From: a virus
Reading direction: 5' to 3' (one strand)
Length of the DNA stretch: 64,000 bases
IMG/VR virus record: IMGVR_UViG_3300023210_000013
Span: 1-64,000 of that record
A model generated the notes under the pieces. That model did not search any database. It was not told the origin of the DNA and saw only the letters and a list, made by a program, of their open reading frames with translations. The first letter of the stretch is position 1. The number at the start of each line of letters is the position of its first letter. The position numbers were made by a program, and so were the translations under genes. This document shows positions 1-64,000 of the stretch, piece by piece.

Positions 1-177
1 ATCAATAATGATGACCGTGAAGAGATTATAGATGCTATGGGTGACATTATGGTCACCTTGATTATTCAAGCTAAGATGCAAAATCTTAGTTTAGAAGAGT
101 GTCTTGAAAGTGCTTACAATGTAATTACAAAACGTACAGGTAAAATGATTAATGGTCAATTTGTAAAAGATAATTAA
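1..177 (+). CDS. MazG-like nucleotide pyrophosphohydrolase (5'-truncated by window)
   Basis: Frame 1 reads INNDDREEIIDAMGDIMVTLIIQAKMQNLSLEECLESAYNVITKRTGKMINGQFVKDN*. The EIIDAMGD...AY..I..R.GKM..G.FVK pattern is typical of phage MazG-like proteins. Confidence 0.8.
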   Translation: MNNDDREEIIDAMGDIMVTLIIQAKMQNLSLEECLESAYNVITKRTGKMINGQFVKDN

Positions 178-178
178 C

Positions 179-373
179 ATGAAATTATACGATGTACCTA
201 GAAACAGTAGAATAAGAGTAAAGACCAAAGATAAAGTGCCACCTGCTGCTCCTGAGATTGAATCAGGAGAAGAGCTTAACTTCAGGTCTATAGATGGAAT
301 GTATAGTTACTGCACCAGAGATAATGGTGAGGTAGTACATTTAGCAGCATGGACAGAAGTAGAAGTACTTTAA
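179..373 (+). CDS. hypothetical small beta-rich protein
   Basis: 64-aa ORF starting 1 nt after the MazG stop. Confidence 0.6.
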   Translation: MKLYDVPRNSRIRVKTKDKVPPAAPEIESGEELNFRSIDGMYSYCTRDNGEVVHLAAWTEVEVL

Positions 374-405
374 TTGTACTGTGTCACTAATTTTTCTTAT
401 ATTTG
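373..405 (+). promoter_or_regulatory. Bacteroidota sigma70-type promoter (-33 TTG / -7 TATATTTG)
   Basis: TATATTTG at 398-405, with TTG 21 nt upstream, lying 24 nt before the ATG at 430. Confidence 0.65.
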
Positions 406-429
406 TGACAGTTAAAAACCAAATAATTT

Positions 430-1275
430 ATGGGATATTCAAAACCAAAAGAGACTACTCGTGCTTATTTAGAGTCAGCCTCATTACCATCACACGGTGA
501 AACATACACCGTTATACCTCACAAAGAGGTAATACAAAACACTCTTAACATGTTAAACGCCAGTGGTTTTCATGTTACCAGAGAATTATACAGAGCAAAC
601 ATGAATGCTAATGTTGCTCAAGGTATATATCATATAGTACCACGCAACCCAATTGATGATAGTATTAAAAATGAAAAAGAATTAGGGATGATGTTTGCAT
701 GGACCAATTCATATGACAAGAGTACACGTTTTCAATGTGCTATTGGAGGATATGTTATGGTTTGTTACAACGGTATGGTTGCGGGTGATATGATGTCATT
801 TGCAAGAAAGCATACTGGATCTGCTGATCATGAAATTAAAATGCAAATTTCTAATCAAATTAAAAATGCAGAAAAGTATTATGCACGTATAATTAAAGAT
901 AAAGATTCTTTAAGAAATGTCACAGTATCACGTAAAGAACAATCTGAGTTATTAGGTCGTCTATATGCTGAAAAAGATATTTTAGATCTTAGTCAATTAT
1001 CAGTAGTTAAATCAGAAATGGATAAGCCATCTTATGATTACAATGCTGATCAAGAAAATGCCTGGGCCTTTTACAATCATGTTACACATGCTCTTAAAAA
1101 ATCACATCCTCGTGGTTGGTTAAGTAACACACAAAAATTTCATGAATTTATTGTAGGAGACTTGCTAGGTCAGATGGGAATTCAGACTCAAGATACCGTA
1201 GTTTCTACTCAGACAAATCTATTTGATATAGAAGTGGTTGAAGAAGAAGTTATTAGTCATGAGTTTGAATTATGA
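430..1275 (+). CDS. DUF932/DUF945-like phage protein
   Basis: Y..IPH, WTNSYDKS, V.VCYNGM and RKHTG motifs plus a C-terminal NAWAFYNHVTHALK. Confidence 0.7.
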   Translation: MGYSKPKETTRAYLESASLPSHGETYTVIPHKEVIQNTLNMLNASGFHVTRELYRANMNANVAQGIYHIVPRNPIDDSIKNEKELGMMFAWTNSYDKSTRFQCAIGGYVMVCYNGMVAGDMMSFARKHTGSADHEIKMQISNQIKNAEKYYARIIKDKDSLRNVTVSRKEQSELLGRLYAEKDILDLSQLSVVKSEMDKPSYDYNADQENAWAFYNHVTHALKKSHPRGWLSNTQKFHEFIVGDLLGQMGIQTQDTVVSTQTNLFDIEVVEEEVISHEFEL

Positions 1276-1364
1276 TTAAAGCATTAATAGAAATTATAGT
1301 AACTATTATATTATTTGCTTTATCATTAATAATTTTTACTAGAGGTAGAAATTCAGAAGATTAA
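1272..1364 (+). CDS. 30-aa single-TM peptide
   Basis: ATGA overlap with the upstream stop; MIKALIEIIVTIILFALSLIIFTRGRNSED. Confidence 0.45.
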   Translation: MIKALIEIIVTIILFALSLIIFTRGRNSED

Positions 1365-1415
1365 GGAGAGAACCAAACCTGCCAGTTAATAGCTGGCGGG
1401 CTCTCCTGTTTTCTT
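1365..1415 (+). terminator. GC-rich hairpin / probable intrinsic terminator
   Basis: GGAGAG-(AACCAAA bulge)-CCTGCCAGTT-aat-AGCTGGCGGG-CTCTCC followed by TGTTTTCTT. Confidence 0.55.
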
Positions 1416-1427
1416 AAACAAAAATTT

Positions 1428-1607
1428 ATGAAAAAAAATGTATCAGATTCAAGACAAGAAGCAGAAAGAGTTTATAAAAAACTTGGCAAAAAAGATGGTC
1501 AAAAACATTTAGACCAAATTTTATGTTTTGTTGGTGGTATGAATTCTAAAAACTTAGTTGAATATTGGACAAAAGTAAATACATATTTTAATGAAAAAAA
1601 AATATAA
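1428..1607 (+). CDS. hypothetical protein (59 aa)
   Basis: MKKNVSDSRQEAERVYKK...EYWTKVNTYFNEKKI; A-rich leader; C-terminal YW..V motif resembles that of 1683..1892. Confidence 0.55.
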   Translation: MKKNVSDSRQEAERVYKKLGKKDGQKHLDQILCFVGGMNSKNLVEYWTKVNTYFNEKKI

Positions 1608-1695
1608 TTGGTATAAAATAACAGCGTGGATTATAATATTTACTATTACAGTATTATTATGGTCTTCACTATATAATTTATTATGGAGAACTTAA
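1591..1695 (+). CDS. 34-aa membrane peptide
   Basis: MKKKYNWYKITAWIIIFTITVLLWSSLYNLLWRT; fills the gap and overlaps both neighbours. Confidence 0.45.
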   Translation: MKKKYNWYKITAWIIIFTITVLLWSSLYNLLWRT

Positions 1696-1892
1696 ACCCT
1701 TTATCAAAAGCAAATCAATTAGTTGATGAGATGATGTCTCCTGTTGATGAATGGAATAAGTATCCTATGTGCAGAGATACTGCAGTACAGTGTGCTCTTA
1801 TTGCTGTAAATCACCTTATAAATGAAACCGGACGTAAGTACTGGTATGAAGTTAAACATTTTTTAGAAACCTTTAACACCAAAGAGAGATGA
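1683..1892 (+). CDS. hypothetical phage protein
   Basis: QCALIAV...YWYEVK motif, recurrent in Bacteroidota phage small ORFs. Confidence 0.65.
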   Translation: MENLNPLSKANQLVDEMMSPVDEWNKYPMCRDTAVQCALIAVNHLINETGRKYWYEVKHFLETFNTKER

Positions 1893-2128
1893 CAGAGAAA
1901 GATTTACATGTATTATTAGAAGTACAATATCTAAAAGGAAGATTAGATGAACTAGAATACAAAGCAAAGCCTCATGTGTTTGGTTTACATAAATCCCGTA
2001 AGTTAGACATGCGTATTGATAAGTATTATAATAAACTTAAAAATACATCAGAACTTGCATATCATTTACATCAAATAGAAAGAACTAATGTTAGAGAAAG
2101 TAAAAACAAACATATTAAACATGAATAA
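1889..2128 (+). CDS. hypothetical protein
   Basis: ATGA overlap with the upstream gene; 79 aa. Confidence 0.6.
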   Translation: MTEKDLHVLLEVQYLKGRLDELEYKAKPHVFGLHKSRKLDMRIDKYYNKLKNTSELAYHLHQIERTNVRESKNKHIKHE

Positions 2129-2522
2129 AAAAATAGAACCTTTTGGTCATCCACTTAGTGATCTTCAAGAACACTCAGAAACTAAAACAGAATTAGCTAT
2201 AAGTGCTTGTAATACATTGTATCCAGAAACAGTAGCGGAGTTTAAAAAGATACAGCAAGAACAGCTTGAGTTGTTCTGTAAAAAACAAATGGATTACGGT
2301 CCAGAAAATATAACTCTTGGCAGAAGAATAGATGATCCTAAAAACCTTAAGCTTAGTTTGCTAGGTATATGGTTTAGAAGCAATGACAAAATACAAAGAG
2401 TATTAAACCTTGTACAAAGTAATAGAGATCCAGAAAATGAAAGTTTAGAAGATTCATGGATAGACCTATCAAATTACTCAATTATATCAATGCTTATTAG
2501 CAGAAACAAATGGGGTAAATAA
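2121..2522 (+). CDS. DUF1599 / nucleotide-modification-associated domain 1 protein
   Basis: KKQMDYGPENI, R.NDKIQR..NL and ESLEDSWIDLSNYSII motifs. Start placed at ATG 2121, overlapping the upstream stop; the ORF track starts at 2088. Confidence 0.75.
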   Translation: MNKKIEPFGHPLSDLQEHSETKTELAISACNTLYPETVAEFKKIQQEQLELFCKKQMDYGPENITLGRRIDDPKNLKLSLLGIWFRSNDKIQRVLNLVQSNRDPENESLEDSWIDLSNYSIISMLISRNKWGK

Positions 2523-2529
2523 ATTACAT

Positions 2530-2567
2530 AAAAAAAGGGAGCATAATTAAACGCTCCCTTTTTTTTT
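2530..2567. terminator. bidirectional intrinsic terminator
   Basis: A7-GGGAGC-loop-GCTCCC-T9 between convergent gene blocks. Confidence 0.9.
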
Positions 2568-2578
2568 ATGTATTATTT

Positions 2579-5083
2579 TTAAGGTTCAATAGGTTGTATT
2601 ATTGCCATTGTACCTGCATTAATTGCATCACATGATGAAGAAATAACTGCTATATTAGAAGTTTTAACAGATAAATCACCAATTCCTAATGATCTAGCAT
2701 TAACATAAATTTCACCACCATCTTCTAAATTAGGTGAATAATAAGTATATGTTTTTGTTATAACTCTATCAGCTTCTGAATAAAAAGAATCTTCAAATGT
2801 ATGCAAAGGAATTACTCCAGCAGCAATACGAGCTTCAAATTGTATTTCAAAAACATATGTTTTAGCAGTAGATCTAGTTTCAAAAGATATAGAGATAGTA
2901 TTTAAATAATTTTTTCTAACTCCAGAAGTATTTTCATATCCCAAAACTACATTTCCTGCATCTTGAATAGGTACAAAATTTGTTGTAAGAGCTTTACCTG
3001 TACCTGGAATAACATTCCCAAAAGTACAATTTTCTGTACCTCCAGATGCATACTCAGGAATATTTAATACTCCTGATGTTAATGTTGCAGCACCCGAAGT
3101 TCCTGTAGTAGTTAAACTTGTAAACGGTACAGCTGGTATTGCAGGAAATGTTTGTAAATCCCCTTCTCCATTAACATACTGACTTGCAGTACCACCCCAA
3201 GTAAAGTTAGCAGCTGGTGTAGAAGTTGAATCTGCTACTGCAACACTTAAAGAATCTCCATTTACTAATGAAGCTGAAAAACTTGTAACAGTTCCAGGAT
3301 TTATAGTAGGAAAAGTAGTTAACTCTCCTGCACCATTTATATACTGAGTAATTACCCCATTAAAATCTAGCTCTATTCTTGGAGTAGTGGTAGAATCAAA
3401 TACTCTTAAGTCTATAGCATCTGCAGGTGTTGGGTTAACTAAAACTGAAACATCAGTAACAGTTCCTGGATTTCCTCCTGGGATTGCTGACCATACATTG
3501 TCTTTACTTAAGAATCTACCTGAAGTATCTACTCCATCTATTGCTGATAATTCTGCTGATACAACAACATCTCCATCTGCAGCACCTGTTGGTGTCATAT
3601 CAATGTATGTACCATTTTGTGTATCTACTGTCTCAACTATATTTGCTGGTACACTTGGAATAGAAGGGAAAGCTTGTAAAGCACCTGTCCCATCTATATA
3701 ATCTGTTGTTGCTCCTGCACCTGTAAGAGTTAATGTTCCATTACTTGTTACAGGACTATTAGTTACATTGAATGCTGAAGGTGCAGCTAAACCAACACTT
3801 GTTACTGTTCCTCCACCTCCTGATGCAATACCGTAAACAGTACCATCTATACTTATTGAAGTTAAATCTAATGTAGGGCTACCTGGGTTTCCAATTACAA
3901 TTGAACCACCTGATCCTTCAACCCATGGTACATTTACAACTAGTTGTGATGCATCATTAAATTGAACACCATAAGTTCTTAAAGATTCAGCACTTACTGG
4001 CTGAGCATCTTCTACTTGAACAGTATCATCCCAAAGTTTACCTGTTCCGGTAACTGTAGATGTCATTACTGGAACAAGTCCTGTAAGGGCTAATTTATAT
4101 TCTACTTCGTCTTCAACAATTATATGTCCAGCAGCATCATATTTGTGATTTTTGACCGCAAATACACTGCCATCTGTTAATTCTATACTAGCTGAAGCAG
4201 TAGGAATTACTGGTGTTGAATGTGCAATCCTTAACTCACCAAGAACAGAACTTACTTCAATCCATTGATTTTTTCCTACAACTTTAAGAACGCTATCTTG
4301 AACACCATCTTTTGTTAATCCAAGAAGTCCAAAAGGTTGTATTCCTGAATCTGGTGAAATTATTTCATAATCAGAGCCACCAATGTTTTCATCAACATAT
4401 TTAATTACTGCTAAAGTTGTAGGAATAGCATAATCAAATGGTTCTGCCGCTAATCCTTCTACTGAGTTAGTAATAAGATTAATAGACTCACCATCCATTA
4501 TTAGATTTTTATTGACAATAATATCTGTAGTCATCAAGCTTTCCTTGAATGTACTCCATAAAAGGTTAGTTGCATCCCAACCAAATGTTTTATTACCATT
4601 TATTGTTCCAACTGAAAAGCCAGCGTTAACATCAGCACCTAAAGTATTAAGTTCTATAATATTATCTGCTATTTGAACAATAGTAGATTCAATAGTTGTA
4701 GACGTTCCAAGTACTAATAAGTCTCCTTCAATAGTTGTATTTCCTTTTACAAGAAGATTTGCATCAACAGTACCTAAAGTAGCTCCAGCATCTTGACTAT
4801 ATACAGAATCAATTAGTGTTTGTACATTACAATTAGTAAGATCTAGTTCAGACCACACAGGTAATGTATGTTCCGTTCCTGTTCCACTGATTAAACCTTT
4901 GATTGTTTCACACTTAAAGTCTTTATACTTAATAGCATGAGGAACCATTTTAGGGTTATATAGAGGATTGCCTATACTACTTGGTTTTGTTCTACCAAAT
5001 TCAAAGTAATCTCTATTAATATCTAATTTTTTTTTGTCCTGCTTTCTTTCCAGTAAGTTTAAGACTTCTTGTATAAAATTCAT
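2579..5083 (-). CDS. virion fibre-like structural protein (head or tail fibre)
   Basis: 834 aa, G/T/S/V-rich. Contains the fibre motif V.GN.TI.GDL.V.GT.TTI.ST...I.DNII.LN and three GTVTSV...QY.NG.G.L.TFP repeats. Confidence 0.7.
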   Translation of the reverse strand: MNFIQEVLNLLERKQDKKKLDINRDYFEFGRTKPSSIGNPLYNPKMVPHAIKYKDFKCETIKGLISGTGTEHTLPVWSELDLTNCNVQTLIDSVYSQDAGATLGTVDANLLVKGNTTIEGDLLVLGTSTTIESTIVQIADNIIELNTLGADVNAGFSVGTINGNKTFGWDATNLLWSTFKESLMTTDIIVNKNLIMDGESINLITNSVEGLAAEPFDYAIPTTLAVIKYVDENIGGSDYEIISPDSGIQPFGLLGLTKDGVQDSVLKVVGKNQWIEVSSVLGELRIAHSTPVIPTASASIELTDGSVFAVKNHKYDAAGHIIVEDEVEYKLALTGLVPVMTSTVTGTGKLWDDTVQVEDAQPVSAESLRTYGVQFNDASQLVVNVPWVEGSGGSIVIGNPGSPTLDLTSISIDGTVYGIASGGGGTVTSVGLAAPSAFNVTNSPVTSNGTLTLTGAGATTDYIDGTGALQAFPSIPSVPANIVETVDTQNGTYIDMTPTGAADGDVVVSAELSAIDGVDTSGRFLSKDNVWSAIPGGNPGTVTDVSVLVNPTPADAIDLRVFDSTTTPRIELDFNGVITQYINGAGELTTFPTINPGTVTSFSASLVNGDSLSVAVADSTSTPAANFTWGGTASQYVNGEGDLQTFPAIPAVPFTSLTTTGTSGAATLTSGVLNIPEYASGGTENCTFGNVIPGTGKALTTNFVPIQDAGNVVLGYENTSGVRKNYLNTISISFETRSTAKTYVFEIQFEARIAAGVIPLHTFEDSFYSEADRVITKTYTYYSPNLEDGGEIYVNARSLGIGDLSVKTSNIAVISSSCDAINAGTMAIIQPIEP
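3130..3820 (-). repeat. three degenerate ~55-aa repeats within the fibre gene
   Basis: GTVTSV...DYIDGTGALQAFP; GTVTDV...QYINGAGELTTFP; GTVTSF...QYVNGEGDLQTFP. Confidence 0.6.
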
Positions 5084-5104
5084 GAGTTATTGTTTTTTAA
5101 TTTT

Positions 5105-5719
5105 TTAATGAGCTTTAGCTTGTATAATAATCCATTCTGCACCATCAGACCAAATAGATATACCTTCATATCTTTTTGATATTTCAAAAAATGCATTTCC
5201 ATCAATAGTTTCTCCTGTTGATGGTGTTATATTAATTTTATCTTGAGCTCCATTATCTAAAGATCCATCTGTTATTATACGTATATTTCTATGCATCATT
5301 GAAGCTGCCGTAGGAAGATTTAAAGTATATGTTCCACTTCCTAATCCATCCCATGATATATCAATTAAATCATAATCACTTGGCATTGTTGAACTACCCA
5401 GATCACCTGCTAAAACATTAAAAGGTGTTAAATATGAAACTGATCCAGATAAATCTAAATTAGATAAGTCAACTGTATTTCCATTTGATATTGATAAATC
5501 ATTTCCCTCTAATGATAATGTTTGATTATCTTCTGCTGGAGTTGCACCAATATATTTTTTTAAATCCTTTAATGAAACTAAATTAGTCTTCATATCAGGT
5601 TTAGGTTTAAATGCATCTAATGCTGTTTTAAATCTACCAATTGGAAGTACATCATTATCTCTTGGACTAACATTTTTTTTACGGCTTACTAAGCCTAATA
5701 TATCTTGTAATAAATTCAT
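5105..5719 (-). CDS. fibre-like structural protein
   Basis: DNQTLSLEGNDLSISNGNTVDLS repeat motif and a C-terminal TLNLPTAA...ETIDG...SDGAEWII fibre-tip domain; N-terminus paralogous to both neighbours. Confidence 0.7.
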   Translation of the reverse strand: MNLLQDILGLVSRKKNVSPRDNDVLPIGRFKTALDAFKPKPDMKTNLVSLKDLKKYIGATPAEDNQTLSLEGNDLSISNGNTVDLSNLDLSGSVSYLTPFNVLAGDLGSSTMPSDYDLIDISWDGLGSGTYTLNLPTAASMMHRNIRIITDGSLDNGAQDKINITPSTGETIDGNAFFEISKRYEGISIWSDGAEWIIIQAKAH

Positions 5720-5735
5720 AAGTTTAATTTTTTAA

Positions 5736-6317
5736 CTATCCTACTAAGCTTGTTATTAATGTTCCTTCGTTATCTACTGTTATTTCCCATAGACCTCCAT
5801 CAGGAGAGTTAATTAATAATCTTGATAAAGTAATATTAACATAATCATCATCAAGTTCTGATACGTTTATTCCTTTGTTTCCTACTAAAGTTCTAAACCT
5901 AAGAGCTTCACCTACTTTATCTTTATAAACTTCAGCACCTTTTCCTAAATTAATACCAACATTAGGTTCTCCTGATGTAGATATTTCTATTTCATTAACA
6001 TTTTCCTCTACTGTAAGATTGTTTCCAACAGCAGTAATAGTTCTTAAGTTAACAGTGCAAGGGTTTGGTGTTGTGCTAGAATAAATTCTTGCTGGCTGTG
6101 TACCAGCACCATTTACAATATTAGCATAACTACATTCTTTTGTTTCTAAAAGATCTTTAACTCTGATTAACTTAACACTTTTGTAAGGAATTGGTGATGC
6201 AATACCTAACATATCAGGTTCTTCATGTCTACCAAGAACAAGCAAATCTTCTGGAGTTGCTTCCTTGATAATTTGTTTTCTCTTAAAGAGACTTAATATA
6301 TCAGTTAGTATTTGCAT
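5736..6317 (-). CDS. fibre-like structural protein
   Basis: N.G.GAEVYKDKVG..LRFRTL motif and C-terminal SPDG..W.ITVDN.G.L; N-terminus paralogous to 5083 and 5719. Confidence 0.7.
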   Translation of the reverse strand: MQILTDILSLFKRKQIIKEATPEDLLVLGRHEEPDMLGIASPIPYKSVKLIRVKDLLETKECSYANIVNGAGTQPARIYSSTTPNPCTVNLRTITAVGNNLTVEENVNEIEISTSGEPNVGINLGKGAEVYKDKVGEALRFRTLVGNKGINVSELDDDYVNITLSRLLINSPDGGLWEITVDNEGTLITSLVG

Positions 6318-6324
6318 AATTTAA

Positions 6325-6510
6325 TTATTTCTTTTTAGACCCGCTGTAAGTATTATGTGTACCACCACCCATACGCATTCTTTGAACCATAGGTTCAGTC
6401 ATATCACTATATGCTCCACCATAAGTCATTTTAGTAAGTAGTTTTTCACCACCACACTTCATGCAGCCCATGGCTCCACCGTTCTTATATTTTTTTTTAG
6501 CGTATCCCAT
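6325..6510 (-). CDS. small basic protein built of repeated xxxGG motifs (putative virion-internal protein)
   Basis: Contains YKNGG, MKCGG, MTYGG and MRMGG. ATG 6510 preferred over the track start 6525. Confidence 0.6.
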   Translation of the reverse strand: MGYAKKKYKNGGAMGCMKCGGEKLLTKMTYGGAYSDMTEPMVQRMRMGGGTHNTYSGSKKK

Positions 6511-6514
6511 AATT

Positions 6515-6658
6515 TTAATAATCAAGTGTAAGTGTTGTTATAAATAAAAACACTTTAATAGTTGTATAATTAAATGTTTCATCTGGTCTCATAATTTCCC
6601 AACCTAGTAAGAATCTATCATGAGGCCAATGAAATGCAATTTCTAGTGTCCAATCCAT
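6515..6658 (-). CDS. hypothetical 47-aa protein
   Basis: MDWTLEIAFHWPHDRFLLGWEIMRPDETFNYTTIKVFLFITTLTLDY; TAATG coupling to the upstream gene; fills the gap exactly. Confidence 0.65.
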   Translation of the reverse strand: MDWTLEIAFHWPHDRFLLGWEIMRPDETFNYTTIKVFLFITTLTLDY

Positions 6659-7116
6659 TATTTTCTATCTTGTGCGCTTGTACCATAGTAATATGCAAAG
6701 ATGTTACTTATTACAACACCTTCTATCATACCCATTAAGTGAACAAATAAATCATTGTCCATTACAGTAGGTTCATAAACTACAGCATATATTATAAAAA
6801 TAAAAGCTGACAAACCAGTTATACCTGTTGCCAACATCATTATATCTTTACTACCTGTTTTTTTAACTTCTATTTCACGGTTTCTAGCAGAATCTCTATC
6901 CTTAACCTCTAACTCATACATTTCTTTTGCCATTGATAAGGCAATTGCTTTATCTGCAGCAGGAATACCTGGATCTTTTTCTATAAGATTTTTAACCATA
7001 CCTAATACTCCAGCATCTGGTAAAAGATCACCAGCAATACCTAATACTTTAGGTGCAACTTTAGCAAGAAATTTTCCAAGCTTTGTATCTTTAAACTTTT
7101 TCTTAGTGGTTTCCAT
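6658..7116 (-). CDS. putative holin
   Basis: Amphipathic N-terminus, E..DR.SAR.RE motif, two C-terminal TM helices, ends YYYGTS. Confidence 0.6.
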   Translation of the reverse strand: METTKKKFKDTKLGKFLAKVAPKVLGIAGDLLPDAGVLGMVKNLIEKDPGIPAADKAIALSMAKEMYELEVKDRDSARNREIEVKKTGSKDIMMLATGITGLSAFIFIIYAVVYEPTVMDNDLFVHLMGMIEGVVISNIFAYYYGTSAQDRK

Positions 7117-7118
7117 AG

Positions 7119-7361
7119 TTATTTCTTTTTGTTTTTGCTACCTGCAGGCCTGCCTCTACGCTTTGTACCTTTGGCAGCATCAATAACATCTTTAGATTGT
7201 TCTACTACATCACCCATTTCTGTAGCAACGTTTTTTGCTCTAGACTTAACTTCTTTTACAACAGCTATTGCTTTTTCATCAACAGTTGTTTTAGACCAAA
7301 CCCATTTCCAAGATTTAGATAAAGAAAAATTCCAGATAGAACTTAATATTTTTTTAATCAT
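7119..7361 (-). CDS. hypothetical protein (lysis cluster)
   Basis: W-rich amphipathic N-terminus, WSKTTVDEKAI, basic AT-hook-like tail RRGRP. Confidence 0.65.
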   Translation of the reverse strand: MIKKILSSIWNFSLSKSWKWVWSKTTVDEKAIAVVKEVKSRAKNVATEMGDVVEQSKDVIDAAKGTKRRGRPAGSKNKKK

Positions 7362-7386
7362 TTTATTTACTCTTAAGGATTTATAC

Positions 7387-7418
7387 TATAATATACAAAA
7401 AAACTAAACGTTTTCAAA
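7387..7418 (-). promoter_or_regulatory. conserved phage promoter (TTTG-N19-TATATTAT)
   Basis: - strand TTTTGTATATTATA, identical to the copies at 7803 and 57281, 25 nt upstream of the start at 7361. Confidence 0.65.
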
Positions 7419-7427
7419 ATCAATATA

Positions 7428-7736
7428 TTATACGTTTTTTAATCTTTCATTTTCTTTTTCAAGAAACTCAACTTTAACACGTAGAGCATGAACTTCAGCT
7501 GTTAATGTTAAGACTTGTTGTCTCATTAAATCTTTTGCTTCTGCTGAAGAAGCTAGTAAAGATTCCATATTTCTTACTCTAGCTTTTAAATCATCTCTAT
7601 ATTGCATTCCGTCATCGTTTGCTAACTCAAATTGTTGTATATCTTTTTTGGCTTTTATTTTAGTTTCAATTAAACGCCACAGACCGGTGCTACCTGCAAC
7701 AGTTGTAATCATTATTAATATTTCAGTTAACTCCAC
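7428..7736 (-). CDS. membrane-anchored coiled-coil protein (possible lysis accessory)
   Basis: GTG start, N-terminal TM helix followed by a heptad coiled coil. Confidence 0.65.
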   Translation of the reverse strand: MELTEILIMITTVAGSTGLWRLIETKIKAKKDIQQFELANDDGMQYRDDLKARVRNMESLLASSAEAKDLMRQQVLTLTAEVHALRVKVEFLEKENERLKNV

Positions 7737-7781
7737 TTAGATATAAATTACTTAATAAAAAATTATTTTATGCAAAAGCTG

Positions 7782-7789
7782 TATCTTTG
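7782..7789 (+). promoter_or_regulatory. possible Bacteroidota -7 element TATCTTTG
   Basis: Exact TAnnTTTG upstream of the + strand ORF at 7867, inside an inverted repeat (7771-7796). Confidence 0.35.
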
Positions 7790-7802
7790 CTTTGCACTTA
7801 TA

Positions 7803-7816
7803 TATAATATACAAAA
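7803..7816 (-). promoter_or_regulatory. conserved phage promoter motif
   Basis: - strand TTTTGTATATTATA upstream of 7736. Confidence 0.6.
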
Positions 7817-7866
7817 TCTTTGCGTAAAAGTGAAGAATAACTTTTAAAAATTTAAATTAAATCAAT

Positions 7867-8058
7867 ATGAGCAACGTAACAAAAGAAGTGTTTAATCACA
7901 AACTAACAGTGCAGTTTTTACCTGCAGAACCTTTAGTAGGTTTAAACATACATAATACACATGTAATATGTGCAGATGAAATCCCTAGACCATTGTTTGG
8001 TTTAGAACTAGGGTTTTTATTTTTTACCATAAGCTACACAAACGTAAGCTGGAAATAA
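7867..8058 (+). CDS. hypothetical protein
   Basis: 63 aa with an A-rich leader; hydrophobic beta-like C-terminus GLELGFLFFTISY. Confidence 0.6.
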   Translation: MSNVTKEVFNHKLTVQFLPAEPLVGLNIHNTHVICADEIPRPLFGLELGFLFFTISYTNVSWK

Positions 8059-8069
8059 ATTCAATTTCC

Positions 8070-8101
8070 TTTGGTAAAAACTTTCAATTTTTGTAAATTG
8101 A
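8070..8101 (+). promoter_or_regulatory. promoter of the RNR operon (TTTG-N20-TAAATTGA)
   Basis: TTTTGTAAATTGAAT resembles the motif at 53588; -33 TTTG at canonical spacing. Confidence 0.5.
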
Positions 8102-8114
8102 ATATACAAGATAA

Positions 8115-8160
8115 AGCTATGGTATCAATATAATATTTTTGATAGCATAGCTATTTTTTT
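8115..8160 (+). terminator. 14-bp hairpin plus U-tract in the nrdB leader (terminator or attenuator)
   Basis: AGCTATGGTATCAA-loop10-TTGATAGCATAGCT (one mismatch) followed by ATTTTTTT. Confidence 0.5.
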
Positions 8161-8186
8161 CTCAAAATTATTTTAAAACAATAAAT

Positions 8187-9167
8187 ATGAACAAAGACAT
8201 TTTTAGTCCCAGGGTAAATATATTGCCCTATGAGTACCCTCAGTTATTAGCATATAAAGATGCTATTAGACATTCTTATTGGATAGATACTGAGTTTAAT
8301 TTTACAGAAGATATTCAAGACTTTAAAGTCACTATATCAAAAGAAGAAAGAGATGTCATTAAAAAGACTATGTTGGCCATTGCTCAAATAGAAGTTAATG
8401 TAAAAACTTTTTGGGCAGACCTTTATAAGAGAATGCCTATTACTGAAGTGGGTGATGTTGGGATGACATTTGCTGAATCTGAAGTAAGACATAAAGATGC
8501 TTACGCTAGGTTGCTTAGAATACTAGGACTTGAAAAAGAATTCCAAACTGTTATTGATGTACCGGCTATTGCAGGTAGACTTAAGTACTTAAAGAAGTAC
8601 CTAAATGGTACACGTTCTAAAGATAACAAGATGTATACTAAATCAGTGCTGTTATTTTCTTTATTTATAGAGCACGTAAGTTTGTTTAGTCAGTTCTTAA
8701 TCATGATGAGCTTTAACAAAGAAAAGAATGTCTTTAAAGGTATATCTAATGTTGTTGAGGCAACATCAAAAGAAGAAGATATCCACGGTAACTTTGGTGC
8801 TGAACTTATTAATATCATTAAAAAAGAAAACCCTGAGTGGTTTGATGAAGAGTTTGAGGAATTAATTTATTCTGCATGTAGAAAAGCTTATAGAGCTGAA
8901 TGTGGTATACTAGACTGGATCTTTGAACAAGGTGAACTTAGCTTTTTACCACAAAATACAATACAGCATTTTATTAAAAATAGATTTAACAACTCACTAG
9001 AAAAGATAGGTATGAAACCAATCTTTGAAGTTGACTTAGAACTATTAAAGTCCACTGAGTGGTTTGATATAGAAATACTAGGAACCAAAGAAGGAGACTT
9101 CTTTTATAAGAAGAGTGTGGATTACAACAAGAAAAGCAAGAGCATCACAGAAGATGACTTATTTTAA
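8187..9167 (+). CDS. nrdB: ribonucleotide reductase class I beta subunit (NrdBi / class Id-like)
   Basis: Ferritin-like ligands E69, E99xxH102, Y106, FIEHVSLF and EEDIH; K73 follows the first ligand; C-terminal DFF..K.VDY. Confidence 0.95.
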   Translation: MNKDIFSPRVNILPYEYPQLLAYKDAIRHSYWIDTEFNFTEDIQDFKVTISKEERDVIKKTMLAIAQIEVNVKTFWADLYKRMPITEVGDVGMTFAESEVRHKDAYARLLRILGLEKEFQTVIDVPAIAGRLKYLKKYLNGTRSKDNKMYTKSVLLFSLFIEHVSLFSQFLIMMSFNKEKNVFKGISNVVEATSKEEDIHGNFGAELINIIKKENPEWFDEEFEELIYSACRKAYRAECGILDWIFEQGELSFLPQNTIQHFIKNRFNNSLEKIGMKPIFEVDLELLKSTEWFDIEILGTKEGDFFYKKSVDYNKKSKSITEDDLF

Positions 9168-9178
9168 AAATTAATACA

Positions 9179-9322
9179 ATGTCAGAAAGTACACAAACAA
9201 ATGGTAACACCCAACTAAACAATGAAAGAGGAAACTTTAATCAAAGAGTTTCTAAATTTTCAATGTTGGGTAAATCCAAAAAAGTCCAATGGGACGGTAA
9301 AAGAAGAAACAGAACAATATAA
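9179..9322 (+). CDS. hypothetical 47-aa basic protein between nrdB and nrdA
   Basis: MSESTQTNGNTQLNNERGNFNQRVSKFSMLGKSKKVQWDGKRRNRTI; fills the intergenic gap. Confidence 0.55.
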   Translation: MSESTQTNGNTQLNNERGNFNQRVSKFSMLGKSKKVQWDGKRRNRTI

Positions 9323-9331
9323 AAAACTAAC

Positions 9332-10957
9332 ATGGAATATAATAACTATTACTGGCTGAATGAAGACAGCCGTACATTTTTATCAAGGGGGTATATAACA
9401 GAAACCCCTGAACAAAGAATCAAAGACATTGCTATTAAAGCAGAAAAGTATTTGAATATAAAAGGATTTGCAGAAAAGTTTGAACACTACATGGCCAAAG
9501 GGTATTACTCTTTGTCTACCCCGGTGTGGATTAACTTTGGTAAAGCAAAAGGATTACCTATCAGTTGTTACGGATCTAACGTAGATGACAACTTGGACAG
9601 TATATTAAATGCTGGCCGTGAAATTGGAATGATGTCTAAGTATGGAGGTGGAACTTCAGCTTACTTAGGAAACATTAGAGAAAGAGGTGCTCCTATTTCT
9701 ACAGGAGGATTTGCAGATGGACCAATTCATTATGCTAAGATATATGATACTGTGGTAGATGTATGTAAACAATCTGAAGCAAGACGTGGAGCATGTGCAG
9801 TGTACTTACCTGTAGAGCATGCTGACATTTTAGAGTTTTTAGATATTGGGACAGATGGTAATCCTATTCAAAACCTTCAATATGGTGTCACAGTTGGTGA
9901 TGCCTGGATGGAAGAGATGAAAGCAGGGGACAAAAGCAAACGTAAAGTTTGGGCCAAGATCATTCAAAATAGAAGTGAGATTGGTTTTCCATACATAATG
10001 TTTAAAGATAATTCTAATAATAATTCTCCTTATAAAGAGTTAGGACTAGAGATCACTGCTTCAAACCTATGTTCTGAAATACAATTACCTACAGACAGTT
10101 ATAATTCTTTTGTTTGTTGCTTAGGATCCATTAACCTGTTACACTGGGATGAGATTAAAGAAACAGATGCTGTAGAAACATATGTGTATTTTCTTAATGC
10201 AGTAATGGATGAGTTTATTATTAAGGCAGAAACAATGCCCGGTATGAAGAGAGCTTATAATTTTGCAAAAAATCACAGAGCTGTTGGTCTAGGTGTTATG
10301 GGTTACCATTCATTATTTCAATCTAAGCTTATTGAGTTTGACTCACTACAAGCTAAAGGTTTAAACAGTGAAATATTTAGAACTCTTAAAGACAGAAGTG
10401 AAATAGCATCAAGAAAGTTACATACAGAACACGGATACAATTCTATTAGGGATGGTTATGCTAACACAACCTTAATTGCCATTGCTCCAACTAAATCTAG
10501 TTCGTTCATTCACGGGGCTGTAAGTATGGGTATTGAGCCTATTAAGTCTAATTACTTTATCAAAGATCTTGCTAAGTCTAAAACGGTGTATAAGAATCCT
10601 TTCTTAGAAGCTCAGTTAGAAAAGCATGGTTTAAATAATACTAAGACTTGGCAATCTATACTTAAGAAAGATGGAAGTGTACAACACTTAGACTTTCCTA
10701 ATAAAGAAGTGTTTAAATCTTTTGTTGAAATATCTCCTAAAGAAATTGTATTACAAGCGGCTCAAAGACAAAAGTATATTGACCAGTCACAGTCATTAAA
10801 CTTAATGATAGATCCATCTGTCTCAGCTAAAGATATAAATAAGTTATATATGTATGCTTGGGAAGAAGGTGTAAAGACTTTGTATTATCAGTTTAGTAAA
10901 AGTAGTGCTCAGGATTTTGCACGTAATATATTAGAATGCTCTAGTTGTGAAGGTTAA
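9332..10957 (+). CDS. nrdA: ribonucleotide reductase class I alpha subunit (short, no ATP cone)
   Basis: PISCY, SNLCSEI, FVCCLGS, AIAPT, DQSQSLN, KTLYY and C-terminal CSSCEG. Confidence 0.95.
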   Translation: MEYNNYYWLNEDSRTFLSRGYITETPEQRIKDIAIKAEKYLNIKGFAEKFEHYMAKGYYSLSTPVWINFGKAKGLPISCYGSNVDDNLDSILNAGREIGMMSKYGGGTSAYLGNIRERGAPISTGGFADGPIHYAKIYDTVVDVCKQSEARRGACAVYLPVEHADILEFLDIGTDGNPIQNLQYGVTVGDAWMEEMKAGDKSKRKVWAKIIQNRSEIGFPYIMFKDNSNNNSPYKELGLEITASNLCSEIQLPTDSYNSFVCCLGSINLLHWDEIKETDAVETYVYFLNAVMDEFIIKAETMPGMKRAYNFAKNHRAVGLGVMGYHSLFQSKLIEFDSLQAKGLNSEIFRTLKDRSEIASRKLHTEHGYNSIRDGYANTTLIAIAPTKSSSFIHGAVSMGIEPIKSNYFIKDLAKSKTVYKNPFLEAQLEKHGLNNTKTWQSILKKDGSVQHLDFPNKEVFKSFVEISPKEIVLQAAQRQKYIDQSQSLNLMIDPSVSAKDINKLYMYAWEEGVKTLYYQFSKSSAQDFARNILECSSCEG

Positions 10958-11213
10958 TAAAAAATTACTTAAGTTATTAGCTTATACAAATAAGCTTACA
11001 ACATATCAAAAGATTGCATCCCGTATAGGTTATATGGGTGCAGGCTTTTTGATTGCAGCTCAATGGACTTTAGAACCTGCTTTATTTATAGTAGGGTTTA
11101 TTTTTGTAATAGTGCAAACATCATCCAGGAAACAATGGAATTTAGTTGTGTTGAACTTAAATGGTTTGATTGCTTGGACTGTGCATTTTATACAAACTTA
11201 TTTAGCACAGTAA
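10947..11213 (+). CDS. small 3-TM membrane protein
   Basis: GTG start overlapping the nrdA end; three hydrophobic segments; RKQWNLVVLN. Confidence 0.6.
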   Translation: MKVNKKLLKLLAYTNKLTTYQKIASRIGYMGAGFLIAAQWTLEPALFIVGFIFVIVQTSSRKQWNLVVLNLNGLIAWTVHFIQTYLAQ

Positions 11214-11612
11214 TTAAAATTGAGAAGATTTTTTTGCATCTTGAATAGCTTCTTTTAATTCAGGTAGTTCAACCGGGCATAAAAAATCTAAACTTGCTTT
11301 AAATGTAGTTTCAAGAACACCATCAACAAATATCATAATTGTTGGTGTTGTTCTTACTCTATATTTTTTTTTGCTTGATGGAGAATCAGCAATGTTACAT
11401 CTATAATATTTAACTCCTGTTAGTTTTTCCCAACCTTGAAAGGCATTATGCTTATTAAAGTCAGCATAAAACTCCACAATTATAACAGAAGTTGCATCAC
11501 TAAATTTATCTTTTCCACTAACCTTAGATTCAAAATTTGCATCAGTAATGTACTCTTGACTATATGTTGTAAAAGAAATTAATAGTATTATAAAAGTTAA
11601 TAGCTTTTTCAT
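11214..11612 (-). CDS. exported thioredoxin-fold protein lacking CxxC
   Basis: Signal peptide MKKLLTFIILLISFTTYSQ; ITDANFE, IVEFYADFN and KYRVRTTPTIMIF.DG motifs. Confidence 0.75.
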   Translation of the reverse strand: MKKLLTFIILLISFTTYSQEYITDANFESKVSGKDKFSDATSVIIVEFYADFNKHNAFQGWEKLTGVKYYRCNIADSPSSKKKYRVRTTPTIMIFVDGVLETTFKASLDFLCPVELPELKEAIQDAKKSSQF

Positions 11613-11617
11613 AATGA

Positions 11618-11902
11618 TTAAGGTTTCTTACTTATCTCATATACTCTTTCTTCCATTTTATCAAATTTCCGTAAAAGCATTTCAACATCTTTTTGGGTAT
11701 CCATAATAGCTTCTCTAATTGCCTCATCCTTCATATCAAACTCAATACGTTGAATTGTGGGTTCTGGTAATTTTTTTGCTTCTGCTATATCAGCTTGTAA
11801 TACAAAATACATGCTTGATAATGACACCACACCTCCTATAATAATACCTAATGTTTTTAAATCTAAAGTTACTTTAGTATTCTCTCCTATTTCTTTACTC
11901 AT
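11618..11902 (-). CDS. single-TM coiled-coil protein
   Basis: TM LGIIIGGVVSLSSMYFVL followed by a coiled coil. Confidence 0.7.
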   Translation of the reverse strand: MSKEIGENTKVTLDLKTLGIIIGGVVSLSSMYFVLQADIAEAKKLPEPTIQRIEFDMKDEAIREAIMDTQKDVEMLLRKFDKMEERVYEISKKP

Positions 11903-11911
11903 TGTAATTTA

Positions 11912-13093
11912 TTATTTAATAGTATAGTTTATACCAAAAGTTGTTTGAAATAGTTTGCTGTCCCACATTTTTGTAAATTCTCCTTCCATAAATACACCAA
12001 AGTTTTTTCCTACTTTCCAACCTAAAGAAGCACCAAAAGAATAATCAATCCACTGCTCTGGTTCAGCATCTGTTTTTAAACCGCCTATACCCCAATTATT
12101 TCTATTAAGGTAAGTTGCTCTTTCATCTCCTTGTATATATCTATGATAGGGTAGTATATAATTACCGTATGCGTGTACCCAAAAGTTATTTTCATAATGA
12201 TAAAAATCAAAACCAACAATAGGAGCTATCTCACCAAATGCAGATAGTGCATTCCATCTTTCTTGATTATATCTATTCATTAAATCTGTAAAAATAGTTT
12301 CTCTAAACTCTAAGTCAGTATCAGCAACTCTTACTCCATTGGGATCAATCCAGTACCAGTCATTAGTTGTATCACCATTTTCATCTGTTTCTGTATAAAA
12401 GATATCATCATAACCATAATCAAACCCTAAAGTATACCAAGGGTTTACCGGATTACCATTAACATCTGTTTCATTTAACCATATTTCTATAGGATTATAA
12501 CCGTAAGGTCTGTCATGTCTTCTATAGACAGCACCGGCAGATATGCTAAACTTATTACCAATAGGTAGTCTAGCTCTTACTTCAGCAGATTGATACTTTA
12601 AATTAATTGTTCCTACTTCTCTTGACTCAGCTTTAACTATATGATACTTACCTGTGTGTTTTAAAAACACTCTGTGATTTTTATACTCAATTCCACGGAA
12701 CCTTTCTCTTTCAATATGGAATTGATATTCTAAACCTTGTATAGCTGAAGAAGGTGCTGAAAATGCCAGTTGGTTTTCTGTGCCATCATAAAAGTTTTTG
12801 GGTTTTCTTTCATAATCAAAACGTGCTAGTTTACGTATACCAAAACCTATACGGTAATCAAATGGATATTTAATTGTGTTATCCTCTACTCTAGGAATAG
12901 AATAGATACTACCATCATTATTTGTTCTAACAAAATAACTACGTTCTTTTTCTTCTACAGAATTAGAAACATCTCCTGATCCATATATAGTTCCATACTT
13001 AAGAAAGTCATGAGTAAGATCTTTAAAGAAAGTTTTTTGTGCTGATGCATTTAAAGAAAATAATAAAAATAACAGACCAACGTAATACTTCAT
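11912..13093 (-). CDS. putative outer-membrane beta-barrel protein
   Basis: Signal peptide ending SLNASA-Q; alternating aromatic beta strands; C-terminal beta-signal-like QTTFGINYTIK. Confidence 0.7.
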   Translation of the reverse strand: MKYYVGLLFLLFSLNASAQKTFFKDLTHDFLKYGTIYGSGDVSNSVEEKERSYFVRTNNDGSIYSIPRVEDNTIKYPFDYRIGFGIRKLARFDYERKPKNFYDGTENQLAFSAPSSAIQGLEYQFHIERERFRGIEYKNHRVFLKHTGKYHIVKAESREVGTINLKYQSAEVRARLPIGNKFSISAGAVYRRHDRPYGYNPIEIWLNETDVNGNPVNPWYTLGFDYGYDDIFYTETDENGDTTNDWYWIDPNGVRVADTDLEFRETIFTDLMNRYNQERWNALSAFGEIAPIVGFDFYHYENNFWVHAYGNYILPYHRYIQGDERATYLNRNNWGIGGLKTDAEPEQWIDYSFGASLGWKVGKNFGVFMEGEFTKMWDSKLFQTTFGINYTIK

Positions 13094-13133
13094 ATTTAAT
13101 AGTTTTAAAAGGTTGTACGTTGGTTTGTACAGA

Positions 13134-13148
13134 TATAATATACTAAAA
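13134..13148 (-). promoter_or_regulatory. conserved phage promoter motif
   Basis: - strand TTTTAGTATATTATA, 40 nt upstream of 13093. Confidence 0.6.
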
Positions 13149-13167
13149 ATTATTTTTATATGAAAGA

Positions 13168-16100
13168 TTAATCTCCAATATAAAAGCTTCTAGTTTGAAT
13201 CATATCTTCCCATTTCTTAATTTCATATAAGATTGGAACTATATCCATAATTTCTTTCTTTATTTTCATTTGATCAGCTCTGTAACCTCTTTGATAATAT
13301 ACATCCTTATTACCATACCAATCTTCATCATTACCCGTAATAGCATATCTTAAACCTGCAGTACCAAGATCCCAAGTCTTATCCATTACATTTCCAAATT
13401 CTCCTAATGCTTTAGTTGCAGCAAAAGGACTTTCAAAAAATGCAAGCGCATCAGACATTCCTAATAAAGGAATAAACAATTGTAGTTCATCTCTAGCTCT
13501 AGTAGCTTGATACAATGATAAATTCTTTAATCTTTTTACTAAATCACTATCATCATCATCGTCTTTCCATATACCTCTTAGAGTACTAATAATTGTAAGA
13601 ATAGAAATTAAAATTGCTAATTCAGCATTAGTTCTATGTACGTTTAAAGCAGCATTAATAAACTTTTCATCATTCTGAGAACCGTCATTTTTAAAACCTT
13701 TACCTCCTTTTGTAGAAGACTCCATCCAGCTTTGCATCATTGACTTTTCTTTTTCTTTATTTTTTGCTACATTTTTAACAAAGTATAAAACAAAATTAGC
13801 CCAAGAGTTATAACGGCCTTCCATCCATCCTAGATTTTCATCATAGTATCTTTTTTGATATCTAGCTCTAATAGCAGGTACAACCCACTTATGAAATTGT
13901 GCTAGTAATTTACCCCAAGTATGAACTTGAATTACCATTCTATCTTCATGAGCATAGTTACCGTGAATTTGTTTATTAACTTCACGGATCTTCATTCTTA
14001 TATCATATCTTACTTTATCAGTAAAACTTCCTGTTTCAGTATAGATAAGATTACCCCCTGCATCTTTTGCACTTATGTTTCCTTTAAACATTTTACCAAA
14101 AGTTGGTACATCTTTTTTAATTTTAACCATAGTTGTGAAACCTTCTTTCATAACTAATTTTTGATTTGCATCATCAAAATCAAATGCATCAAATAAAGTT
14201 GATAGCTCACCGGTTGCAGGATTAAGTATATACGTATCCATAAGCAAAGCCATTCCAACTTTAGTCTGAACATTATATTCAGCTGCATCTTGAAATACAT
14301 AACCTACATTTGCAAATCTTTGGAAGTAACTTACATAGTCTCCTTGTTGACCTTGTTCTCTAATATCTGATGAAGAATCCATCATTCTAAATAAATCTAC
14401 AAAAGCTTCATACTTACTAATAGGTTGATACGGATCATATTTAGTTCCTGTAGTTTTTTTAGCAACAGCATGTGCTGTTCTATTCCACATATCTTGAAGA
14501 GCTCTTTTATTAAATTCTTTAGAAGCTCTCATATAAGCATCTCTACTAAAGAATCTTTGACCCATCATTTCTATACCATTGTTAATCCTACCTAATACGT
14601 AGTTATTAAAGTTACCAAAAACATTAAATCCTACATAAGATAATGAACTGTATGCTAGCAACTTATCTACAGCTTTTTCAACCATACCTTTAGTTACTTC
14701 AGCATTGTTGTAAAAGACCATATTCATAAAAGCCCTTGCATGCTTGGCATTATTAGAATCTTTTCCTGGTGCTAAAGCTTCTACATCATTACCTTTCTTA
14801 CCAAATGTAGAAGAGAACTTTGCAGAAATCATTTTTTTATACTTAGACTTTGCAGGTTCTTTATACTTTCTATCTTCTATAACTTTAACAAAAGCAAGTA
14901 ATGTATCTTCTATACTAGTCATTGACTCATAAGTCTGAGCCATTACACTAAACTTCAACATCGTACTTACTACATCCCAACTTAACTCTTCAGCTTTTGG
15001 TTTACTTCTTAAAGCAATTTCTTTAGATTGTAATACTCTTAACTCTGATTCAAATTCACTTGATCCAATTTTATCATCTGCATAATCTTGTTTTAAATCA
15101 ACAATATCTTGTTGAATTTTTTCAACTGCCGCTTCATCTTTTAAAGATCCAACAAACATTATTGGTAATGAATCTATAACCTCCCCGTTTTCATCTACAT
15201 TAACTCTACTTAACCTTGTAGTTTCTGTAAAGAAATCCTTCATGCTTTGTTTTTGACGTGCTACATAAGATGTAACTACATTTGGATTCTTAGAAAGTTG
15301 TGTCATTAATTTACCTTGAACTCTAGGTGTTTTACCTAGCATAAAGTCTCTTACGTTTTCAGGAAGTTGTTTTAACATTCCGTTTTCATATTGCTCTTTA
15401 ACTACCAAGTAAAAAGATTTTCTAGCCATAGCTAAAGCATCATTAGGATCAGCTTCCATAATAGCTATATACTTATCACTACGTAGATCTATAGTCTCAC
15501 CATCAACAACTGTTATAGGACGTGCTTCTGTAAACTTTTTATCAGGAAACCAATTTCTTTTTTCTGCAACCATTCCGGTTGGTACACCATCAATTAATAC
15601 AGGTGAGTTGTATATAACAGTATTTCCATACTTAGCTTGAAATTCTGCTATCTGCTCATCAGTTATACCAGCTTTAAATTCCCATATACCAAAATCACCC
15701 AACGGTAAATACTCTTGATATTGTGATCTAATTTCTTTCCACTCTTCTGTAAACTTATGGAAGTCACCATCTGTTGGTGTAAGACCAAACATACCAGCTG
15801 GAGTTTCAGGACTTTTAAAAGCACTAAATGCTTTTTTCTTATAGTATAAATCTTTATTAAATGCTATGTCTGCTTTATCAGCGGTTTTAACATCCAGTAT
15901 TTCTTTATACTGTAATGGCACACCGTCTCCATCAACTGTTTCATTATACAATGCATCATATAGATCAGTATATTTTTGACCTAATTCAACAACATATCTA
16001 CCAGTATGATTACCGTCTTTATCAGTTTCTATTATAAACTCAAAAATTTCTTTATCATTTTTACCTGGAGATAACTTTCTTAAGTAAGCTCCGGCAGCAA

Positions 16101-18888
16101 TAATTTTTTCTTCTCTTTCACCAATTCTATCTAAAGATTCTTCTCTCTTTTGATGCCATAGTTTTTTCATTAAAGCAAGCAAAGTATCTTTGGATGTATT
16201 AATGTCTGTGAAGTTAAGAGTAGCTCCTGAAATTTTTTCTGCTTCTTGAAACAACATTTCAAATTCAGCATCTGTAAAATCTCTTGTGGTTTCATTTTTA
16301 GTAATAAACTTAACGTGGTCAATTATTGCTTGATCAGCTATACTTGGTACATTATTTCTATTGTTTTTACCAGCAACTCTTTTTAAAGTTAAACCTAACT
16401 TATCTTTTAATTTAATTTGAGAACTATTTAAGTTTCCATAAGTTGCAGAAACAGCTGTCAATCCATCAAATGAATCAGCAAATGCTTGAGTATTACGTGC
16501 TACTTGAATAAAATTCACATCACTTAAGTTCTTCTTATCAATTAAATATTTTTCTAATTTTTCAACTTCTCTTAAAGACTGTTGTAAAAATTCAGTATAA
16601 ACTCTAGATGCACTTAAACCATCACCAGAACGCAAAGCTTCCGTTGCCATTGTAATAGCAAGGTTTAATCTAACAATTGTATCTTCTTTGGTTTTATCCA
16701 TAGATATAGCACCTTTTACAGTCTTCAATACTTCAACACGTTTGATCATGTCAGCTTGAAAATTTTCTATACCTTTAAATAATATTTCATACTCAACACC
16801 TCCAGCATCATCTATTCTATCATTTTGATCTGCTGCTGCAACTACGTCATTGTAATCAGCATCTTCCATAATAGGATAGTCAACTGATTCTCTTCTTGCT
16901 TCTTGTATTTTATTCTTGGCTTTCTTGTCAGTATTTCTTTTAACAATTGCATTTACATAAGGTAAATTTTGACCCATAGGATGTGCTACTGGATCTTGTA
17001 TTTTTAATTCACCATTTATTAATTCTACATTGTAAGTAGTAACAGCGGTATCTGAATCTTCAAATTCATAACCCATGTTTTCAAGCATTCTTCTATTTAA
17101 GTTACTTTTAATTGCCTGTCTTGTTTGAGCAGGTAACTTTTGTATTCCTACTTTATTTTTTAAAATAGAACCTTCAGTTAAAGTAACTTCTTTATCATAC
17201 CCTGTTTGGATATCAATTATCTTTAGTTTACCCGCTTTGGTAATTATAACTAAATCAGCTTTACTTGCAATGTTAGTACCGGTTGTATCTAAGTAATGTA
17301 AAATTACATTTGGTATTACTACATCACCGTTTCCCTCCATTAACTTAATGTAAGTACCTAACTCATTATAAAGTTTTTCTGCTTGTTCTTTATTTAACGT
17401 AGTTGTTTTTGTACTTGCAACATCAATACTTTCTTTTAATATAATACTGTTTAATAAAGTATCTATATCATTTCTAAAAGCAATTTCTTCTTTTGTTTCT
17501 TTTGAGCCTAATACATCTCCTGAGATGACTTGGCTTGCTGACTTAATGGATTTACTTAGATTATCAAGTTGATAATATTTTCCATCTTTCTTATTTAATA
17601 TTACTATAGTATTACCTTTTGCTATTTCTGCTTGATTTGCAGATAAAGAATCAACAGACTCTTTGTCTGAAGATACTATATTAAACAAGTTTTTAATTAT
17701 TGCTTTTTGTGCAACACCCGCTTTGCTCATTGCTGAGTCTACTACTTTTTGTTTATCAGAAGATAAAGAGTATTTAACTTTTTTTATGTTTGATACTTTT
17801 AAATCAAATATTACATTGCTTGTATTAAGAAGTTTTGCAACATCTGAAAGATTTGCTGTAGACTTTATAGCAGATGTAGGTAATTTTATATCACCATCAA
17901 CTGTTATGTAATCATGCAAGTCTTGTATAACAGACATGAACCACTCAAGCATTTCTTTTACTTTACCTAAAAATGTTTTAGTAGGCTTTGTTTCATAATC
18001 ATTATCAAAATGTCTAGTTAAAGCTTGTGTTATTAATTCTAAGTCTCTTTGGTAATCAGTAAACCTTCCATTCTTAGTATTATATGCTTCATCTATTTGT
18101 TGTTTCAATATAGGGAAACTTTTTTTAGCTTCTTCTACAAGGGATTTAAATAGCTCAGGGTTGTCTAGTGCTAAACTGTCTGTAAAAGCGTGTAAGACTT
18201 CTTCTATTGCAGTCTCATTAGTTACTCTACCTTGAATTAAAACTACTTGCCCGTCATAATAAAAAGAATTAATGTTGGCAAAGTTTACTTTGTTTTTAGT
18301 TCCCGGATCTAATTTTTTATAATAAGCTTCAGCTTGTTTAACTGATACAACATTCATTCTTAACTCAGGAAACATTCTTTGTAAATGACCTAAAACTTTA
18401 ATAGTATGTGTACCGTAAGCTTTTCTATTTTCAGGTAGCATATCATTAAGACTAAACAAGTCTTCATTCACTACAACTCTATATGACTTTGGAGTTCTAA
18501 CAAGAGTAACTGACCCTTGAGGTATGTTGTTTTGACTAAGATATCTTAATGCTCTTTTATAGTTATATTGCAAAAACTCAGGAGATCCTTCTCTGGCATT
18601 AGGTGCTGTATTATTTATAAAGTAATCACCACCCAATTCATTAGATACACTTGCTATTTTTAGACGGCTTAAATTAGTTAGAACGGCTTCTTTAAAATTT
18701 TTCTGTTTTAAAGAAAGAGCAACCTTACTATCTTCCATCATTTGCAATGCCTCTTCTGTTGTAGGAAAAGTATCTTCTTTTGTTAAAGATTGCCATCTTG
18801 ATATAACATTGTTAACAGCAGATTCATTTGGAAACTCTTCTCTTAAAGCTTTATACTCAGGAAGATTTACATTATAACACTTACTCAT
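13168..18888 (-). CDS. large virion cargo/ejection protein with degenerate zincin and PD-(D/E)xK-like domains
   Basis: 1906 aa, directly downstream of the vRNAP gene; EEVLHAF (18184-18204); ADLVII..G.LKIIDIQT; hydrophobic C-terminal region typical of crAss-like cargo. Confidence 0.75.
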   Translation of the reverse strand: MSKCYNVNLPEYKALREEFPNESAVNNVISRWQSLTKEDTFPTTEEALQMMEDSKVALSLKQKNFKEAVLTNLSRLKIASVSNELGGDYFINNTAPNAREGSPEFLQYNYKRALRYLSQNNIPQGSVTLVRTPKSYRVVVNEDLFSLNDMLPENRKAYGTHTIKVLGHLQRMFPELRMNVVSVKQAEAYYKKLDPGTKNKVNFANINSFYYDGQVVLIQGRVTNETAIEEVLHAFTDSLALDNPELFKSLVEEAKKSFPILKQQIDEAYNTKNGRFTDYQRDLELITQALTRHFDNDYETKPTKTFLGKVKEMLEWFMSVIQDLHDYITVDGDIKLPTSAIKSTANLSDVAKLLNTSNVIFDLKVSNIKKVKYSLSSDKQKVVDSAMSKAGVAQKAIIKNLFNIVSSDKESVDSLSANQAEIAKGNTIVILNKKDGKYYQLDNLSKSIKSASQVISGDVLGSKETKEEIAFRNDIDTLLNSIILKESIDVASTKTTTLNKEQAEKLYNELGTYIKLMEGNGDVVIPNVILHYLDTTGTNIASKADLVIITKAGKLKIIDIQTGYDKEVTLTEGSILKNKVGIQKLPAQTRQAIKSNLNRRMLENMGYEFEDSDTAVTTYNVELINGELKIQDPVAHPMGQNLPYVNAIVKRNTDKKAKNKIQEARRESVDYPIMEDADYNDVVAAADQNDRIDDAGGVEYEILFKGIENFQADMIKRVEVLKTVKGAISMDKTKEDTIVRLNLAITMATEALRSGDGLSASRVYTEFLQQSLREVEKLEKYLIDKKNLSDVNFIQVARNTQAFADSFDGLTAVSATYGNLNSSQIKLKDKLGLTLKRVAGKNNRNNVPSIADQAIIDHVKFITKNETTRDFTDAEFEMLFQEAEKISGATLNFTDINTSKDTLLALMKKLWHQKREESLDRIGEREEKIIAAGAYLRKLSPGKNDKEIFEFIIETDKDGNHTGRYVVELGQKYTDLYDALYNETVDGDGVPLQYKEILDVKTADKADIAFNKDLYYKKKAFSAFKSPETPAGMFGLTPTDGDFHKFTEEWKEIRSQYQEYLPLGDFGIWEFKAGITDEQIAEFQAKYGNTVIYNSPVLIDGVPTGMVAEKRNWFPDKKFTEARPITVVDGETIDLRSDKYIAIMEADPNDALAMARKSFYLVVKEQYENGMLKQLPENVRDFMLGKTPRVQGKLMTQLSKNPNVVTSYVARQKQSMKDFFTETTRLSRVNVDENGEVIDSLPIMFVGSLKDEAAVEKIQQDIVDLKQDYADDKIGSSEFESELRVLQSKEIALRSKPKAEELSWDVVSTMLKFSVMAQTYESMTSIEDTLLAFVKVIEDRKYKEPAKSKYKKMISAKFSSTFGKKGNDVEALAPGKDSNNAKHARAFMNMVFYNNAEVTKGMVEKAVDKLLAYSSLSYVGFNVFGNFNNYVLGRINNGIEMMGQRFFSRDAYMRASKEFNKRALQDMWNRTAHAVAKKTTGTKYDPYQPISKYEAFVDLFRMMDSSSDIREQGQQGDYVSYFQRFANVGYVFQDAAEYNVQTKVGMALLMDTYILNPATGELSTLFDAFDFDDANQKLVMKEGFTTMVKIKKDVPTFGKMFKGNISAKDAGGNLIYTETGSFTDKVRYDIRMKIREVNKQIHGNYAHEDRMVIQVHTWGKLLAQFHKWVVPAIRARYQKRYYDENLGWMEGRYNSWANFVLYFVKNVAKNKEKEKSMMQSWMESSTKGGKGFKNDGSQNDEKFINAALNVHRTNAELAILISILTIISTLRGIWKDDDDDSDLVKRLKNLSLYQATRARDELQLFIPLLGMSDALAFFESPFAATKALGEFGNVMDKTWDLGTAGLRYAITGNDEDWYGNKDVYYQRGYRADQMKIKKEIMDIVPILYEIKKWEDMIQTRSFYIGD

Positions 18889-18892
18889 ATCA

Positions 18893-21800
18893 TTATAGTT
18901 TTATGCGGCATCCTTGGTCAACAAGAAATTCTTTTATTGTTTCAAAGTTACTTAATTTAAATGACTTTATGAAGCCATCTTGCGTTGTTCCTATCCCGGC
19001 AGCTTTTAATATCTCTTTGTTTTCTTTATTTTTATTTATATAATCATAAAAGAATTGTATTATTTCAGAATCACCGTCTGTCATACCAAGATCTAATTCA
19101 AGTTGTGTTCCTGGATCATCAACATCTACCTCTTCTATTTGAGACATTATAGCATCCATTTTTTCTTGATCTTTTTCTGTTAATTCAATACCTTTAGAAA
19201 GGCCTTTATTTGAAATAAAACTAAGCAACTTATCTGTTGGATCATTAACCTCTTCTGGACGTGCTGTAGCGTCTGCTATATTAACACCATCAATATCAAT
19301 GTTCTCTTCAGTAGCTATTCTATTTGTATTAGCAAAATTAGACATTTTATCATTTGCTTTTTCTGCACCTGAAAAATCAACATTATCAAAATCTACATTA
19401 TCTATTTCATCAAGACCTTCTATGTCATCAAAGTTTACTCCGTAATAATCATCCTTTGAAAACTCTCTTAACTCAGCTAAAGTTGGTCTATTAAAGTTTT
19501 CTGTGTTAAACATAAACCCAATAGCATTTTGTTTATAAGCACCTTTCAATTCTATTTTTTCATAAACAACACTGTCTGCTTCTACTCTACCGTTTAAAGC
19601 TGAAGGCATTAAAGTAACACCTAAACCTTTTCCTGATTTTTTAAAATCATTAGCTCTTACAAGTTTATAATAAGAAGTTGTTCTAGTTTGATCTGCATTA
19701 ATATCAGTCTTTGAAATAAATAATGAAAAAGGATATTGTGGTTTTTCATCACTAGTTCTAGTGTAAGTCAGATTATCTTCAAATATAGTTTCTTCATAAC
19801 TGTGTGGTGCTTTTGGACCACTTATAAAGTCTTTACTAAAGACTGCAATGTTTCTTGAATTAATAGCAGACTCACCATAGTTATTTACAAACTCATCCTG
19901 TAGTTCTTGAAGTGATACTCCAAAAACACTTTCATAACTTTTCTTACCTTGAAATGCTTGTACAGCATCCGTTGCTGAATCTAAATAATTCTCCATTATA
20001 AATGGAACTAAAGAATCAATTATACTTCCATTAGCGTATTGTAAACCATCTTTTACCATAGCATAATGAATTATGTTTACAGCATCAGCTCTAGTATCAC
20101 TTTGTCCATACAACTGGTGAAATCCATTTTGGATACGTAATTTTTCATTAGCACTAAGCTTACCAAAACTTCTAGATTGAATTAAGTTTAATCCAGTAGT
20201 GTTTGTTTTACTGTCTGCAGGATTACTAAATAAATAATAATCTAAGAAATAATTAGAAGTGCCTTCATGTTTTTCTCTTAGTTCTTCAAATATAGTATTT
20301 GCATTAAATTTAGTTTCTGCATTACCATATATAAACTCATTAGATAAAGAACCTCCAATTGCTGCAGCCGCTTCATCACTATTAAATACTCTATGCATAT
20401 AAGACTTCATAGTCAAATATGTAAGTAAGTTTTTAGATATGCCATCCATAACTTGAGCTGAAGCACTTTTCTTAGTATAACCCTCTACCCCAGCATAGAT
20501 CTTTTTAAAGTCTTCTGTTCTAGATAAAAATACTTTAGGTAATACTTCAGTACTAAATTCATTATATACTTCTAATAAATCCCCTACGTAATGTTCTTTT
20601 ATAGCAGACCTCATATCAAAAGGTCTTATTATTTTTTTAAATTCTTTATCATCTAAATACAGACCTAAAGTTTTTATAGCATTATCTTTTTCATTAAGAC
20701 TAATAAAGTCTTGACCAAATCCTGTATTAAGATTAAAGATTGGAATCATGTTATCTATAAACTTTTTGACATCCATAAAGTCAAGTATGGTTTCATAGAT
20801 TGAATATAACTCTTCATCAGTAGCATTAGCATTAACACCAGCAGCTAATGTTACATCTGTAACTTTAACTTGTGTTCCTTCTTTTACTTGAAGCTCTTTA
20901 AGTGCACCTTTAATTTCACTTTTAGCTGTCATAGGATCTTTCATGGCTTGTCTAATAGCTGCAACATTTACAAACATTGTTGCTGTATGTAGTGATACAC
21001 CCAGACCAATCATTGTTTCTACTACACCTATAGATGCTTTATTAAAACCTAACTTAGATAAAATTCTTTCTTTAGCATCATCTGTAGCTGCAGTAATAAG
21101 TGCTGATAATAAATACTGTGCTCTTGTTTCTTCATTTTTAACATTGGTTTCAAACCTATCATAGTTTATACCATTAATGTCAAGTGATCCCCATTTAGGA
21201 TTAAGAATAACTTCTGTTTCTTTTAAGAAGTTTATTACAACATTTCTTGGGACTACTGCTCCAATTAAATTAGAGTTTTGTTTTACATTAACGTGAGTAT
21301 AGAATTGACCAGGCAAACTATCAATAGGTAAATCTTCTTTTGAAAGTTCTGCTAATTGCGGAAACTGTCTAAATAAATTATCTACTTCTGCTTTTAATGC
21401 AACAACATCTGCTGGTTGATAAGCTACAGGTTTTTGACCATTAACTGATTCAGTCATACCTTTGTTACCTTGCAAAGCAGTTTTTAAATCTAGGAGTTGA
21501 TTATTAATAGCACCTTTATATGGTTCTGTTTTATAATCTTTTTTATATTGTTTGTACTCAGCAAATGTTCTTGGTAAGTTTAATGTAGTTAAGGCATCTA
21601 ATGTATCTGCAGTAAAACCAAATTTTTTAATTAATTCTTCTTTTACTTCCGGGTCTAAAACTCTTGATAAACTTGGACGCGTTGTCTCAAATTTATATAG
21701 AGCATCATATAAGTAAGATCCTTTTTTACCTGTTAATTTATTTTGATAAACTATGTAGTCACCAAAACTTTCTTCTTCTGAAACATTGGCTCTACCATAT

Positions 21801-24800
21801 TCTATAAATTGCTTGTTCTTGACATACCATTCTTTTACATGAGTAAAAACTTTATCAATATCAAAATCCGCTCCTGATACTTCTACAAGTTCTTCTGGAA
21901 ATACAGCTGTTGAACCAAGGTATACAGGATCAAAATCTACTATTCTTACATTAAGAGAAGAGTGTTTATCTTGAGAAGGTATTCTTACAGCAAACATTTT
22001 TGCAACTGCTGCAGGCATTCTACCTGTACCATTCTCTATAAGATCCATTACTTCTTTATAATGTGCGGGTACAATACCCTCAGCATATCTTTCATTTGTA
22101 GCAACCCAAGTACTTGGATCACCTTCTGTAACATATTCTACTAAGTCTACTCTTAGTCTATCAATAACAGTTACTCCTTCAGGATTTGTTTTTAAAGCTT
22201 CAGCTAACAATTCAAAACCATTTGGTTCTCTTAAGTCTATAGTTATTTTAGCGTTACCGCTTTTAACATAAGCTTTTCTTCTAACAACTTCTTGTTTATC
22301 TAAATTACCTTCTGCATCTAAACTATATACTTTTCTAATTACAGATTTTCCAAAAGATGATTTTAATGCTAAAGCATGTCCCTCAACTTTTTCTTGTAGT
22401 ACACCTTGACTAAAGTAAGATAAAAAGAATTGCTCAAACTTTTTAATAGCTAATGGTTGATTAAGCTCATACTTGTTTGTTCCGTTCTCATCAGTAAAGA
22501 ATTCAATTTGATTACTACCAGCGGCTGAAGACTTTAAGTTTGCCTGAGCTGTACGTAAGAATGTAGCATAACTAGGTGCTACTTCTCCGTTCTCAACCAT
22601 TGTATCTATAATGTCATTATCCAAGTTTTGGATAGTCTCAAACATTAAATCTTTTTTCTGACTAAACTCAAACTTAATACCAGCTCCTGTTAGTCTATGG
22701 TATTCTTTTCTAATATATCCTACAGGTACTTCCTTACCATTTAATAATACTGTCTCATCATCACTTTGCTCACTAGTAACTATAGTTTTAATCTGATTAG
22801 GTAAAGTAACCTTTGTTTTATTAGAAGGGTTGACCTGTTGTAAACCAAAATCTTTTGCATTTAATGGCGTTATGTCATCTAACGTTAAAGGATTATTTGT
22901 TTCACTTAGTCTAGCTAATGTTTGTACTTTTTGCTTAAACATTTTAGAAGCAGAGACCGGAACTAAGAATGCAATCTTTTCAGGATTGTTTCTTTCAAAT
23001 TCTTCTAACATTTCTCTTGCAGCATTAAGCTGTTCCATTCCTTGTTTAGCTACTCTTTTTCCATTTACTACATCAGATGTTTCTTGTTTAGTTAATGGTG
23101 TAGTTGACATTTTATCAAATACATTCCCATCACCATAAACATATTTCTTTGAGTTTAATACAGCATTTTGTTTTAAGTATCCATTCTTACCAAACCATTC
23201 TTCAGATGTAATCTCAACACCCGCATCAACTTTGTCCATTAACTCAACATAAGCATCATTTAATTCAGCTAAACCAAAAGCAAAATATCTTGCTCCTTTT
23301 GCTGTATAATAAGTTTGTGCATCTGTTTTTTCTCCACCTCTGTTTCCTGGTTGAGCTCCATCAGTAAATCTTTGTTCAAACAAATCATCTTCTACTAATA
23401 TCATAGAAATAGAACCTTCACCTAAAGTATGGTATATACCTTTAGCTGGATCTACTACTGTTGTTTCTACTGGAGTAATTGCTCTGTTCTGCATTTTAGC
23501 TCTCTTAATAGGATCTACAAATGCATCTTTAAATAACCTAGCTTCTTCACCTAATATTAATTGGTTGATGGCCATTGTATTTAAATAATTACTTAAAACT
23601 ATTTGTGCAATGTTTACTATTTGAGTACTATTATCAAGACCTAATTCTTGTTTAGCTCTTAATGCTTTTTTAGACTTAGGGAAAAAGCCTCTAGCTAAAA
23701 GAGAAATTCCTTGGAACTGAGTATTACTTTCATCTGCTGATAATTGTCTAGCAATATTTTCATCTTTAGCAAGACTTGCAAACTCATCTACTAGAGATTC
23801 TAGTCCTTTTACTATAGATCCTCCTTTGTCAAAACCTGATGAATCAAACGCTTCTCCTTTTTTAGCTTTTTCTATTAAGGTATCTTGAGTAGCTTTATCC
23901 ATTAACCAAGCTGTCTTAAAGAATTTAAATCCTCTACCTTTATCTGGTCTTGTGGATTCAACATCATTATAACCAAGGATACCTTGTGGTCCTTCTATAC
24001 CTTCTTTAAAGTTTTCTTTTATTGCATTGTATTCTCTTTCTATTTCATTAATAGTAAGATTAACTGTGTTAGGTAGAATGCTGTATTTACCAATACCTTC
24101 ACCAGACTTGTCATTAACAGTTTGGATAATAGGAAGCTTAACCATATCATTGGTATTTGATGCTTCCATAATTCTTAAAAGAACAGGTGCTATAGCTTTA
24201 GTTACTTCTAGCCCATCTTCAATATAAGTAATTTTACTATTTGTTTCACTAGTTGTATTGTAAGAAGCTGTATACATGTCTATTAACATTGTTACAAATT
24301 CTTTTGATGTCATTTCACCATAAGCAGATGCTTCATCTGTCATTGCAGCTTCAGATAAATTATCAATTTTATCTTCTGTTAAATCAGTAATCCTTGTTCC
24401 TGAGTTTCTTTCAATAACAAGCTCATTATCCGCAGCCATTTGTATAAAGGCCGGGTTGTTTAATAATAGGTTATTACTTAAAAATGGAGTAGTCTCTTCT
24501 AAAGTTTCTAAAAAGTCTACATCATTTAATTGTTTTATTCTATTAGAATGGAATGTTTGTTTTTGATGAGCATATATTAGTTTACCATTTACATCTACAA
24601 ATACAGTAGCACCAATTGCTTCATCAAAGTTTGCATTACCTAAAGCTAATTTATTTAACCTTGTACTCATACCTTTACCTGCATCATCTACAAATAAATT
24701 TTCTGGAGCTGGTTGTCTTTTCTTTGTTCCTTTAATTACTTGAGTTACATCAAGTCTATTAACAAACTGTTCTGCATCTTCTTTTGTAATAAGATTACTA

Positions 24801-27800
24801 TCACTACCTATTAAAGCCATTTCTCTTTGGAAATTTGTTGACTTATTTTTAAGAGCTGAAATAATACTTACTTCTAAATAACCTCTACTAAAACTAACAC
24901 CAATTGCTTCATAAATTGCTTGTGATAAATACTCAGCTTGAAGTCTTATATCTTTATTAGTCATGTTGCTTTTACCTAAAACACCTTGCAAAGTTCTCAT
25001 AACTTGAAGTGCTTTGGTTAAAGTCTCAGGATTAGATTTATAATTTTCAAACTTATCACCATGAAACTTTTTCCATGCATCAATTTGTGCATTAGCAGCA
25101 TCTGACTGTGTAGCTGAAATAATTAAAGCCTTTCCTGTTACTGGATCTTTTAAGTGGAAGTTATATCCAAATCTACTATTTTGATAAGTCTTTATAAAGT
25201 CATGATAAAGTTTAGAATCTTTAACCTCTGTGGGTAATGCTCCTGACTCAATGACATCTTCCATAGTAGTATTAGAATCTGTAATACCCACTGTATTTAA
25301 AAATCTATCAATAACAGCAGATGTGTTAACTGATCTTCTAGAATGATAATACATTCTTTTAAGGATTTCAAAATGTGATGTCTGATTCATTGCTGCTAAC
25401 ATTAAACCTGTATGAGCATCAACGTAGTTTGCATGAACTTTAATTTTCTCTCCATTCAATAGTTCAGTATTACCAAACATGTCTGTTGAATCAATAGTTG
25501 TAGAACTAATAAATAATTTTACACGTTGACTTGGTTTGATACCAACTTCTTGGCTTTCCATTCCATATTGAGAAGTACTTCTGCTTCCAACAGATTGTTC
25601 TAGTTCATCAATTTCTTCTTCTTCTCTTTCAGTTTTTATTTGAAAAAGCTCAAGGTAATCTTCTACTTCTTTAATTATTGCTTCACCATCATTTAATTCT
25701 AATGCTTGATAAATTTGTTCTAGTTTATCAGCTTGAGAATCTGATAAATTTTCACCACTGTATTGTGCATTACCTGGATTGTATAAGTCAGCGTAGTCTG
25801 CTAAAACAGATCCTATATATATTTTATCTATTTCTTCTTGTTCAGTTTCTTTTCCAGAAAATTTATCAGCAAGTGCTTGTACTTTTTGTGCATTTACTTT
25901 TTCATTTCTTTCATCTATTCTTTCTGCATAAGTATTAGCAATTGTTCTTATTAAGATATCTGCAGTAGCAGGATCTAAATATAACTCAGAAGCAAATACT
26001 TCACCGCTAATAGACTCATATGGGATTGCTTTTAAAGCTTCTATTGTTACATCCCCTTCAACATCTCTTGTATAAAAGTTTTCTTGTATAGAGCTACCTC
26101 TATATTTACCTGAATCTATATTTTCAAATACATTAAGTAAATCACTTTTACCTTTAAAACGTTTTAATGATCTTTTAATCCATTCAACTATTCTGTTAAA
26201 GAATGATTTAATAGTAGATGATGTTTTGGTGCTTCTAGGGTTTTGCTTAAACTTAGCAAACTCATCAGCCATATACTCTTCTAAATATTCACGTTCTAAT
26301 CTCTTAGCGTTCATATCTCCATATAAAGGATTAAGACCTTTAAATTTACCTAATGCTTCATCAAGAGCTTCTTGTGAACCAAGCTTACTTAACAATTCAC
26401 CTTTAGCAATTCTAAGTAAATTAGATTGTTCTTTGTCTGTAAGTAACATTCTAAATACAGCGTGAAAAGCTTCATGATAAGCTATCAAAGTAGATGGACT
26501 TGTATATATAGTTCCTTCTCCTTGTAACCCACCTGATAAGTTTCTTAAAGACATAACAAATTTACCAGCAGTAAAACCGTTAGCTTTCAGTCTGTCTTTA
26601 ACTTCATTAATATCTTTTACAGTAATAAAACCAGGAAGATTATTTTGAGCCCAAGAAATAAATTCATCAATTTTTAAATCTTCAGATATTGATTCTTGAG
26701 TATCAACTATTTTAAAAGCATTTTTACGTTGTGCTTTTAATTCTTTAATTTTACTTGTAATATTTTTATACTCTTCAGATTCTTGTTTTAAATTATATCT
26801 GTTTAAACCTTCAGCTTTAGCTCTGGTATTTATTTCAGATTCCAAAACTTTCTTTTGTTTTTCAAGAGTTGTTATTTGTTCTTCTAATGTTTGTTCACTC
26901 TCATTCTTTTGTGTTTCAGCTGCAATTTTATTTCCTTGTCTCCAAACTTGAAACTTATCTTTGTTGTTTCCAACTGTAGGAATAGAAGAATCCAGTCTAT
27001 CTCTAACATATCTTTCAAGAAGATCAAGCTCATTCATATAGAATTTATACCTACTGTCAGATCCAAGATATTTCATTATCATATCTTTCCCTACCTCCTT
27101 GGTAATCTTTCCTGATGCAACGCTTTTTTCTACTACGGCTATATAATCTTCTATTGAGTTTTCAGCTTCAACAGCTTCTTGACCTACTAAGACACCACCC
27201 TCAACTCTGATAGATACAACGCCTTCAGTGTTACCTCTATATGAGTTTTGTTTTGCTATAACTAATTCAGCCTGAAGAGCTTTAAATTTCTTTAAATCTT
27301 TAGTTTGTATAGAACCATCTTCAGACCTTAAGTCTTTTATCTGTTGTTCTACATTAGCCAGAGCATCCTCATACTTTTGATTAGGATTTACTTCTTTATT
27401 TATAGGACCCGCATCTTGTTGAGCTTTTCTATCAACTAATATTTGATTTATTAAACCTGTATTAGCTTCAAATATAGCAGCTTCTTGAGGAGTTAATGGC
27501 CCAGCATTTTGAATTTTAGTTGCAAGGTTTTCTAAAGTTGCTTCTGAAACTTTACCTGTTTCTACAAACTCATCAAACTCACTTACAGGTTTTTCTTTAG
27601 GTCCAGGTATTATTTCTTCTACCTCTGTTAAGTTACCTGTGAAATTAAAATACATCTTTTGACTATGTCTAACTCTAGGGTCAATATCAGTAACAGTTTT
27701 TTCTATCATTTCCTGAGCCGTAGCTGTAGTATCAAATACAACTGTCATAGAATCTCCTGAAAGATTTACTTTGTTAGGTACAGTTTTATTGTATACAACA

Positions 27801-30800
27801 ACTTTTGGATTTGCATTAATTTTTGCAAACAACTCTTCTACTAACATAGGGTTGTCTACTAATGCATCTATATTTCTAGCTTTAACAGATGCAAATGCAA
27901 CAAGAACTGTTTTAGCACCTTGACCTTTTTTATCTTTTACGCTTAACTTAAGAAGTATGTCTCCATTATCTTGTACTTTTAAATCCACAAAAGAATTAGG
28001 CACACTTGCCAAATAGAATCCACTATTAAAAGAATCATTAAAGTCATAGTTGTATTTAGAATCTACAACTTTGCCATCTTTAATATTATCGTCAACTGTA
28101 TCTTTTGCTCTTTGAACAAGTTTAGAATAAAGAACTGTTCTTTCACTTTCTGATACAGCTTTTTGTTTAAGTTGTACTAAAGTAATAGCTCCACTTGGAG
28201 ATTTAACAACAGCTACATATCTACCAGTTATTGAAGCAACATAAGATAGATTTGATTCTCCACTTTCTAATTCTGATTTTTTTAATTGATCTTCAACTGA
28301 TTGTATAAATTCTACTTCTTCATTTACATTTTCTATATCTGTAGTATAATTTGTAGATATACTACCATCTTTGTTTTTAGTATTTGTAATAATTATAGTA
28401 TTACCATCAAAGGTTCCATATACTAAATCATCTAAACTTTTTGCTATACCATCAAAACTAAATTTACCTTGCGTCAGCTTTAGTTCAGTATTTGTTTGCT
28501 CTTGGAATTCTGCCAATGTCATAGTAGCATTATTTTCCATAGCATCTAACTTTCCTGTAAGAGCTGCTTGTTTTATAACTTGAGATTTTAAATCTTCTAT
28601 GCTTGAACCTTCTGCTAAAATGTATGCGTTTAAATTATTATCAGTAAACTCATTTATACTAATGCTTTTTCCGCTTTTACCTTTAAAGCTAAAATGATTA
28701 TTTCTTACAAATGCAATAGAACCATCCCAACCAGCAGGATATAAGTCAGCAACTTTTTCTGCTGCTTCTTGTGACAAACTAATTTGCACCATATACTTAT
28801 CTCCATTTTTAGAAATAAATGGATTCTCTGGTTCTACACCTAACTGATAAGATGTTCCATCTTTAGGTATATTTAAAACTACCCTAACTATAGACTCATT
28901 TAATTCTTGCTCTGTAAGTCTTTCTAATATTTTTTGTAATCTTGCTTCAGCTTCCGCAACAGTTTCTCTTAAACCTGTTGTTTCATTATTCATTTGTTTA
29001 GCATAGATACCATTAATATCACGGTGATCTATCTTAGTCATGTTAGCAGAATACTTTACTTCAGCAACTTTAAGTTGTTCTTTAGTATATAAAGTATTAA
29101 ACCCTGCTTCTTCTACATAAAAAATAGATTCTAGTTTATCATTTTTAGATGCATCTAATTTTTCAAATGGAATTAATTTTAAAAGATTGCCTTTTTTAGT
29201 AGAGCTTTCTGTTCCAAGTACAATGTATTTGTTTCCATCAACATCAACTACCTCATCACCATACTTTATTTCTTGACCATCAAAGTTGTAAGCTTGCTCA
29301 CTAGGAACTATTTTAAGAAGTCTTTCCCAAGCACTCCATGCTTTGTCCATTTCATCTTGACTAGCACCGTAAGAGTTTCTAGCATTAGCTTCATCTAGAA
29401 ATGTTTGAGGTAATGTTTTACCTTTATTATCTACTATACTATATATGAAATCAGGTTCATTTGATCCTTCTTGGTAAACTGTTCTTTTTACAATGTTAAC
29501 ACCCGGTCCTAGTTGAGCTACTTTAGTAGTATTAGTGTTTACTATAGATTCTAAACCTTGTTCAGACTCAGCAGTAAATATACTTGAATCAATACCACCT
29601 AATGCTAAAAGGAATTTTACTGGTTTACTTTCAATAGATTCAGCAACCCAAGCTTTAAAACCTTCTTCAGCATTATAACTTTCTCCTTGTTCATCAAGTG
29701 TTTTAAACCACAGTCTTTTAAGACTATCTAAACCATTGACAGCATTATTACCTTCTGTAGAGTTTAACCATTCTTCTAAGGATACAATTGAATTACCCTC
29801 ATTAATATTTTTAATTTTATAAGAAGCATACATTTGCTCCAAGACATCCTGTGATACAGGAGATTGTCCTTCTAAAAGAATATTTGCATCAGGGGCACTG
29901 TTTATATCTTTAAAATCAGATTCATCTAAATTAGTTTCAACAGCATCATCAAAATTATCTTTTGACTTAGGTGCTTCAGTAGCTTTCTTTTTAGGTTTAT
30001 CAGTTTTTACTTCTTCTTCTTTTACTTTAAATCCAGAAGTCTCCTTGTAAATACTTATAAGAGCATTTATTTTTTCAAATATTTCTTTATCTATTTCAGG
30101 ATTAAGTACACCTTTAGCTGAAATAAATTGAGTTATTGATGTAACATCACGCGTTTCTATAAAAGCTTTAAACTGTTCATCACTTATTACAATACCTAAT
30201 TGTTTAAGTTGTTGAAGTAATATATTAGCATGCTCATCTGCAACACCAGCTTCCATATTTTTTTCAAATATATCTTTGGCCTTACTATATAAAACTTTAA
30301 ACTGATCACTTAATCTATCTACTAAATCTAAAACTTTTTCAGGGTCTCCAAATAAAGCAACTGTTCTATCAAACAATTGAGATCTTGTATCTAAGTTATT
30401 ATGATCAAGAAGTTGAGCTAATACTTTGTCTACTTCACCTCTTTTAATATAACCGTTTTTATTATTACTTCTAGCACCTAGTACTTTTAAATAATTAATT
30501 AACGGAGTTCTTAATTTATTAGATTTACTTCTATCATATACTTTTGAATCTTTATCATATATACTATCTAAAGCAACTTTATATGTTAATAGACTTGTAA
30601 GTAATTTTTGTTTTTGCTTAAGGTCTTTAGTTGTAAGCTTATCTTTATTATCAGTATCCTGTAGAGTTTTTATCTCTTTCATTAACATGACTACCTCTTG
30701 ATCAATAGTATCACTAGTTAGTAGTTTAGTTAAGTCACCTGCTTGAAGATTACTTAATACATCAGAAGATTCTAAAGCTGCCTCTAGACCAAATCTTCTT

Positions 30801-33178
30801 GCGTTAGCCATTTTAAATTCATTCTTAGCAACTAAATAAAGAAGTCTAGCATGTTCTATAGCATTATGTTTTATCCTAGAATCATTATATTCTTTGGTAT
30901 CTTTATCATATTGCTCATAGTTTTCTGGGTTTCTTATTACATCAAAAGAATCATTATATTCTTTCTCTTGTACTTTCATCCCATCAATAGACTTTTGTAT
31001 TTTTTCTCTTACATCAGATATATCTTTTGCAGAGTCTGGATAAAGTTCTTTAAGTTCTTCATCTTTTAAACCTAGTAAGTCTTCTAGTTGTTCTACATAC
31101 AAACCTGTTGCACCCGCAGTCATTAAAAAATGTCTGTGTTGAAATGCAGCTATATCTTTTGCATCTTGAAAACCTAAATGATCATCTTCTAAAAGACTTC
31201 TTTTTGTTTGTTCATCACCTTCTTGTGCTTGGAATAAAGAAAGATTGGTAGGATTAAAATAATCAAAAGGATTGTCTTGTATATCATCTCCTATTTCATT
31301 TATTATTTTAATATACTTTTCTTTATTTTCTTGATATTTTTTATACTGTTCAGGGTTTGTCTTTTTTTGATATATTTCAGGAAGAACTTCAAACATTGCT
31401 CTTTGAGGTCCTTGCACAATACCACCCATTAAAAAACCAGACATAAAAACATGAGCACCTTCAGCACTCATTTGACTATTAAAACCGGCTTTCATAGCGG
31501 CCATCTTAGCATCTGTCTTTAAAGCTAATGGATTTTCCATTAAAGTTCTATGGTAGTCTACAACACCAACTTGAACTCCTTCTTGATATACTTCTTGTAA
31601 ACCTTCTCCAATACTTGCTGCAGAATACCTTAGTAAACCAGCACCAGTATTTTTTAATGTGGTTCTAGCACCTAAAGCTTTAAGTCTTTTAATGTTTAAA
31701 AAGTTACCCATTAAGGTTTTAGGAGTAACATCAGTATATAAACCTTTGCTTAATCCACCACCTTTAGTTCTAACTCCTTTAGTTCTAACTATATTTTTTG
31801 CAAAACCAGGAAGCTTATCACTAAAGATTCTTCTTAACGTAGGAGAAAAACCTTTTAAAGCTGTTCCAAGTACAAGCTTGTTAGTTAAGAAAATAGCAGG
31901 AGCATTTAACCATAATGTTTCAGTAGCTCCTTTTAAAGCATCTGTGTTAATTTCTTCTAACTGTTCTCTTGTTAGATCACCGCCTCCATTTTCTTCTGAC
32001 TTAATTCTTACACCTTCAGCATAAATTTCATTAAAAGCAAAACCAGCTTCCATTTTACCTTCACTCATTGCAAAGTTAATTGAACGCATGTCTCTGTAAA
32101 AAGCTCCAAATCCTTTAGACATTTTAGCTACAGAAGTAATTCCATTTGCTGTATTTTCAGCAGACTTCATTGCTTTTATAGCAGCCATTGTTTCAGGTGC
32201 AAAGACTGTTCCTGCTAATCTAAAAGGTGCAGCACCTGCAGCTCTTATTGCAGTAAATGCATCACGCGCAGATTCAACAGCTCTAATAGAATCTAATATT
32301 GATCCACCAGCTTTAACAGCTTTAGTTACATCAAATAGATTACCCATTGTTTTAATACCTCTAACAAAATTTCTACCGGTACCTGCTAGAAATGCACCAA
32401 TACCTGCAGGTGCTCCAACACCAGTTGAACTTAAAGCAGCAGAACCAGCAGCTAATGCTAATTCTTCAGCTGCAATAGAACCTAATATACCAAATGTATA
32501 TCCTGTTTGTAAAAATAAATTTGCGGCACCTCCACCAAATCCACCTCTTGTACTACTACCCATTCTATTAGCTTCTGCAAACTCATAAGAAGATTGATAG
32601 TCTGCATCCATCCAATAATTATCATCATCAAATAAATCTCCAATAGCTCTATAGCCAGACATAAAACCTGAGCCTAAACCATCTGACCAATAAGGTACTT
32701 GTCTAGTAAAAAATTCTGCTGTAGCTGAACTATTTTGATTATAATATTTTTCATTATCCCTTAAAGGATTATAACCTAATTCATCAAATTTATAATGATC
32801 TCTTACCCTGTCAAAACCTGAACTTTTAGCTCCTGAGATTAAAGGTTGTTCATACAAAGGTTCATTACTTACACCTTGCATGTAACTATTAGGATTATTA
32901 AAAACTTTACTAAAATTATCAAAACTACTTTCAGGTGTATTTTTAATCCCCACATTAGAAGGAATTAAAAGATTTACTGTAGGTACAATATCTTGCATTG
33001 TGCGTTTGAATTCATCTGCAACTTGATCATCATAATCAGCAGGGAAATCAAACAACTCATCTATAGGTTGAAACTCAAAATTTTCAGGATTCCAAGTTTC
33101 AGAAATAGTTGTGTTGGGAGATACTTGGGTCTGAGCTGCTTCTGGAACAGTCAGGCCGTCTTGATTTTTTTGTTCCAT
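18893..33178 (-). CDS. virion-packaged DNA-dependent RNA polymerase polyprotein (crAss-like) with internal zincin metallopeptidase
   Basis: RIPSQ...GADFDIDK catalytic loop (DFDID at 21854-21868); YHEAFH...EEYMADEF (26258-26476); hydrophobic G/A-rich N-terminal segments. Confidence 0.9.
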   Translation of the reverse strand: MEQKNQDGLTVPEAAQTQVSPNTTISETWNPENFEFQPIDELFDFPADYDDQVADEFKRTMQDIVPTVNLLIPSNVGIKNTPESSFDNFSKVFNNPNSYMQGVSNEPLYEQPLISGAKSSGFDRVRDHYKFDELGYNPLRDNEKYYNQNSSATAEFFTRQVPYWSDGLGSGFMSGYRAIGDLFDDDNYWMDADYQSSYEFAEANRMGSSTRGGFGGGAANLFLQTGYTFGILGSIAAEELALAAGSAALSSTGVGAPAGIGAFLAGTGRNFVRGIKTMGNLFDVTKAVKAGGSILDSIRAVESARDAFTAIRAAGAAPFRLAGTVFAPETMAAIKAMKSAENTANGITSVAKMSKGFGAFYRDMRSINFAMSEGKMEAGFAFNEIYAEGVRIKSEENGGGDLTREQLEEINTDALKGATETLWLNAPAIFLTNKLVLGTALKGFSPTLRRIFSDKLPGFAKNIVRTKGVRTKGGGLSKGLYTDVTPKTLMGNFLNIKRLKALGARTTLKNTGAGLLRYSAASIGEGLQEVYQEGVQVGVVDYHRTLMENPLALKTDAKMAAMKAGFNSQMSAEGAHVFMSGFLMGGIVQGPQRAMFEVLPEIYQKKTNPEQYKKYQENKEKYIKIINEIGDDIQDNPFDYFNPTNLSLFQAQEGDEQTKRSLLEDDHLGFQDAKDIAAFQHRHFLMTAGATGLYVEQLEDLLGLKDEELKELYPDSAKDISDVREKIQKSIDGMKVQEKEYNDSFDVIRNPENYEQYDKDTKEYNDSRIKHNAIEHARLLYLVAKNEFKMANARRFGLEAALESSDVLSNLQAGDLTKLLTSDTIDQEVVMLMKEIKTLQDTDNKDKLTTKDLKQKQKLLTSLLTYKVALDSIYDKDSKVYDRSKSNKLRTPLINYLKVLGARSNNKNGYIKRGEVDKVLAQLLDHNNLDTRSQLFDRTVALFGDPEKVLDLVDRLSDQFKVLYSKAKDIFEKNMEAGVADEHANILLQQLKQLGIVISDEQFKAFIETRDVTSITQFISAKGVLNPEIDKEIFEKINALISIYKETSGFKVKEEEVKTDKPKKKATEAPKSKDNFDDAVETNLDESDFKDINSAPDANILLEGQSPVSQDVLEQMYASYKIKNINEGNSIVSLEEWLNSTEGNNAVNGLDSLKRLWFKTLDEQGESYNAEEGFKAWVAESIESKPVKFLLALGGIDSSIFTAESEQGLESIVNTNTTKVAQLGPGVNIVKRTVYQEGSNEPDFIYSIVDNKGKTLPQTFLDEANARNSYGASQDEMDKAWSAWERLLKIVPSEQAYNFDGQEIKYGDEVVDVDGNKYIVLGTESSTKKGNLLKLIPFEKLDASKNDKLESIFYVEEAGFNTLYTKEQLKVAEVKYSANMTKIDHRDINGIYAKQMNNETTGLRETVAEAEARLQKILERLTEQELNESIVRVVLNIPKDGTSYQLGVEPENPFISKNGDKYMVQISLSQEAAEKVADLYPAGWDGSIAFVRNNHFSFKGKSGKSISINEFTDNNLNAYILAEGSSIEDLKSQVIKQAALTGKLDAMENNATMTLAEFQEQTNTELKLTQGKFSFDGIAKSLDDLVYGTFDGNTIIITNTKNKDGSISTNYTTDIENVNEEVEFIQSVEDQLKKSELESGESNLSYVASITGRYVAVVKSPSGAITLVQLKQKAVSESERTVLYSKLVQRAKDTVDDNIKDGKVVDSKYNYDFNDSFNSGFYLASVPNSFVDLKVQDNGDILLKLSVKDKKGQGAKTVLVAFASVKARNIDALVDNPMLVEELFAKINANPKVVVYNKTVPNKVNLSGDSMTVVFDTTATAQEMIEKTVTDIDPRVRHSQKMYFNFTGNLTEVEEIIPGPKEKPVSEFDEFVETGKVSEATLENLATKIQNAGPLTPQEAAIFEANTGLINQILVDRKAQQDAGPINKEVNPNQKYEDALANVEQQIKDLRSEDGSIQTKDLKKFKALQAELVIAKQNSYRGNTEGVVSIRVEGGVLVGQEAVEAENSIEDYIAVVEKSVASGKITKEVGKDMIMKYLGSDSRYKFYMNELDLLERYVRDRLDSSIPTVGNNKDKFQVWRQGNKIAAETQKNESEQTLEEQITTLEKQKKVLESEINTRAKAEGLNRYNLKQESEEYKNITSKIKELKAQRKNAFKIVDTQESISEDLKIDEFISWAQNNLPGFITVKDINEVKDRLKANGFTAGKFVMSLRNLSGGLQGEGTIYTSPSTLIAYHEAFHAVFRMLLTDKEQSNLLRIAKGELLSKLGSQEALDEALGKFKGLNPLYGDMNAKRLEREYLEEYMADEFAKFKQNPRSTKTSSTIKSFFNRIVEWIKRSLKRFKGKSDLLNVFENIDSGKYRGSSIQENFYTRDVEGDVTIEALKAIPYESISGEVFASELYLDPATADILIRTIANTYAERIDERNEKVNAQKVQALADKFSGKETEQEEIDKIYIGSVLADYADLYNPGNAQYSGENLSDSQADKLEQIYQALELNDGEAIIKEVEDYLELFQIKTEREEEEIDELEQSVGSRSTSQYGMESQEVGIKPSQRVKLFISSTTIDSTDMFGNTELLNGEKIKVHANYVDAHTGLMLAAMNQTSHFEILKRMYYHSRRSVNTSAVIDRFLNTVGITDSNTTMEDVIESGALPTEVKDSKLYHDFIKTYQNSRFGYNFHLKDPVTGKALIISATQSDAANAQIDAWKKFHGDKFENYKSNPETLTKALQVMRTLQGVLGKSNMTNKDIRLQAEYLSQAIYEAIGVSFSRGYLEVSIISALKNKSTNFQREMALIGSDSNLITKEDAEQFVNRLDVTQVIKGTKKRQPAPENLFVDDAGKGMSTRLNKLALGNANFDEAIGATVFVDVNGKLIYAHQKQTFHSNRIKQLNDVDFLETLEETTPFLSNNLLLNNPAFIQMAADNELVIERNSGTRITDLTEDKIDNLSEAAMTDEASAYGEMTSKEFVTMLIDMYTASYNTTSETNSKITYIEDGLEVTKAIAPVLLRIMEASNTNDMVKLPIIQTVNDKSGEGIGKYSILPNTVNLTINEIEREYNAIKENFKEGIEGPQGILGYNDVESTRPDKGRGFKFFKTAWLMDKATQDTLIEKAKKGEAFDSSGFDKGGSIVKGLESLVDEFASLAKDENIARQLSADESNTQFQGISLLARGFFPKSKKALRAKQELGLDNSTQIVNIAQIVLSNYLNTMAINQLILGEEARLFKDAFVDPIKRAKMQNRAITPVETTVVDPAKGIYHTLGEGSISMILVEDDLFEQRFTDGAQPGNRGGEKTDAQTYYTAKGARYFAFGLAELNDAYVELMDKVDAGVEITSEEWFGKNGYLKQNAVLNSKKYVYGDGNVFDKMSTTPLTKQETSDVVNGKRVAKQGMEQLNAAREMLEEFERNNPEKIAFLVPVSASKMFKQKVQTLARLSETNNPLTLDDITPLNAKDFGLQQVNPSNKTKVTLPNQIKTIVTSEQSDDETVLLNGKEVPVGYIRKEYHRLTGAGIKFEFSQKKDLMFETIQNLDNDIIDTMVENGEVAPSYATFLRTAQANLKSSAAGSNQIEFFTDENGTNKYELNQPLAIKKFEQFFLSYFSQGVLQEKVEGHALALKSSFGKSVIRKVYSLDAEGNLDKQEVVRRKAYVKSGNAKITIDLREPNGFELLAEALKTNPEGVTVIDRLRVDLVEYVTEGDPSTWVATNERYAEGIVPAHYKEVMDLIENGTGRMPAAVAKMFAVRIPSQDKHSSLNVRIVDFDPVYLGSTAVFPEELVEVSGADFDIDKVFTHVKEWYVKNKQFIEYGRANVSEEESFGDYIVYQNKLTGKKGSYLYDALYKFETTRPSLSRVLDPEVKEELIKKFGFTADTLDALTTLNLPRTFAEYKQYKKDYKTEPYKGAINNQLLDLKTALQGNKGMTESVNGQKPVAYQPADVVALKAEVDNLFRQFPQLAELSKEDLPIDSLPGQFYTHVNVKQNSNLIGAVVPRNVVINFLKETEVILNPKWGSLDINGINYDRFETNVKNEETRAQYLLSALITAATDDAKERILSKLGFNKASIGVVETMIGLGVSLHTATMFVNVAAIRQAMKDPMTAKSEIKGALKELQVKEGTQVKVTDVTLAAGVNANATDEELYSIYETILDFMDVKKFIDNMIPIFNLNTGFGQDFISLNEKDNAIKTLGLYLDDKEFKKIIRPFDMRSAIKEHYVGDLLEVYNEFSTEVLPKVFLSRTEDFKKIYAGVEGYTKKSASAQVMDGISKNLLTYLTMKSYMHRVFNSDEAAAAIGGSLSNEFIYGNAETKFNANTIFEELREKHEGTSNYFLDYYLFSNPADSKTNTTGLNLIQSRSFGKLSANEKLRIQNGFHQLYGQSDTRADAVNIIHYAMVKDGLQYANGSIIDSLVPFIMENYLDSATDAVQAFQGKKSYESVFGVSLQELQDEFVNNYGESAINSRNIAVFSKDFISGPKAPHSYEETIFEDNLTYTRTSDEKPQYPFSLFISKTDINADQTRTTSYYKLVRANDFKKSGKGLGVTLMPSALNGRVEADSVVYEKIELKGAYKQNAIGFMFNTENFNRPTLAELREFSKDDYYGVNFDDIEGLDEIDNVDFDNVDFSGAEKANDKMSNFANTNRIATEENIDIDGVNIADATARPEEVNDPTDKLLSFISNKGLSKGIELTEKDQEKMDAIMSQIEEVDVDDPGTQLELDLGMTDGDSEIIQFFYDYINKNKENKEILKAAGIGTTQDGFIKSFKLSNFETIKEFLVDQGCRIKL

Positions 33179-33182
33179 AATA

Positions 33183-36100
33183 TTACTTACCTTGAATAAT
33201 TGATGGTTTTATTCTTTTTTGTTCTTTCAAATTTTTTGCACTAAGATCAGCTAAAGACGCTCTATAGTTTGCTACTATTCTATCTACTTCATTAAGACCA
33301 GCAGGTTGCCCTTGCTCATTTCTAATTAGTTGAATAGGTTGCTGTCCCATTTTTTCAAATAGACCCGTTGTAGCATTAACACCTAACATCTCCATAGAAG
33401 AATAAAAAGCACCATCTTTATTGAATACTCTAAATGATCCTGCATTTTCTTTATACATGTCGTAAAGATAACTTTTATCTGGAGACATTTGAATTTTTTG
33501 ATTAACAGAAGAGAAATTATATTTGTCTAAGTTTAAATCTACTACAGCATCTGACTGTGGAAACATCATTGTTATTTCACTATACTTTTTAATTCCAGCA
33601 GCACTCTGAAGTCCAACTGGAGTTTTTGCTGCAGTTGATGCAAAGTCTTTTAAATACTGATCAGTATAAGTAACTTTCATTCCTGACATTATTGTACCAT
33701 CTTCTAAAGTTTTTACTACAGGTCTCATTTCAATACCCATAGAAAACTTTTTACTAGCAGCTGCTTTAGGATCTAATAAATATCCTCTAATATCTCTTAA
33801 ACTTTCACCTAGTATTTGATTAGCAGTTACATCATTTGTCCCATCTAATTCTTCATCTGATAATCCAGATGGAGTAATTATTTTTTCTCCTGGAGCATTA
33901 AATTGATCCACTAAGTTTTTAAGATCTGTATATACTTCTGGATTAACAGCTATAGAATTTATACTAAATGTACTTTTTGTACCACCATATGTATATAAAT
34001 TTGAAGCATTCATATCATCTAGTTGAACACCTCTAAAATAAGCATCAGCAGATAGTGGTTGAAATAATTTATTTTCAGGATCTAATCCTTGTGCATTATA
34101 TGATTCATTTAAAGTAGAATTTAAAACTTGTCTTTGTTGTGCATAATATTTTTTAGCATCTTCTCTAGCTTCATTTTCTACAAATATTGTATCACCCCAC
34201 ACATACTCATCAATTTTTTCATCCATATAATCTGCAATTCCAGGGAATATTGTAGCAGCCTGATATGTGTTATTACCTTTATCATCTCTTCTTCCTCTAC
34301 CTTCTATATAATCCGCATCTTTAATTGAACCTTTTTTGGCTTTTGCTATATAGCGTTCAATAAATTCTTCTTCTTCTAAGACTGTTCCATTATTAACAAT
34401 TTCAGGTACTCCAGCATCTGTAGCAGCTTTAGTGCTAAGACTAGATATTGTTTTAGAAGCATCCCAATTCTTTTGAATAGTTTCTTTACTTACTTTATCC
34501 CAATGTAATAATTGATCAGTTTCTCCTGCTATTCTATCACTAAGTTGAACTAAACTGTTATAACCAGGTGATGTTAAAACTCCAGGATTTGTTTTATTAA
34601 GTTCAGTTAATTCACCAAAACTTTTCTTGTAAAGATTTTCTAGTTCTGCAGCGTTCTCAGGTTTATTAAGTAATTTTGTAATTTGTTTTATATTACCTGT
34701 TTCTGTTTTACCGTTTATCTCAATACTAATAATACCTGTCTGCTGTGCAACAGGTAAATCAGATTGTTTCAATTCAAATAAAGACGTAATAAATTCTGGC
34801 TTCTTTGCATTTACAGAAGCTTCTTTTTTGCGTAAGTCTTCTGCATTTCTTGCTAATGGATCTTCTATCTCTTCTGTGCTTTCAGCAATTGTAGAACCTC
34901 CATCAGGTCCTGTCACTCCATCAAATATAGAAGCAGCAACAAAAGCAGGATTAATTATTTCACCTTTTTTATTTACGTTACCTTCTATTTTTCCTTTTAG
35001 TATAAGTTCATTTCTTCTATTAGAACTTGCATTGTTATCTCTAGCTAAATTATACTGATGTTGTATTTGCATTTTGGTATAAGGATTCTCCATTGATATA
35101 GTTTGAGAATAATCTCTTTTACTATATGATGTAGCCGCTCCTAAAATGTCACTGCTTAGATTATAATTCATAAGCATGTTGTAAGCAAAGTTTAGTGCAT
35201 CAGTATTTTCATCTGCTTCACCCATTCTTTGCAAGTCTCCTTCATTTCTTTTTAGTGCTTCATCTGAAGTTTCAAAAGCCTCAAAAGCTTCAAGCATTGC
35301 TTTATGCTCATCACTATCAGGTATAATACCTTCTTCCTTTTCATAACGTTCCCAATTTTGTTTAGCTTGTAAAGCTTTTTCAAATTGATTTCTAAGAATA
35401 GGATTTGCTTTTTCATTTCTAGCTCTTAAATCTTCTAAAGTACTTTGAGCCCAAGCGTTCTTTCCTTCTCCAATACTGCTGTATTGTCCATTTTTAAAAC
35501 CAATTTCTGCATGATTTCTTGCAGAAACAAAACCGCTTGTTCTATAAGCATCAATAACTTTAGGATCTTCCATTAAGGTTTTCATCAAAAAGTTATAAGC
35601 ACCAGGTACTTGAAGAGAACCATTCTTTTGTCTTATGATAAAAGGATCACCTTTCTTAACTGGTAAATCCATTTCAACATCTTCAAAACCAGCATCCTTT
35701 AGAATCTTCATTGACATAGTTTCTAAGTCTACATTCTCTACATAAGTAGGTAAACCTGCTTTTAAAGCATCATCTCTATTGTCATTTTTGAAATCTTCCA
35801 TTTGGTAATTCATTGCCTGAATACCTGTGGCCCAATATTTTTTTCTTTCTTCAGCACTAGCAGATGCTTTTAAAGAACCTGCTAATTGCATATTTCTTTT
35901 ATACTGAGAGGTAAAAACCAAATCTTTAACTATCAAGTCATCCTCATAAAAAGGTTTGAATAAGGATTGAGCAGAGTCAACATTTTGACGTATGGATAAA
36001 TCCATTCCTGATAGCTTCTCTATTCTAGGGATTAGTTGTTCAGTATATTGATTTCTTGCATCTATTGTGTCTTCTCTTGACATATCTGCATAAACAACTT

Positions 36101-36245
36101 TACTGTATTGATCACTCAACTGTTTATAGTTAGTGTCAAAACGGTCTTGTCTGGTGTCTAAAACAGCAGACATGAATTTATAATCCGGAGTAAACGGTGT
36201 TGTTTCTCTTTCATATCTTTGATATCCTGGTACGTATGTTGCCAT
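33183..36245 (-). CDS. virion cargo/ejection protein
   Basis: 1020 aa, Cys-free and helical, MATY..G...PFTPDY N-terminus, immediately upstream of the vRNAP gene. Confidence 0.65.
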   Translation of the reverse strand: MATYVPGYQRYERETTPFTPDYKFMSAVLDTRQDRFDTNYKQLSDQYSKVVYADMSREDTIDARNQYTEQLIPRIEKLSGMDLSIRQNVDSAQSLFKPFYEDDLIVKDLVFTSQYKRNMQLAGSLKASASAEERKKYWATGIQAMNYQMEDFKNDNRDDALKAGLPTYVENVDLETMSMKILKDAGFEDVEMDLPVKKGDPFIIRQKNGSLQVPGAYNFLMKTLMEDPKVIDAYRTSGFVSARNHAEIGFKNGQYSSIGEGKNAWAQSTLEDLRARNEKANPILRNQFEKALQAKQNWERYEKEEGIIPDSDEHKAMLEAFEAFETSDEALKRNEGDLQRMGEADENTDALNFAYNMLMNYNLSSDILGAATSYSKRDYSQTISMENPYTKMQIQHQYNLARDNNASSNRRNELILKGKIEGNVNKKGEIINPAFVAASIFDGVTGPDGGSTIAESTEEIEDPLARNAEDLRKKEASVNAKKPEFITSLFELKQSDLPVAQQTGIISIEINGKTETGNIKQITKLLNKPENAAELENLYKKSFGELTELNKTNPGVLTSPGYNSLVQLSDRIAGETDQLLHWDKVSKETIQKNWDASKTISSLSTKAATDAGVPEIVNNGTVLEEEEFIERYIAKAKKGSIKDADYIEGRGRRDDKGNNTYQAATIFPGIADYMDEKIDEYVWGDTIFVENEAREDAKKYYAQQRQVLNSTLNESYNAQGLDPENKLFQPLSADAYFRGVQLDDMNASNLYTYGGTKSTFSINSIAVNPEVYTDLKNLVDQFNAPGEKIITPSGLSDEELDGTNDVTANQILGESLRDIRGYLLDPKAAASKKFSMGIEMRPVVKTLEDGTIMSGMKVTYTDQYLKDFASTAAKTPVGLQSAAGIKKYSEITMMFPQSDAVVDLNLDKYNFSSVNQKIQMSPDKSYLYDMYKENAGSFRVFNKDGAFYSSMEMLGVNATTGLFEKMGQQPIQLIRNEQGQPAGLNEVDRIVANYRASLADLSAKNLKEQKRIKPSIIQGK

Positions 36246-36249
36246 AATA

Positions 36250-36263
36250 CTAAATTACTAAAA
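36250..36263 (-). promoter_or_regulatory. possible phage promoter motif variant
   Basis: - strand TTTTAGTAATTTAG immediately before ATG 36245. Confidence 0.35.
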
Positions 36264-36304
36264 TTTATTAAGTTTTAAAAACTTTATTTATACACTTTTT
36301 AGGT

Positions 36305-38878
36305 TTAATAACCTATCTTACCTAGATAAAATGGGAGAAACTTTTTAACTTCCTTACCTTTTTTTGCTGTTGGGTATCCACTACTAGGTGAATGTTGACT
36401 TCTCATTTGTCTTAATTGATCAGCATAAGGGTCCGCTCCGTAACCTTGTGGTGTTGAAGCTGTTGCATTTTTACCATATGTTTTTCCTAATATTGTATTT
36501 ATTGTAGTGCCATCTAAACCTTTAGCTTTTAAATCTAAAGCTCTTGATGTCATTTCATCATAAGGAGTTAACTTATTACCAGACTGTTTGTTAGCTGCTA
36601 AAGGCGGTGCTCCATTATTCCATTCTATTGCTCCAGCTTGTGTTGGATCAACATTATAATAAGGATACAATGTATTCATACTATATGTGTTAGCCATATT
36701 AGTATAAGCATTAGCTGTTAAATCAGCCATCTGCTCTCTATCTAGATTTTTCTCATCCATGAAATTCTGCTGAGTTAATTGAGTAGCATCATATTGAGAT
36801 ACACTTCTATCTCTTTGTTCTCTTTTTGCAGCTGCTCCTAACTGAGAATTCATTGCTAAACCTTGATTTACAGTATTGATATTTCTACCATGTGTTCCTG
36901 CAAATACGTTTGCGTTTTGTTTAAATGCATTAGCTCTACTTTGCGCTAATCTAGCATTCATACTTTGAGGTCCTGCAAATGCACCAATAGCTTGTGATGC
37001 AATATTTAACTGCTCATTAGTATCAGCCAATTGTCTTGTAGGTTCTTCAAGTACATAATCTACTTTAGGAATTTCAACTTGAGGTTGCCAAGGCAAAAAC
37101 ATTTCTCTATCTCTCATAGCAAGAGCACCCATTTTTAATAGGTCTTGAGTATAAAATGATTTGTCTGGATCTTCATACTTATATTCAGGATCACCTGGTT
37201 TAATTTCTATTTTAGGATCCGGTTCTTTTTCTACTGCTGGTTTAGCCGTTCTACCTAATGGTCTCCTTGAGGAAGTAAATGTTCCAAAATCACCATCATA
37301 ACCTTTTCCTTTTTTGTTTGGATCAAATCCATAATCTTTATTAAGACTGGCAGTTAAAGTACTTTCCATTTCAGGAGTCCATTCTTTACCTTCTTCTTCA
37401 AACGTTGCTTTAATTCTTTGTACTTCTTCTGGTATATATGTATCATTTATCCAATGTTGGAATTTTTCTACATCTGGATTTGTACCATCTGCTTTTTGAG
37501 AAGATATAGACGTTTTTAAACTTTCTATATCTGGATATTTATCTTTCCAAGCTTCAAAGAAACCTTCTTGATTTTCAGCAGCATCTCCATAAAGACCACT
37601 TCCTTTTGTATAGCCTTGTCTATCTTTAAAATTTGTTTCACCTACACCTATGCTATTAACATCAATACCTAATTTTTCATAGTATGCAATAACTTTAGGA
37701 TCCCATGCTACATTAGTCTTTCCTGATGACTTTTTCTTTTTAGGAGTAGTAACAGGATCCTTTTTAGTAACGGCTGTTTCTTCAGCAATAACTTCTTCTG
37801 CGGTAGTTGAATTAGATGAACTAGGTGTATATTGTTTTTCAACACTTAATAATGCATCAGCTAAACCATTTGGTCCACCTGCATTAAAAGCATCTTCTAA
37901 CTTTTTCTTTAAAGCATTTCTTGTTTCCTCATTTAAAACAGCAGGTGTTACTTTGTCAAGCATAGATTCAAAGTCCATTGGGCTTGTTCCAGCTCCTGAT
38001 AATGGTGGGAATGTAGGTACACCATACTGTGCTTGTGGTAACATTTCTGTACCATATTGAGCCATTGCCATTTCTTGAGGCATCTGCTGAGGCATCTGTT
38101 GTTGCATACCACCTTGACCACTTTGCTCCATCATGTCTCTTAGAGCCATTATCTGTGCTTGTTGTTCTGGAGGTAATGCACTTATTGCTTTTAATGTAGC
38201 CTGTTGTTTATTTATGTTTTCAACTTTTGCTGTAAACTCAACAGGATCTTGACCTTGAGAAACTAAATAAGGGTATGCCGCTAAAGGCACCCCATCTGAA
38301 AATTGTTTTTTAGCTTCTTGTCCAAATGCAAGTTTAGATAAACTTTTCATATTTTTATCTATCATTAAGTCTGCACTATTTGCTTTTATAGAATCTACAT
38401 CAGGGCTAGCCAATGCTCCTATAAATTCATTTAATTGATATTTTTTAGAAATTTTTGCAGGAGTCATTGCTTTTTTAGATTCAATACCAAACTCAGCCAA
38501 TTCATTTTTTTTGAATTTCATTTTTTGAGTATCTGAAAATATAAAAGACTGTTCAGGCAAAAACATTGGGACACCACCACTACTGTGTCTAGGCCCATTA
38601 ATATTATAAAGACCAAACTGACCATCATCATTTAAATCAGTAAGAACAGTTTCCCCTCCTTCTGCTTCTAAATTAGCCATATCTCTAGGTACAGAAGTTA
38701 ATGAATATTTCATATCACCTTCTGTAAAAGAATTAGATGACTCCATAGAAGAACCACCTGTAGCTAAACCATAATCAAATTGACTTCCAGTCATACCACC
38801 TTGTTGCATTTCTTTTACAACTTTACCATCTTTAATTTTAAAGCCTTTTGGTAGTTTGTTTATTTTAATCTTTGCCAT
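36305..38878 (-). CDS. virion cargo/internal protein
   Basis: 857 aa; ANLEAEGGETV...GPRHSSGGVP domain; Q/M-rich linker; MQQGG, MAQYG and PQAQYG motifs. Confidence 0.65.
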   Translation of the reverse strand: MAKIKINKLPKGFKIKDGKVVKEMQQGGMTGSQFDYGLATGGSSMESSNSFTEGDMKYSLTSVPRDMANLEAEGGETVLTDLNDDGQFGLYNINGPRHSSGGVPMFLPEQSFIFSDTQKMKFKKNELAEFGIESKKAMTPAKISKKYQLNEFIGALASPDVDSIKANSADLMIDKNMKSLSKLAFGQEAKKQFSDGVPLAAYPYLVSQGQDPVEFTAKVENINKQQATLKAISALPPEQQAQIMALRDMMEQSGQGGMQQQMPQQMPQEMAMAQYGTEMLPQAQYGVPTFPPLSGAGTSPMDFESMLDKVTPAVLNEETRNALKKKLEDAFNAGGPNGLADALLSVEKQYTPSSSNSTTAEEVIAEETAVTKKDPVTTPKKKKSSGKTNVAWDPKVIAYYEKLGIDVNSIGVGETNFKDRQGYTKGSGLYGDAAENQEGFFEAWKDKYPDIESLKTSISSQKADGTNPDVEKFQHWINDTYIPEEVQRIKATFEEEGKEWTPEMESTLTASLNKDYGFDPNKKGKGYDGDFGTFTSSRRPLGRTAKPAVEKEPDPKIEIKPGDPEYKYEDPDKSFYTQDLLKMGALAMRDREMFLPWQPQVEIPKVDYVLEEPTRQLADTNEQLNIASQAIGAFAGPQSMNARLAQSRANAFKQNANVFAGTHGRNINTVNQGLAMNSQLGAAAKREQRDRSVSQYDATQLTQQNFMDEKNLDREQMADLTANAYTNMANTYSMNTLYPYYNVDPTQAGAIEWNNGAPPLAANKQSGNKLTPYDEMTSRALDLKAKGLDGTTINTILGKTYGKNATASTPQGYGADPYADQLRQMRSQHSPSSGYPTAKKGKEVKKFLPFYLGKIGY

Positions 38879-38880
38879 AA

Positions 38881-40968
38881 TTATAACATTTCTATATCAG
38901 CACCTGCTGCTATTAATGCAGCTAGTGTATCATTATCAACTTCTATTTCTCCACCTGTTTGCATTTCATCTTGATGTATGAAACCCATCTTAGACATTCT
39001 TTCATGGTCACCAGGTTTATTTGCTTTATAACCTTTTCCTGTTTTAGGATCAAACATCATGTGTGGTTCAAACCCACCGCCAGCTTTATATATTTCTCTC
39101 CCATACTTTGAATAATAATCAACTAGATTATTTTGTTCTTGTAAGCCACTGTTTACATCAAAGTTTCCTTGAGCATTAGGTACGTCTGTTACAGCATAAA
39201 CTTTATCTGCGTTTGTTTGACCTCTTAGATCATCTAGTTGATCAGTAGGATCTGTAAATGCAGTTAATAAATTAGCACCCATTACAAGACCTTTGCTTAT
39301 ATCACCTACAGCATTCATAACAGGACTATCTTTAATAAACGTTTCTGCTTGATCTATTGCATTACCTACAGATCTTTTTCTTTTAACAGTAGGTTGTGCG
39401 CTTGTATTATCTGCAGCTGGTTCATCTGCAGCTGTTAATGGAGTATTAACCTGTAGTGGGTTAGCAACACTTTGTTGTAACTGAGAATCTTTTACTGCTT
39501 GAGTATCTCTATTATAATCTGTTTTTAAGGCACTTTGTAAAAAGTCACCCATGCTATTAGGTATCTGAAAATTTTGTTGCTCTTGCTGTAAAGGAGTTGG
39601 TCCCATTGGGCCTACTGGAACATCTTGTTTGTTACCATACATCCAATCAGGTATGTTAAATTGAGCTTTAGGTAATGGTGTACCACCATATCTAAACTCA
39701 GCATTGTCATACATAAGCATTAAGTCATTTTGACTTTTACCTTGAAGCATAGGACTTGTTGAATTTTTAACGTACCATTCTTTAAAGCTTGGTTGATCTG
39801 CAACAGGAGATTTACTAGAATTTGGCACCGCCATCATACTTGGCTGATTTGCAGCAGCTGTAGTTAATGGAGCATCTGTTGAGCCTTTATATACATATGG
39901 AGAAAAACCAGGAGCTTTTTGAGCACCTCGTTGTCCTGTTACCATATCTCTATATCTACCTCTGTGTTTAGCTTTTTCTTCTTCTGTTAGATTTTCTAAA
40001 GATTTTGATATTGGATTACCGTTATCATCATAACTAAGAACTACGTCTTTACCGTATACACCACTTTCATTTTTTAAAGCATTAGCAACCATAAATGCAT
40101 TATCCTCACCATATTCTTTTATACCAGAAGTAATGTCTGCAATTGTCTGACCGTGTTGTAATCTTTGATTTTTAGGTATAGCATCAAGTTCTAATTGACT
40201 AAAAGCCATGTTGCCTGTAAACTTATTAAGTTCTGGATTAAAATCAAACTCTGAATACTTAAATAAATCTGCTGCTTTTTCTTGACGTGTTTTTACTACA
40301 CCATCATTTAAATCTTCTAAAGTTACAGCATAATTTGCTTTATCATTATCACCAAAATCTACTTCATAAGATTTATTACCAAGTTGTTTTTGTTTATATC
40401 TAGCTTGTTTACCATCCCAATCACTAAAAGTATTTTCCATTTCACCAACAAAATCATTTAGCATATATGCTGCATTAATTAAGCTGTTCTTTTTTGGATA
40501 CGGTGTTGAGTATATAGGTCTATAACCTTGATTAGGTTGTCTATCTATAGGCCCTCTAGCAGTAGTTTCAAAACCAACATTTGCTTGAGGTACTTCAACA
40601 TTGTCAAGTTGTTCTAGAAGTTCTGCTTGTGGATCAGCAGACTGACCTTCAGCTACATTACCTGGCATTTGTCCAGGCTGTTCCGCTTGCATAGACTGTT
40701 CTTGTGCTGCTTTTATTTGTTCAGCACCTAACAGTAAATCTGCAAATTTAGATGGATCATAACCTGCTTCTTCAAAGACAATGTTTAATTGATCTGGCTC
40801 TATACCTTCTTGCAAGTAAGATGCAAGAATTTGTGCAGGCTCTTCACCAGCTTCAATACGTTGTTGTACTTCTGCTGAAAGTTCTTGCAAAGGAACGTCA
40901 TTAACTGTTTTATTTACAGCTCCACCTTCCTGGTATAAACTTATTTTATTTAGTTCTTTTTCCATCAT
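38881..40968 (-). CDS. virion cargo/internal protein
   Basis: 695 aa, low complexity, several xQxGG motifs, C-terminal GGEIEVD...LIAAGADIEML. Confidence 0.65.
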   Translation of the reverse strand: MMEKELNKISLYQEGGAVNKTVNDVPLQELSAEVQQRIEAGEEPAQILASYLQEGIEPDQLNIVFEEAGYDPSKFADLLLGAEQIKAAQEQSMQAEQPGQMPGNVAEGQSADPQAELLEQLDNVEVPQANVGFETTARGPIDRQPNQGYRPIYSTPYPKKNSLINAAYMLNDFVGEMENTFSDWDGKQARYKQKQLGNKSYEVDFGDNDKANYAVTLEDLNDGVVKTRQEKAADLFKYSEFDFNPELNKFTGNMAFSQLELDAIPKNQRLQHGQTIADITSGIKEYGEDNAFMVANALKNESGVYGKDVVLSYDDNGNPISKSLENLTEEEKAKHRGRYRDMVTGQRGAQKAPGFSPYVYKGSTDAPLTTAAANQPSMMAVPNSSKSPVADQPSFKEWYVKNSTSPMLQGKSQNDLMLMYDNAEFRYGGTPLPKAQFNIPDWMYGNKQDVPVGPMGPTPLQQEQQNFQIPNSMGDFLQSALKTDYNRDTQAVKDSQLQQSVANPLQVNTPLTAADEPAADNTSAQPTVKRKRSVGNAIDQAETFIKDSPVMNAVGDISKGLVMGANLLTAFTDPTDQLDDLRGQTNADKVYAVTDVPNAQGNFDVNSGLQEQNNLVDYYSKYGREIYKAGGGFEPHMMFDPKTGKGYKANKPGDHERMSKMGFIHQDEMQTGGEIEVDNDTLAALIAAGADIEML

Positions 40969-40976
40969 ATCATACT

Positions 40977-40990
40977 ATTAATATACAAAT
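40977..40990 (-). promoter_or_regulatory. conserved phage promoter motif
   Basis: - strand ATTTGTATATTAAT in a 24-nt intergenic gap. Confidence 0.5.
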
Positions 40991-40992
40991 AA

Positions 40993-43900
40993 TTAAGCGG
41001 TTTCCCTAATAATATTGCTCATTATATAGTTGGGAGAAGTTGTCCCACCTAGCCTTGCTTTCCTAAGATAAACTCTATTAAGTTTATCATATACTTTTTG
41101 AGCTTGTTTTTGCATGTTTGTATTATCATACATGCCTTTCATATAATTCTTATACATTGTTAATTCATTCACTTTACTTTTAGGCTCTCCTCCATGTGCC
41201 ATAGTTGATGGCTCAAAGTCATTAGCGGGTGTTTCCACATAAGCATAATTTTCAGGAAATAAATCTGTTCTGTATTTATTTACTTTTTTAATATAGGAAT
41301 CAGACGGTCTTACAGATCCAGGCATTCCTGTTGGTAGCACTTGACCCACTTTAAAAGCAGCATCACCTATAATAGGTAAATGTTTATAATTAGTTGAATT
41401 AATATCTAATAGTGTAGCATCATATAATTCTCTTAAAGCTTGAACTTCAGTTTCAGCATTTCTTGAATCAGCAACTCTACCTGTTTTTAAAAGTCTATTT
41501 GTTCCTTGATTATAAGCTAGAATTGACATGTTTCTAATATCTTCTTCTGCTAAATTTAATTCAGGGTAAGTGTTTGAATAATCTTTAAACGTTTCATAAT
41601 TTTTTGTAATCAAATAAGTTATTGCGTCAATTGCTTTATCATCTGACTTTCCTAAATCATCAGCACTATTAATTTGAAAATAACTCTTTGCAAAATTATC
41701 TAATGCCGTAAGTTTAGTTTTACCTATTCCTAATGAAACGTCTTTAGGTTTATAACCTTTGTAATCATAGACCATATTTTTAACATACCCCGCATCTTCC
41801 TTACTTCTTGGAACAGATGCACCTACCCCGGTTTCTGCACCAGTTATACCAACTATTGTTGACTCTAACCATTTAGGGTCTACAGAAGAATTTAATATTT
41901 CTGGTATTTTAGTTGAATTATATTTAGCTCTTTTAAATACATTTTCAAGTTGTGTAAGTCTTTCTCCTTCGTAATCACCTGATTGATATCTTAAAGATAA
42001 ATTTCTTATTGTAGATGGATCAATTTCAATATCTTCAATACCATCAACATTATAAGTTGAATTAACTTTAATATCTTCTTTAGGTCTTCTTATCCATCCA
42101 GTAACTAATTCATCATATGGTTGTTGTAAAACTGTACCATTTACATTATGTGTAATAATTGGAACACCATCAATAACATCTGATACAAATCCAGTATGTG
42201 TATTGTGTGTTTTTGAGTTTAATGTTTCTTCATGATGACTTGAACCATCCCAATATAATCCAACAATATCACCTGTTTTGTAATCACTTGCTTTTGTTTG
42301 TTTTTTTCTTTTTACTTCTTTTGTTATTCTTTTTATATCTTCTGCGGACGTAGCATTATCAAATGCTTTGTCATCATATATATTAAAAACAGATTTACTA
42401 TTTTCAACATCATTCATGTTTTCAAATATGTCCCATGCATTTTTATACTTAATACCTAAAGACTCTGTCATAACATTATTACCTTCCAATATACTACACA
42501 TTCCGGCAGCACATCTTCCATCTTTTAGTTTACTAGGTATAAAGTCAAACACTAAAGCATTTGGATCTTCTTCAGTTTTTTTTGTGTTATAAGCTTGTAA
42601 AGCTTCTTTTGTTTGTTGACCAAACTTACCATCTATACTTGAACCTTCTTTATTAAGTAGTGTAGCAGACATAAATCCTTTATCAACAAGGTCTTGTTGA
42701 ATCCTTAATACTTCTTCTTTATTATCAGGATTGTAATTTTTATAATATTTTGATATTGCTGATGGTGCTAAATTTACATCATCTATCATAGATTTGTGAG
42801 CGGCAAATGTTTTTGCTCCATAATCTCCATCTGCTCCAGTTGCTCCTATATCATATCCTTTACTTAATAAATCTTTTTGTAAAGTTTCAACTTCAGAAGG
42901 AGAAGCATTTGTCATATCTTTCCAACCTCTTGCATAATCATTTGAGCTCTTAGTAAAATCAGAAACTAAATTAGGTCTTTTATATTTTGATTTTTCTAAT
43001 CTACTTTCTTTGTCCAAATCAGCTATTACGCTGTTATACTCTTCTGGGCTAAGTGGCTCATTAAGATTTCCATCTTTTATAAAAGGTAATTGCTTCTGAG
43101 TTATAGCAGTATTATCTCTTACTACTGTTGTGTCTAACATTTGATTGTTTACATAATCAGCACCTGCTTGTTTTAAAAATTCTTGTAATTTTGAAGCTGG
43201 CTCAAATTCTGGTTTACCAAGATTTGGTATCACACGTCTAGTGGCAACTCTTGTATTATCTTGAACTGCGGTTCTCCATTCTCCATTACCATATTGAAAT
43301 GATTTATAGCCATTCTTAATACCTTCTTTTTCTGCTGCTTTTTTACTTTCTAAAAAACTAGCACGGTCACCTTCAGCTTCTACATTTTTATGACCCTGTA
43401 ACCAAAGATCTACAGGAGATAAATTACCATTTGTAAAATCAGATAACTTAGCTTTTGACTCTATTAAATTTGCAAAAAACAATGCGTATTGATCTTCTGA
43501 TGACAACTGATCAGCTGATGTAGCATTTACAATACTATCTTTTATAGTATATCCTTTTGCATCTGCAACATTTTTATATCTTTTTAATGCTGTATTAAAT
43601 GATTCACCTTCAAATTGAAATAACCCTCTACCAGGCCCACCTTGATACTGTTTAGCTTTTGGATCCATTCTTGACCACGGACTTGATTCATGAAATGCAA
43701 TTGTATCTGCTAATTGTCCCCATGTATCTTTTGTTCCACCTCTGGTTTCTACTATATAGTTTGATATATTATTATAATCTAATATTTTAGAATTATCAAC
43801 TTTGTCTTCTCCATTACCATCTTGTGCTTTTGGTATACCTCCATACTTTAATTTGCTTTTTAAAACTTGTTTGCTCATGTCCCAACCAGATTCTATTTCA

Positions 43901-45321
43901 TCTAGTTTATTAGCTATACCTTTAAAACTATTGCTATCATAAAAGTTTTCATAACCAGCATCCTTAATAAACCAGTTGTCTGTTGCACCTGTAGATGCGT
44001 GTCCACCATACGGTTGCCATAATCCTTCAGTAGTTCCTGTTTTTCCTGCTCCTTTTTTTCCAGCTAATCCACTTGATTTGTAAAATAATTGTGATTGACC
44101 ATTTGGCAATGCTACTTCTGCAATCTGTCTACCAAATTTATTTCCATGATTAATTACATTAGGTGAAATTACATCATTAGCATTAAAACCAATTTCATCT
44201 AAATGTTTTCCTTGTGATTTCATAGATGTTAAAGCATCCTGAATACCTTCTGGTGATCTACCATAGTTTGTAACTCCTCTTGACCAACTAGGTTTAACAT
44301 TATCTGCAACTTTAACTGTATTTTCTACAACTTCTTTTGCTATTGTTTTTTTCAAACCTTTTTTTAAACCTGCTTGTGTAACGTTGTTAATTAGATTCTT
44401 AGCTACACCTGCTCCTACGTATGTACTTGGATCAGTTGCTAAGTTGGTAATAAATGCACCTACAGGATTTTCTACCAATGGATTCCCATTTGCATCTTTT
44501 AATCCAGCTACATTTTTTACAGGTGTACCATTTTGATTTGTAAATGTAAATGTTTCATCATCTGATCCTGGTGTTGCAAAGCTTGGCATAGCGTTCATAA
44601 AATTAAACTCACCATCACCACGTCCTGTAAATGATTCAGTAGCCTCTGCTATAAGATTTGCAGGTATTCCCATTACACCTAATAAGTTAGATATATTAGC
44701 TGCTGGTACTTTTGCCATTTCTTTAACAAGACCCCAAACAGATTTTTCTTCTACTTCTGTACCATCTTGAGCTTTAGGTTTCCAAGAACCTTTACCAAAC
44801 TTTATTGCACTTTCTTTATCTGTTCCAAAGTCTATAACCTCACCTCTTCTTTGAGCTTCTTTATATGCTTCTTTCCAAGGTTTAGTAGACATGTCTATCC
44901 AAGTACCATCCGGGTCTTGAAATAGTGTAGGAAAAGAAAACCAATTTTTACCATCTAAAGTTTCAGTTGCCATAAGATGTGTGGACTCAGAGCCATCTCC
45001 ATTGTCCCTAACACCTTGTCTTTTTGGAACTTCATAACCTGTCTGTACCATAGGTACTTCTAACACACTATCTCCTGGAAACTGATAGTTACCACCAGGC
45101 TTCATTATTTGTTCATTACCTAAGTTGTCTCTACCATATACAGGAAAGTCTACACCTTCCATAGTAATATTACCAGATGGTATGATATTATAAGGATTGT
45201 TTACATCAGGTGAATTTCTTTTATAACCTTCTGTTGAAAACAAATTTGATACATGTGTTATGTATTCATTTGGGCCTCCGGGTAAACCTCTGCTTTCTTT
45301 ATGTTCAGTATTTTTTTTCAT
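40993..45321 (-). CDS. virion-associated multi-domain peptidoglycan hydrolase (lysozyme-like + 2x PG-binding + NlpC/P60-like + SLT-like)
   Basis: HES...GPGRGLFQF; two LQ..L...G.....DG.[YF]G..T PG-binding motifs; RCAAG..GDIVGL..HTGFV..THN; GAETG...AYNQG. Confidence 0.75.
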   Translation of the reverse strand: MKKNTEHKESRGLPGGPNEYITHVSNLFSTEGYKRNSPDVNNPYNIIPSGNITMEGVDFPVYGRDNLGNEQIMKPGGNYQFPGDSVLEVPMVQTGYEVPKRQGVRDNGDGSESTHLMATETLDGKNWFSFPTLFQDPDGTWIDMSTKPWKEAYKEAQRRGEVIDFGTDKESAIKFGKGSWKPKAQDGTEVEEKSVWGLVKEMAKVPAANISNLLGVMGIPANLIAEATESFTGRGDGEFNFMNAMPSFATPGSDDETFTFTNQNGTPVKNVAGLKDANGNPLVENPVGAFITNLATDPSTYVGAGVAKNLINNVTQAGLKKGLKKTIAKEVVENTVKVADNVKPSWSRGVTNYGRSPEGIQDALTSMKSQGKHLDEIGFNANDVISPNVINHGNKFGRQIAEVALPNGQSQLFYKSSGLAGKKGAGKTGTTEGLWQPYGGHASTGATDNWFIKDAGYENFYDSNSFKGIANKLDEIESGWDMSKQVLKSKLKYGGIPKAQDGNGEDKVDNSKILDYNNISNYIVETRGGTKDTWGQLADTIAFHESSPWSRMDPKAKQYQGGPGRGLFQFEGESFNTALKRYKNVADAKGYTIKDSIVNATSADQLSSEDQYALFFANLIESKAKLSDFTNGNLSPVDLWLQGHKNVEAEGDRASFLESKKAAEKEGIKNGYKSFQYGNGEWRTAVQDNTRVATRRVIPNLGKPEFEPASKLQEFLKQAGADYVNNQMLDTTVVRDNTAITQKQLPFIKDGNLNEPLSPEEYNSVIADLDKESRLEKSKYKRPNLVSDFTKSSNDYARGWKDMTNASPSEVETLQKDLLSKGYDIGATGADGDYGAKTFAAHKSMIDDVNLAPSAISKYYKNYNPDNKEEVLRIQQDLVDKGFMSATLLNKEGSSIDGKFGQQTKEALQAYNTKKTEEDPNALVFDFIPSKLKDGRCAAGMCSILEGNNVMTESLGIKYKNAWDIFENMNDVENSKSVFNIYDDKAFDNATSAEDIKRITKEVKRKKQTKASDYKTGDIVGLYWDGSSHHEETLNSKTHNTHTGFVSDVIDGVPIITHNVNGTVLQQPYDELVTGWIRRPKEDIKVNSTYNVDGIEDIEIDPSTIRNLSLRYQSGDYEGERLTQLENVFKRAKYNSTKIPEILNSSVDPKWLESTIVGITGAETGVGASVPRSKEDAGYVKNMVYDYKGYKPKDVSLGIGKTKLTALDNFAKSYFQINSADDLGKSDDKAIDAITYLITKNYETFKDYSNTYPELNLAEEDIRNMSILAYNQGTNRLLKTGRVADSRNAETEVQALRELYDATLLDINSTNYKHLPIIGDAAFKVGQVLPTGMPGSVRPSDSYIKKVNKYRTDLFPENYAYVETPANDFEPSTMAHGGEPKSKVNELTMYKNYMKGMYDNTNMQKQAQKVYDKLNRVYLRKARLGGTTSPNYIMSNIIRETA

Positions 45322-48300
45322 TATCTAATGGACATATTTAATTTAGTGTTTGCTATTTTAAGAAGCATCTTTCTATCTCCAGATACATTACGTCTTAATA
45401 GTAATTTATTATAATAGTGTCTGAACTTTTTATGTTGCAATGGATCTTTAGCATAATTTAAATTAGCGGCATTAAGATCTTTTATGTAACCATTCATTTG
45501 AGTAATAAACTTACTTCTTTGAATACCTGTAAACTCACCTCTATCATCAGTAATATCCCAGAACTGATTAAATCTATACTTCTGTTCTTCTTTAGAATAT
45601 AGAATTCTAATATCATTAGTTCCTATAATAGGATATTGTAGTGCTGCAAACGGATCTTCTTTTGGTGTTAAGTCTAATTTTAATAATCCAGATACTTGTT
45701 CTGAATTATATATAATACTTTCATCAAAGTTAAAATCTAAATCATGCCATCTATCATCTCCACAAGCAAGTAGTAAATCTCCTTTATATACATAAGATTC
45801 CAATTGGTATTCAACACTTCTAATAGTGTTAACAATTTGACCTGTGTTTTCTATTACTTCTACTTCCCATGGGTAATCTACACCATAGTAATTAGAAAAT
45901 AAATCACACCTAACATTATGCCTCCATAAAGATCCTGATTCAAAACTAGGTTGAGTTGAAAATGATCCAAAATAATTACAAGTTAATGGATTAAAATTAA
46001 TATAACTTGGACTACCTGTTCCTAATACATTAGTTAAATATACATCATCACATACTCCAGTTTCAGTAGTACTAGCTTCTGGAAATGCTGGACCTGGACA
46101 ATTACATTCTACTTTTCTACAAATAGGAGGGTTTGCAACAGTACAATCTCCTTCAGATAAAGTATAATTATTATTAGAATCAGGATACACAACCTCATAA
46201 CCTTCGGGACATTCACATGTAGGAGGTGCACCACATATAGCACCAGCAATTGCAGTTGATATAACAGCTGATGTATTATTAGGTTGAGATCCATCTGCAA
46301 TCATTACAAAATCTTGCGTTGGATCATTACAAGTAATTTGATTTATAATAGCTACTGCATTTGCATTTGGGAAATTTGATGTATTACACCAAACACTAGT
46401 AACATTATACTGAGGTAGATTTTGATATTGACAACCGTTAGGAGTACCAGCTGTCCATGCAGCATCAGTCATAAAAATCATTACTCTTGTAAAACCAGGT
46501 TGTCCTAATCTATTTCCTAACTGAGAAGATGCTGTATTATTTAAAATACTATCTGCATGTGCCATACCTACTGGAATGTCAGTACCTGACGTAGGGTTTG
46601 GAGCATACCATGCATTTACAGCAGCTATATTTAAACCGGTACTTTGCATTGAAAATCCACCAGGATTAAATGATTGTGTGAAATTTGCATTTCCCCATTT
46701 TGTAAATCCTATTTGAAATGTACCATTAGCTAAACCTGCAGTTACTTCAGGACTACCTAAAAACTGAGCTACAAATTGTCTTTGTGCTGCTATGGGTGCA
46801 CCAAGTGTACTTGTAGACCAATCCATTGCTATTACAATATCTAGTGTACAATTTACTGTATTATCTACTACTGTTGCCGGTACTTCTTCTACTACTACTG
46901 TTGCTGGTTCTACTTCACTATAAATTTTTTCACACAAGTTTGTTGCAGGATTAAAAGTATATCCCGGAGGACATGTGGGTGATTCATTAGCAACTGTCTG
47001 TGTAGTTAAAAAATGATTAATACTAGGTAGTGCAAGTTCAGGATGCCAATCATGAAATGAAATCCATGCTTGTGATTTAGCATCATAAGAAACTGTCCAA
47101 GAAGCATCTTCAAAATAAAGCGGGTCACCTACTTTTATTGGTGTACCAGGACTTGCCGGTAATGTCTTATACACAAATCCATCATTAACAAAATGTACTT
47201 CTCCTCCACCTGAACCAGGTATTAAATTTTCTTTTACTTTATAATCTTTTTTCATAAAGTAAACTATATCATCATTGACATCATATATACTTTGACATCC
47301 AATTCCAATAACAGGGTTATCAGATAACTTACTAAATTCAAGTTCTGGATACTGTTTTACAAGAATAGATGGGAGGTATTTATTAAACCACCATTTCATC
47401 CCTTTATTAGAAATATTGTCAAGCTTTCCTGTGTAATGAAATATCTTACCTTGAGCTTGTGACATGTAGTATATTCCTGTAGGTGTATTTACTACAGATC
47501 TCATGCTTTCAGATGAACCATATTCATTGGATAAATCAGAGTTTGCAATATTCTGTAAAGGTTGACTAAATAGTCCACCGTCACCTATTGTAAGTTTTGT
47601 CCCTAAGTCTGTTTGCAGTTGATCTACACCCTGGAACATTACAGGAGATTGATAAGGAAATAATATAATTGCACCACTCTTACTTATAGGCTTTATTACA
47701 TTTACTTCACTTTTAAAATCTTTATAATTGTTTGGTAAAAACACTCTCCAAAAATCTTTCTTTGCTTCTTTTTGTGCTTGTAAAGAATATATAAGTCTTT
47801 TAGGATAATACTGATAGCAATTTTCTGCAACGTAAGGATCATAATCTCTAGGTTGTACATTACCAAAAGATGTAACTTGAGTTATCATTTTACTAATACT
47901 TAATGATAAATCATACTTATAAAAGTTATCTTCTTTTTGAATATCAGCATGAAATAAATCATCTGTATTTGTATAATCATAAACATCATAATGACGTTTT
48001 GCAGGAGTATCATCCCAATCTCTTTGTGAAAGATTATATTCTGATTCTACAAAAAAGTCTTGCACTCCATTAACGTGAGTATACATATAAGCATACCTCA
48101 TAGCAAAAGAAGGATTTGGATCATTAGGTAATCCTAATAAACCTTCTATAGTAGAAGGACAAGAATTACTACCTCTATCTAAATAAAATAAATCATTTGG
48201 TAATGGATCACTAGAAGAACCTAAACCTAAAGTTGCAACTTCTAAACCTAATGATGTAGTATCATATTTTCTTGTGTCCATCCAAAATCTTGGATAAGGA

Positions 48301-51300
48301 ATATTAACACGCTGTAAATAATCATATGTAAATTGATCAGGCTGGCCATTTAAAAAATCTGCAAAAATAGGCATTATATTTTTTTCAGTATATCTATTAA
48401 CATATACATCACCTCCAAATATAGGCTTTGATGTAAATGGTTGATTAGGATATTCTGGTACAATTAGTTCTGTACAGCCTTTCATTTGAATTTGTTTAAT
48501 ACCGTCAATTTGACCATATTGATTTTCAAACTCAAACTTTAATCCTCCATATCTAGCAGATATACTTTTTTTCTGTTCTTGATCAGGACTTTTTATATAA
48601 TTATCACCATAACTATTATCAGCATCTCCACCTATAGTAAATCTAGATTTGTCTATTACAGACGGGTCATTTAATTCATCCGCTGTTGCTATTGCAACCG
48701 TATCTGGTCTAAATAAATTATTTATTTTAAAACCTTGAAATTGCTGAAAAGAACTCCCAATGTAGTTGGCATTTAAATTTTTAGTTCTGAATATATCATT
48801 ACTAGAAGAAGGTGTAAAATTATTATAAAACCCGTGTGAATTATATTTAAAAGCAAAATCTTCTTCTTTTACTAAATTATATATTAAATCAATTATTTCT
48901 TGAGCTCCAATTGCAATGTTTGCTGCACCCAATGGAACACCTAAAAGTGCTCTAAATACTTTTGGTAAATTTGAACTTGATGTATTATATGAATAAGTTG
49001 TATCTTTTCTACCACCTTGTATTCCAGGTATCAACCCTTTGTTTTTATCTAGTAAATGATCTGAGTAGTTTACCCCCCAATCAGTTACACCACCATCCCA
49101 TATACTAGTAACCTGCGTTAAGTCACTAATAAGAGCATCAATTACAATATCAGTTATAGTTGTTGCTACTCCAACTCCTTCAAATACACCTAAAGCAAGA
49201 ACGTATCCGGGGTTTGGATAAGAACTACCTACACCGGCAGGACCTGCAAATCCAAAATAAGGACCTAGAGGTGGTGGAAATGGACCAAATGTTTCACCAG
49301 CATAAACAGTCCCTTTAGTACCTTGCACTTGATTAATAGCATAACCTATTCCAATAATTGCAGCAATAACAGCACCACCGTTTCTTATTAATTTATTTTG
49401 AGGATGATTTTCAGATTTTATAAAATGCCCTACAGACTTACCTGAAACTTCACCATAGATTCTAGTTTCAAAAGCATTTAAAAAAGGCTTTCTAAAATTT
49501 AACTCAGGAGAGTGAAAAGTAAAATAATCTTTTTTATATCCAGTTAAAGGCTTAAAACCAGAATTAGAAAAAACACTTTGACTCCAAGAATCACAACCAT
49601 CTGTTCTATTATTATTAGCACCATCATGGAAATATACATCAGGTCTTAAATCATTATAAGGATAGTTTGGATATAAACCTTTAGAATTACCTAAAGTTTG
49701 ACCACCTGCAGGAATATCATATTCCCTCATGTTTTTAAATATACCTTTAGCTAAAATAGATCTATGCCCTTCACGTGATCCTCTTAATATTTCATAACCA
49801 ACTATATCTGTTAAAATGTTTCCATCATTATCTAAAGGTGGTTTTATGTTTTCAAACTCTACACCAATTATTCTTATTGAGTTTCCATTGGTTGTAGATA
49901 AATGCAAATCAGAACTTAATTCTTCAGTAGGTATTTTATGGTGTCTAATATATTTTCCACATAAATCATTATCTGGTGAAACATTTCCCCAAATAGGATC
50001 AGAAGAACTATTCCAAATATCAGGTCTTGTTGCTGGATATTTTTCAGTAGATTCCCAATAACCCATGTAACCTTTAGCAATAACACTAGTTCCATCTTCT
50101 AATATTTCACTAGAGCCCGGTATAATAGTAGCTGTATTATAAACTTGAAAGTTCTTTTCTTGACTGCTTAATGTATTAGTTCCACCAGCTGTTGCTGTTT
50201 CATTTACTACTTGACCAAATTGAGTTATACCGTTTGTTGATGGAGGTCTACCTGGAATATGATAAGAGCTAGATCTATCACCTGTATTAAATATCCACCT
50301 TATAAAAAATGCATATTGTTCATCTCTCATTAAACCTGTTTTGTTACCTCCATTATAATAATAAGAAGCAGGCATTTCTGCAGAAACCCATTTAGATCTA
50401 ATTTGATTTGCTAATGGTTGATAGTTAAAATCAAATTTTTCTGTAGGTCCTTGTCTTATAAGCCAATCATTTACAATATACATTGCATCTGATTTTTCAT
50501 ATGCCGGATTCATTAAAGGAATAAGCTCTAATGGAACACTAACTAAAGATTGATCTATATAATCTATTTCAATATCTGATTGCTCAGTACTATATAATCC
50601 TAATTTTTTAGCTACGGTATTTTCTTGATTATTAGATAGTATTACTAATTCATAATAATCAAATTCTATATCTAAATTTGTTACATTTATTTTTAATGCA
50701 CCTGAATTTCCTCTGTGATCAAATAAAGATTGCACATTTGATACACCAATATAATCAGTAACTTTTTGTTCATTTACTGTGTAAGCAACAAAAGCTTGAT
50801 ATGATCCATTTCTTAATTGACCACCACTAATAGATTTTTCTATATGTACACAAGGCGTATCTAATAAAGGAGCAAGTCTAATTTTTTCACAATCTAAATC
50901 ATTTGTGTCTTCATATATAACACAATCAGCTCCTTCTTCTGATACCTCATTTTGAATATAAGGTATGTCATTTATATTTAAAGTTCTTGATGGGTTGTTA
51001 CCATCATCCCAATATATTTGCCAAGTACAGTCAAAGTTTTCTTTAGAAGCACCAACAATTAAATGTAATTTATTAAAAGATAAACACGTATCATTAACAA
51101 GTGATGTATATTCACACTTGCTATCATCAAACAATCCTATTTCAGAATTAATATTATCTGTACCAAAAAGAACCCAGCTATCCTGATATAGATGAATAGC
51201 TCCTATTATTGTGTAAGGTATATTAGCACATTCTAAGTTTGCTGGTTCATTACCAATGAGACCAACATCCCCATCTACAGAATTGTTAGCTGCATTACGC

Positions 51301-51446
51301 GCATGAAACCATTGCTCCTTACTTTGAAAAGAAGCACTCATATCTTTGCTCATGCCTTTTGTAAACATCCTGCTATCTACTGAAGATGTATTTTGAAGAC
51401 CTGGAGCCTTTGATTTAGCCTGTGTACTAGCTCTTTTTTTAGCCAT
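45321..51446 (-). CDS. tail muzzle/stabilisation protein (P22 gp10-like) with inserted vWA domain
   Basis: 2041 aa; F.KGM.KD N-terminus, GNEP.N..C, IYWDDG.NP.R, R.E.YAF.IRW and WT.SYD....WISFHDW motifs; position after ring genes as in crAss-like phages. Confidence 0.75.
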   Translation of the reverse strand: MAKKRASTQAKSKAPGLQNTSSVDSRMFTKGMSKDMSASFQSKEQWFHARNAANNSVDGDVGLIGNEPANLECANIPYTIIGAIHLYQDSWVLFGTDNINSEIGLFDDSKCEYTSLVNDTCLSFNKLHLIVGASKENFDCTWQIYWDDGNNPSRTLNINDIPYIQNEVSEEGADCVIYEDTNDLDCEKIRLAPLLDTPCVHIEKSISGGQLRNGSYQAFVAYTVNEQKVTDYIGVSNVQSLFDHRGNSGALKINVTNLDIEFDYYELVILSNNQENTVAKKLGLYSTEQSDIEIDYIDQSLVSVPLELIPLMNPAYEKSDAMYIVNDWLIRQGPTEKFDFNYQPLANQIRSKWVSAEMPASYYYNGGNKTGLMRDEQYAFFIRWIFNTGDRSSSYHIPGRPPSTNGITQFGQVVNETATAGGTNTLSSQEKNFQVYNTATIIPGSSEILEDGTSVIAKGYMGYWESTEKYPATRPDIWNSSSDPIWGNVSPDNDLCGKYIRHHKIPTEELSSDLHLSTTNGNSIRIIGVEFENIKPPLDNDGNILTDIVGYEILRGSREGHRSILAKGIFKNMREYDIPAGGQTLGNSKGLYPNYPYNDLRPDVYFHDGANNNRTDGCDSWSQSVFSNSGFKPLTGYKKDYFTFHSPELNFRKPFLNAFETRIYGEVSGKSVGHFIKSENHPQNKLIRNGGAVIAAIIGIGYAINQVQGTKGTVYAGETFGPFPPPLGPYFGFAGPAGVGSSYPNPGYVLALGVFEGVGVATTITDIVIDALISDLTQVTSIWDGGVTDWGVNYSDHLLDKNKGLIPGIQGGRKDTTYSYNTSSSNLPKVFRALLGVPLGAANIAIGAQEIIDLIYNLVKEEDFAFKYNSHGFYNNFTPSSSNDIFRTKNLNANYIGSSFQQFQGFKINNLFRPDTVAIATADELNDPSVIDKSRFTIGGDADNSYGDNYIKSPDQEQKKSISARYGGLKFEFENQYGQIDGIKQIQMKGCTELIVPEYPNQPFTSKPIFGGDVYVNRYTEKNIMPIFADFLNGQPDQFTYDYLQRVNIPYPRFWMDTRKYDTTSLGLEVATLGLGSSSDPLPNDLFYLDRGSNSCPSTIEGLLGLPNDPNPSFAMRYAYMYTHVNGVQDFFVESEYNLSQRDWDDTPAKRHYDVYDYTNTDDLFHADIQKEDNFYKYDLSLSISKMITQVTSFGNVQPRDYDPYVAENCYQYYPKRLIYSLQAQKEAKKDFWRVFLPNNYKDFKSEVNVIKPISKSGAIILFPYQSPVMFQGVDQLQTDLGTKLTIGDGGLFSQPLQNIANSDLSNEYGSSESMRSVVNTPTGIYYMSQAQGKIFHYTGKLDNISNKGMKWWFNKYLPSILVKQYPELEFSKLSDNPVIGIGCQSIYDVNDDIVYFMKKDYKVKENLIPGSGGGEVHFVNDGFVYKTLPASPGTPIKVGDPLYFEDASWTVSYDAKSQAWISFHDWHPELALPSINHFLTTQTVANESPTCPPGYTFNPATNLCEKIYSEVEPATVVVEEVPATVVDNTVNCTLDIVIAMDWSTSTLGAPIAAQRQFVAQFLGSPEVTAGLANGTFQIGFTKWGNANFTQSFNPGGFSMQSTGLNIAAVNAWYAPNPTSGTDIPVGMAHADSILNNTASSQLGNRLGQPGFTRVMIFMTDAAWTAGTPNGCQYQNLPQYNVTSVWCNTSNFPNANAVAIINQITCNDPTQDFVMIADGSQPNNTSAVISTAIAGAICGAPPTCECPEGYEVVYPDSNNNYTLSEGDCTVANPPICRKVECNCPGPAFPEASTTETGVCDDVYLTNVLGTGSPSYINFNPLTCNYFGSFSTQPSFESGSLWRHNVRCDLFSNYYGVDYPWEVEVIENTGQIVNTIRSVEYQLESYVYKGDLLLACGDDRWHDLDFNFDESIIYNSEQVSGLLKLDLTPKEDPFAALQYPIIGTNDIRILYSKEEQKYRFNQFWDITDDRGEFTGIQRSKFITQMNGYIKDLNAANLNYAKDPLQHKKFRHYYNKLLLRRNVSGDRKMLLKIANTKLNMSIR

Positions 51447-51450
51447 GGTG

Positions 51451-52332
51451 TTATCTTATTGTAGGTGTGCTTTTGAACATATTGTAATAGTTATGGTATT
51501 GTGCTTTTCTATTCACTTCCCACATTTTTTTAAGTTCAGCAAAGTCTGGTGTATTTATAAAACTTAATGCATTATTTCTAGCAGCTCTTAATCTACCCTC
51601 TATAAGGCCTAGTTGATTATTTACAGGTTCTCCTGCAAACATCATATTTTCTAGAATTCTTTGTTTTAAAGCGTACTCATAATATTCATTGCAATAAGGA
51701 TGATCTAATACCAATAAGTTACCGTCATTGTCTTCCATTGCTCCTTGGAAGTTTATATATACTTTACCAGTCTTAAAATTAGTTTTAATAAACCCATCTT
51801 TTATTTCAGCTATGTTTTGTGATCTTTGATTTAAAACCGCTGAATCACATGTTGCATCATTGACAGTTGTAATAGTTAAAGGGCTAAATGCAGTGTAAGT
51901 TCTAAACTCTGCACTTGATGTTTGATGTACTAATTTATAACCTGTCCCATCAGGACAATCTTTTATTACACACACGTCATTACAAGAAGCATCTTCACAA
52001 GGACCTGTTCTTCCTGGAGCAGGTACATAATCTACACCTACTGTTTCAACATGTGTACCAGATGGCATTGTATGTTCTATGGTATAATTTCCTGTAACAA
52101 ATGCATAATTTAAATATGCAAAGTCATGAGGTAATCTTGCTTTGTTATGTTCAACATCTAAAATAACTTCTTTAGTTCTATGTATTTTTAACCCTAAGTC
52201 ATAGTTTACTCTTGTTGCTACTTTAATTAATTGAGCTGCATCAATCATTCCTTCCAAAGCATATGTTGAAAAGTCAATTGAAACATCTTCCATCAATGAA
52301 TCAAACGTTCTATATTTATGTGATATTGCCAT
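51451..52332 (-). CDS. tail ring/tubular protein
   Basis: A.LP.DF motif, G..KTNF.TGKVY.N..G..ED.DG, Y.EYALK; synteny upstream of the muzzle. Confidence 0.65.
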   Translation of the reverse strand: MAISHKYRTFDSLMEDVSIDFSTYALEGMIDAAQLIKVATRVNYDLGLKIHRTKEVILDVEHNKARLPHDFAYLNYAFVTGNYTIEHTMPSGTHVETVGVDYVPAPGRTGPCEDASCNDVCVIKDCPDGTGYKLVHQTSSAEFRTYTAFSPLTITTVNDATCDSAVLNQRSQNIAEIKDGFIKTNFKTGKVYINFQGAMEDNDGNLLVLDHPYCNEYYEYALKQRILENMMFAGEPVNNQLGLIEGRLRAARNNALSFINTPDFAELKKMWEVNRKAQYHNYYNMFKSTPTIR

Positions 52333-53003
52333 TATCTATGTAAATTAATTTTGTTATCAGAATCTTCAGAAGGAATTCTTACAGTACTCATCATTACTTG
52401 CAATACCTGACTTTCTATTTCTGCAAAAAGTGATTCTGGTATATTCATTGCCTGCTCATAACGTGGAGTGCATTCATCTTTGCTATCACAAAGCCAATCA
52501 GATATATCATCATCAAAAACTCCTTCAAGTTTTATAGCATCCCATTCTAAATCAGGTAAATATAAATACCCATCCATATACCAAAAATATTTTTGCTTAT
52601 TGTATCTGAATGAGGTTGTTTTAGTAAGTGAGGTATATGTTCCTGGTTGTGTTGCTTTAAGTTCAGTAGAGCCATCAATAGAACTTACAGTTCTTATTAA
52701 AGCTCCCCAATAACCTTCTAGCATTTTAGGAAGTTTAGTTTTTGTACGTTTTATTGTACATCCGGATTGGATGCCTGTACAATGAGCTTCTACTTTATCT
52801 ACTTCAATTAATTCTATAAAAGGAAGTGTTTTCCAAATTGCACTAAATTTTAATAACTTATTTGCGTGATCTTGTCTTCTAATTAAAAGTTGTGCAAACT
52901 TTAAAATTAAACTATATACGTATCTGTCAGTAACAAAAGCGTCCTGGGACTCTGCTTTTACCTGACCACGTACTCTTGATATAACTTCTCCTATATTTGT
53001 CAT
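52332..53003 (-). CDS. tail ring protein
   Basis: I.RTK..LP, KYFWY.DGYLY.P and EG.F.D motifs; synteny. Confidence 0.65.
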   Translation of the reverse strand: MTNIGEVISRVRGQVKAESQDAFVTDRYVYSLILKFAQLLIRRQDHANKLLKFSAIWKTLPFIELIEVDKVEAHCTGIQSGCTIKRTKTKLPKMLEGYWGALIRTVSSIDGSTELKATQPGTYTSLTKTTSFRYNKQKYFWYMDGYLYLPDLEWDAIKLEGVFDDDISDWLCDSKDECTPRYEQAMNIPESLFAEIESQVLQVMMSTVRIPSEDSDNKINLHR

Positions 53004-53008
53004 TGTGT

Positions 53009-53575
53009 CTATGTTTCAAATTCATCATAGTCCTTCAGTGTTTTTGTAGTTGAAGTTAAATTTGGATCATACAGTTGTGAAACTTTTATCTTACTTTGCA
53101 TTTTTAAATACTTTGTCCAGTTCAGAGGATATTCTTGTGCTACCGTTCTTTTAAATTCTCTGTTGGCAACAAAAGACCATAACTCTCTGTTTTTGAACTT
53201 ATACTTAGTTGACCAATTTGTGTAAAATATTTTTCCTATGTTTCCGTCTGTATCCCAATTTTTATTTCTTAATACTTTACCATATTCATTAGATCTTGAA
53301 TAATCAATGTTTACTGTTTTTGCCGGTGGGCAAGTCCCAATAAATAAATAACCCAATGAGTCTGGTAACTCTACACCTTCTCTATGTTTTATAACTCCTT
53401 CCCACAATGCTCTATTGTATAGCTTAATTATTTGTTTTAACTTAGCATCATCAATATGGGCATATAAGGGTTTACGCTCTTTAAATTCTTTAAATGTTTC
53501 TTTATTGAGAAGACCTAATGTTTTCTTCCTATACCTAGGAGCATTTAAATCAGGCTTCTTAAAATTATTTATCAT
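53009..53575 (-). CDS. IHF/HU-like DNA-binding protein of crAss-like phages
   Basis: Basic; II..YN......I.....GVELP..LG...I pattern; located at the start of the tail module. Confidence 0.55.
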   Translation of the reverse strand: MINNFKKPDLNAPRYRKKTLGLLNKETFKEFKERKPLYAHIDDAKLKQIIKLYNRALWEGVIKHREGVELPDSLGYLFIGTCPPAKTVNIDYSRSNEYGKVLRNKNWDTDGNIGKIFYTNWSTKYKFKNRELWSFVANREFKRTVAQEYPLNWTKYLKMQSKIKVSQLYDPNLTSTTKTLKDYDEFET

Positions 53576-53587
53576 ACTTACTACATT

Positions 53588-53601
53588 ATTAATTTACAAA
53601 A
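53588..53601 (-). promoter_or_regulatory. conserved phage promoter motif
   Basis: - strand TTTTGTAAATTAAT, 12 nt upstream of 53575. Confidence 0.55.
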
Positions 53602-53635
53602 AAAAGCTCACTTATGAAAGCTAAAACGTGCTTCT

Positions 53636-54859
53636 TTACAAAGCTTGGTAAGTTAATTCACAAATGTTACCCATTGTAGGGTGTTGTAACTCTAACTTAC
53701 CTGATCTTCTATTACCAACAAATTTATTTGAATAATGATAATAATCAGTCTTACCTAAACTAGGTAAAGTTTTTTCTATAAAGCCTGCTGTTTCATTTGA
53801 TGTCATATACTCTACTTTTCTATCAGTATGTATGTGACCTTTAAATAATGTTCTGTTTGTAGTATCACCCCATGCCTTTGGGTATTCTGATGCATATATT
53901 AAAGGGTTGTTTTTACTACGCTTATCTCCATGTTCAAATGCATTAAAGTTATTATGCCAAACATGTACTTTTCTTTCTTCATATTTTACATCCCAAGTTA
54001 TTTCATCAGAAGTAATTGATTTAGAAAGCGCGTGTGCTAAATGAAAAGATGATAATCTATCATGATTACCAGGAACATAAACCACTACTAATTTGTTACA
54101 AAAAGCTTTGATATAATTAATTGCCCAATGCATTGCATCAAAGGCCTTCATATAAGCCTCTGTAGAGCTCATACAATTGTCTAAAGGAGTTCCGCTTGTA
54201 GTTGTGCCATGAAAGGTATCCATGTTGATTAAATCACCTCCTACAACAAAGTACATTGTATCTATAGAGTGAGCTGGTGTAGCTCTTTCTAATAAGTTTA
54301 TAATTGTGTCTTCAAAATCTTTATCTATTGTTTCATTACCTTCTTTACCAAAATGAATATCTTGCAATGAAATTACACCACAAACCTTTTCTTTATTTTG
54401 TACTATACCTGAATTGGTTTTAGGTATTTTATAAGTTTTGGGAGTCCAAGATTCTAATAATTTTTCAAAATCACTTGATGAAGTTTCCTTAACTCTTGAT
54501 ATTAAGGCTGATACGCGCCAATGGTCTCCCATTTGCTTATTCCAATATTGAGATAATTTCCATATTGAAGTATCAATTTTTAATAATGATATTATTTCTT
54601 CTGCTGATTTTGGTTCATGATTAAATGTACCAGATATTTTCCCTGTACCTTTATCAAGATCTATTGCCTCTGTAACATTAACATCTTGTGATATTTTCTG
54701 TAAATGTTTTTTCTTTTTTTTAGATAACCTTCTTTCTAAAAGAACTTCTTTTTTAAGCTTTACATATTCTGATTCTAAAATACCTAATTTAGCTGCACAA
54801 TATGTGGGATGTTTTTTCCACTTTAAAGTTTCTTTTATTTGTTCCTTGAGGTTTTGCAT
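53636..54859 (-). CDS. calcineurin-like metallophosphoesterase with N-terminal extension
   Basis: DIHFG, GGD, PGNHD, EHGD and GHIH motifs. Start moved to ATG 54859 because a promoter overlaps the track start 54886. Confidence 0.85.
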   Translation of the reverse strand: MQNLKEQIKETLKWKKHPTYCAAKLGILESEYVKLKKEVLLERRLSKKKKKHLQKISQDVNVTEAIDLDKGTGKISGTFNHEPKSAEEIISLLKIDTSIWKLSQYWNKQMGDHWRVSALISRVKETSSSDFEKLLESWTPKTYKIPKTNSGIVQNKEKVCGVISLQDIHFGKEGNETIDKDFEDTIINLLERATPAHSIDTMYFVVGGDLINMDTFHGTTTSGTPLDNCMSSTEAYMKAFDAMHWAINYIKAFCNKLVVVYVPGNHDRLSSFHLAHALSKSITSDEITWDVKYEERKVHVWHNNFNAFEHGDKRSKNNPLIYASEYPKAWGDTTNRTLFKGHIHTDRKVEYMTSNETAGFIEKTLPSLGKTDYYHYSNKFVGNRRSGKLELQHPTMGNICELTYQAL

Positions 54860-54883
54860 AATAATGAAGATTTTTAAATTTAC

Positions 54884-54891
54884 CAAATATA
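54884..54891 (-). promoter_or_regulatory. Bacteroidota -7 promoter TATATTTG
   Basis: Exact consensus just downstream of a terminator and 24 nt upstream of ATG 54859. Confidence 0.6.
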
Positions 54892-54907
54892 ATGAATTTC
54901 TTCTAAT

Positions 54908-54937
54908 AAAAAAAAGAGGCCCCTAAACGGAGCCTCT
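54908..54937 (-). terminator. intrinsic terminator
   Basis: - strand AGAGGCTCC-gtttag-GGGCCTCT stem followed by a T-tract. Confidence 0.85.
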
Positions 54938-54945
54938 CCAACGTT

Positions 54946-54973
54946 AGTAGTAGAAAACCAACAAACCACCACT
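54946..54973 (-). ncRNA. candidate 3'-UTR structured RNA hairpin (loop UUUGUUGGUUUU)
   Basis: AGUGGUGG/CUACUACU stem forms only on the - strand (needs G-U pairs), just before the terminator. Confidence 0.3.
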
Positions 54974-54987
54974 TCTCTGTTGTTATT

Positions 54988-55545
54988 TTATAAAGTAGTA
55001 ATCAATATTTCAACTGAGTCACAATAGACTCCACCAAATAAAGATTGCACTTTTATTTTATAATCTGTTGCTGTAGTTAATCCTGTTATTTCAAACTTTG
55101 ATTCAAGAACTGAAATAGGAGTTAAATTAGCTGTAGTCCATCCCGAAGGTGTTACTACTGTATCATACTGAACATTAAAACTTGCACTTAAAGATGAAGC
55201 ACCATTCCACACTACAGTAGCTTTATTAGCTTCAATTCCTTGAGCATATACATTGTAAGGAGCATGATGTACATTATCTGCAGTACATGCGCCTAAACCA
55301 TTAACCATTGTTAAAGCCATTTTTTGTAAAATCTGATCAAGTCTTTCTCCTGATTGAATTTTAAAAATACCTGCTGCTGTTTCTATTTGAAAAGAAGTTC
55401 CACAATAACTAACACACTCAGTACATTGAACATCATCACAACGTTCATTACCTACTGAACATTCTGTATATCCGCAAGGTGTAGCATAACTGCTGTCTTT
55501 GCACCCACAAGGTTTTGAACTATTTTTATTACAATTACAGGACAT
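54988..55545 (-). CDS. Cys-rich structural protein with C-terminal FN3-like domain
   Basis: N-terminal Cys cluster; P.NV...ATVVW...ITGLTTATDYKIKVQS. Confidence 0.7.
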   Translation of the reverse strand: MSCNCNKNSSKPCGCKDSSYATPCGYTECSVGNERCDDVQCTECVSYCGTSFQIETAAGIFKIQSGERLDQILQKMALTMVNGLGACTADNVHHAPYNVYAQGIEANKATVVWNGASSLSASFNVQYDTVVTPSGWTTANLTPISVLESKFEITGLTTATDYKIKVQSLFGGVYCDSVEILITTL

Positions 55546-55562
55546 ATTATTTTATATTTTTT

Positions 55563-57245
55563 TTAAGGTTGAGGTAGACATATTTGTTCAAGAGTTACTG
55601 TTACACCTGGTACAGGTGTGTAAGCACGCGCACATATAGTTATAACCGGTCTTACATCTGGTTCAGCACTAAATAATATAGTTTGGTCAGGAAATCCGTC
55701 ACAATTAACATATTGAAATGCTGTTGATTGGTTTGCTATTCCTTCAACTCTATATTGATTACATATTTGTGGTGTTTCTGCTTGAGCTGTTTCAAAAGGA
55801 ACATCATCACAATACGTTGTAAACCCATTTAAGTTTATTACAAGTTTAACTACATAACTTGTTTCAGCAGATAAGCCCGTTGCATTAAAGCTTACAACAG
55901 CACCTGGGTTATTTCTAACTTCAGTGAATGCTATTGTTTGCGGTAAAGAAACTGTCATAACATATAAACTATATGTTGCTGTTGTTCCTAAATTATTTGT
56001 AAATGCTACCGTTGCTGTTGAATCTGTTATAGAACTAACACCTATATCTGAAGGGCAATTAGATGGGCTAGATAGAGTTTTACTAATACTGTCACTACAC
56101 TGGTTAGTACCATCTGTTGCACAAAATGCAACTTGCGTTGTAAATCCTTGAAATTTATTAAGTGATGCCAAAGATACTACCACAGGTGATCCTGATTGAG
56201 CAATACTTATATCTGTAGTAGTTGATGTAGATCCACCAATACCATCTGTTATTGTAAGAGTTGTAAAACCATTACAATCACTATATGCTGGTGGTATGTT
56301 ACATCCTGAAAAATTAAAAGAAATAGATGATGCATTTCCTGTAGCATCTGTATTAAGAGTTGCTGAATAAGCAAATGTAATATCATCACACCCACTTCCA
56401 CAACAAGTTGTTTGTATTGATTCTATTGCAGCATACATATCACATACTATAGCCCATAAGTTACCATGAGATTGAGCAAGTGTTGATGGGTTATTAACCC
56501 AACTACCAGCTGAACCGTAAGTAGCACTACTTGATAACATTCCTGTTGATCCAGTTATACAACTTTGATTGATTGCTAAACCTATTAAGGCAGGACTACC
56601 AACTGCATTTTCTAAATTACATAATTTAGATTCAACTTCTGATAACAAAGCTGTTACAGCCATTGATAAACCAGGATTGATACATTGGGATATAAGACTT
56701 CCAGATCCACCGCCTCCTGCCGGAGTACATGATCCATCTGTTAAAACACAATTTTCTAATGTAATTAATCTTGTTTCATGATTATTAATAGTAACATTAA
56801 TTAAATTAATACTATCTAATATATCACAAATTTTTCCAGCTAGATACGCTGCATATAAATCTAATCTTAAAGCTGTTATTTGTTGAACTCCTACAGTATA
56901 ATATAAACATATTGGTAAATCTATAGTAGGTAAAACATACGCTGGTTTTTCAGTAGTATTACATATTTTATCAATAATTAACTGTAAAGTATCTGAGAGT
57001 TTTTTTGGAGCTTCTTGTCCTCCAGGTAATACACATTTTAAATCAAGACCTGAAAGATCAGGTTCTCCTGCAACTGAATCTATAATTTTACAAAGCTCTT
57101 CAGCAAGCTTTGCAATAACTTCACTTACACTGTCACCATTGCATATGTCTATACACGGTAGATCCGGACCTTGCCAGATGACACAATTTGAAGATATGTT
57201 AGAGCACGGTGTTGTGCTTCCATTATTCGTTGGTATCATAAACAT
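55563..57245 (-). CDS. Cys-rich structural protein with FN3-like domain
   Basis: SSNCVIWQGPDLPCI..CNGD motif; SSITDSTATV...TGLSAETSYVV. Confidence 0.7.
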   Translation of the reverse strand: MFMIPTNNGSTTPCSNISSNCVIWQGPDLPCIDICNGDSVSEVIAKLAEELCKIIDSVAGEPDLSGLDLKCVLPGGQEAPKKLSDTLQLIIDKICNTTEKPAYVLPTIDLPICLYYTVGVQQITALRLDLYAAYLAGKICDILDSINLINVTINNHETRLITLENCVLTDGSCTPAGGGGSGSLISQCINPGLSMAVTALLSEVESKLCNLENAVGSPALIGLAINQSCITGSTGMLSSSATYGSAGSWVNNPSTLAQSHGNLWAIVCDMYAAIESIQTTCCGSGCDDITFAYSATLNTDATGNASSISFNFSGCNIPPAYSDCNGFTTLTITDGIGGSTSTTTDISIAQSGSPVVVSLASLNKFQGFTTQVAFCATDGTNQCSDSISKTLSSPSNCPSDIGVSSITDSTATVAFTNNLGTTATYSLYVMTVSLPQTIAFTEVRNNPGAVVSFNATGLSAETSYVVKLVINLNGFTTYCDDVPFETAQAETPQICNQYRVEGIANQSTAFQYVNCDGFPDQTILFSAEPDVRPVITICARAYTPVPGVTVTLEQICLPQP

Positions 57246-57280
57246 CTTATTTTAAAACCTAGTAACTTACCGGTATATAA

Positions 57281-57294
57281 TATAATATACAAAA
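57281..57294 (-). promoter_or_regulatory. conserved phage promoter motif
   Basis: - strand TTTTGTATATTATA, 35 nt upstream of 57245. Confidence 0.65.
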
Positions 57295-57369
57295 GTTTTT
57301 GCAATCAAACAAGTAGTTCAATCACTTTAAGTTATAAAATAAGATGTTATGTATATAGTATACTAATAA

Positions 57370-57642
57370 TTAGTTATCTACTAGTGCCGGTTCTGCTTCA
57401 GAAATAGCACCATCTGCTAAAGAAATATTAACTTCTCCATACGTTTCTTGTAACGTAGCAGACATTTCTTTTAATGAATTTTTTAAAGATGCATGATCTT
57501 GAAGTAATTCATATTTAGCAATTTCAATATTACCTAAATTTACTAAAGCATTATTAATATTAGATTGTAAAGTTTGTAAAGCTACTAATTCTTCAGATGT
57601 AACTTTTTTTGATTCTACAACTTTTTTTAATTTTTTTGCCAT
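57370..57642 (-). CDS. small coiled-coil protein (possible fibre assembly chaperone)
   Basis: Heptad helix ending L.E.YG.V.I.L.DG.I. Confidence 0.65.
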   Translation of the reverse strand: MAKKLKKVVESKKVTSEELVALQTLQSNINNALVNLGNIEIAKYELLQDHASLKNSLKEMSATLQETYGEVNISLADGAISEAEPALVDN

Positions 57643-57671
57643 GATGGTTTATTTTTATAATGTTTATACTT

Positions 57672-57679
57672 CAAAGATA
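57672..57679 (-). promoter_or_regulatory. Bacteroidota -7 promoter TATCTTTG
   Basis: Exact consensus 29 nt upstream of 57642. Confidence 0.55.
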
Positions 57680-57703
57680 ATAAAATTATTTTAATTATAA
57701 TTA

Positions 57704-58894
57704 CTATCTAGGTACCATTTTTTGCATGTAAATAGTCAAACCATTTTCTAATTCAAATGCCATAGTACCAAACTTCTCATCAAAATAAGCATTTTTAACT
57801 CCTTCCATACTACCACCATCTGCACCTGCAGGACCTGCCGGTCCCGGTGCTCCTGCAGTACCTGTATTACCTTTTGGACCTGTTGATCCAGCGGGCCCTC
57901 TAGCTCCTGCTGCCCCGGTATTACCTTTAGCTCCAGCCGCACCAGCTGCTCCAGTAAGCCCTCTTGCACCGGCTGCTCCTGCAGCACCAGTATTACCTTT
58001 AGCTCCAGCTGCTCCAGCCGCACCAGCTGCTCCTGTTAGTCCTCTAGGTCCTTGTAAATTTGTAGCTTCTCCTACCCATATACCTTTACTATCAATTACT
58101 GTTGTACCTGCTATAGCTAGAAAACCTACATCAGCTACATTTTTTAATTTTAATCTACCGTTTGTAGTTAATGACATTGCTCCATCATTATTTCCTTGAC
58201 CTTCATATTTCCAAACCCATCCTCGGTCTGCATCATTATTCATTTGAAATACTGTAGCATAATCATTTAAATAACCATAAGATTGACCAGATACCATACC
58301 AAGACCATAAGTAGTTGAATTACCCCAGAATCTATATTTACTTGAATTATCACCTGAATTAGTATAGTGACTTGCTCCACCATTTGGTCCGGCTGGACCT
58401 ACTGCACCAGCATCACCTTTGGCTCCAGCTGCTCCGGCTGCACCTGCAGAACCGGCAGGCCCTCTAGCACCAGCTGCCCCAGCTGTCCCGGCTGCTCCTG
58501 TAAGTCCTCTTGCTCCTGCTGAACCCGCGTCTCCTTTTGCACCTGCGGCTCCAGCGTCTCCCTTAGCACCTGCTGGTCCTCTTGCACCAGCTGATCCGTT
58601 AGTACCGTCTGTTCCTGCAGGTCCTCTATCACCTTTAGCACCCGCTGCTCCATCTGCCCCATTTGAACCATCTGTTCCTGCGGGACCTCTTGCTCCATCA
58701 GCTCCGTCACTACCATTAGTTCCATTAGTCCCGTCAGCACCTCTTGCACCACCGTCACCCTTTGGACCTGTTAATCCTACACCCCCGGTATTTCCTTTTG
58801 GGCCTACAAATTGAGGAAAATTAGTAGTATTAAAGTTTCCTGTGTGTAATGCTTCATTACCACCAATTGTTGTTCCTTGTTTTAAATCTGCCAT
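57704..58894 (-). CDS. collagen-like tail fibre protein
   Basis: Two Gly-X-Y tracts flank a globular insert; N-terminus MADLKQGTTIGG...HTGNF resembles the T4 gp36 N-terminus. Confidence 0.8.
   Translation of the reverse strand: MADLKQGTTIGGNEALHTGNFNTTNFPQFVGPKGNTGGVGLTGPKGDGGARGADGTNGTNGSDGADGARGPAGTDGSNGADGAAGAKGDRGPAGTDGTNGSAGARGPAGAKGDAGAAGAKGDAGSAGARGLTGAAGTAGAAGARGPAGSAGAAGAAGAKGDAGAVGPAGPNGGASHYTNSGDNSSKYRFWGNSTTYGLGMVSGQSYGYLNDYATVFQMNNDADRGWVWKYEGQGNNDGAMSLTTNGRLKLKNVADVGFLAIAGTTVIDSKGIWVGEATNLQGPRGLTGAAGAAGAAGAKGNTGAAGAAGARGLTGAAGAAGAKGNTGAAGARGPAGSTGPKGNTGTAGAPGPAGPAGADGGSMEGVKNAYFDEKFGTMAFELENGLTIYMQKMVPR
57820..58810 (-). repeat. collagen Gly-X-Y repeats (two tracts, about 57820-58050 and 58380-58810)
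   Basis: GAAGAK/GARGPA/GTNG repeats; locally high GC. Confidence 0.85.
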
Positions 58895-58895
58895 T

Positions 58896-58997
58896 TTATT
58901 GTATATTTTGATTTGCTGTCACTAAACATTCAGTTGAAGAACACCCTGAGCCTTCTCCACCACATACTTCACACAAATATAATTCTTTATTATTCAT
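58896..58997 (-). CDS. 33-aa Cys4 micro-protein
   Basis: MNNKELYLCEVCGGEGSGCSSTECLVTANQNIQ; overlaps the upstream stop and ends 1 nt before the next ATG. Confidence 0.45.
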   Translation of the reverse strand: MNNKELYLCEVCGGEGSGCSSTECLVTANQNIQ

Positions 58998-60852
58998 TGT
59001 CTTCTATTATATTATGTGCATTTACACTTCCTCTTTTAGTAGATTTACCTAACACACCTGTAATACCAAGTGGATCTACTTCATAAATTCCAGGTAATGC
59101 CCACCATGTTTTATGTGATGTCTTACCATTATAGTAATCTAACCATCTTAAATGTATTTGATCATCTCCTTCTTTAAATCTAGAGACTCTAATATTACCC
59201 CCATTAGCTCCTACACTACCAAGTGTTTTTGTATTGTTATCAGCACTTCCATTTTCATAATTACCAAAAGCTCTACACCAGTGTTTAGTGTAAAACTCAT
59301 TACCTTGAGCATCAGTAAACCAATGCGGTAAAAACCAATAAGCCATTAATGACCATTTATCTTTTTCTACATTACCTGCTCCTGGGTAATGTGAATAAGG
59401 GTTTGTTGTATTACTAGTTCCTGAATAAGCATATGTAGGTACTAGTGAACCATTACTTCTTGTATGTGTACCTAGATAATTATTACCAGAAGTTTTTTCT
59501 TGACAATTCATCCAGATTAATCCAACATACATTTTATTAGAATCTATATTAACATAACCTATTTCACTATATCTGTTAGAATCACCTGTTAAGTTTTTAC
59601 CTTCATGGATGCTATATTCATTTCTTGCAGTAAGCGTTCTATTAAACCATCTTACTTGTTCTGTATCAAATCCAGATCCATATTGAGAATCTCCAAGGTT
59701 TGGTCTATTAGTTAAGTTTTTAGGTGAAGCCCATAAATCATAATAACTACCAGGATTACCTAATTGAAAACCTATATGTTCTGAAACATGTTGCCCAGAT
59801 AAAATATTTGATTGAATAGATGCATAACCTTTTGAATAAGGATGCATTCCACAACGTTGTATCTGTATATTCCGTATAGAAGAAATACCCTCATCAATAG
59901 AATCAGTCATATGATAATGTCCAGTTCTTAAATATTTAGCGGGAGCTCCACCTGTATTACTACCACTTGGTGTATCTCTTGCAGGACTCCACATAAAATA
60001 ATAATCAAATGTTTCCCATTCTACAGACTTAGAATCTTTTGAAGCAGATCTAATCCAACCATCTGAATCAGATGCAGACCAAAAATATGATCTTACACTA
60101 CCTCCAGCAGCAAACCTATCTCTAGATATTTTATGCTGCCCTGTCATTCTAACATATTCTCCTTCATATAATGATGCTCTACCAGTTTCTGGTATTGTAA
60201 AATATTTATGATGAAAACCATATCCTGTACCGTCATAGTTTATTTCAACCATGCTTTCACCATTATCTAAATCAGGACCATAACCTTCACTTCCAACTTC
60301 TCCCCAAATAGATGGTACTGCGTAAGAAACATATGCAGCATCTGCACCTGATGTATTTGTATGCAACACCTCTCTTATAATTCCCAATGCTGATGTACCT
60401 ATTGCCGCATAAGGATGTCTATGTGTAGGTCCTAAAGATAAACCTGGTAAATTAAACCAATGATTTGCTCTAACCATATCCATACTTTCTGCAAGATCTG
60501 AATTAGTTCCTATTGCATCAAATGATGATAAACAATAAAAAACATTTCCAAATTCATTAGAATGTATTGCTTTTAACTTGTTTGCTAAATTAGTTCTTTC
60601 TGCATCAGATGCATATACATCATATCTTCTAATGCCTTCAACCAATGTCATTTCTGGATGACTTATAATAGCAAGTGATAATCCCCTACCTCCTACATTT
60701 TCTCCTTGTTTACCATTATCCCATCTTATATATCCGGCACCAGTTTCATTAGCGTTATAACTTGTACCCTTGACCTCAATAAGGGAATGTAATGCCCCTA
60801 TGTGATCATGTATATTATTAACTTTTAAATCTCTGGTTTTAGTCAGTCTCAT
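58990..60852 (-). CDS. tail fibre hinge/receptor-binding protein with ILEI-like N-terminal domain
   Basis: RGLSLAII....YDVY......LA..L....SFDA...R.PYAAIG; W-rich beta-sandwich C-terminal half. Confidence 0.6.
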   Translation of the reverse strand: MRLTKTRDLKVNNIHDHIGALHSLIEVKGTSYNANETGAGYIRWDNGKQGENVGGRGLSLAIISHPEMTLVEGIRRYDVYASDAERTNLANKLKAIHSNEFGNVFYCLSSFDAIGTNSDLAESMDMVRANHWFNLPGLSLGPTHRHPYAAIGTSALGIIREVLHTNTSGADAAYVSYAVPSIWGEVGSEGYGPDLDNGESMVEINYDGTGYGFHHKYFTIPETGRASLYEGEYVRMTGQHKISRDRFAAGGSVRSYFWSASDSDGWIRSASKDSKSVEWETFDYYFMWSPARDTPSGSNTGGAPAKYLRTGHYHMTDSIDEGISSIRNIQIQRCGMHPYSKGYASIQSNILSGQHVSEHIGFQLGNPGSYYDLWASPKNLTNRPNLGDSQYGSGFDTEQVRWFNRTLTARNEYSIHEGKNLTGDSNRYSEIGYVNIDSNKMYVGLIWMNCQEKTSGNNYLGTHTRSNGSLVPTYAYSGTSNTTNPYSHYPGAGNVEKDKWSLMAYWFLPHWFTDAQGNEFYTKHWCRAFGNYENGSADNNTKTLGSVGANGGNIRVSRFKEGDDQIHLRWLDYYNGKTSHKTWWALPGIYEVDPLGITGVLGKSTKRGSVNAHNIIEDNE

Positions 60853-60856
60853 TTTC

Positions 60857-62263
60857 TTATACTATAAATCTCATTGTTGTTCCATCATATGTAATAACTG
60901 ATCCATTAATACCTAATGATGTACCGTCAAATGTTAAGTTTGCTTCCCCATTAACTGTTGTTCCACCTGTAGCTGTTATTACTCTATTGTTACTATTATT
61001 TAAAACATCTAAAGTAGGTCCTGTTGCACCGTCAGTTCCGTCAGTCCCATTGGTACCGTTAGTTCCATTAGTTCCGTTTGTTCCATCAGTACCATCAGTA
61101 CCATCAACACCAGGATCACCTTTAGCCCCAGGGTCACCCTTGGCTCCTGGATCACCTTTTTCACCGGGCTCTCCTTTTTCACCAGGATCCCCTTTAGCTC
61201 CGGGATCTCCATTAGTACCATCAGTACCATTGGTGCCATCTACTCCGTTAGTTCCATTGGTTCCATTGGTTCCGTCTGATCCATTTGTTCCTGGATCACC
61301 ATCAACCCCATCAACCCCATTGGTTCCATCACTTCCATCTGTTCCGTTGGTACCATTTGTACCATTTGTACCATCTGTACCCGGATTACCTTTGTCTCCT
61401 TTAGGTCCTGTATTCCAAGAACATGCACCTGAATCTGAGTTATAAGTTGAATCACCGCCAGGAAGTATTATAACACCAGGCATCCATTTTAAAGATCCCG
61501 TGTCTGCATTATGTTGAGCAATAAGTAACCAATTTTCATTAGGTATAACACTTGAACCATTATAATCAAGAACATGCAATGTACCTGATTGATAATCTTC
61601 ACCGTATTTTTGTATCCAATATAATCCCCACCATCCTGGAACGTCAATTCCTGTATTAGCGGGTATATCTATGTGACCATTACTACTTAAGTTTTTACTT
61701 ACAGGTATACAGATAATCCTAGATGTCCACTTTAATACACCGTTTTTCCAAGTAACAGTACCACCACCACTCATAGAGTAGTTAGCATGTGCACCTTCAA
61801 ATACAGTTGTTAAATCTTGATCAACTGTTGCACCTGCACTAATACCATCTAATTTTGTTTTTAATGCTGCTGTAAAGTTCTTTGTGGTTAATCCACCGTC
61901 ACCTACAGAATATGTTGTGTCTTTATCTGATGTTGTAACCGTTGATGTTGTATCATCTGCATGAGTAAATGTAATTGTATCATTACTAACTGATGCTGAT
62001 TTAATTGGGTTTACACTAGCATCTAATTTATTACCAATGCTGGTAGATATAGTTGTAGAAAAATTAGGATCATCACCTAATGCAGCTGCCAATTCATTTA
62101 ATGTATCTAATGTAACAGGTGCGGAATTAACTAAGTTTGTTATAGATGTTGTTACAAATTCTTTTGTAGCAACAGTTTTACCCAAGTGAGTCATTACATC
62201 AGTAGATGCAATCTGTTCTCCGCTTATGGTTAATTCTCTTTTAGATGGTGTAGTTGTTGCCAT
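60857..62263 (-). CDS. tail fibre protein with collagen repeats
   Basis: LVNSAP.TLDTLNELAAALGDDPNF fibre motif; (GTN/GTD)n and GDPG[AE]K tracts; C-terminal NNRVITATG...GEANLTFDG. Confidence 0.85.
   Translation of the reverse strand: MATTTPSKRELTISGEQIASTDVMTHLGKTVATKEFVTTSITNLVNSAPVTLDTLNELAAALGDDPNFSTTISTSIGNKLDASVNPIKSASVSNDTITFTHADDTTSTVTTSDKDTTYSVGDGGLTTKNFTAALKTKLDGISAGATVDQDLTTVFEGAHANYSMSGGGTVTWKNGVLKWTSRIICIPVSKNLSSNGHIDIPANTGIDVPGWWGLYWIQKYGEDYQSGTLHVLDYNGSSVIPNENWLLIAQHNADTGSLKWMPGVIILPGGDSTYNSDSGACSWNTGPKGDKGNPGTDGTNGTNGTNGTDGSDGTNGVDGVDGDPGTNGSDGTNGTNGTNGVDGTNGTDGTNGDPGAKGDPGEKGEPGEKGDPGAKGDPGAKGDPGVDGTDGTDGTNGTNGTNGTNGTDGTDGATGPTLDVLNNSNNRVITATGGTTVNGEANLTFDGTSLGINGSVITYDGTTMRFIV
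61018..61410 (-). repeat. collagen-like tandem repeats
   Basis: GTNGTNGTDG and GDPGEK/GDPGAK repeats. Confidence 0.85.
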
Positions 62264-64000
62264 TATCTTAATCTTTTTCTATTATGTTTGTGTTTGATAT
62301 TAGTCTTTTTTGCTGCATCATGCATGGATGAATAATTCACACTCATAGAACCAGCTTCAACATAAAAAGGACTTCTATCATAAAAACCTTTTGCTGAAAT
62401 CTTTACTTTTAATTGTGTACCTGTAGAAGTGAATACATGAGATTCACTTGAGGTCATATTATATGATTCATACGTTGATCCATTATCATTAGACACTTGA
62501 GCATTTACAGTGCAATTAGCAGGTATAACAAAATTATCCATATTATGTAAAAAAACCATATCAACGTTTGCATTATTTTCTAATGTAAACGTACCATATA
62601 CTACATGCCAATCACCTATAAGTTCATATGGATGTTGATCTTCTCTATGTATTTTAAAAGAATGACCATCACCTGAGTATCCCATCCTTATCCAGTATTT
62701 ACTACCGTTAGCTGATTCCATTAAAACAGGTGAGTGACCGTAGTCACTTTGTGCTGTAGAACCTCTACCATTAGTAGTTGTATCTTCTTTGTGGCTGCTT
62801 CTTCTTCTAGGAGCCCAGGTTTTACCTGCACCTATATCATGATAACATAAGTCCAACATTGCCCATCCTCTGTCAGCACCAACAAACATAAAATTCTTTG
62901 AACCTGGTAATTTATCAGTAGGAGTACCTTCTGTCTTTTGAAATTTTGATCCTACTCTTAAGTAACCGGGTTGATTAACATTTGTAGTAACATTATTTAA
63001 TGGGTTAGCTTCTATTACATTTGGAACACCTCCGGTAAAACAAGGAGTATAATCTACTTTTAATATATGATCATATCCACCACACATTATAACATTTGGT
63101 TCTGAGTTAGGGTTTATAACAAATAAACCAGGATCTCTATTATACCCATTAACTGTCTTAACTGAATTAGTTCCTGCTACAGTATCTTCTAAATCACACC
63201 ATAGTGTTTTTGCGTCATTTGTTGAAGCATCTAGTATAACAGTAAATCCACCGTTCCCTTCATAATCCCAATAATACATTCTATCATTTACTTCATCATA
63301 AGATAAAGAACCTCTATAACCATTTCTATCATTAGTTGCAGAACCATCATATTTAGTTACTGAAGATTCTAACATTTGTTGTTCTCCTGTAAGTAAATTT
63401 CTTCTTGGAAATTTTTTGTAATGTCTAGCATCATGTTCTGAAGCATATATCCAATCACCCGCGGCACACAAACCACCAGCATACCAATACCCAGTTCTTC
63501 TGACATATCCATTTGCTCTTGAGTTTGTACCAGATGTATCAATAAAATCTGTAGGGTTTGGATGACTTGGTCTATCTTCTCTAATTACGGCACCTCCATT
63601 AGTAATACCATCTTTAGCACCTCTATAATCAAATATAGAATAGCCATATACATTGTAAGACATAACAACAGCTTTACCAGCACCCTTAGCCATAGCTACA
63701 GATTGCATGTGATTATATGTACTAGTTGTGTCTCTCCATAATGCATGACTATCATGATATAACTTAGTCATTGTACCATCATTATTAAGTCTTCTGAAAG
63801 CTACGCCATCACCCCAACCACATGTCATTAATATATCACCATCTATATCATATGAGTTATGTCCACCAATACATCTTTCTCCACCATCATATTCACCTGA
63901 TCCGCTATTAATAATGGCATTACTCATCCCTCCCTTTTGAACAGGACCTAGTGCATGAGTACCCTCATAGTCTGTCATAAAACAACCAACAACTTCAGAA
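62263..64000 (-). CDS. virion structural/tail protein, beta-propeller-like (5' end probably outside window)
   Basis: Frame is open from the window edge (SEVVGCFM...); beta-rich; C-terminal VSNDNGSTYE...H.F.STG.QLK.KI module. Confidence 0.65.
   Translation of the reverse strand, partial: SEVVGCFMTDYEGTHALGPVQKGGMSNAIINSGSGEYDGGERCIGGHNSYDIDGDILMTCGWGDGVAFRRLNNDGTMTKLYHDSHALWRDTTSTYNHMQSVAMAKGAGKAVVMSYNVYGYSIFDYRGAKDGITNGGAVIREDRPSHPNPTDFIDTSGTNSRANGYVRRTGYWYAGGLCAAGDWIYASEHDARHYKKFPRRNLLTGEQQMLESSVTKYDGSATNDRNGYRGSLSYDEVNDRMYYWDYEGNGGFTVILDASTNDAKTLWCDLEDTVAGTNSVKTVNGYNRDPGLFVINPNSEPNVIMCGGYDHILKVDYTPCFTGGVPNVIEANPLNNVTTNVNQPGYLRVGSKFQKTEGTPTDKLPGSKNFMFVGADRGWAMLDLCYHDIGAGKTWAPRRRSSHKEDTTTNGRGSTAQSDYGHSPVLMESANGSKYWIRMGYSGDGHSFKIHREDQHPYELIGDWHVVYGTFTLENNANVDMVFLHNMDNFVIPANCTVNAQVSNDNGSTYESYNMTSSESHVFTSTGTQLKVKISAKGFYDRSPFYVEAGSMSVNYSSMHDAAKKTNIKHKHNRKRLR

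Follow-up and report, generated by a model that had tools for sequence, protein, structure and literature searches.

Known Type II restriction enzymes act at sites of 4-8 bp and Type III enzymes at sites of 5-6 bp. To our knowledge, all known restriction enzymes read at least 4 bp, and we know of no defence whose selection against a three-base word is genome-wide. Here we describe the purge of such a word, TCG with its complement CGA, from a marine phage; literature searches for a TCG/CGA purge in phages gave nothing relevant. The closest described systems each share part of the pattern. Avoidance of restriction sites by virulent dsDNA phages, surveyed by Rusinov et al. 2018 (PMC6286503), resembles this case in that a short word is silently removed from a lytic phage without a methyltransferase, the host group keeps the word, and the degree of avoidance varies among related phages. 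TCG/CGA is likewise under-represented against both composition and codon nulls, but it is a three-base non-palindrome, all of its one-base extensions are depleted, and it shows a strand asymmetry extending over tens of kilobases, which differs from the strand symmetry expected of a double-strand (Type II) site. In phage T7, EcoP15I sites are strand-biased, an escape from Type III restriction in which all 36 sites are kept and only oriented (PMC3874151). Here too the survivors of an asymmetric word mostly point the same way, but >90% of the sites have been deleted, the favoured orientation switches where the two gene modules diverge, and about 35 kb of structural genes is symmetric. Type III escape goes with a single orientation along the whole molecule and no inverted pair, whereas close inverted pairs were not specially avoided here and both orientations occur.

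Two further systems read three bases. DarT, of the DarTG defence, ADP-ribosylates thymidine at TNTC, on single-stranded DNA only (PMC5179494). It shares with the reader proposed below three specified bases recognised on single-stranded DNA, but the word is different and the tolerant strand of our phage is not the obviously more exposed one. We know of no phage that escapes DarT by motif loss. The chlorovirus nicking endonucleases Nt.CviPII (CCD) and Nt.CviQII (RAG) recognise three bases and cut one strand (PMC3017599). These enzymes are virus-encoded with cognate methyltransferases, whereas neither a methyltransferase nor such an endonuclease gene was identified in our phage, in which protection would be by absence of the word rather than by methylation.

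The window analysed here (64,000 nucleotides) is the first 64 kb of a phage genome of 115,581 bp that occurs in seawater metagenomes. By gene content its source is an uncultured marine crAss-like phage, distant from known ones: it carries terminase, portal and head families of PHROG, the Pfam families CrAss_Ring_1 and CrAss_Ring_2, giant virion ORFs of 4761, 2041 and 1906 aa, and two divergent gene modules. Its terminase is only 23-27% identical to those of classified Crassvirales, which leaves any family-level placement provisional. The host is probably a member of Flavobacteriaceae, as judged from GroEL similarity of 66-72% and the crAss-like ancestry. No tRNA genes were found in the phage, nor did its divergent region match any RNA family. 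The 'direct terminal repeats' of three relatives sit within the structural module and may be assembly overlaps. The main features of the window are as follows.

179..2522, plus strand: end of the plus-strand (replication/early) module, whose start is at genome position 87,658, beyond the window; encodes a DUF932 protein and a weak DUF1599-like protein
7867..11248, plus strand: ribonucleotide reductase small and large subunits, a plus-strand block amid minus-strand genes
11214..64000, minus strand: structural module, with ORFs of 1906, 4761, 1020, 857, 695, 1442 and 2041 aa
51451-53003, minus strand: crAss tail-ring proteins 1 and 2, in the structural module
53636-54886, minus strand: SbcD-like exonuclease, in the structural module
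Within 11214..64000, minus strand: tail-fibre genes, in the structural module

We found 16 TCG, 4 CGA and no TCGA among the 449 CG dinucleotides of the window, at these positions.

190, 2829, 3095, 55144: CGA
459, 957, 1110, 4107, 5767, 7615, 10502, 13559, 14961, 28089, 33460, 39928, 41969, 46204, 57227, 58223: TCG

A sequence-only reading of the window had counted about 17 such sites. All 17 that it listed are genuine TCG or CGA; three were overlooked (13559, 28089, 33460), which brings the total to 20, and two of these three fall in a stretch whose scanned parts (14961-39928) it had reported as empty. In this near-empty stretch of 25 kb (14964..39927), mostly within giant virion-protein genes, the sites at 28089 and 33460 stand among 144 CG. 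It had also described the other CG contexts as common, which the counts bear out (ACG 165, CGT 239, CCG 183, CGG 127, GCG 85, CGC 79), and the loss as selective for CGA/TCG, which holds with the addition that CG overall is low as well (O/E 0.27-0.28); the TCG/CGA loss itself makes up the greater part of this deficit.

Synonymous-codon shuffling within genes predicted 284 +/- 15 TCG+CGA sites in the window (minimum 250 in 300 runs) and first-order Markov simulation 279 +/- 19 (minimum 222), against the 20 observed. Genome-wide (115.6 kb), 42 sites and zero TCGA remain, and about 93-95% of TCG/CGA has been removed in this phage and its relatives. TCG/CGA was the sole extreme short word (O/E 0.08, z -21), and no strong avoidance of other 4- and 6-bp words, ordinary palindromes included, was found in the phage. 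Under codon shuffles the genome-wide O/E was 0.09 for TCG and 0.05 for CGA, with the remaining NCG/CGN words at 0.65-1.1. The loss extends to every codon frame and to non-coding DNA (5 sites among 58 CG): O/E was 0.035-0.04 in the three junction frames where CG transitions are silent and 0.12 at nnT|CGn, where both transitions are protein-changing, and in-frame codons are nearly free of the word (CGA in 3 of 187 CGN codons, TCG in 5 of 1606 TCN codons). TCG/CGA has been cleared by synonymous and non-coding changes, and codon usage as the cause is ruled out by the synonymous and codon-order shuffles and the per-frame counts.

TCGA, TCGC/GCGA, TCGG/CCGA and TCGT/ACGA are each depleted, so that a single restriction site of 4-6 bp cannot explain the loss, as had been argued from the sequence. 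The 42 genome-wide survivors comprise 38 TCGT/ACGA, 4 TCGG/CCGA (92 expected), no TCGC/GCGA (99 expected) and no TCGA. The purge ranks the 3' base as A >> C > G ~ T and the 5' base as G > A > C > T, the loss of TCGA is roughly multiplicative, and flanks past one base hold little information; around a TCG cluster at genome positions 89,143-91,264, no motif longer than the base 3' of TCG was found. Purged genomes retain 20-89 sites each, which shows that single sites are not lethal, a point against the selective reading proposed below.

The surviving sites are unevenly divided between the strands. Over about 75 kb from the module divergence point, one physical strand tolerates TCG 2-10 times better than the other, independently of gene orientation; immediately to the left of the divergence the preference switches (plus/minus TCG O/E 0.03/0.19). 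At 5-80 kb from the divergence, the plus/minus O/E in five complete genomes was 0.28/0.03, 0.15/0.03, 0.23/0.10, 0.11/0.00 and 0.10/0.04, and survivor orientation totals in five genomes were 32:10, 39:5, 71:18, 44:15 and 52:30; in one relative (G011), a run of 34 sites over 58 kb is interrupted by no site of the other orientation (39 vs 5 in the whole genome). The first 3 kb of the plus-strand module in 51 further relatives held 200 TCG vs 9 CGA. A conserved opposite-strand gene in this module follows the physical strand (sense CGA 12-17, sense TCG 0-1), and in the ribonucleotide reductase block of five related genomes TCG is kept solely on the plus strand (5 vs 0). In the structural module (11214..64000) the purge is about equal on both strands after allowing for codon structure, with the last part, about 35 kb of structural genes, symmetric; minus-strand genes genome-wide carry 16 CGA and 7 TCG in the sense direction, against a null ratio of about 1.8:1. 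An unpurged control genome has symmetric strands, and a second purged clade (G003) shows little asymmetry, on few counts. A general replication skew could be rejected: at four-fold sites, GC and TA skews go with the sense strand, not the physical strand. Close inverted (opposite-strand) TCG pairs were no rarer than same-strand pairs, and a nickase model in which double-strand breaks arise from close opposite nicks was rejected on this ground. The strand asymmetry narrows the possible mechanisms and suggests an activity that reads the word one strand at a time. The roughly multiplicative loss of TCGA likewise fits such a reader, though neither observation establishes a single-stranded substrate.

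We further compared the phage with its likely hosts and its relatives. In 80 loci of Flavobacteriales and other Bacteroidota, the likely host group, the Markov O/E of TCG/CGA was 0.65-1.3, which for these loci rules out a shared host background as the cause, and TCG occurs about once per 100 bp per strand in candidate hosts. The crAss-like phages phi14:2, cr50_1 and FPSV-S29 show no purge (O/E 0.90-1.13). All sampled relatives with terminase identity of at least 71% are purged, to varying degrees, whereas a sister clade at 60-64% identity is unpurged (TCG 585, CGA 599 and TCGA 145 in one complete genome, G005) and avoids GCC/GGC instead; a third clade is of mixed status, and some lineages of the family are purged of almost all CG. 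TCGA stands at 0-1 per purged genome and is at or near zero even in weakly purged relatives (8 vs 54 expected in L071). A purge that is graded, differs between close relatives, is absent in the sister clade and is mixed in the third fits a host-dependent pressure. The sequence-only reading had held that its case would fall if the bias vanished on codon-preserving shuffling or was shared by the host genome. The bias survives the shuffles and the candidate-host loci are undepleted, so a phage-specific pressure on the DNA word is supported. As for the agents that it had proposed, whether a short-motif system of host defence or modification, mutagenesis specific to context or a nuclease of the phage that spares its own genome, no phage gene for a nuclease or a modification enzyme was found to track the bias.

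Gene content offered several candidates that did not hold. No C5, N4/N6 or D12 methyltransferase was found in this phage genome, no C5 methyltransferase in 12 relatives, and no phage gene that tracks the purge. The pair of a MoxR-like ATPase and a DUF2201/VWA protein at first looked correlated and is missing in unpurged G005, yet both G007 and G009, likewise unpurged, carry it. A single-sequence search in 12 genomes gave a pattern for a 170-aa protein (genome 93442-93954) that agreed with the purge, but this candidate was later rejected: four contigs scored as 'absent' do not include that region, and a profile search placed the family in unpurged genomes. The match to the nucleotide-modification-associated DUF1599 (window 2088-2522) falls under the Pfam cutoff, and G011, which is equally purged, lacks a homologue. 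The phage carries a PD-(D/E)XK nuclease, the SbcD-like exonuclease, a RusA-like protein and many proteins without assigned function; its nucleases are standard crAss-like replication/recombination genes, with homologues in unpurged G005.

Hypermutation in place of selection is an unlikely reading. The C of TCG would be a mutational hot spot in these phages and the word would decay without a nuclease, either by host methylation followed by deamination in the unrepaired virion or by a single-strand cytosine deaminase preferring TCG, and the asymmetry would reflect which strand spends time single-stranded. Such asymmetry is typical of deaminases on single strands, but skews at four-fold sites track the sense strand while that of TCG tracks the physical strand, and greater exposure is expected of the strand on which TCG is tolerated. 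Overall CG is low (O/E 0.17-0.28) and most site differences between close relatives are CG transitions (TGA/CGA 53, CAA/CGA 24, TCA/TCG 17, TTG/TCG 12); however, CpG transitions make up only 12 of 27 inferred losses, the polarity of these gain and loss counts being uncertain. The excess of transition products over an undepleted relative that marks CpG-type decay was not seen against the unpurged sister genome (TCA/TGA ratio 0.94, TTG/CAA unremarkable), and TG/CA was 1.17 in purged and unpurged genomes alike. A UDG-family gene in the phage would allow ordinary C-to-U damage to be repaired and damage at methylated C to persist, but no methyltransferase was found in the phage, which leaves a possible host enzyme, and candidate hosts are undepleted. 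Depletion is about three times weaker where both transitions are protein-changing (0.12 vs 0.035-0.04), as hot-spot decay would have it, yet in-frame CGA and nnT|CGn are still depleted at least 8-fold. When populations are very large, hypermutability depletes a word to the same extent whether its mutations kill or are silent, and the frame test therefore does not separate hypermutation from selection. Together, the evidence leans against plain deamination-type mutagenesis.

The other alternatives appear less probable still. That the phage cuts host DNA at TCG with a nuclease of its own, protecting itself by lacking the word rather than by methylation, is improbable. The missing methyltransferase, the several nucleases and the many proteins without assigned function would suit such a weapon, and chlorovirus nickases provide a precedent for frequent cutting with three-base specificity, though with self-protection by methylation (PMC3017599); but no gene tracked the purge, the nucleases have homologues in unpurged G005, the purge varies by degree among close relatives instead of being all or none, and the phage's own enzyme would cut the remaining sites, including 11 within 2.1 kb. 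Several ordinary restriction-modification systems with TCG- or CGA-containing sites (TCGA and others), met over a broad host range, make a quite improbable cause. TCGA is indeed the most completely removed word, and site avoidance is common in virulent dsDNA phages, mostly at orthodox Type II sites according to the survey cited above (PMC6286503). However, the four TCGN classes fall together, the non-palindromic TCGC/GCGA and TCGG/CCGA included, little information lies in the flanks past the first base, the phage does not avoid other common 4- and 6-bp sites, and symmetric double-strand sites predict no asymmetry between physical strands. Least probable by far is an effect on RNA, translation or CRISPR targeting, namely avoidance of CGA and TCG codons, an mRNA RNase acting at UCG/CGA, or avoidance of a three-base PAM, which the frame and strand tests largely refute. 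Many AT-rich genomes seldom use the codons CGA and TCG, and the sense strand of the plus-strand module keeps TCG without CGA in its first 3 kb; but depletion is equal across the three frames and non-coding DNA, the sense strand of the structural genes loses both the word and its complement, the conserved opposite-strand gene follows the physical strand and not its own sense strand, and forty-odd remaining PAMs would still permit targeting.

Short of calling it probable, we tentatively favour a selective cause, in which a host activity recognises TCG on single strands. Selection would act on the DNA itself, through an activity that recognises only about three bases, strand by strand, and whose likeliest source would be some defence of the purged lineages' hosts that targets DNA. 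Candidate forms are a frequent-cutting restriction enzyme of the nickase type and an enzyme that cuts or chemically marks single-stranded DNA. We know of no enzyme with TCG specificity, and none was found here in the phage or candidate hosts. As the phage is without a methyltransferase, its escape would consist in not carrying the target word. The cost of a site would be set by the physical strand that bears TCG, which suggests that phage DNA metabolism, be it replication, end processing or entry, decides which strand is exposed or critical. If the divergence point is a replication origin, TCG would be better tolerated on the strand that serves as lagging-strand template and as non-template strand, which should be single-stranded more often; a simple model in which the exposed strand is attacked then needs extra assumptions.

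At a wider scale, and just as tentatively, these findings may reflect a widespread marine host-phage conflict over a three-base word, in which an undescribed activity reads 5'-TCG-3' on each strand with a strand-dependent effect, and sister lineages are under related pressures of other specificities, against almost all CG in some and against GCC/GGC in another. If a TCG-reading activity is present in marine Flavobacteriia or their phages, its specificity would be of a new class; it might also amount to a novel type of defence, or supply an enzyme of practical use for frequent cutting or nicking. The family includes lineages that are purged, unpurged or purged of all CG, natural contrasts with which the question can be tested. 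The strand pattern, mirrored across the divergence point, is a kind of evidence seldom available from sequence alone on how an abundant, uncultured phage family handles its DNA, and if the conflict over a three-base word is real, the strand map of the survivors would also be a record of phage replication or cell entry.

We found 449 CG dinucleotides in the window, of which 16 lay in TCG and four in CGA, while 284 ± 15 sites of the two words were expected from synonymous shuffling and 279 ± 19 from a first-order Markov model. The 17 sites listed in the sequence-only reading, which had proposed near-total avoidance of this trinucleotide, were all correctly placed, and three more had been overlooked. 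The whole virus record, a single contig of 115,581 bp (complete by CheckV) whose first 64 kb form the window, retained 32 TCG, 10 CGA and no TCGA. The special cause proposed for this avoidance withstood genome-wide codon-preserving shuffles (TCG 0.09 and CGA 0.05 of expectation; remaining six CG trinucleotides, 0.65-1.1). Loss was evident in each junction frame (0.035-0.12), in in-frame codons (CGA, 3/187 CGN; TCG, 5/1606 TCN) and in non-coding DNA (5 TCG/CGA sites among 58 CG). Every TCG/CGA can be removed while preserving the protein; in protein terms the purge is free of cost. TCG/CGA was the sole extreme among words of 3-6 bases (observed/expected ratio, O/E = 0.08, z = -21), followed by GCC/GGC (0.57), with no avoidance of common restriction palindromes, and the overall CG deficit (O/E = 0.28) is largely the TCG/CGA loss itself.

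The 42 surviving sites comprised 38 TCGT/ACGA and four TCGG/CCGA; TCGC/GCGA and TCGA were both absent, versus approximately 99 and 170 expected, respectively (strands pooled). TCG density was 0.056 of that in an unpurged sister genome, and this ratio varied with the following base (A 0.001, C 0.023, G 0.078, T 0.093) and the preceding base (G 0.025, A 0.048, C 0.060, T 0.080), with no signal beyond one base on either side in the same comparison. The loss of TCGA was close to the product of two strand effects, perhaps somewhat greater.

The genome encodes a crAss-type terminase, portal and head protein, two crAss tail-ring proteins and giant virion proteins (4761, 2041 and 1906 aa), together with a replication module containing an SNF2 helicase, a UDG-family protein, a DnaA-like HTH protein, DnaB helicase, primase, a PD-(D/E)XK nuclease, DNA polymerase, PhoH and GroEL; no tRNA genes were found. 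Identity of the terminase to those of classified Crassvirales and of crAss-like Flavobacterium and Cellulophaga phages was only 23-27%, which makes this a distant crAss-like phage. Metagenomes of seawater and marine origin from 16 studies contained near-identical DNA. Two of its genes lie at the following positions:

Window 18893-33178, minus strand: 4761-aa ORF, with neighbours of 1906 and 2041 aa
L003 (a stretch beyond the window) 13834-15453, genome 113,834-115,453: full-length GroEL, 66-72% identical to Flavobacteriaceae GroEL

The GroEL similarity and the crAss-like ancestry point to a probable host in the Flavobacteriales, and the gene looks like a recent acquisition from the host lineage, given its absence from G011, a purged close relative. 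The 4761-aa protein, showing only 34% similarity to G011 over half its length, is evolving very fast. Many terminase relatives (P0001, P0002, P0004, P0005, P0010 and others) were 1087-1337 aa long and matched the query in two separated stretches, as would be expected for inteins or other insertions within the gene. The special cause also survived comparison with the candidate host group: TCG/CGA Markov O/E was 0.65-1.3 in 80 GroEL-surrounding loci of Flavobacteriaceae and other Bacteroidota, where TCGA was freely present. Cellulophaga phage phi14:2, gut phage cr50_1 and Flavobacterium phage FPSV-S29 likewise showed TCG/CGA at 0.90-1.13 despite low total CG.

We further examined the strands on which sites survived. 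Five complete purged genomes of the same clade were rotated so that the terminase lay on the minus strand with its start at coordinate 0, and sense TCG and sense CGA were compared with codon-order shuffles.

TCG O/E by physical strand in the rotated purged genomes
0-9 kb, minus-strand genes just left of the divergence point (where the two gene modules part): plus 0.03, minus 0.19
4-14 kb, first plus-strand genes: plus 0.28, minus 0.03
14-37 kb, replication genes: plus 0.15, minus 0.03
30-46 kb, block of minus-strand genes: plus 0.23, minus 0.10
40-49 kb, reductase genes: plus 0.11, minus 0.00
44-80 kb, giant-protein genes: plus 0.10, minus 0.04
Remaining ~35 kb: plus 0.06, minus 0.06

Both strands were alike in all regions of the unpurged genome (0.56-0.87). 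TCG:CGA totals in common orientation were 32:10, 39:5, 71:18, 44:15 and 52:30 in the five purged genomes versus 585:599 in the unpurged one, and G011 carried 34 successive sites on a single strand across 58 kb. The first 3 kb of the plus-strand module held 200 TCG versus 9 CGA in 51 independent relatives (codon shuffles: sense TCG 0.51-0.71, sense CGA 0.02-0.03). Its counterpart here is a cluster of 11 TCG (89,143-91,264; L002, another stretch beyond the window, 5143-7264), whose sites share no longer motif and whose small genes had no counterpart in three relatives' genomes (tblastn). A conserved minus-strand gene within the plus-strand module (genome 96680-97084) contained 12-17 sense CGA and 0-1 sense TCG; its bias tracks the physical strand rather than the gene's sense. 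Base skews at four-fold sites followed the sense strand and not this pattern; the asymmetry is therefore peculiar to the TCG word. Close opposite-strand site pairs were not specially avoided.

Two further features were noted:

L002 4860-4975 (genome about 88,860-88,975), outside the window: non-coding core of ~110 nt
L002 6316-6375 and 6737-6790 (genome about 90,316-90,790): two small early ORFs with a shared upstream layout

Sequence identity of the core among relatives was 87-93%, against only about 70-76% for their proteins. Two small hairpins in it showed compensatory changes, no Rfam family matched, and a role as small RNA, origin or packaging element is conceivable. Approximately 1 kb to the right of this core, summed contig depth was raised in three seawater runs over a separate non-coding segment (L002 5605-6538; genome about 89,605-90,538), which was ~70-73% identical in eight relatives. 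Both early ORFs were preceded by ...ATAGACT..., a T-run and then TTTAC/TTTAT..AACCACTTAA ~20 nt ahead of the start codon. This layout resembles a terminator and promoter unit in repeated copies, perhaps serving the virion RNA polymerase.

Among IMG/VR relatives with 74-98% terminase identity, the purge was present in 80/80 to a variable degree, with the same order of depletion (TCGA > TCGC > TCGG > TCGT) and, in some cases, several-fold differences in strength even between close relatives. The sister clade (60-64% terminase identity) showed no purge (complete genome G005: TCG 585, CGA 599, TCGA 145, CG 2315) and avoids another short word, GCC/GGC (zero-order O/E 0.32 in G005, loci L340-L346, versus 0.74 in the purged clade). 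A third clade (49-54%) included strongly purged (G003: TCG 48, CGA 34, TCGA 2), half-purged and unpurged members, and O/E was continuous from 0.0 to 1.0 across 80 helicase-centred loci of the family. In some lineages hardly any CG is left, regardless of flank (e.g., 14 CG in 15 kb), which suggests a related pressure reading CG alone. Such near-absence in every context was seen at loci L443, L381, L452, L404, L407 and L164, the last being the cultured F. psychrophilum phage FPSV-S29 (CG O/E in such members, e.g., 0.08).

When about 65 of the ~97 predicted proteins were scanned against Pfam and PHROG, none proved to be a methyltransferase, a base-modifying enzyme or a nuclease of the restriction type, and neither six-frame searches of the genome for three methyltransferase families nor a C5-methyltransferase search in 12 relatives gave a match. 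In a set of 12 genomes, three genes (a MoxR-like ATPase, its DUF2201/VWA partner and a 170-aa protein) at first seemed to match the purge, but searches that were broader or more sensitive placed all three in unpurged genomes as well. The graded, patchy spread and the lack of a tracking phage gene favour an activity of host origin. Hypermutation, a deamination-type decay of TCG, seems a less probable source of the loss: depletion remains at junctions where both CG transitions alter the protein, transition products are not in excess relative to the unpurged sister, and CG transitions account for only 12/27 inferred losses, with polarity taken from parsimony on small numbers. Moreover, were the divergence point an origin, greater exposure would be expected of the very strand that tolerates TCG. 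In very large populations, however, a word with lethal hot-spot mutations would be depleted as much as one with silent mutations; given this caveat on the frame test and that on polarity, hypermutation is retained as the chief rival.

The likeliest of the readings considered is selection by an activity, probably of the host, that would read 5'-TCG-3' on one strand, with neighbouring bases mattering weakly, and would lower genome success in proportion to site number. Near the divergence point, sites on the template strand of leading-strand synthesis and most transcription would be 5-10 times costlier than on its partner; in the early fast-turnover region the costly strand alone has been cleared. 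This inequality could arise if a lesion or nick on the template strand blocks polymerases, if end resection exposes 3' tails (with ends at the divergence point), or if replication converges on that point.

We found no description of a TCG/CGA purge in phages in the published literature. Of known phenomena, restriction-site avoidance (PMC6286503) comes nearest, but the word purged here is of another length, is not symmetric and is lost in a strand-dependent manner. Runs of sites in one orientation recall the T7/EcoP15I strand bias (PMC3874151), which does not account for a deletion of 93-95%, for the reversal at the divergence point or for the region where the strands are equal. That an enzyme can read three specified bases on one strand alone is shown by DarT (PMC5179494) and the chlorovirus nickases (PMC3017599). 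The patchy, graded and word-switching pattern across the family is what host-dependent DNA-targeting pressures would be expected to produce.

What the first reader, a model, noticed from the sequence alone, without database searches (positions are those of the whole stretch)
18877..18910. Only two cysteines in ~9,200 aa of cargo, at the adjoining C- and N-termini of the two giant proteins
Reading the translations, the 695, 857 and 1020 aa proteins have no Cys. The 4761-aa vRNAP has one, fifth from its C-terminus (QGCRIKL, 18908-18910). The 1906-aa protein has one, fourth from its N-terminus (MSKCY, 18877-18879). Cys exclusion fits unfolded ejection through an oxidising periplasm. The two survivors suggest a head-to-tail disulfide (or shared metal site) that chains the proteins into one ~6,700-aa thread for ordered ejection, released in the reducing cytoplasm. 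External tail proteins in the same window are Cys-rich, so this is not a genome-wide bias.
Basis: partly seen in the sequence, partly recalled or inferred. Interest (0 to 1): 0.75.

Follow-up and report, generated by a model that had tools for sequence, protein, structure and literature searches.

The report
Terminal cysteine pair links crAss cargo
The two giant proteins that this crAss-like phage most likely packs and injects (its RNA polymerase and a partner) contain one cysteine each, placed at the two ends that face each other, and well over a hundred relatives keep this arrangement, which points to an end-to-end disulfide tether that has been seen so far only in one unrelated cyanophage.

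Summary
Five consecutive minus-strand ORFs (695, 857, 1020, 4761 and 1906 aa; 9,239 aa) hold two Cys against about 98 expected. One is 5th from the C-terminus of the 4761-aa protein. The other is 4th from the N-terminus of the next protein.

This is not chance:
- All 57 homologues of the giant have exactly one Cys, 2-6 residues from the C-terminus.
- 96 of 102 close homologues and 86 of 89 distant representatives of the partner have Cys at residue 3-8.
- All 71 loci that show both ends have both Cys.
- All 16 junctions in 12 reference crass-like phages fit.

The Cys sit only at real chain ends. Where genes are fused (the gp47-like and gp50-like halves here; gp50-gp49 in p-crAssphage) the junction has none. 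A middle protein has one at each end.

Cryo-EM of cyanophage A4 shows a disulfide between proteins with this same signature (gp27 Cys1715, gp26 Cys5). The best reading is therefore a head-to-tail disulfide, inferred and not shown.

Cys depletion of ejected proteins is already known for N4-like phages.

This scan has flagged the same pattern on at least 54 other genomes. I found no paper describing it for Crassvirales.

The parts
18908..18910 (-). Codon of Cys4757, the only Cys of the 4761-aa vRNAP giant, 5th residue from its C-terminus
   Evidence: It is the only nearly invariant residue, with one Gly, in an alignment of the last 500 aa of 37 relatives that averages 16% identity.
18877..18879 (-). 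Codon of Cys4, the only Cys of the 1906-aa RNAP-associated protein
   Evidence: Invariant in alignment A2 of 38 relatives. Present at residue 3-8 in 96 of 102 close homologues and 86 of 89 distant representatives.
18841..18888 (-). Conserved N-terminal motif M-[AS]-[KR]-C-x-N-[KR]-N-x-x-E-[YF]-[KQ]-A-L of the 1906-aa protein
   Evidence: Column counts over 83 distinct N-termini: N at +2 in 80, N at +4 in 72, E at +7 in 71. The AF2 model puts residues 1-9 in an extended segment before the first helix.
18896..19075 (-). C-terminal module of about 60 aa of the giant (four short helices) that ends with ...K-x-C-[YIL]-[LI]
   Evidence: In the AF2 model of the last 500 aa, residues 441-500 have pLDDT 85-92. 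A low-confidence stretch of about 120 residues precedes them. The Cys lies in the last turn of the last helix.
18893..33178 (-). 4761-aa giant: a gp47/g067-like N-terminal half fused to the gp50/g066-like catalytic vRNAP
   Evidence: tblastn and phmmer matches to crAss001 gp50 (6e-11) and gp47 (2e-5). A profile of 26 giants matches gp47, gp50 and phi14:2 g066. One Cys only.
21854..21868 (-). Catalytic DFDID motif of the vRNAP, residues 3771-3775
   Evidence: GADFDIDK here, against GSDFDIDK at phi14:2 gp66 residue 1361 and GSDFDVDK at crAss001 gp50 residue 1483.
25979..26281 (-). Approximate place (residues about 2300-2400) where the gp47-like and gp50-like parts are joined; it holds no Cys
   Evidence: Offsets of the matches. 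No Cys anywhere except residue 4757, and the same in all 57 homologous giants. The position is approximate.
13168..18888 (-). 1906-aa RNAP-associated protein (gp49/g065 type)
   Evidence: tblastn to crAss001 gp49. The A1 profile matches gp49 at 1e-61, phi14:2 g065 at 6e-21 and the C-terminal part of p-crAssphage gp44 at 3e-33.
33183..40968 (-). Three Cys-free ORFs (1020, 857 and 695 aa), probable cargo or ejection proteins
   Evidence: 0 Cys in 2,572 aa. Their position between the muzzle-like 2041-aa protein and the giant matches the Cys-free pairs of four Suoliviridae genomes, Fpv20 gp31/gp32 (0 Cys each) and crAss001 gp46. No sequence match was found.

Best explanation
The two cysteines form an inter-chain disulfide inside the assembled virion. 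It ties the small helical C-terminal module of the 4761-aa polymerase giant to the N-terminal segment of the 1906-aa partner. The two gene products then behave as one 6,667-residue unit.

The bond plays the part that a peptide bond plays in phages where the genes are fused. Because each Cys lies only 2-6 residues from a chain end, the joined chain stays almost linear. It could be co-packaged one-to-one and pulled through the tail as one partly unfolded thread.

The near-absence of other Cys keeps the pairing unique and avoids stray disulfides during transit through the envelope. In the reducing cytoplasm the bond would open and free the polymerase and its partner.

Shown here: the Cys pattern, its conservation, and its dependence on being at a real chain end. 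Shown elsewhere: such a bond exists in phage A4, and crAss001 virions contain disulfides. Inferred: the bond itself in this phage, the thread, the order of ejection, and the reductive release.
For: (1) Conservation. All 57 giants have a single Cys, 2-6 residues from the C-terminus. 96 of 102 close and 86 of 89 distant partner homologues have Cys at residue 3-8. All 71 IMG/VR loci with both ends have both Cys, in 60 distinct junction sequences. Those loci hold 72 Cys in 203,699 aa upstream and 71 Cys in 136,548 aa downstream.

(2) Logic of ends. In three-part phages the first protein has only a C-terminal Cys, the middle one has both, and the last has only an N-terminal Cys. This holds for phi14:2 g067/g066/g065, crAss001 gp47/gp50/gp49 and DAC15 61/63/62. 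In crAss001, gp47 and gp50 lie on opposite strands, so a signal in the DNA at the gene junction cannot explain the pattern.

(3) Fusion test. No Cys lies at the fused gp47-gp50-type junction here or in the 57 homologues. None lies within about 180 residues of the fused gp50-gp49-type junction in p-crAssphage gp44.

(4) The terminal Cys persist where internal Cys are many.

(5) Precedent. Cryo-EM of A4 shows the disulfide gp27 Cys1715 to gp26 Cys5 (PMC12002296). On the genome record, gp27 (1717 aa) has one Cys at -3 and gp26 (1114 aa) has one at +5, MSKHC.

(6) crAss001 virions hold structural disulfides in the tail and portal vertex, and gp47, gp49 and gp50 are in the virion by mass spectrometry (PMC10172136).

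(7) Lys or Arg commonly precedes the Cys at both ends. This would favour a reactive thiolate; that is my inference.
Against: - No direct evidence exists for a disulfide in any crass-like virion cargo.
- Assembly takes place in a reducing cytoplasm, and many of these phages live in anoxic habitats.
- A4 gp27 and gp26 show no sequence or fold similarity to the proteins here, so the precedent is an analogy.
- Some cargo proteins carry an unpaired terminal Cys: p-crAssphage gp47, crAss002 gp30, and the N-terminus of cr8_1 protein 19920.
- One homologue, P0117 (2940 aa), starts inside the giant without an N-terminal Cys. Its contig could not be fetched, so a real split without a Cys pair is not excluded.
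Confidence: 0.62

Rival explanations
1. The two termini dock on each other without a covalent bond, or share a metal ion. The Cys would be key contact or ligand residues of that clasp and not partners in a disulfide.
For: Both ends are conserved motifs of 12-17 residues, not bare Cys. The C-terminal module is a folded helical unit. In A4 the C-terminal helix of gp27 inserts into a cleft of gp26, and the disulfide is described as only a further stabiliser. His occurs at -4 in 12 of 42 distinct C-termini.
Against: One Cys per chain and no other conserved ligand (His at -4 is a minority; no second Cys) make a poor metal site. Cys is the one invariant residue while its neighbours vary, which fits chemistry specific to the thiol. 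The only solved case shows a disulfide.
Confidence: 0.17
2. Each terminal Cys links its protein to some other partner (portal, capsid interior, another cargo protein, or a second copy of itself) and not to the neighbouring chain.
For: Unpaired terminal Cys on smaller cargo proteins: p-crAssphage gp47 at -2, crAss002 gp30 at -8, cr8_1 protein 19920 at +5. crAss001 tail and portal-vertex proteins use disulfides.
Against: It does not explain why the first protein lacks an N-terminal Cys, why the last lacks a C-terminal Cys, or why both Cys vanish together at fused junctions.
Confidence: 0.08
3. The Cys mark processing or recognition sites, for instance for the zincin-like protease proposed in the partner protein or for a packaging signal, and make no link.
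For: Drobysheva et al. (bioRxiv 10.1101/2020.03.07.982082) propose that fused polyproteins are cleaved and that gp65 orthologues carry a zincin-like protease domain.
Against: The fused junctions, where cleavage would be needed, have no Cys. The separately encoded ends, which need no cleavage, have them.
Confidence: 0.05
4. Chance survivors of a general purge of Cys, or a by-product of nucleotide signals at the gene junction.
For: Only the fact that the two Cys codons lie 29 nt apart around a 4-nt intergenic gap.
Against: Positional probability is about 2-4e-6 in this genome alone. The pair was found in 71 of 71 loci. It is conserved across junction sequences that share little else. The rule holds for crAss001 gp47 and gp50, which are on opposite strands.
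Confidence: 0.01

Closest known systems
Cyanopodophage A4 (Anabaena phage A-4L) ejection proteins gp27 and gp26, pre-ejectosome cryo-EM (PNAS 2025, PMC12002296)
   Same: - Adjacent genes on one strand.
- The upstream protein (1717 aa) has a single Cys, 3rd from its C-terminus.
- The downstream protein (1114 aa) has a single Cys at residue 5, in MSKHC (here MSKC).
- A C-terminal helix docks on the next protein and is fixed by that disulfide.
   Different: - No detectable sequence or fold similarity to the proteins here.
- A4 has no virion RNA polymerase.
- It has one junction only.
- The paper does not describe the Cys as a rule that follows gene splits and fusions.
RNA-polymerase cargo block of cultured crass-like phages: phi14:2 g067-g066-g065 (gp66 is the vRNAP with a crystal structure) and crAss001 gp47-gp50-gp49
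   Same: Homologous proteins, the same catalytic DFDxD motif, and the same place in the structural module. gp47, gp49 and gp50 were detected in crAss001 virions by mass spectrometry. The terminal-Cys rule is the same.
   Different: There the block has three proteins and two Cys-tipped junctions. Here the first two are fused into one 4761-aa protein, so only one junction remains. The papers I could read do not mention the cysteines.
Cys-depleted ejection proteins of N4-like phages (N4 gp50, DEV gp71-gp73; PMC11445570)
   Same: Giant virion RNA polymerase and ejection proteins almost free of Cys, explained there by passage through the periplasm.
   Different: Those proteins are reported to lack Cys altogether. 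No terminal pair and no tether is described.

Membership tests
Crassvirales-type vRNAP cargo block (phi14:2 g067/g066/g065; crAss001 gp47/gp50/gp49) | Catalytic DFDxD motif of the two-barrel virion RNAP | tested here: met
   GADFDIDK at residue 3771 of the 4761-aa protein aligns with phi14:2 gp66 residue 1361 and crAss001 gp50 residue 1483.
Crassvirales-type vRNAP cargo block (phi14:2 g067/g066/g065; crAss001 gp47/gp50/gp49) | Sequence homology of all three parts (gp47-like, gp50-like, gp49-like) | tested here: met
   phmmer and profile matches: gp47 at 2e-5 to 5.5e-10, gp50 at 6e-11 to 4e-18, gp49 at 1.8e-17 to 1e-61. PHROGs, Pfam and direct searches of PDB sequences gave nothing.
Crassvirales-type vRNAP cargo block (phi14:2 g067/g066/g065; crAss001 gp47/gp50/gp49) | Position at the end of the structural module, after the muzzle-type protein and small cargo proteins | tested here: met
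   Gene order. The 2041-aa protein matches crAss001 gp44 (3e-6) and PHROG virion structural families.
Crassvirales-type vRNAP cargo block (phi14:2 g067/g066/g065; crAss001 gp47/gp50/gp49) | Proteins present in the virion and injected | not testable with these tools
   Known by mass spectrometry for crAss001 (PMC10172136), and annotated as MS/MS-based for phi14:2. Inferred here.
Head-to-tail disulfide-tethered ejection proteins (A4 gp27-gp26 type) | Sole or nearly sole Cys within a few residues of the C-terminus of the upstream protein and of the N-terminus of the downstream protein, in adjacent co-directional genes | tested here: met
   Cys at -5 and +4, one per protein, with a 4-nt gap. A4 has -3 and +5.
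Head-to-tail disulfide-tethered ejection proteins (A4 gp27-gp26 type) | A disulfide bond between the two Cys in the virion | not testable with these tools
   It needs non-reducing gels, mass spectrometry or cryo-EM. No tool for predicting complexes was on hand.
Head-to-tail disulfide-tethered ejection proteins (A4 gp27-gp26 type) | Homology to A4 gp27 and gp26 | tested here: not met
   phmmer E above 0.1 for all pairs. Foldseek of the N-terminal 800 aa against the PDB gave no A4 chain. The claim is 'works like', not 'is a homologue of'.
Cys-depleted ejected phage proteins (N4 gp50 type) | Cys frequency far below that of the phage proteome | tested here: met
   2 of 9,239 residues against 1.06% elsewhere in the genome.

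The most novel reading that the evidence does not exclude
Across crass-like phages, inter-chain disulfides stand in for peptide bonds wherever the ancestral giant polymerase polyprotein has been split. The whole RNA-polymerase module would then always be packed and ejected as one continuous thread. Its reduction in the host cytoplasm would be the switch that releases and activates the polymerase. This would be a general rule of 'split gene, rejoined protein', and it can be read from sequence alone.
Probability: 0.4. Interest if true: 0.8.

Novelty: new variant of a known kind. Interest (0 to 1): 0.66.

Why it matters
How podophages store and inject megadalton amounts of protein, and in what order, is still open for crassviruses, the most abundant phages of the human gut. 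Bayfield et al. could not resolve gp47, gp49 or gp50 in the capsid.

A covalent end-to-end link would explain three things. It would give equal stoichiometry. It would let a 6,700-residue cargo pass a narrow tail as one string. And it would explain why gene fusions and splits in this module are tolerated so freely in evolution.

The idea can be tested directly on cultured phages, and perhaps on reduced versus non-reduced mass-spectrometry data that already exist.

The pattern also gives annotators a practical rule. It pointed to a probably misplaced start codon in crAss002 gp33, and it separates true gene splits from assembly frameshifts.

Tried and rejected
- Near-identical DNA in the phage collection: none.
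- Related loci sought with the C-terminal 600 aa of the giant: none.
- PHROGs, Pfam and PDB sequence searches of the cargo proteins: no hits. Identification therefore rests on tblastn, phmmer and my own profiles.
- Fully fused forms of giant and partner. The 'longer' search (3337-5000 aa) found none, which is weak evidence because a full fusion would exceed 6,000 aa. In the scan of all representatives, every match that includes the partner's residues 1-4 starts at residue 1-5 of the target.
- Apparent extra splits of the giant in L010, L042 and L062 are ORFs broken across reading frames (two overlap, one has a 110-nt gap). They have no start codon near the break, and a sister contig, L011, is intact. 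I treated them as assembly artefacts.
- P0093 is a short partner with a C-terminal Cys. Its 50-54% relatives are full-length with one Cys, so it is probably a frameshifted tail.
- P0117 is a 2940-aa piece without an N-terminal Cys, starting about 200 residues before the gp47/gp50 boundary.
- Thioredoxin idea. The genome has a thioredoxin-fold ORF next to the block, but it has a signal peptide and no CxxC motif, so I dropped it as a redox partner.
- I did not fold a construct spanning the junction.
Full report
**What is in the window**

On the minus strand a run of large ORFs follows the tail genes: 2041 aa, 1442 aa, 695 aa, 857 aa, 1020 aa, 4761 aa (18893-33178), 1906 aa (13168-18888) and 393 aa.

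- The 695-, 857- and 1020-aa proteins have none.
- The 4761-aa protein has one, residue 4757 (codon 18908-18910, ...DQGCRIKL).
- The 1906-aa protein has one, residue 4 (codon 18877-18879, MSKCY).

The genes are separated by TAA-TGAT-ATG. Tail proteins nearby are Cys-rich: 30 in 2041 aa, 28 in 560 aa, and 12 in 185 aa.

The record is a complete 115,581-bp phage genome. Outside the cargo block its ORFs hold 1.06% Cys. About 98 Cys are therefore expected in the 9,239 cargo residues, and 2 are seen (P about 1e-39). The placement of both within a few residues of the facing ends has a chance of about 2-4e-6.

**What the proteins are**

PHROGs, Pfam and PDB sequence searches were blank. tblastn against phage genomes linked both giants to the 'RNA polymerase' genes of crAss001 and its kin.
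- The 4761-aa protein carries GADFDIDK at residue 3771. This matches the catalytic motif of phi14:2 gp66 and crAss001 gp50.
- Its C-terminal half aligns collinearly with gp50. A stretch around residues 2229-2362 aligns with the C-terminal part of crAss001 gp47.
- Its length, 4761 aa, is close to gp47 plus gp50 (2341 + 2412 = 4753). It is therefore a fusion of the first two proteins of the three-protein block known from phi14:2 (g067, g066, g065) and crAss001 (gp47, gp50, gp49).
- The 1906-aa protein is the third member, of the gp49/g065 type.

gp47, gp49 and gp50 were found in crAss001 virions by mass spectrometry and assigned to the capsid cargo zone (PMC10172136). That the proteins here are packed and injected is inferred from this homology.

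**Conservation of the two cysteines**

A search with the 1906-aa protein returned 102 homologues from 99% down to about 22% identity.
- 96 have Cys at residue 3-8, in the motif M-[AS]-[KR]-C-x-N-[KR]-N-x-x-E-[YF]-[KQ]. For most it is their only Cys.
- The six without it start at other positions and look truncated.

A search with the last 860 residues of the giant returned 57 proteins of 2940-5609 aa. Every one has exactly one Cys, 2-6 residues from the C-terminus. In an alignment of the last 500 residues of 37 relatives (mean identity 16%), that Cys and one Gly are the only nearly invariant positions.

In 83 IMG/VR loci, 71 show both the end of the upstream gene and the start of the downstream gene.
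- All 71 have both Cys, in 60 distinct junction sequences.
- They hold 72 Cys in 203,699 upstream residues and 71 in 136,548 downstream residues.

A scan of 1.8 billion representative proteins with the first 450 residues found 89 further proteins of at least 1000 aa.
- 86 have the N-terminal Cys, including proteins with up to 22 internal Cys.
- Seven proteins of about 2800-4000 aa also have a Cys at or near the C-terminus, as expected for middle pieces.

The terminal Cys are thus selected for in their own right. They are not what a purge happened to leave behind.

**The rule of ends**

| Phage | First protein | Middle protein | Last protein |
|---|---|---|---|
| phi14:2 | g067: one Cys, the last residue | g066: two Cys, residue 3 and the penultimate | g065: one Cys, residue 3 |
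| crAss001 | gp47: one Cys at -3 | gp50: Cys 5 and -9, plus one internal | gp49: one Cys at residue 5 |
| DAC15 | same scheme | same scheme | same scheme |
| IAS virus | same scheme | same scheme | same scheme |

In crAss001, gp47 and gp50 are on opposite strands, so no signal in the DNA at a gene junction can be the cause.

Two-part genomes split like this window have a Cys at -2 to -4 of the giant and at residue 3-5 of the partner. These are Flavobacterium phage Fpv20 and the Suoliviridae cr1_1, cr118_1, cr113_1 and cr50_1.

Intestiviridae are split the other way.
- p-crAssphage gp45 ends ...SCM, and gp44 (polymerase fused to the gp49-like part) starts MSC.
- cr8_1 behaves alike.
- crAss002 gp33 fits if translation starts at Met33 (MSC...). 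That suggests its annotated start is 32 codons too early.

In all, 16 of 16 junctions in 12 reference genomes fit.

**The fusion test**

If each Cys belonged to its domain for local reasons, fused proteins would keep a pair inside. They do not.
- The gp47/gp50-type boundary maps to about residue 2300-2400 of the giant. No Cys lies there in this phage or in any of the 57 homologues.
- In p-crAssphage gp44 the gp50/gp49-type boundary maps to about residue 2400-2600. Its eight Cys are at 3, 341, 343, 1235, 1404, 2220, 3105 and 3308.

The Cys therefore appear only where a polypeptide really ends and another begins.

**Anatomy of the two ends**

An AF2 model of residues 1-800 of the partner (pLDDT 77) puts residues 1-9, with Cys4, in an extended segment ahead of the first helix.

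A model of the last 500 residues of the giant shows a confident module of about 60 residues with four short helices (pLDDT 85-92). A poorly predicted stretch of about 120 residues precedes it. The Cys is in the last turn of the final helix.

Lys or Arg commonly sits just before the Cys at both ends.

**Comparison with what is known**

Depletion of Cys in ejected proteins is established for N4 gp50 and the Schitoviridae ejection operon. It is explained there by passage through the periplasm (PMC11445570).

A look-up in this scan's earlier notes showed the same terminal-Cys pattern flagged on at least 54 other genomes. It also pointed me to cyanophage A4. I checked that lead.
- The paper reports a disulfide between Cys1715 of gp27 and Cys5 of gp26 in the pre-ejectosome. 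It stabilises the insertion of the C-terminal helix of gp27 into gp26 (PMC12002296).
- On the A-4L genome, gp27 (1717 aa) has a single Cys at -3 and gp26 (1114 aa) a single Cys at +5, in MSKHC.
- These proteins show no sequence similarity to the ones here. A Foldseek search of my model did not find them. The relation is one of mechanism, not demonstrated descent.

crAss001 virions do hold disulfides in the tail and portal vertex. Four full-text searches found no paper that mentions cysteines of the crass polymerase block. The vRNAP structure preprint has no instance of 'Cys'.

**Verdict**

The best explanation is a head-to-tail disulfide that rejoins separately encoded pieces of the polymerase module. 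I put it at about 0.6. A non-covalent or metal clasp at the same ends is the main rival. The thread, the ordered ejection and the reductive release are reasonable but untested.

Open points:
- unpaired terminal Cys on some smaller cargo proteins.

The mechanism has one structural precedent, so this is a new variant of a known kind. Its reach across the sampled families and its behaviour at gene fusions and splits are not described in any paper I could find.

Noticed in passing
window 16969-17601 (minus strand; residues about 430-640 of the 1906-aa protein): The AF2 model of the N-terminal 800 aa gives weak Foldseek matches (E about 3e-3, prob 0.99) to PD-(D/E)XK nucleases of the Cas4, RecB and lambda-exonuclease type. 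This fits the conserved D...DLKTSK motif. If real, it is a Cas4-like fold without the usual Fe-S cysteines.
   Followed up: partly
window 40993-45321 (minus strand, 1442 aa): A protein with a lysozyme or endolysin-like stretch (PHROG matches at residues 797-919) has only two Cys, at 937 and 942. Small internal Cys pairs also occur in crAss001 gp45 (390, 398), phi14:2 g069 (369, 378) and A4 gp28 (1036, 1039).
   Followed up: no
window 11214-11612 and 11912-13093 (minus strand): Just downstream of the cargo block lie two ORFs with signal peptides. One is a 132-aa thioredoxin-fold protein (PF00085, 1.5e-5) that lacks the CxxC active site. The other is a 393-aa Cys-free protein whose sequence looks like an outer-membrane beta-barrel.
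   Followed up: partly
L090:17088-17190 (Bacteroides phage crAss002 gp33): The annotated start gives a first Cys at residue 35. An internal Met33 gives MSCTP..., the same N-terminus as p-crAssphage gp44 (MSCGN...). The start codon is probably annotated 32 codons too early.
   Followed up: partly
L084 (p-crAssphage gp47), L090 (crAss002 gp30), L092 (cr8_1 protein 19920): Smaller cargo-type proteins carry a terminal Cys with no obvious partner on the neighbouring gene: -2 in gp47, -8 in gp30, and +5 (MTKKC) in 19920. They may pair with themselves or with something else.
   Followed up: no
P0117 (2940 aa, ENA metagenome): A homologue of the giant that begins at the equivalent of residue about 2165. 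It has one C-terminal Cys and no N-terminal Cys. It is either a gene call truncated by an assembly error or a real split without a Cys pair.
   Followed up: partly
L094 (cr113_1 gp39 and gp37): In-frame stop codons inside annotated cargo and polymerase-associated genes, consistent with the stop-codon recoding reported for some crass-like phages.
   Followed up: no
P0115 and P0116; P0031, P0034, P0040 and P0076: Some relatives have extra domains inserted in these proteins. Giants of about 5,500-5,600 aa carry helicase families (PF13604, PF05970, PF13538). Partners of about 2,200-2,300 aa carry PF18760. The terminal Cys are kept in all of them.
   Followed up: no
L085 (IAS virus gp055 and gp056): The polymerase appears as two overlapping ORFs, with ambiguous bases in the record. 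gp055 has the expected N-terminal Cys and gp056 the expected C-terminal Cys, so this is probably one gene broken by sequence errors.
   Followed up: no

Follow-up and report, generated by a model that had tools for sequence, protein, structure and literature searches.

What is a short Gly-Gly-containing peptide for when it recurs between the modules of three neighboring phage genes: is it a site at which polyproteins are cut, a signal that brings modules into the virion, or a linker retained by descent? The question arises from a 64,000-nucleotide window (positions 1 to 64,000 of IMG/VR record IMGVR_UViG_3300023210_000013), in which the three genes span positions 36305 to 45321. The peptide is real and under selection; it marks the ends and joints of modular proteins encoded in the cargo position, and an uncut docking or hinge tag seems to describe it better than a protease site.

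Three cargo-position genes and their recurrent peptide

The source phage is an uncultured crAss-like phage with a complete genome (115.6 kb, 103 ORFs, 36,308 aa), all of which was scanned; nucleotide and protein searches against cultured phages returned only Melnitz and Cellulophaga fragments. All features described here lie on the minus strand. Genes for ring protein 2 and ring protein 1 (51451..53003; Pfam CrAss_Ring_1 and CrAss_Ring_2) and for the muzzle protein (45321..51446; Pfam crAss_MUZ at 3e-27 and phrog_37948) are followed by those for P0001 (1442 aa, 40993..45321), P0002 (695 aa, 38881..40968), and P0003 (857 aa, 36305..38878), and then by giant proteins of 1020, 4761, and 1906 aa (13168..36245). 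The same ring, muzzle, and target gene order was found in six related contigs, and it is that of the Crassvirales cargo block, whose genes come directly after those for the ring and muzzle proteins, share their strand, and precede those for giant polymerase-type proteins. In crAss001, cargo proteins C1 and C2 and the polymerase-associated proteins, all found in virions, are encoded after the muzzle (PMC10172136), and this synteny suggests that P0001, P0002, and P0003 are probably packed into the particle and injected. The 1020-, 4761-, and 1906-aa proteins, matched neither by a Pfam search nor by the tag matrix described below, are presumed from their position and size to be further cargo or the virion RNA polymerase.

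The tag consists of two halves. The N-half reads aromatic/Met-Lys/Gln/Arg-x-Gly-Gly (Phi-K/Q/R-x-G-G) and is often extended by x-Leu-Pro-Lys-Ala-Gln-x-Gly; the C-half consensus is L/I/K-P-K/Q-A-Q-x-G/N, and the LPKAQxG extension is a feature of the marine clade. A position matrix derived from 127 independent tags in other IMG/VR contigs was scanned over all 103 ORFs. All four C-half matches in the genome fell inside the three genes, which account for 8% of the proteome (binomial p = 4.6e-5), compared with 0.1 to 0.3 matches in shuffled proteomes; the three genes also held 7 of the 20 N-half matches (about sixfold enrichment, p = 7.7e-4), and two more fell in a 66-aa ORF. The original prediction of a recurrent tag thus holds against the phage's own proteome, and every peptide that it listed is encoded where it had been placed. 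Of the roughly 17 copies claimed, about 13 to 14 were conserved in orthologs; two, SKYG and AKKG, were weak or unsupported, and one tag, MKPGG, had been missed.

The full 10-residue core was present in at least 120 viral contigs (IMG/VR loci; 148 matches, all in frame), nearly always in long ORFs, and a crass muzzle gene accompanied it in all six of the near-complete core-bearing records tested; a Pfam search of ten tag-bearing ORFs outside the main cluster gave essentially no match. A chance or low-complexity origin is ruled out by the enrichment together with this spread over contigs. Eight to ten specific residues were near-invariant across proteins with unrelated flanks, and in orthologs of 38 to 95% identity the tags stood out as invariant islands. 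Synonymous codons at the tag followed the background usage of the same ORFs, so selection acts on the peptide; a DNA-level signal, whether a recombination site or an RNA element, is ruled out on the same grounds. A literature search for the literal motif yielded no relevant paper and no published description of the peptide.

In AlphaFold models, every tag fell in a stretch of pLDDT <50 between confident modules, low values that may partly reflect shallow alignments (11 to 12 sequences). Tags lying in predicted disorder could be nothing more than inherited flexible linkers, neither bound by a partner nor processed, the linker and its neighboring modules having been duplicated repeatedly; neighboring sequence was indeed co-duplicated with the tag in places, as for NGEVPLNRGEIF, which follows three tags of L005. 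Neutral linkers decay far quicker, however, than the near-invariance of these residues amid unrelated flanks and at 38% ortholog identity would allow, and the occurrence of the motif in so many contigs with free synonymous codons also speaks against this explanation, which we consider decidedly unlikely. So does a 61-aa basic micro-protein (6325..6510), composed of four to five N-half tags (YKNGG, MKCGG, MTYGG, MRMGG) and ending in SGSKKK, which is conserved as a gene in three of five related genomes.

Tags and exchange units in P0001, P0002, and P0003

P0001 comprises a transglycosylase-like module, PG_binding_1, a Cys-His module, and a conserved C-terminal end-piece, with matches to Pfam PG_binding_1 and to PHROG endolysin/phrog_3108; its orthologs range from 1154 to 2057 aa, with modules shuffled among them. 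The N-half tag missing from the original list, MKPGG (residues 73 to 77; 45091..45105), is followed by the decayed N-half PMVQTG (residues 90 to 95; 45037..45054), which reads PMYKRGG, FQNGG, or FQYGG in orthologs and lies where the conserved N-terminal module ends. Next come the C-half tag KPKAQDG (residues 181 to 187; 44761..44781; matrix score 17.4), represented by LPKAQDG or LPKAQQG in orthologs, and the full composite tag LKYGG-IPKAQDG (residues 491 to 502; 43816..43851), recognized by both matrix score and ortholog alignment. The transglycosylase-like module is closed by a decayed tag, FQYG (residues 675 to 678; 43288..43299), for which the L006 ortholog has LQDGG, and the last tag, MAHGG(E) (residues 1374 to 1378; 41188..41202), precedes the invariant C-terminal end-piece of about 60 aa, with G1377, G1378, and E1379 invariant in six orthologs. 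Residues 680 to 1373 hold several domains with no tag between them: two PG-binding-like repeats and, as read by eye, the Cys-His module and a second transglycosylase-like domain. The proposal that tags bracket each module of P0001 is accordingly to be narrowed, as they bracket exchange units and not every fold. Among orthologs, 46% of HSP ends lay within 20 aa of a tag, compared with 17% at random.

P0002 is predicted to be mostly disordered, with small folded modules between its tags. Its N-terminal tag, YQEGG (residues 12 to 16; 40921..40935), is invariant at L11, Y12, Q13, G15, and G16 across 11 orthologs; PQANVG (residues 127 to 132; 40573..40590) is a decayed copy of PQMQYGG; and FRYGG-TPLPKAQF (residues 425 to 437; 39658..39696), a full composite tag by matrix score, has G428, G429, P433, K434, A435, and Q436 invariant. 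Toward the C terminus, YKAGG (residues 627 to 631; 39076..39090) is conserved as YK.GG, the nearby SKYG being one of the copies that ortholog alignment left weak or unsupported, and MQTGG (residues 669 to 673; 38950..38964) has G672 and G673 invariant. The end-piece that follows, EIEVDNDTLAALIAAGADIEML (38884..38949), is nearly invariant in orthologs and was also found at 8 of 113 distinct tag-bearing ORF ends in other contigs. Two relatives (P0015 and P0016) have a deletion that runs exactly from the YKAGG tag to the next tag, and two others (P0007 and P0009) have about 85 aa inserted between two copies of the MQTGG tag. Overall, borders among P0002 orthologs lay a median of 1 aa from the nearest tag, versus 40 aa at random, and 81% were within 15 aa of one, versus 25% at random.

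P0003 has a conserved N-domain (residues 60 to 255), a variable middle, and a conserved C-domain. Its N-terminal tag, MQQGG (residues 24 to 28; 38795..38809), is invariant at M24, G27, and G28 and is the point at which P0003 homology begins in fused relatives, whose junctions read ..KYGGxxMAxGG... A composite tag, MAQYG-TEM-LPQAQYG (residues 272 to 286; 38021..38065), sits at the border of the variable middle and is partly duplicated in this genome; AKKG (residues 838 to 841; 36356..36367) is conserved as KKGKE and is doubtful as a tag. Insertions, deletions, module swaps, and gene fusions among the orthologs of these proteins end at tags. Relatives have gained, lost, moved, and fused modules exactly at tags, which fits the plug-and-play architecture originally proposed.

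Tagged cargo in crAss001

The tag ranges from the marine clade to the type phage crAss001, which has the GG half only. Its cargo protein C1 (gp45; PDB 7QOG, 7QOI, 7QOJ, 7QOL, and 8CKB; Bayfield et al. 2023, PMC10172136) is, like P0001 to P0003, encoded after the muzzle. It resembles P0003 at its N terminus, which is basic (MAK..KI..) and continues into aromatic-x-x-GG, and it carries six aromatic GG tags (residues 17 to 21, 206 to 210, 260 to 264, 329 to 333, 424 to 428, and 559 to 563) that flank its two virion-resolved segments. The GG half was sixfold enriched in gp45 (6 of the 19 crAss001 matches; p = 1.6e-4). Unlike the tags here, those of gp45 have no LPKAQxG half, and unlike crAss001, the present phage has two extra tagged proteins, P0001 and P0002, between the muzzle and the C1-like gene. 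The latter gene, encoding P0003, is a look-alike of that for crAss001 cargo protein C1 in position and N terminus. Homology of P0003 to gp45 was supported by none of the Pfam model, hhalign (insignificant), a PDB profile search, Foldseek, and VIA-align: Pfam PF25725 (crAss_CARG1) matched none of P0001 to P0003 at E<=0.01 and none of 31 P0003-family members, a crAss_CARG1 search of the phage's own genome gave no match with the controls equally silent, and Foldseek and VIA-align comparison of a model of P0003 residues 1 to 300 with the fold of 7QOG chain M found only generic helical matches.

The gp45 protein has been described as a single, stretched-out chain (PMC10172136, PMC10136315); it is presumed to be stored in this extended form and to be the first protein ejected (PMC10172136). 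The crAss001 structural paper does not discuss the tag itself (PMC10172136), and the crAss001 maps show no tag in a bound state apart from the first residues of the portal-bound domain. The cargo of crAss001 is believed to leave the particle in a partly unfolded state (PMC10172136), and this, as well as the cell-wall enzyme modules of P0001 (PG_binding_1 and the endolysin-like matches), would suit tags that act after ejection, with a host envelope or cytoplasmic factor (a chaperone, peptidoglycan, or a membrane component) pulling, anchoring, or refolding the modules. Restriction of the LPKAQ half to one clade counts against such a host factor, which we regard as very improbable.

Cleaved or retained tags

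The hydrophobic-x-x-Gly-Gly pattern of the tag, present at every joint and near both termini, resembles the sites cut by GG-type cysteine peptidases of viruses and of bacteriocin leaders, and the original prediction had offered maturation-protease sites as one role for the tag. By that explanation, an unrecognized phage protease, or a host protease, would cut after Gly-Gly, polyproteins would yield separate effectors, and the N-terminal 12 to 28 residues would act as targeting propeptides that can be removed, as they are in the internal proteins of T4. The tags share with the sites of adenovirus protease, ASFV pS273R, and double-glycine leader peptidases (C39) a hydrophobic residue a few positions ahead of Gly-Gly and a setting in proteins of the virion core or in precursors. 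Cleavage would also give the same mature products from split and from fused genes, and it would account just as well for the frequent gene fission and fusion at tags and for N-terminal tags lying 12 to 28 residues from the start. Against this, models for families S78, ClpP, C48, C39, and C5 (PF04586, PF00574, PF02902, PF03412, and PF00770) matched nothing in the complete genome at E<=1, and control genomes responded. Self-processing by the Cys-His module of P0001 is ruled out as a general mechanism, the module being dispensable: two complete tag-bearing relatives lack it. The tag has its hydrophobic residue at P5, whereas the adenain consensus has it at P4, and cleavage sites do not usually have a conserved stretch such as LPKAQxG on their primed side. 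Some tag proteins in relatives start directly with MAxGG or MKVKIKRVRGG, and cleavage of those starting with MAxGG would free a mere 5-residue peptide.

Evidence from crAss001 virions bears on the same point. The published gp45 model begins at residue 425, inside the NAFGG tag (424 to 428), so that tag residues 425 to 428 are held in the model, continuous with the next domain (PMC10172136); neither the structural paper (PMC10172136) nor the 2023 review (PMC10136315) mentions a protease or proteolysis. A peptide-mass reanalysis of the 2018 crAss001 gel source data (bands 1 to 10), with band sizes read from the order of the listed sizes, placed gp47 and gp50 in band 3 (~270 kDa) and gp49 with gp44 in band 4 (~150 kDa), and all four appear uncut. 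In the ten stored bands, all of at least 58 kDa, gp45 did not rise above decoys; cleavage could give this result, but it is a weak one, as the stored spectra stop at band 10, short of bands 11 to 13, and the portal, of the same copy number, was itself borderline. With none of these protease families found, and given the MAxGG starts and a gp45 model that enters the tag, the maturation-site role is not upheld; we infer that the tags are not cleaved and consider cleavage unlikely.

We give roughly an even chance to the tag being an uncut interaction-plus-hinge element on beads-on-a-string virion cargo (ejection) proteins. The three post-muzzle genes would encode ejection proteins whose modules are strung like beads, each exchangeable module flanked by a short linear motif in a flexible linker. 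Gly-Gly would serve as the joint, modules being stored and then threaded singly through the portal and tail, and the conserved side chains would make many weak, repeated contacts, either to the internal virion surface or tag to tag, that hold any tagged module in the cargo zone during assembly. The basic, tag-only micro-protein might then be a multivalent filler or cross-linker of the tag network. With the signal placed at the joints, a phage could gain, drop, or relocate modules, split them into separate genes, or fuse them, and still keep it. Counting against the hinge component, a 13-residue motif is conserved beyond what a hinge needs.

Capsid targeting, the other role originally suggested, may still apply. 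T4 internal-protein capsid targeting sequences and encapsulin cargo-loading peptides are short, flexible, and portable between unrelated cargoes, and both serve HK97-fold shells; these signals are single and terminal, and that of T4 is removed by gp21 after L-x-E. The tag likewise places a short motif in flexible terminal segments (N-terminal residues 12 to 16 and 24 to 28, and the C-terminal tags), but it is internal as well as terminal, is present in many copies, and has no sequence similarity to those signals. Loading peptides would be expected on all packaged cargo; the tag is not a universal cargo address, because the 1020-, 4761-, and 1906-aa presumed cargo proteins are untagged. Rather doubtful, in our estimate, is a portable code read by a component of the crassvirus particle, either a new Gly-Gly-specific processing enzyme or a repeated internal receptor. 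Were there such a code, any tag-flanked module would be loaded into the capsid and injected, and cargo addressing would be general in crassviruses, the human gut's most abundant phage order, and in their marine relatives.

The protein cargo of crassviruses runs to megadaltons, and the tag offers a concrete handle on how that cargo is selected, stored, and ordered for ejection; it would also explain the free exchange of enzyme modules among these proteins. It lends itself to mutation, to tracking by mass spectrometry, to a search of unassigned cryo-EM density, and to fusion with reporters, and if it is an address or processing code, chosen proteins could be loaded into phage particles. The best experimental handle is gp041 of Cellulophaga phage phi17:2/phi4:1 (Lightbulbvirus), because it is annotated as a virion structural protein of a cultured phage. 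It contains the N-terminal module of P0001 (46% identity over 67 aa) and its gene is the second after that of gp043, a 2289-aa protein exactly as long as the phrog_37948 profile that matches the muzzle protein here. A single protein joining modules that are separate in the present phage, gp041 has the GG half only, in six tags: FQAGG, YQNGG, LKSGG, FQIGG, FQSGG, and a C-terminal LKWGG.

Tag enrichment and conservation in the post-muzzle genes

The phage's own genome is a 115,581-base contig, rated complete, with 103 ORFs; the window has a G+C content of ~31% and carries long genes on the minus strand. Pfam models identified crass ring protein 2 (52332-53003), ring protein 1 (51451-52332) and the muzzle protein (45321-51446), followed in the cargo position by P0001 (1442 aa; 40993-45321, minus), P0002 (695 aa; 38881-40968, minus) and P0003 (857 aa; 36305-38878, minus), and then by proteins of 1020, 4761 and 1906 aa. 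In crAss001, the post-muzzle genes encode C1 (gp45), C2 (gp46) and three polymerase-associated proteins, all detected in virions (PMC10172136); by synteny, P0001 to P0003 are probably located in the phage particle. Elsewhere in the window, genes for the small and large subunits of ribonucleotide reductase (8187-10957, plus) run on the opposite strand and separate the cargo block from the micro-protein operon, and two collagen-repeat tail-fibre-like proteins are encoded at 57704-58894 and 60857-62263 (minus).

The original prediction described about 17 copies of a short peptide tag in these three genes, and all of its coordinates translate to the peptides named. Since its pattern was loose, the motif was defined afresh and independently. 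When IMG/VR was scanned with a degenerate DNA version of G-G-x-[L/F]-P-K-A-Q-x-G, the full core was recovered in at least 120 loci (at least 148 matches); among the matches listed, the core was always in frame, almost always within ORFs of ~250-2700 aa, and preceded by F/Y/K, then K/Q/E/R, then Y/E/D/N. A position matrix made from 127 distinct tag instances was run over the 103 ORFs. The LPKAQxG half matched four times genome-wide, all in P0001 to P0003 (binomial p = 4.6e-5), versus 0.1-0.3 matches in shuffled proteomes; the Phi-K/Q-x-GG half (Phi, aromatic or Met) matched 20 times, with 7 in P0001 to P0003 (8% of residues; p = 7.7e-4) and 2 in a 66-aa ORF. Given this enrichment over its own proteome, the motif is real and concentrated in the three genes, as first claimed. 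Literature searches found no published description of the tag.

Among P0002 orthologues (95% to 38% identity), the tags form invariant islands (L11 Y12 Q13 G15 G16; G428 G429 P433 K434 A435 Q436; G672 G673), and PQANVG of the window aligns to PQMQYGG of distant relatives. Tags are conserved likewise in P0001 and P0003 orthologues from six syntenic IMG/VR contigs. Conservation thus backs about 13-14 of the copies first counted; SKYG and AKKG are doubtful, and one further copy, MKPGG, had been overlooked. At 38021-38065 (minus), the P0003 tag is a partial tandem duplication (EMAMAQYG-TEM-LPQAQYG) where relatives have a single PMA.YG.ELPKAQ.G. At synonymous positions within the 127 tags, codons are used as in the remainder of those ORFs; selection therefore acts on the peptide, which rules out a DNA or RNA signal as the basis of the tag.

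Exchange of modules at the tags

Among P0002 orthologues, the median distance between large indel borders and a tag is 1 residue, versus 40 at random; two relatives carry ~85 residues inserted between two MQxGG copies, and two others an exact YKKGG-to-MQxGG deletion. P0001 orthologues vary in length (1154-2057 aa) and have common modules in differing order; 46% of the ends of their BLAST segments are no more than 20 residues from a tag (17% at random), and many segments begin or end on a tag in both partners. The P0003 N-domain profile matched 1,926 clusters in a search of 1.84 billion proteins; where relatives carry this domain as a fusion behind another protein, the homology starts at query position 22-25, the MQQGG tag, and the junction reads ..KYGGxxMAxGG... 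Modules are gained, lost, relocated and fused at the tags in relatives. The claim that tags bracket each module of P0001 holds for exchange units and not for every fold, because residues 680-1373 (694 residues) comprise several domains and no tag.

In AlphaFold2 models, both tags of P0003 1-300 lie in segments of pLDDT <50 around a confident core (60-255), and all five P0002 tags lie in stretches below pLDDT 40 among small confident modules (30-90, 200-240 and 633-668), the last exactly bounded by two tags. As the alignments were shallow (11-12 sequences), the predicted disorder at tags is provisional. The 633-668 mini-domain (PHMMFDPKTGKGYKA..DHERM.KMGF.H; 38965-39072, minus) has pLDDT 62-70, and P0002 547-666 is 34% identical to hypothetical proteins of Methylophilales phage Melnitz.

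Cleavage versus an uncut junction

The tags had been proposed to be maturation-protease sites or capsid-targeting signals. Cleavage would suit the hydrophobic-x-x-GG pattern and the short N-terminal leaders, and split and fused gene forms would then yield identical mature products, yet the complete genome gave no Peptidase_S78, ClpP, C48, C39 or C5 match, whereas control genomes responded. The only Cys-His module (P0001 919-1082; 42076-42567, minus; RCAAGMCS ... HTGFVSD ... ITHNV) looks by eye like a cell-wall peptidase of the NlpC/P60 type, matches no Pfam family, and is kept in just some relatives, being missing from two complete tag-bearing ones. Some C1-like proteins start with MAxGG or MKVKIKRVRGG, where a cut would free just 5-11 residues, and the tag is as conserved on its primed side as on its unprimed side. 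In crAss001, gp45 is described as one stretched chain from tail barrel to capsid, and the model of its portal-bound domain starts at residue 425 (PMC10172136), making the NAFGG tag residues continuous with that domain; neither this paper nor a 2023 review (PMC10136315) mentions proteolysis. Together, the absent protease families, the dispensable Cys-His module, the MAxGG starts and the continuous gp45 model speak against protease sites and leave cleavage unlikely.

Peptide-mass data from the 2018 crAss001 gel (MALDI peak lists in the source data of PMC6235969; bands 1-10) were also re-analysed. Band 3 was clearly identified as gp47 and gp50, and band 4 as gp49 with gp44; by the order of sizes listed in the paper, these bands are ~270 and 150 kDa, and the four proteins therefore appear intact. 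gp45 did not rise above decoys in bands 1-10, where the portal, of equal copy number, was itself borderline. From the same lists, gp44 was assigned to bands 1-2, gp22 to band 6 together with gp26 and to band 7 together with gp25, gp25 also to band 8, and gp23 to band 9; gp46 was likewise not seen in bands 1-10.

The best-supported account, to which we give even odds, is an uncut junction tag combining a Gly-Gly hinge with conserved contact residues in many copies. Repeated weak tag contacts would hold modules in the cargo zone, and the tags would permit their stepwise threading. The rivals are all distinctly less probable: cleavage ranks first among them, then a mere inherited linker, and slightly below that an interaction with the host after ejection. 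The tag cannot serve as an address for all packaged proteins, as the presumed cargo proteins of 1020, 4761 and 1906 aa are tag-free in the matrix scan. In its proposed mode of action it comes closest to capsid-targeting or cargo-loading peptides, but it is internal, occurs in multiple copies and has no sequence relationship to them.

Known relatives and recurrent modules

Of the 29 IMG/VR records that carry the full core, 19 have the muzzle gene; among these are all 6 records with a completeness of 90% or more, and the others are fragments. Of the two halves of the tag, GG is older than LPKAQ. The nearest known counterpart is crAss001 C1: gp45 has 6 of the 19 aromatic GG pentapeptides in 18,065 structural-protein residues (p = 1.6e-4), at 17-21, 206-210, 260-264, 329-333, 424-428 and 559-563, and these positions flank both of the segments that cryo-EM resolved (214-245 and 425-552; PMC10172136). 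P0003 resembles C1 in position, N-terminal MAK-basic leader and GG tags; it was not assigned to the C1 family, because support for membership came neither from the Pfam crAss_CARG1 model nor from profile comparison or fold searches. In Cellulophaga phage phi17:2, gp041, an annotated virion structural protein two genes after the muzzle-like 2289-aa gp043, has an N-terminal module in common with P0001 (46% identity, phi17:2 and phi4:1 gp041) and six aromatic-type GG tags, the last one C-terminal.

The P0001 N-terminal module (29-96; EGYKRNSPDVNNPYNIIPSGNITM.GVDFPV; 45034-45237, minus) begins many unrelated tag-bearing ORFs. The C-terminal end-piece GG-EIEVDNDTLAALIAAGADIEML of P0002 (38884-38949, minus) is nearly invariant among orthologues, and close variants (..GGE..[VI]D......L[IM].AGA[DE]IE[IF]L) terminate 8 of 113 distinct tag-bearing ORFs of other contigs; the end-piece may itself form a terminal docking helix. 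In P0001 orthologues of two related contigs (L001:6760-6900, and L004), a zinc-ribbon-like mini-module (CNNCSW...CHKCGGEALPKAQDG; residues ~90-140) replaces the window's module 96-181. It is resembled by the window's 61-aa micro-protein (MKCGGEKLLTKM; 6325-6510, minus), a basic protein that consists of four to six M/Y-x-x-GG tags. Three of five relatives conserve this protein, and their copies end in SGPKKKK where that of the window ends in SGSKKK.
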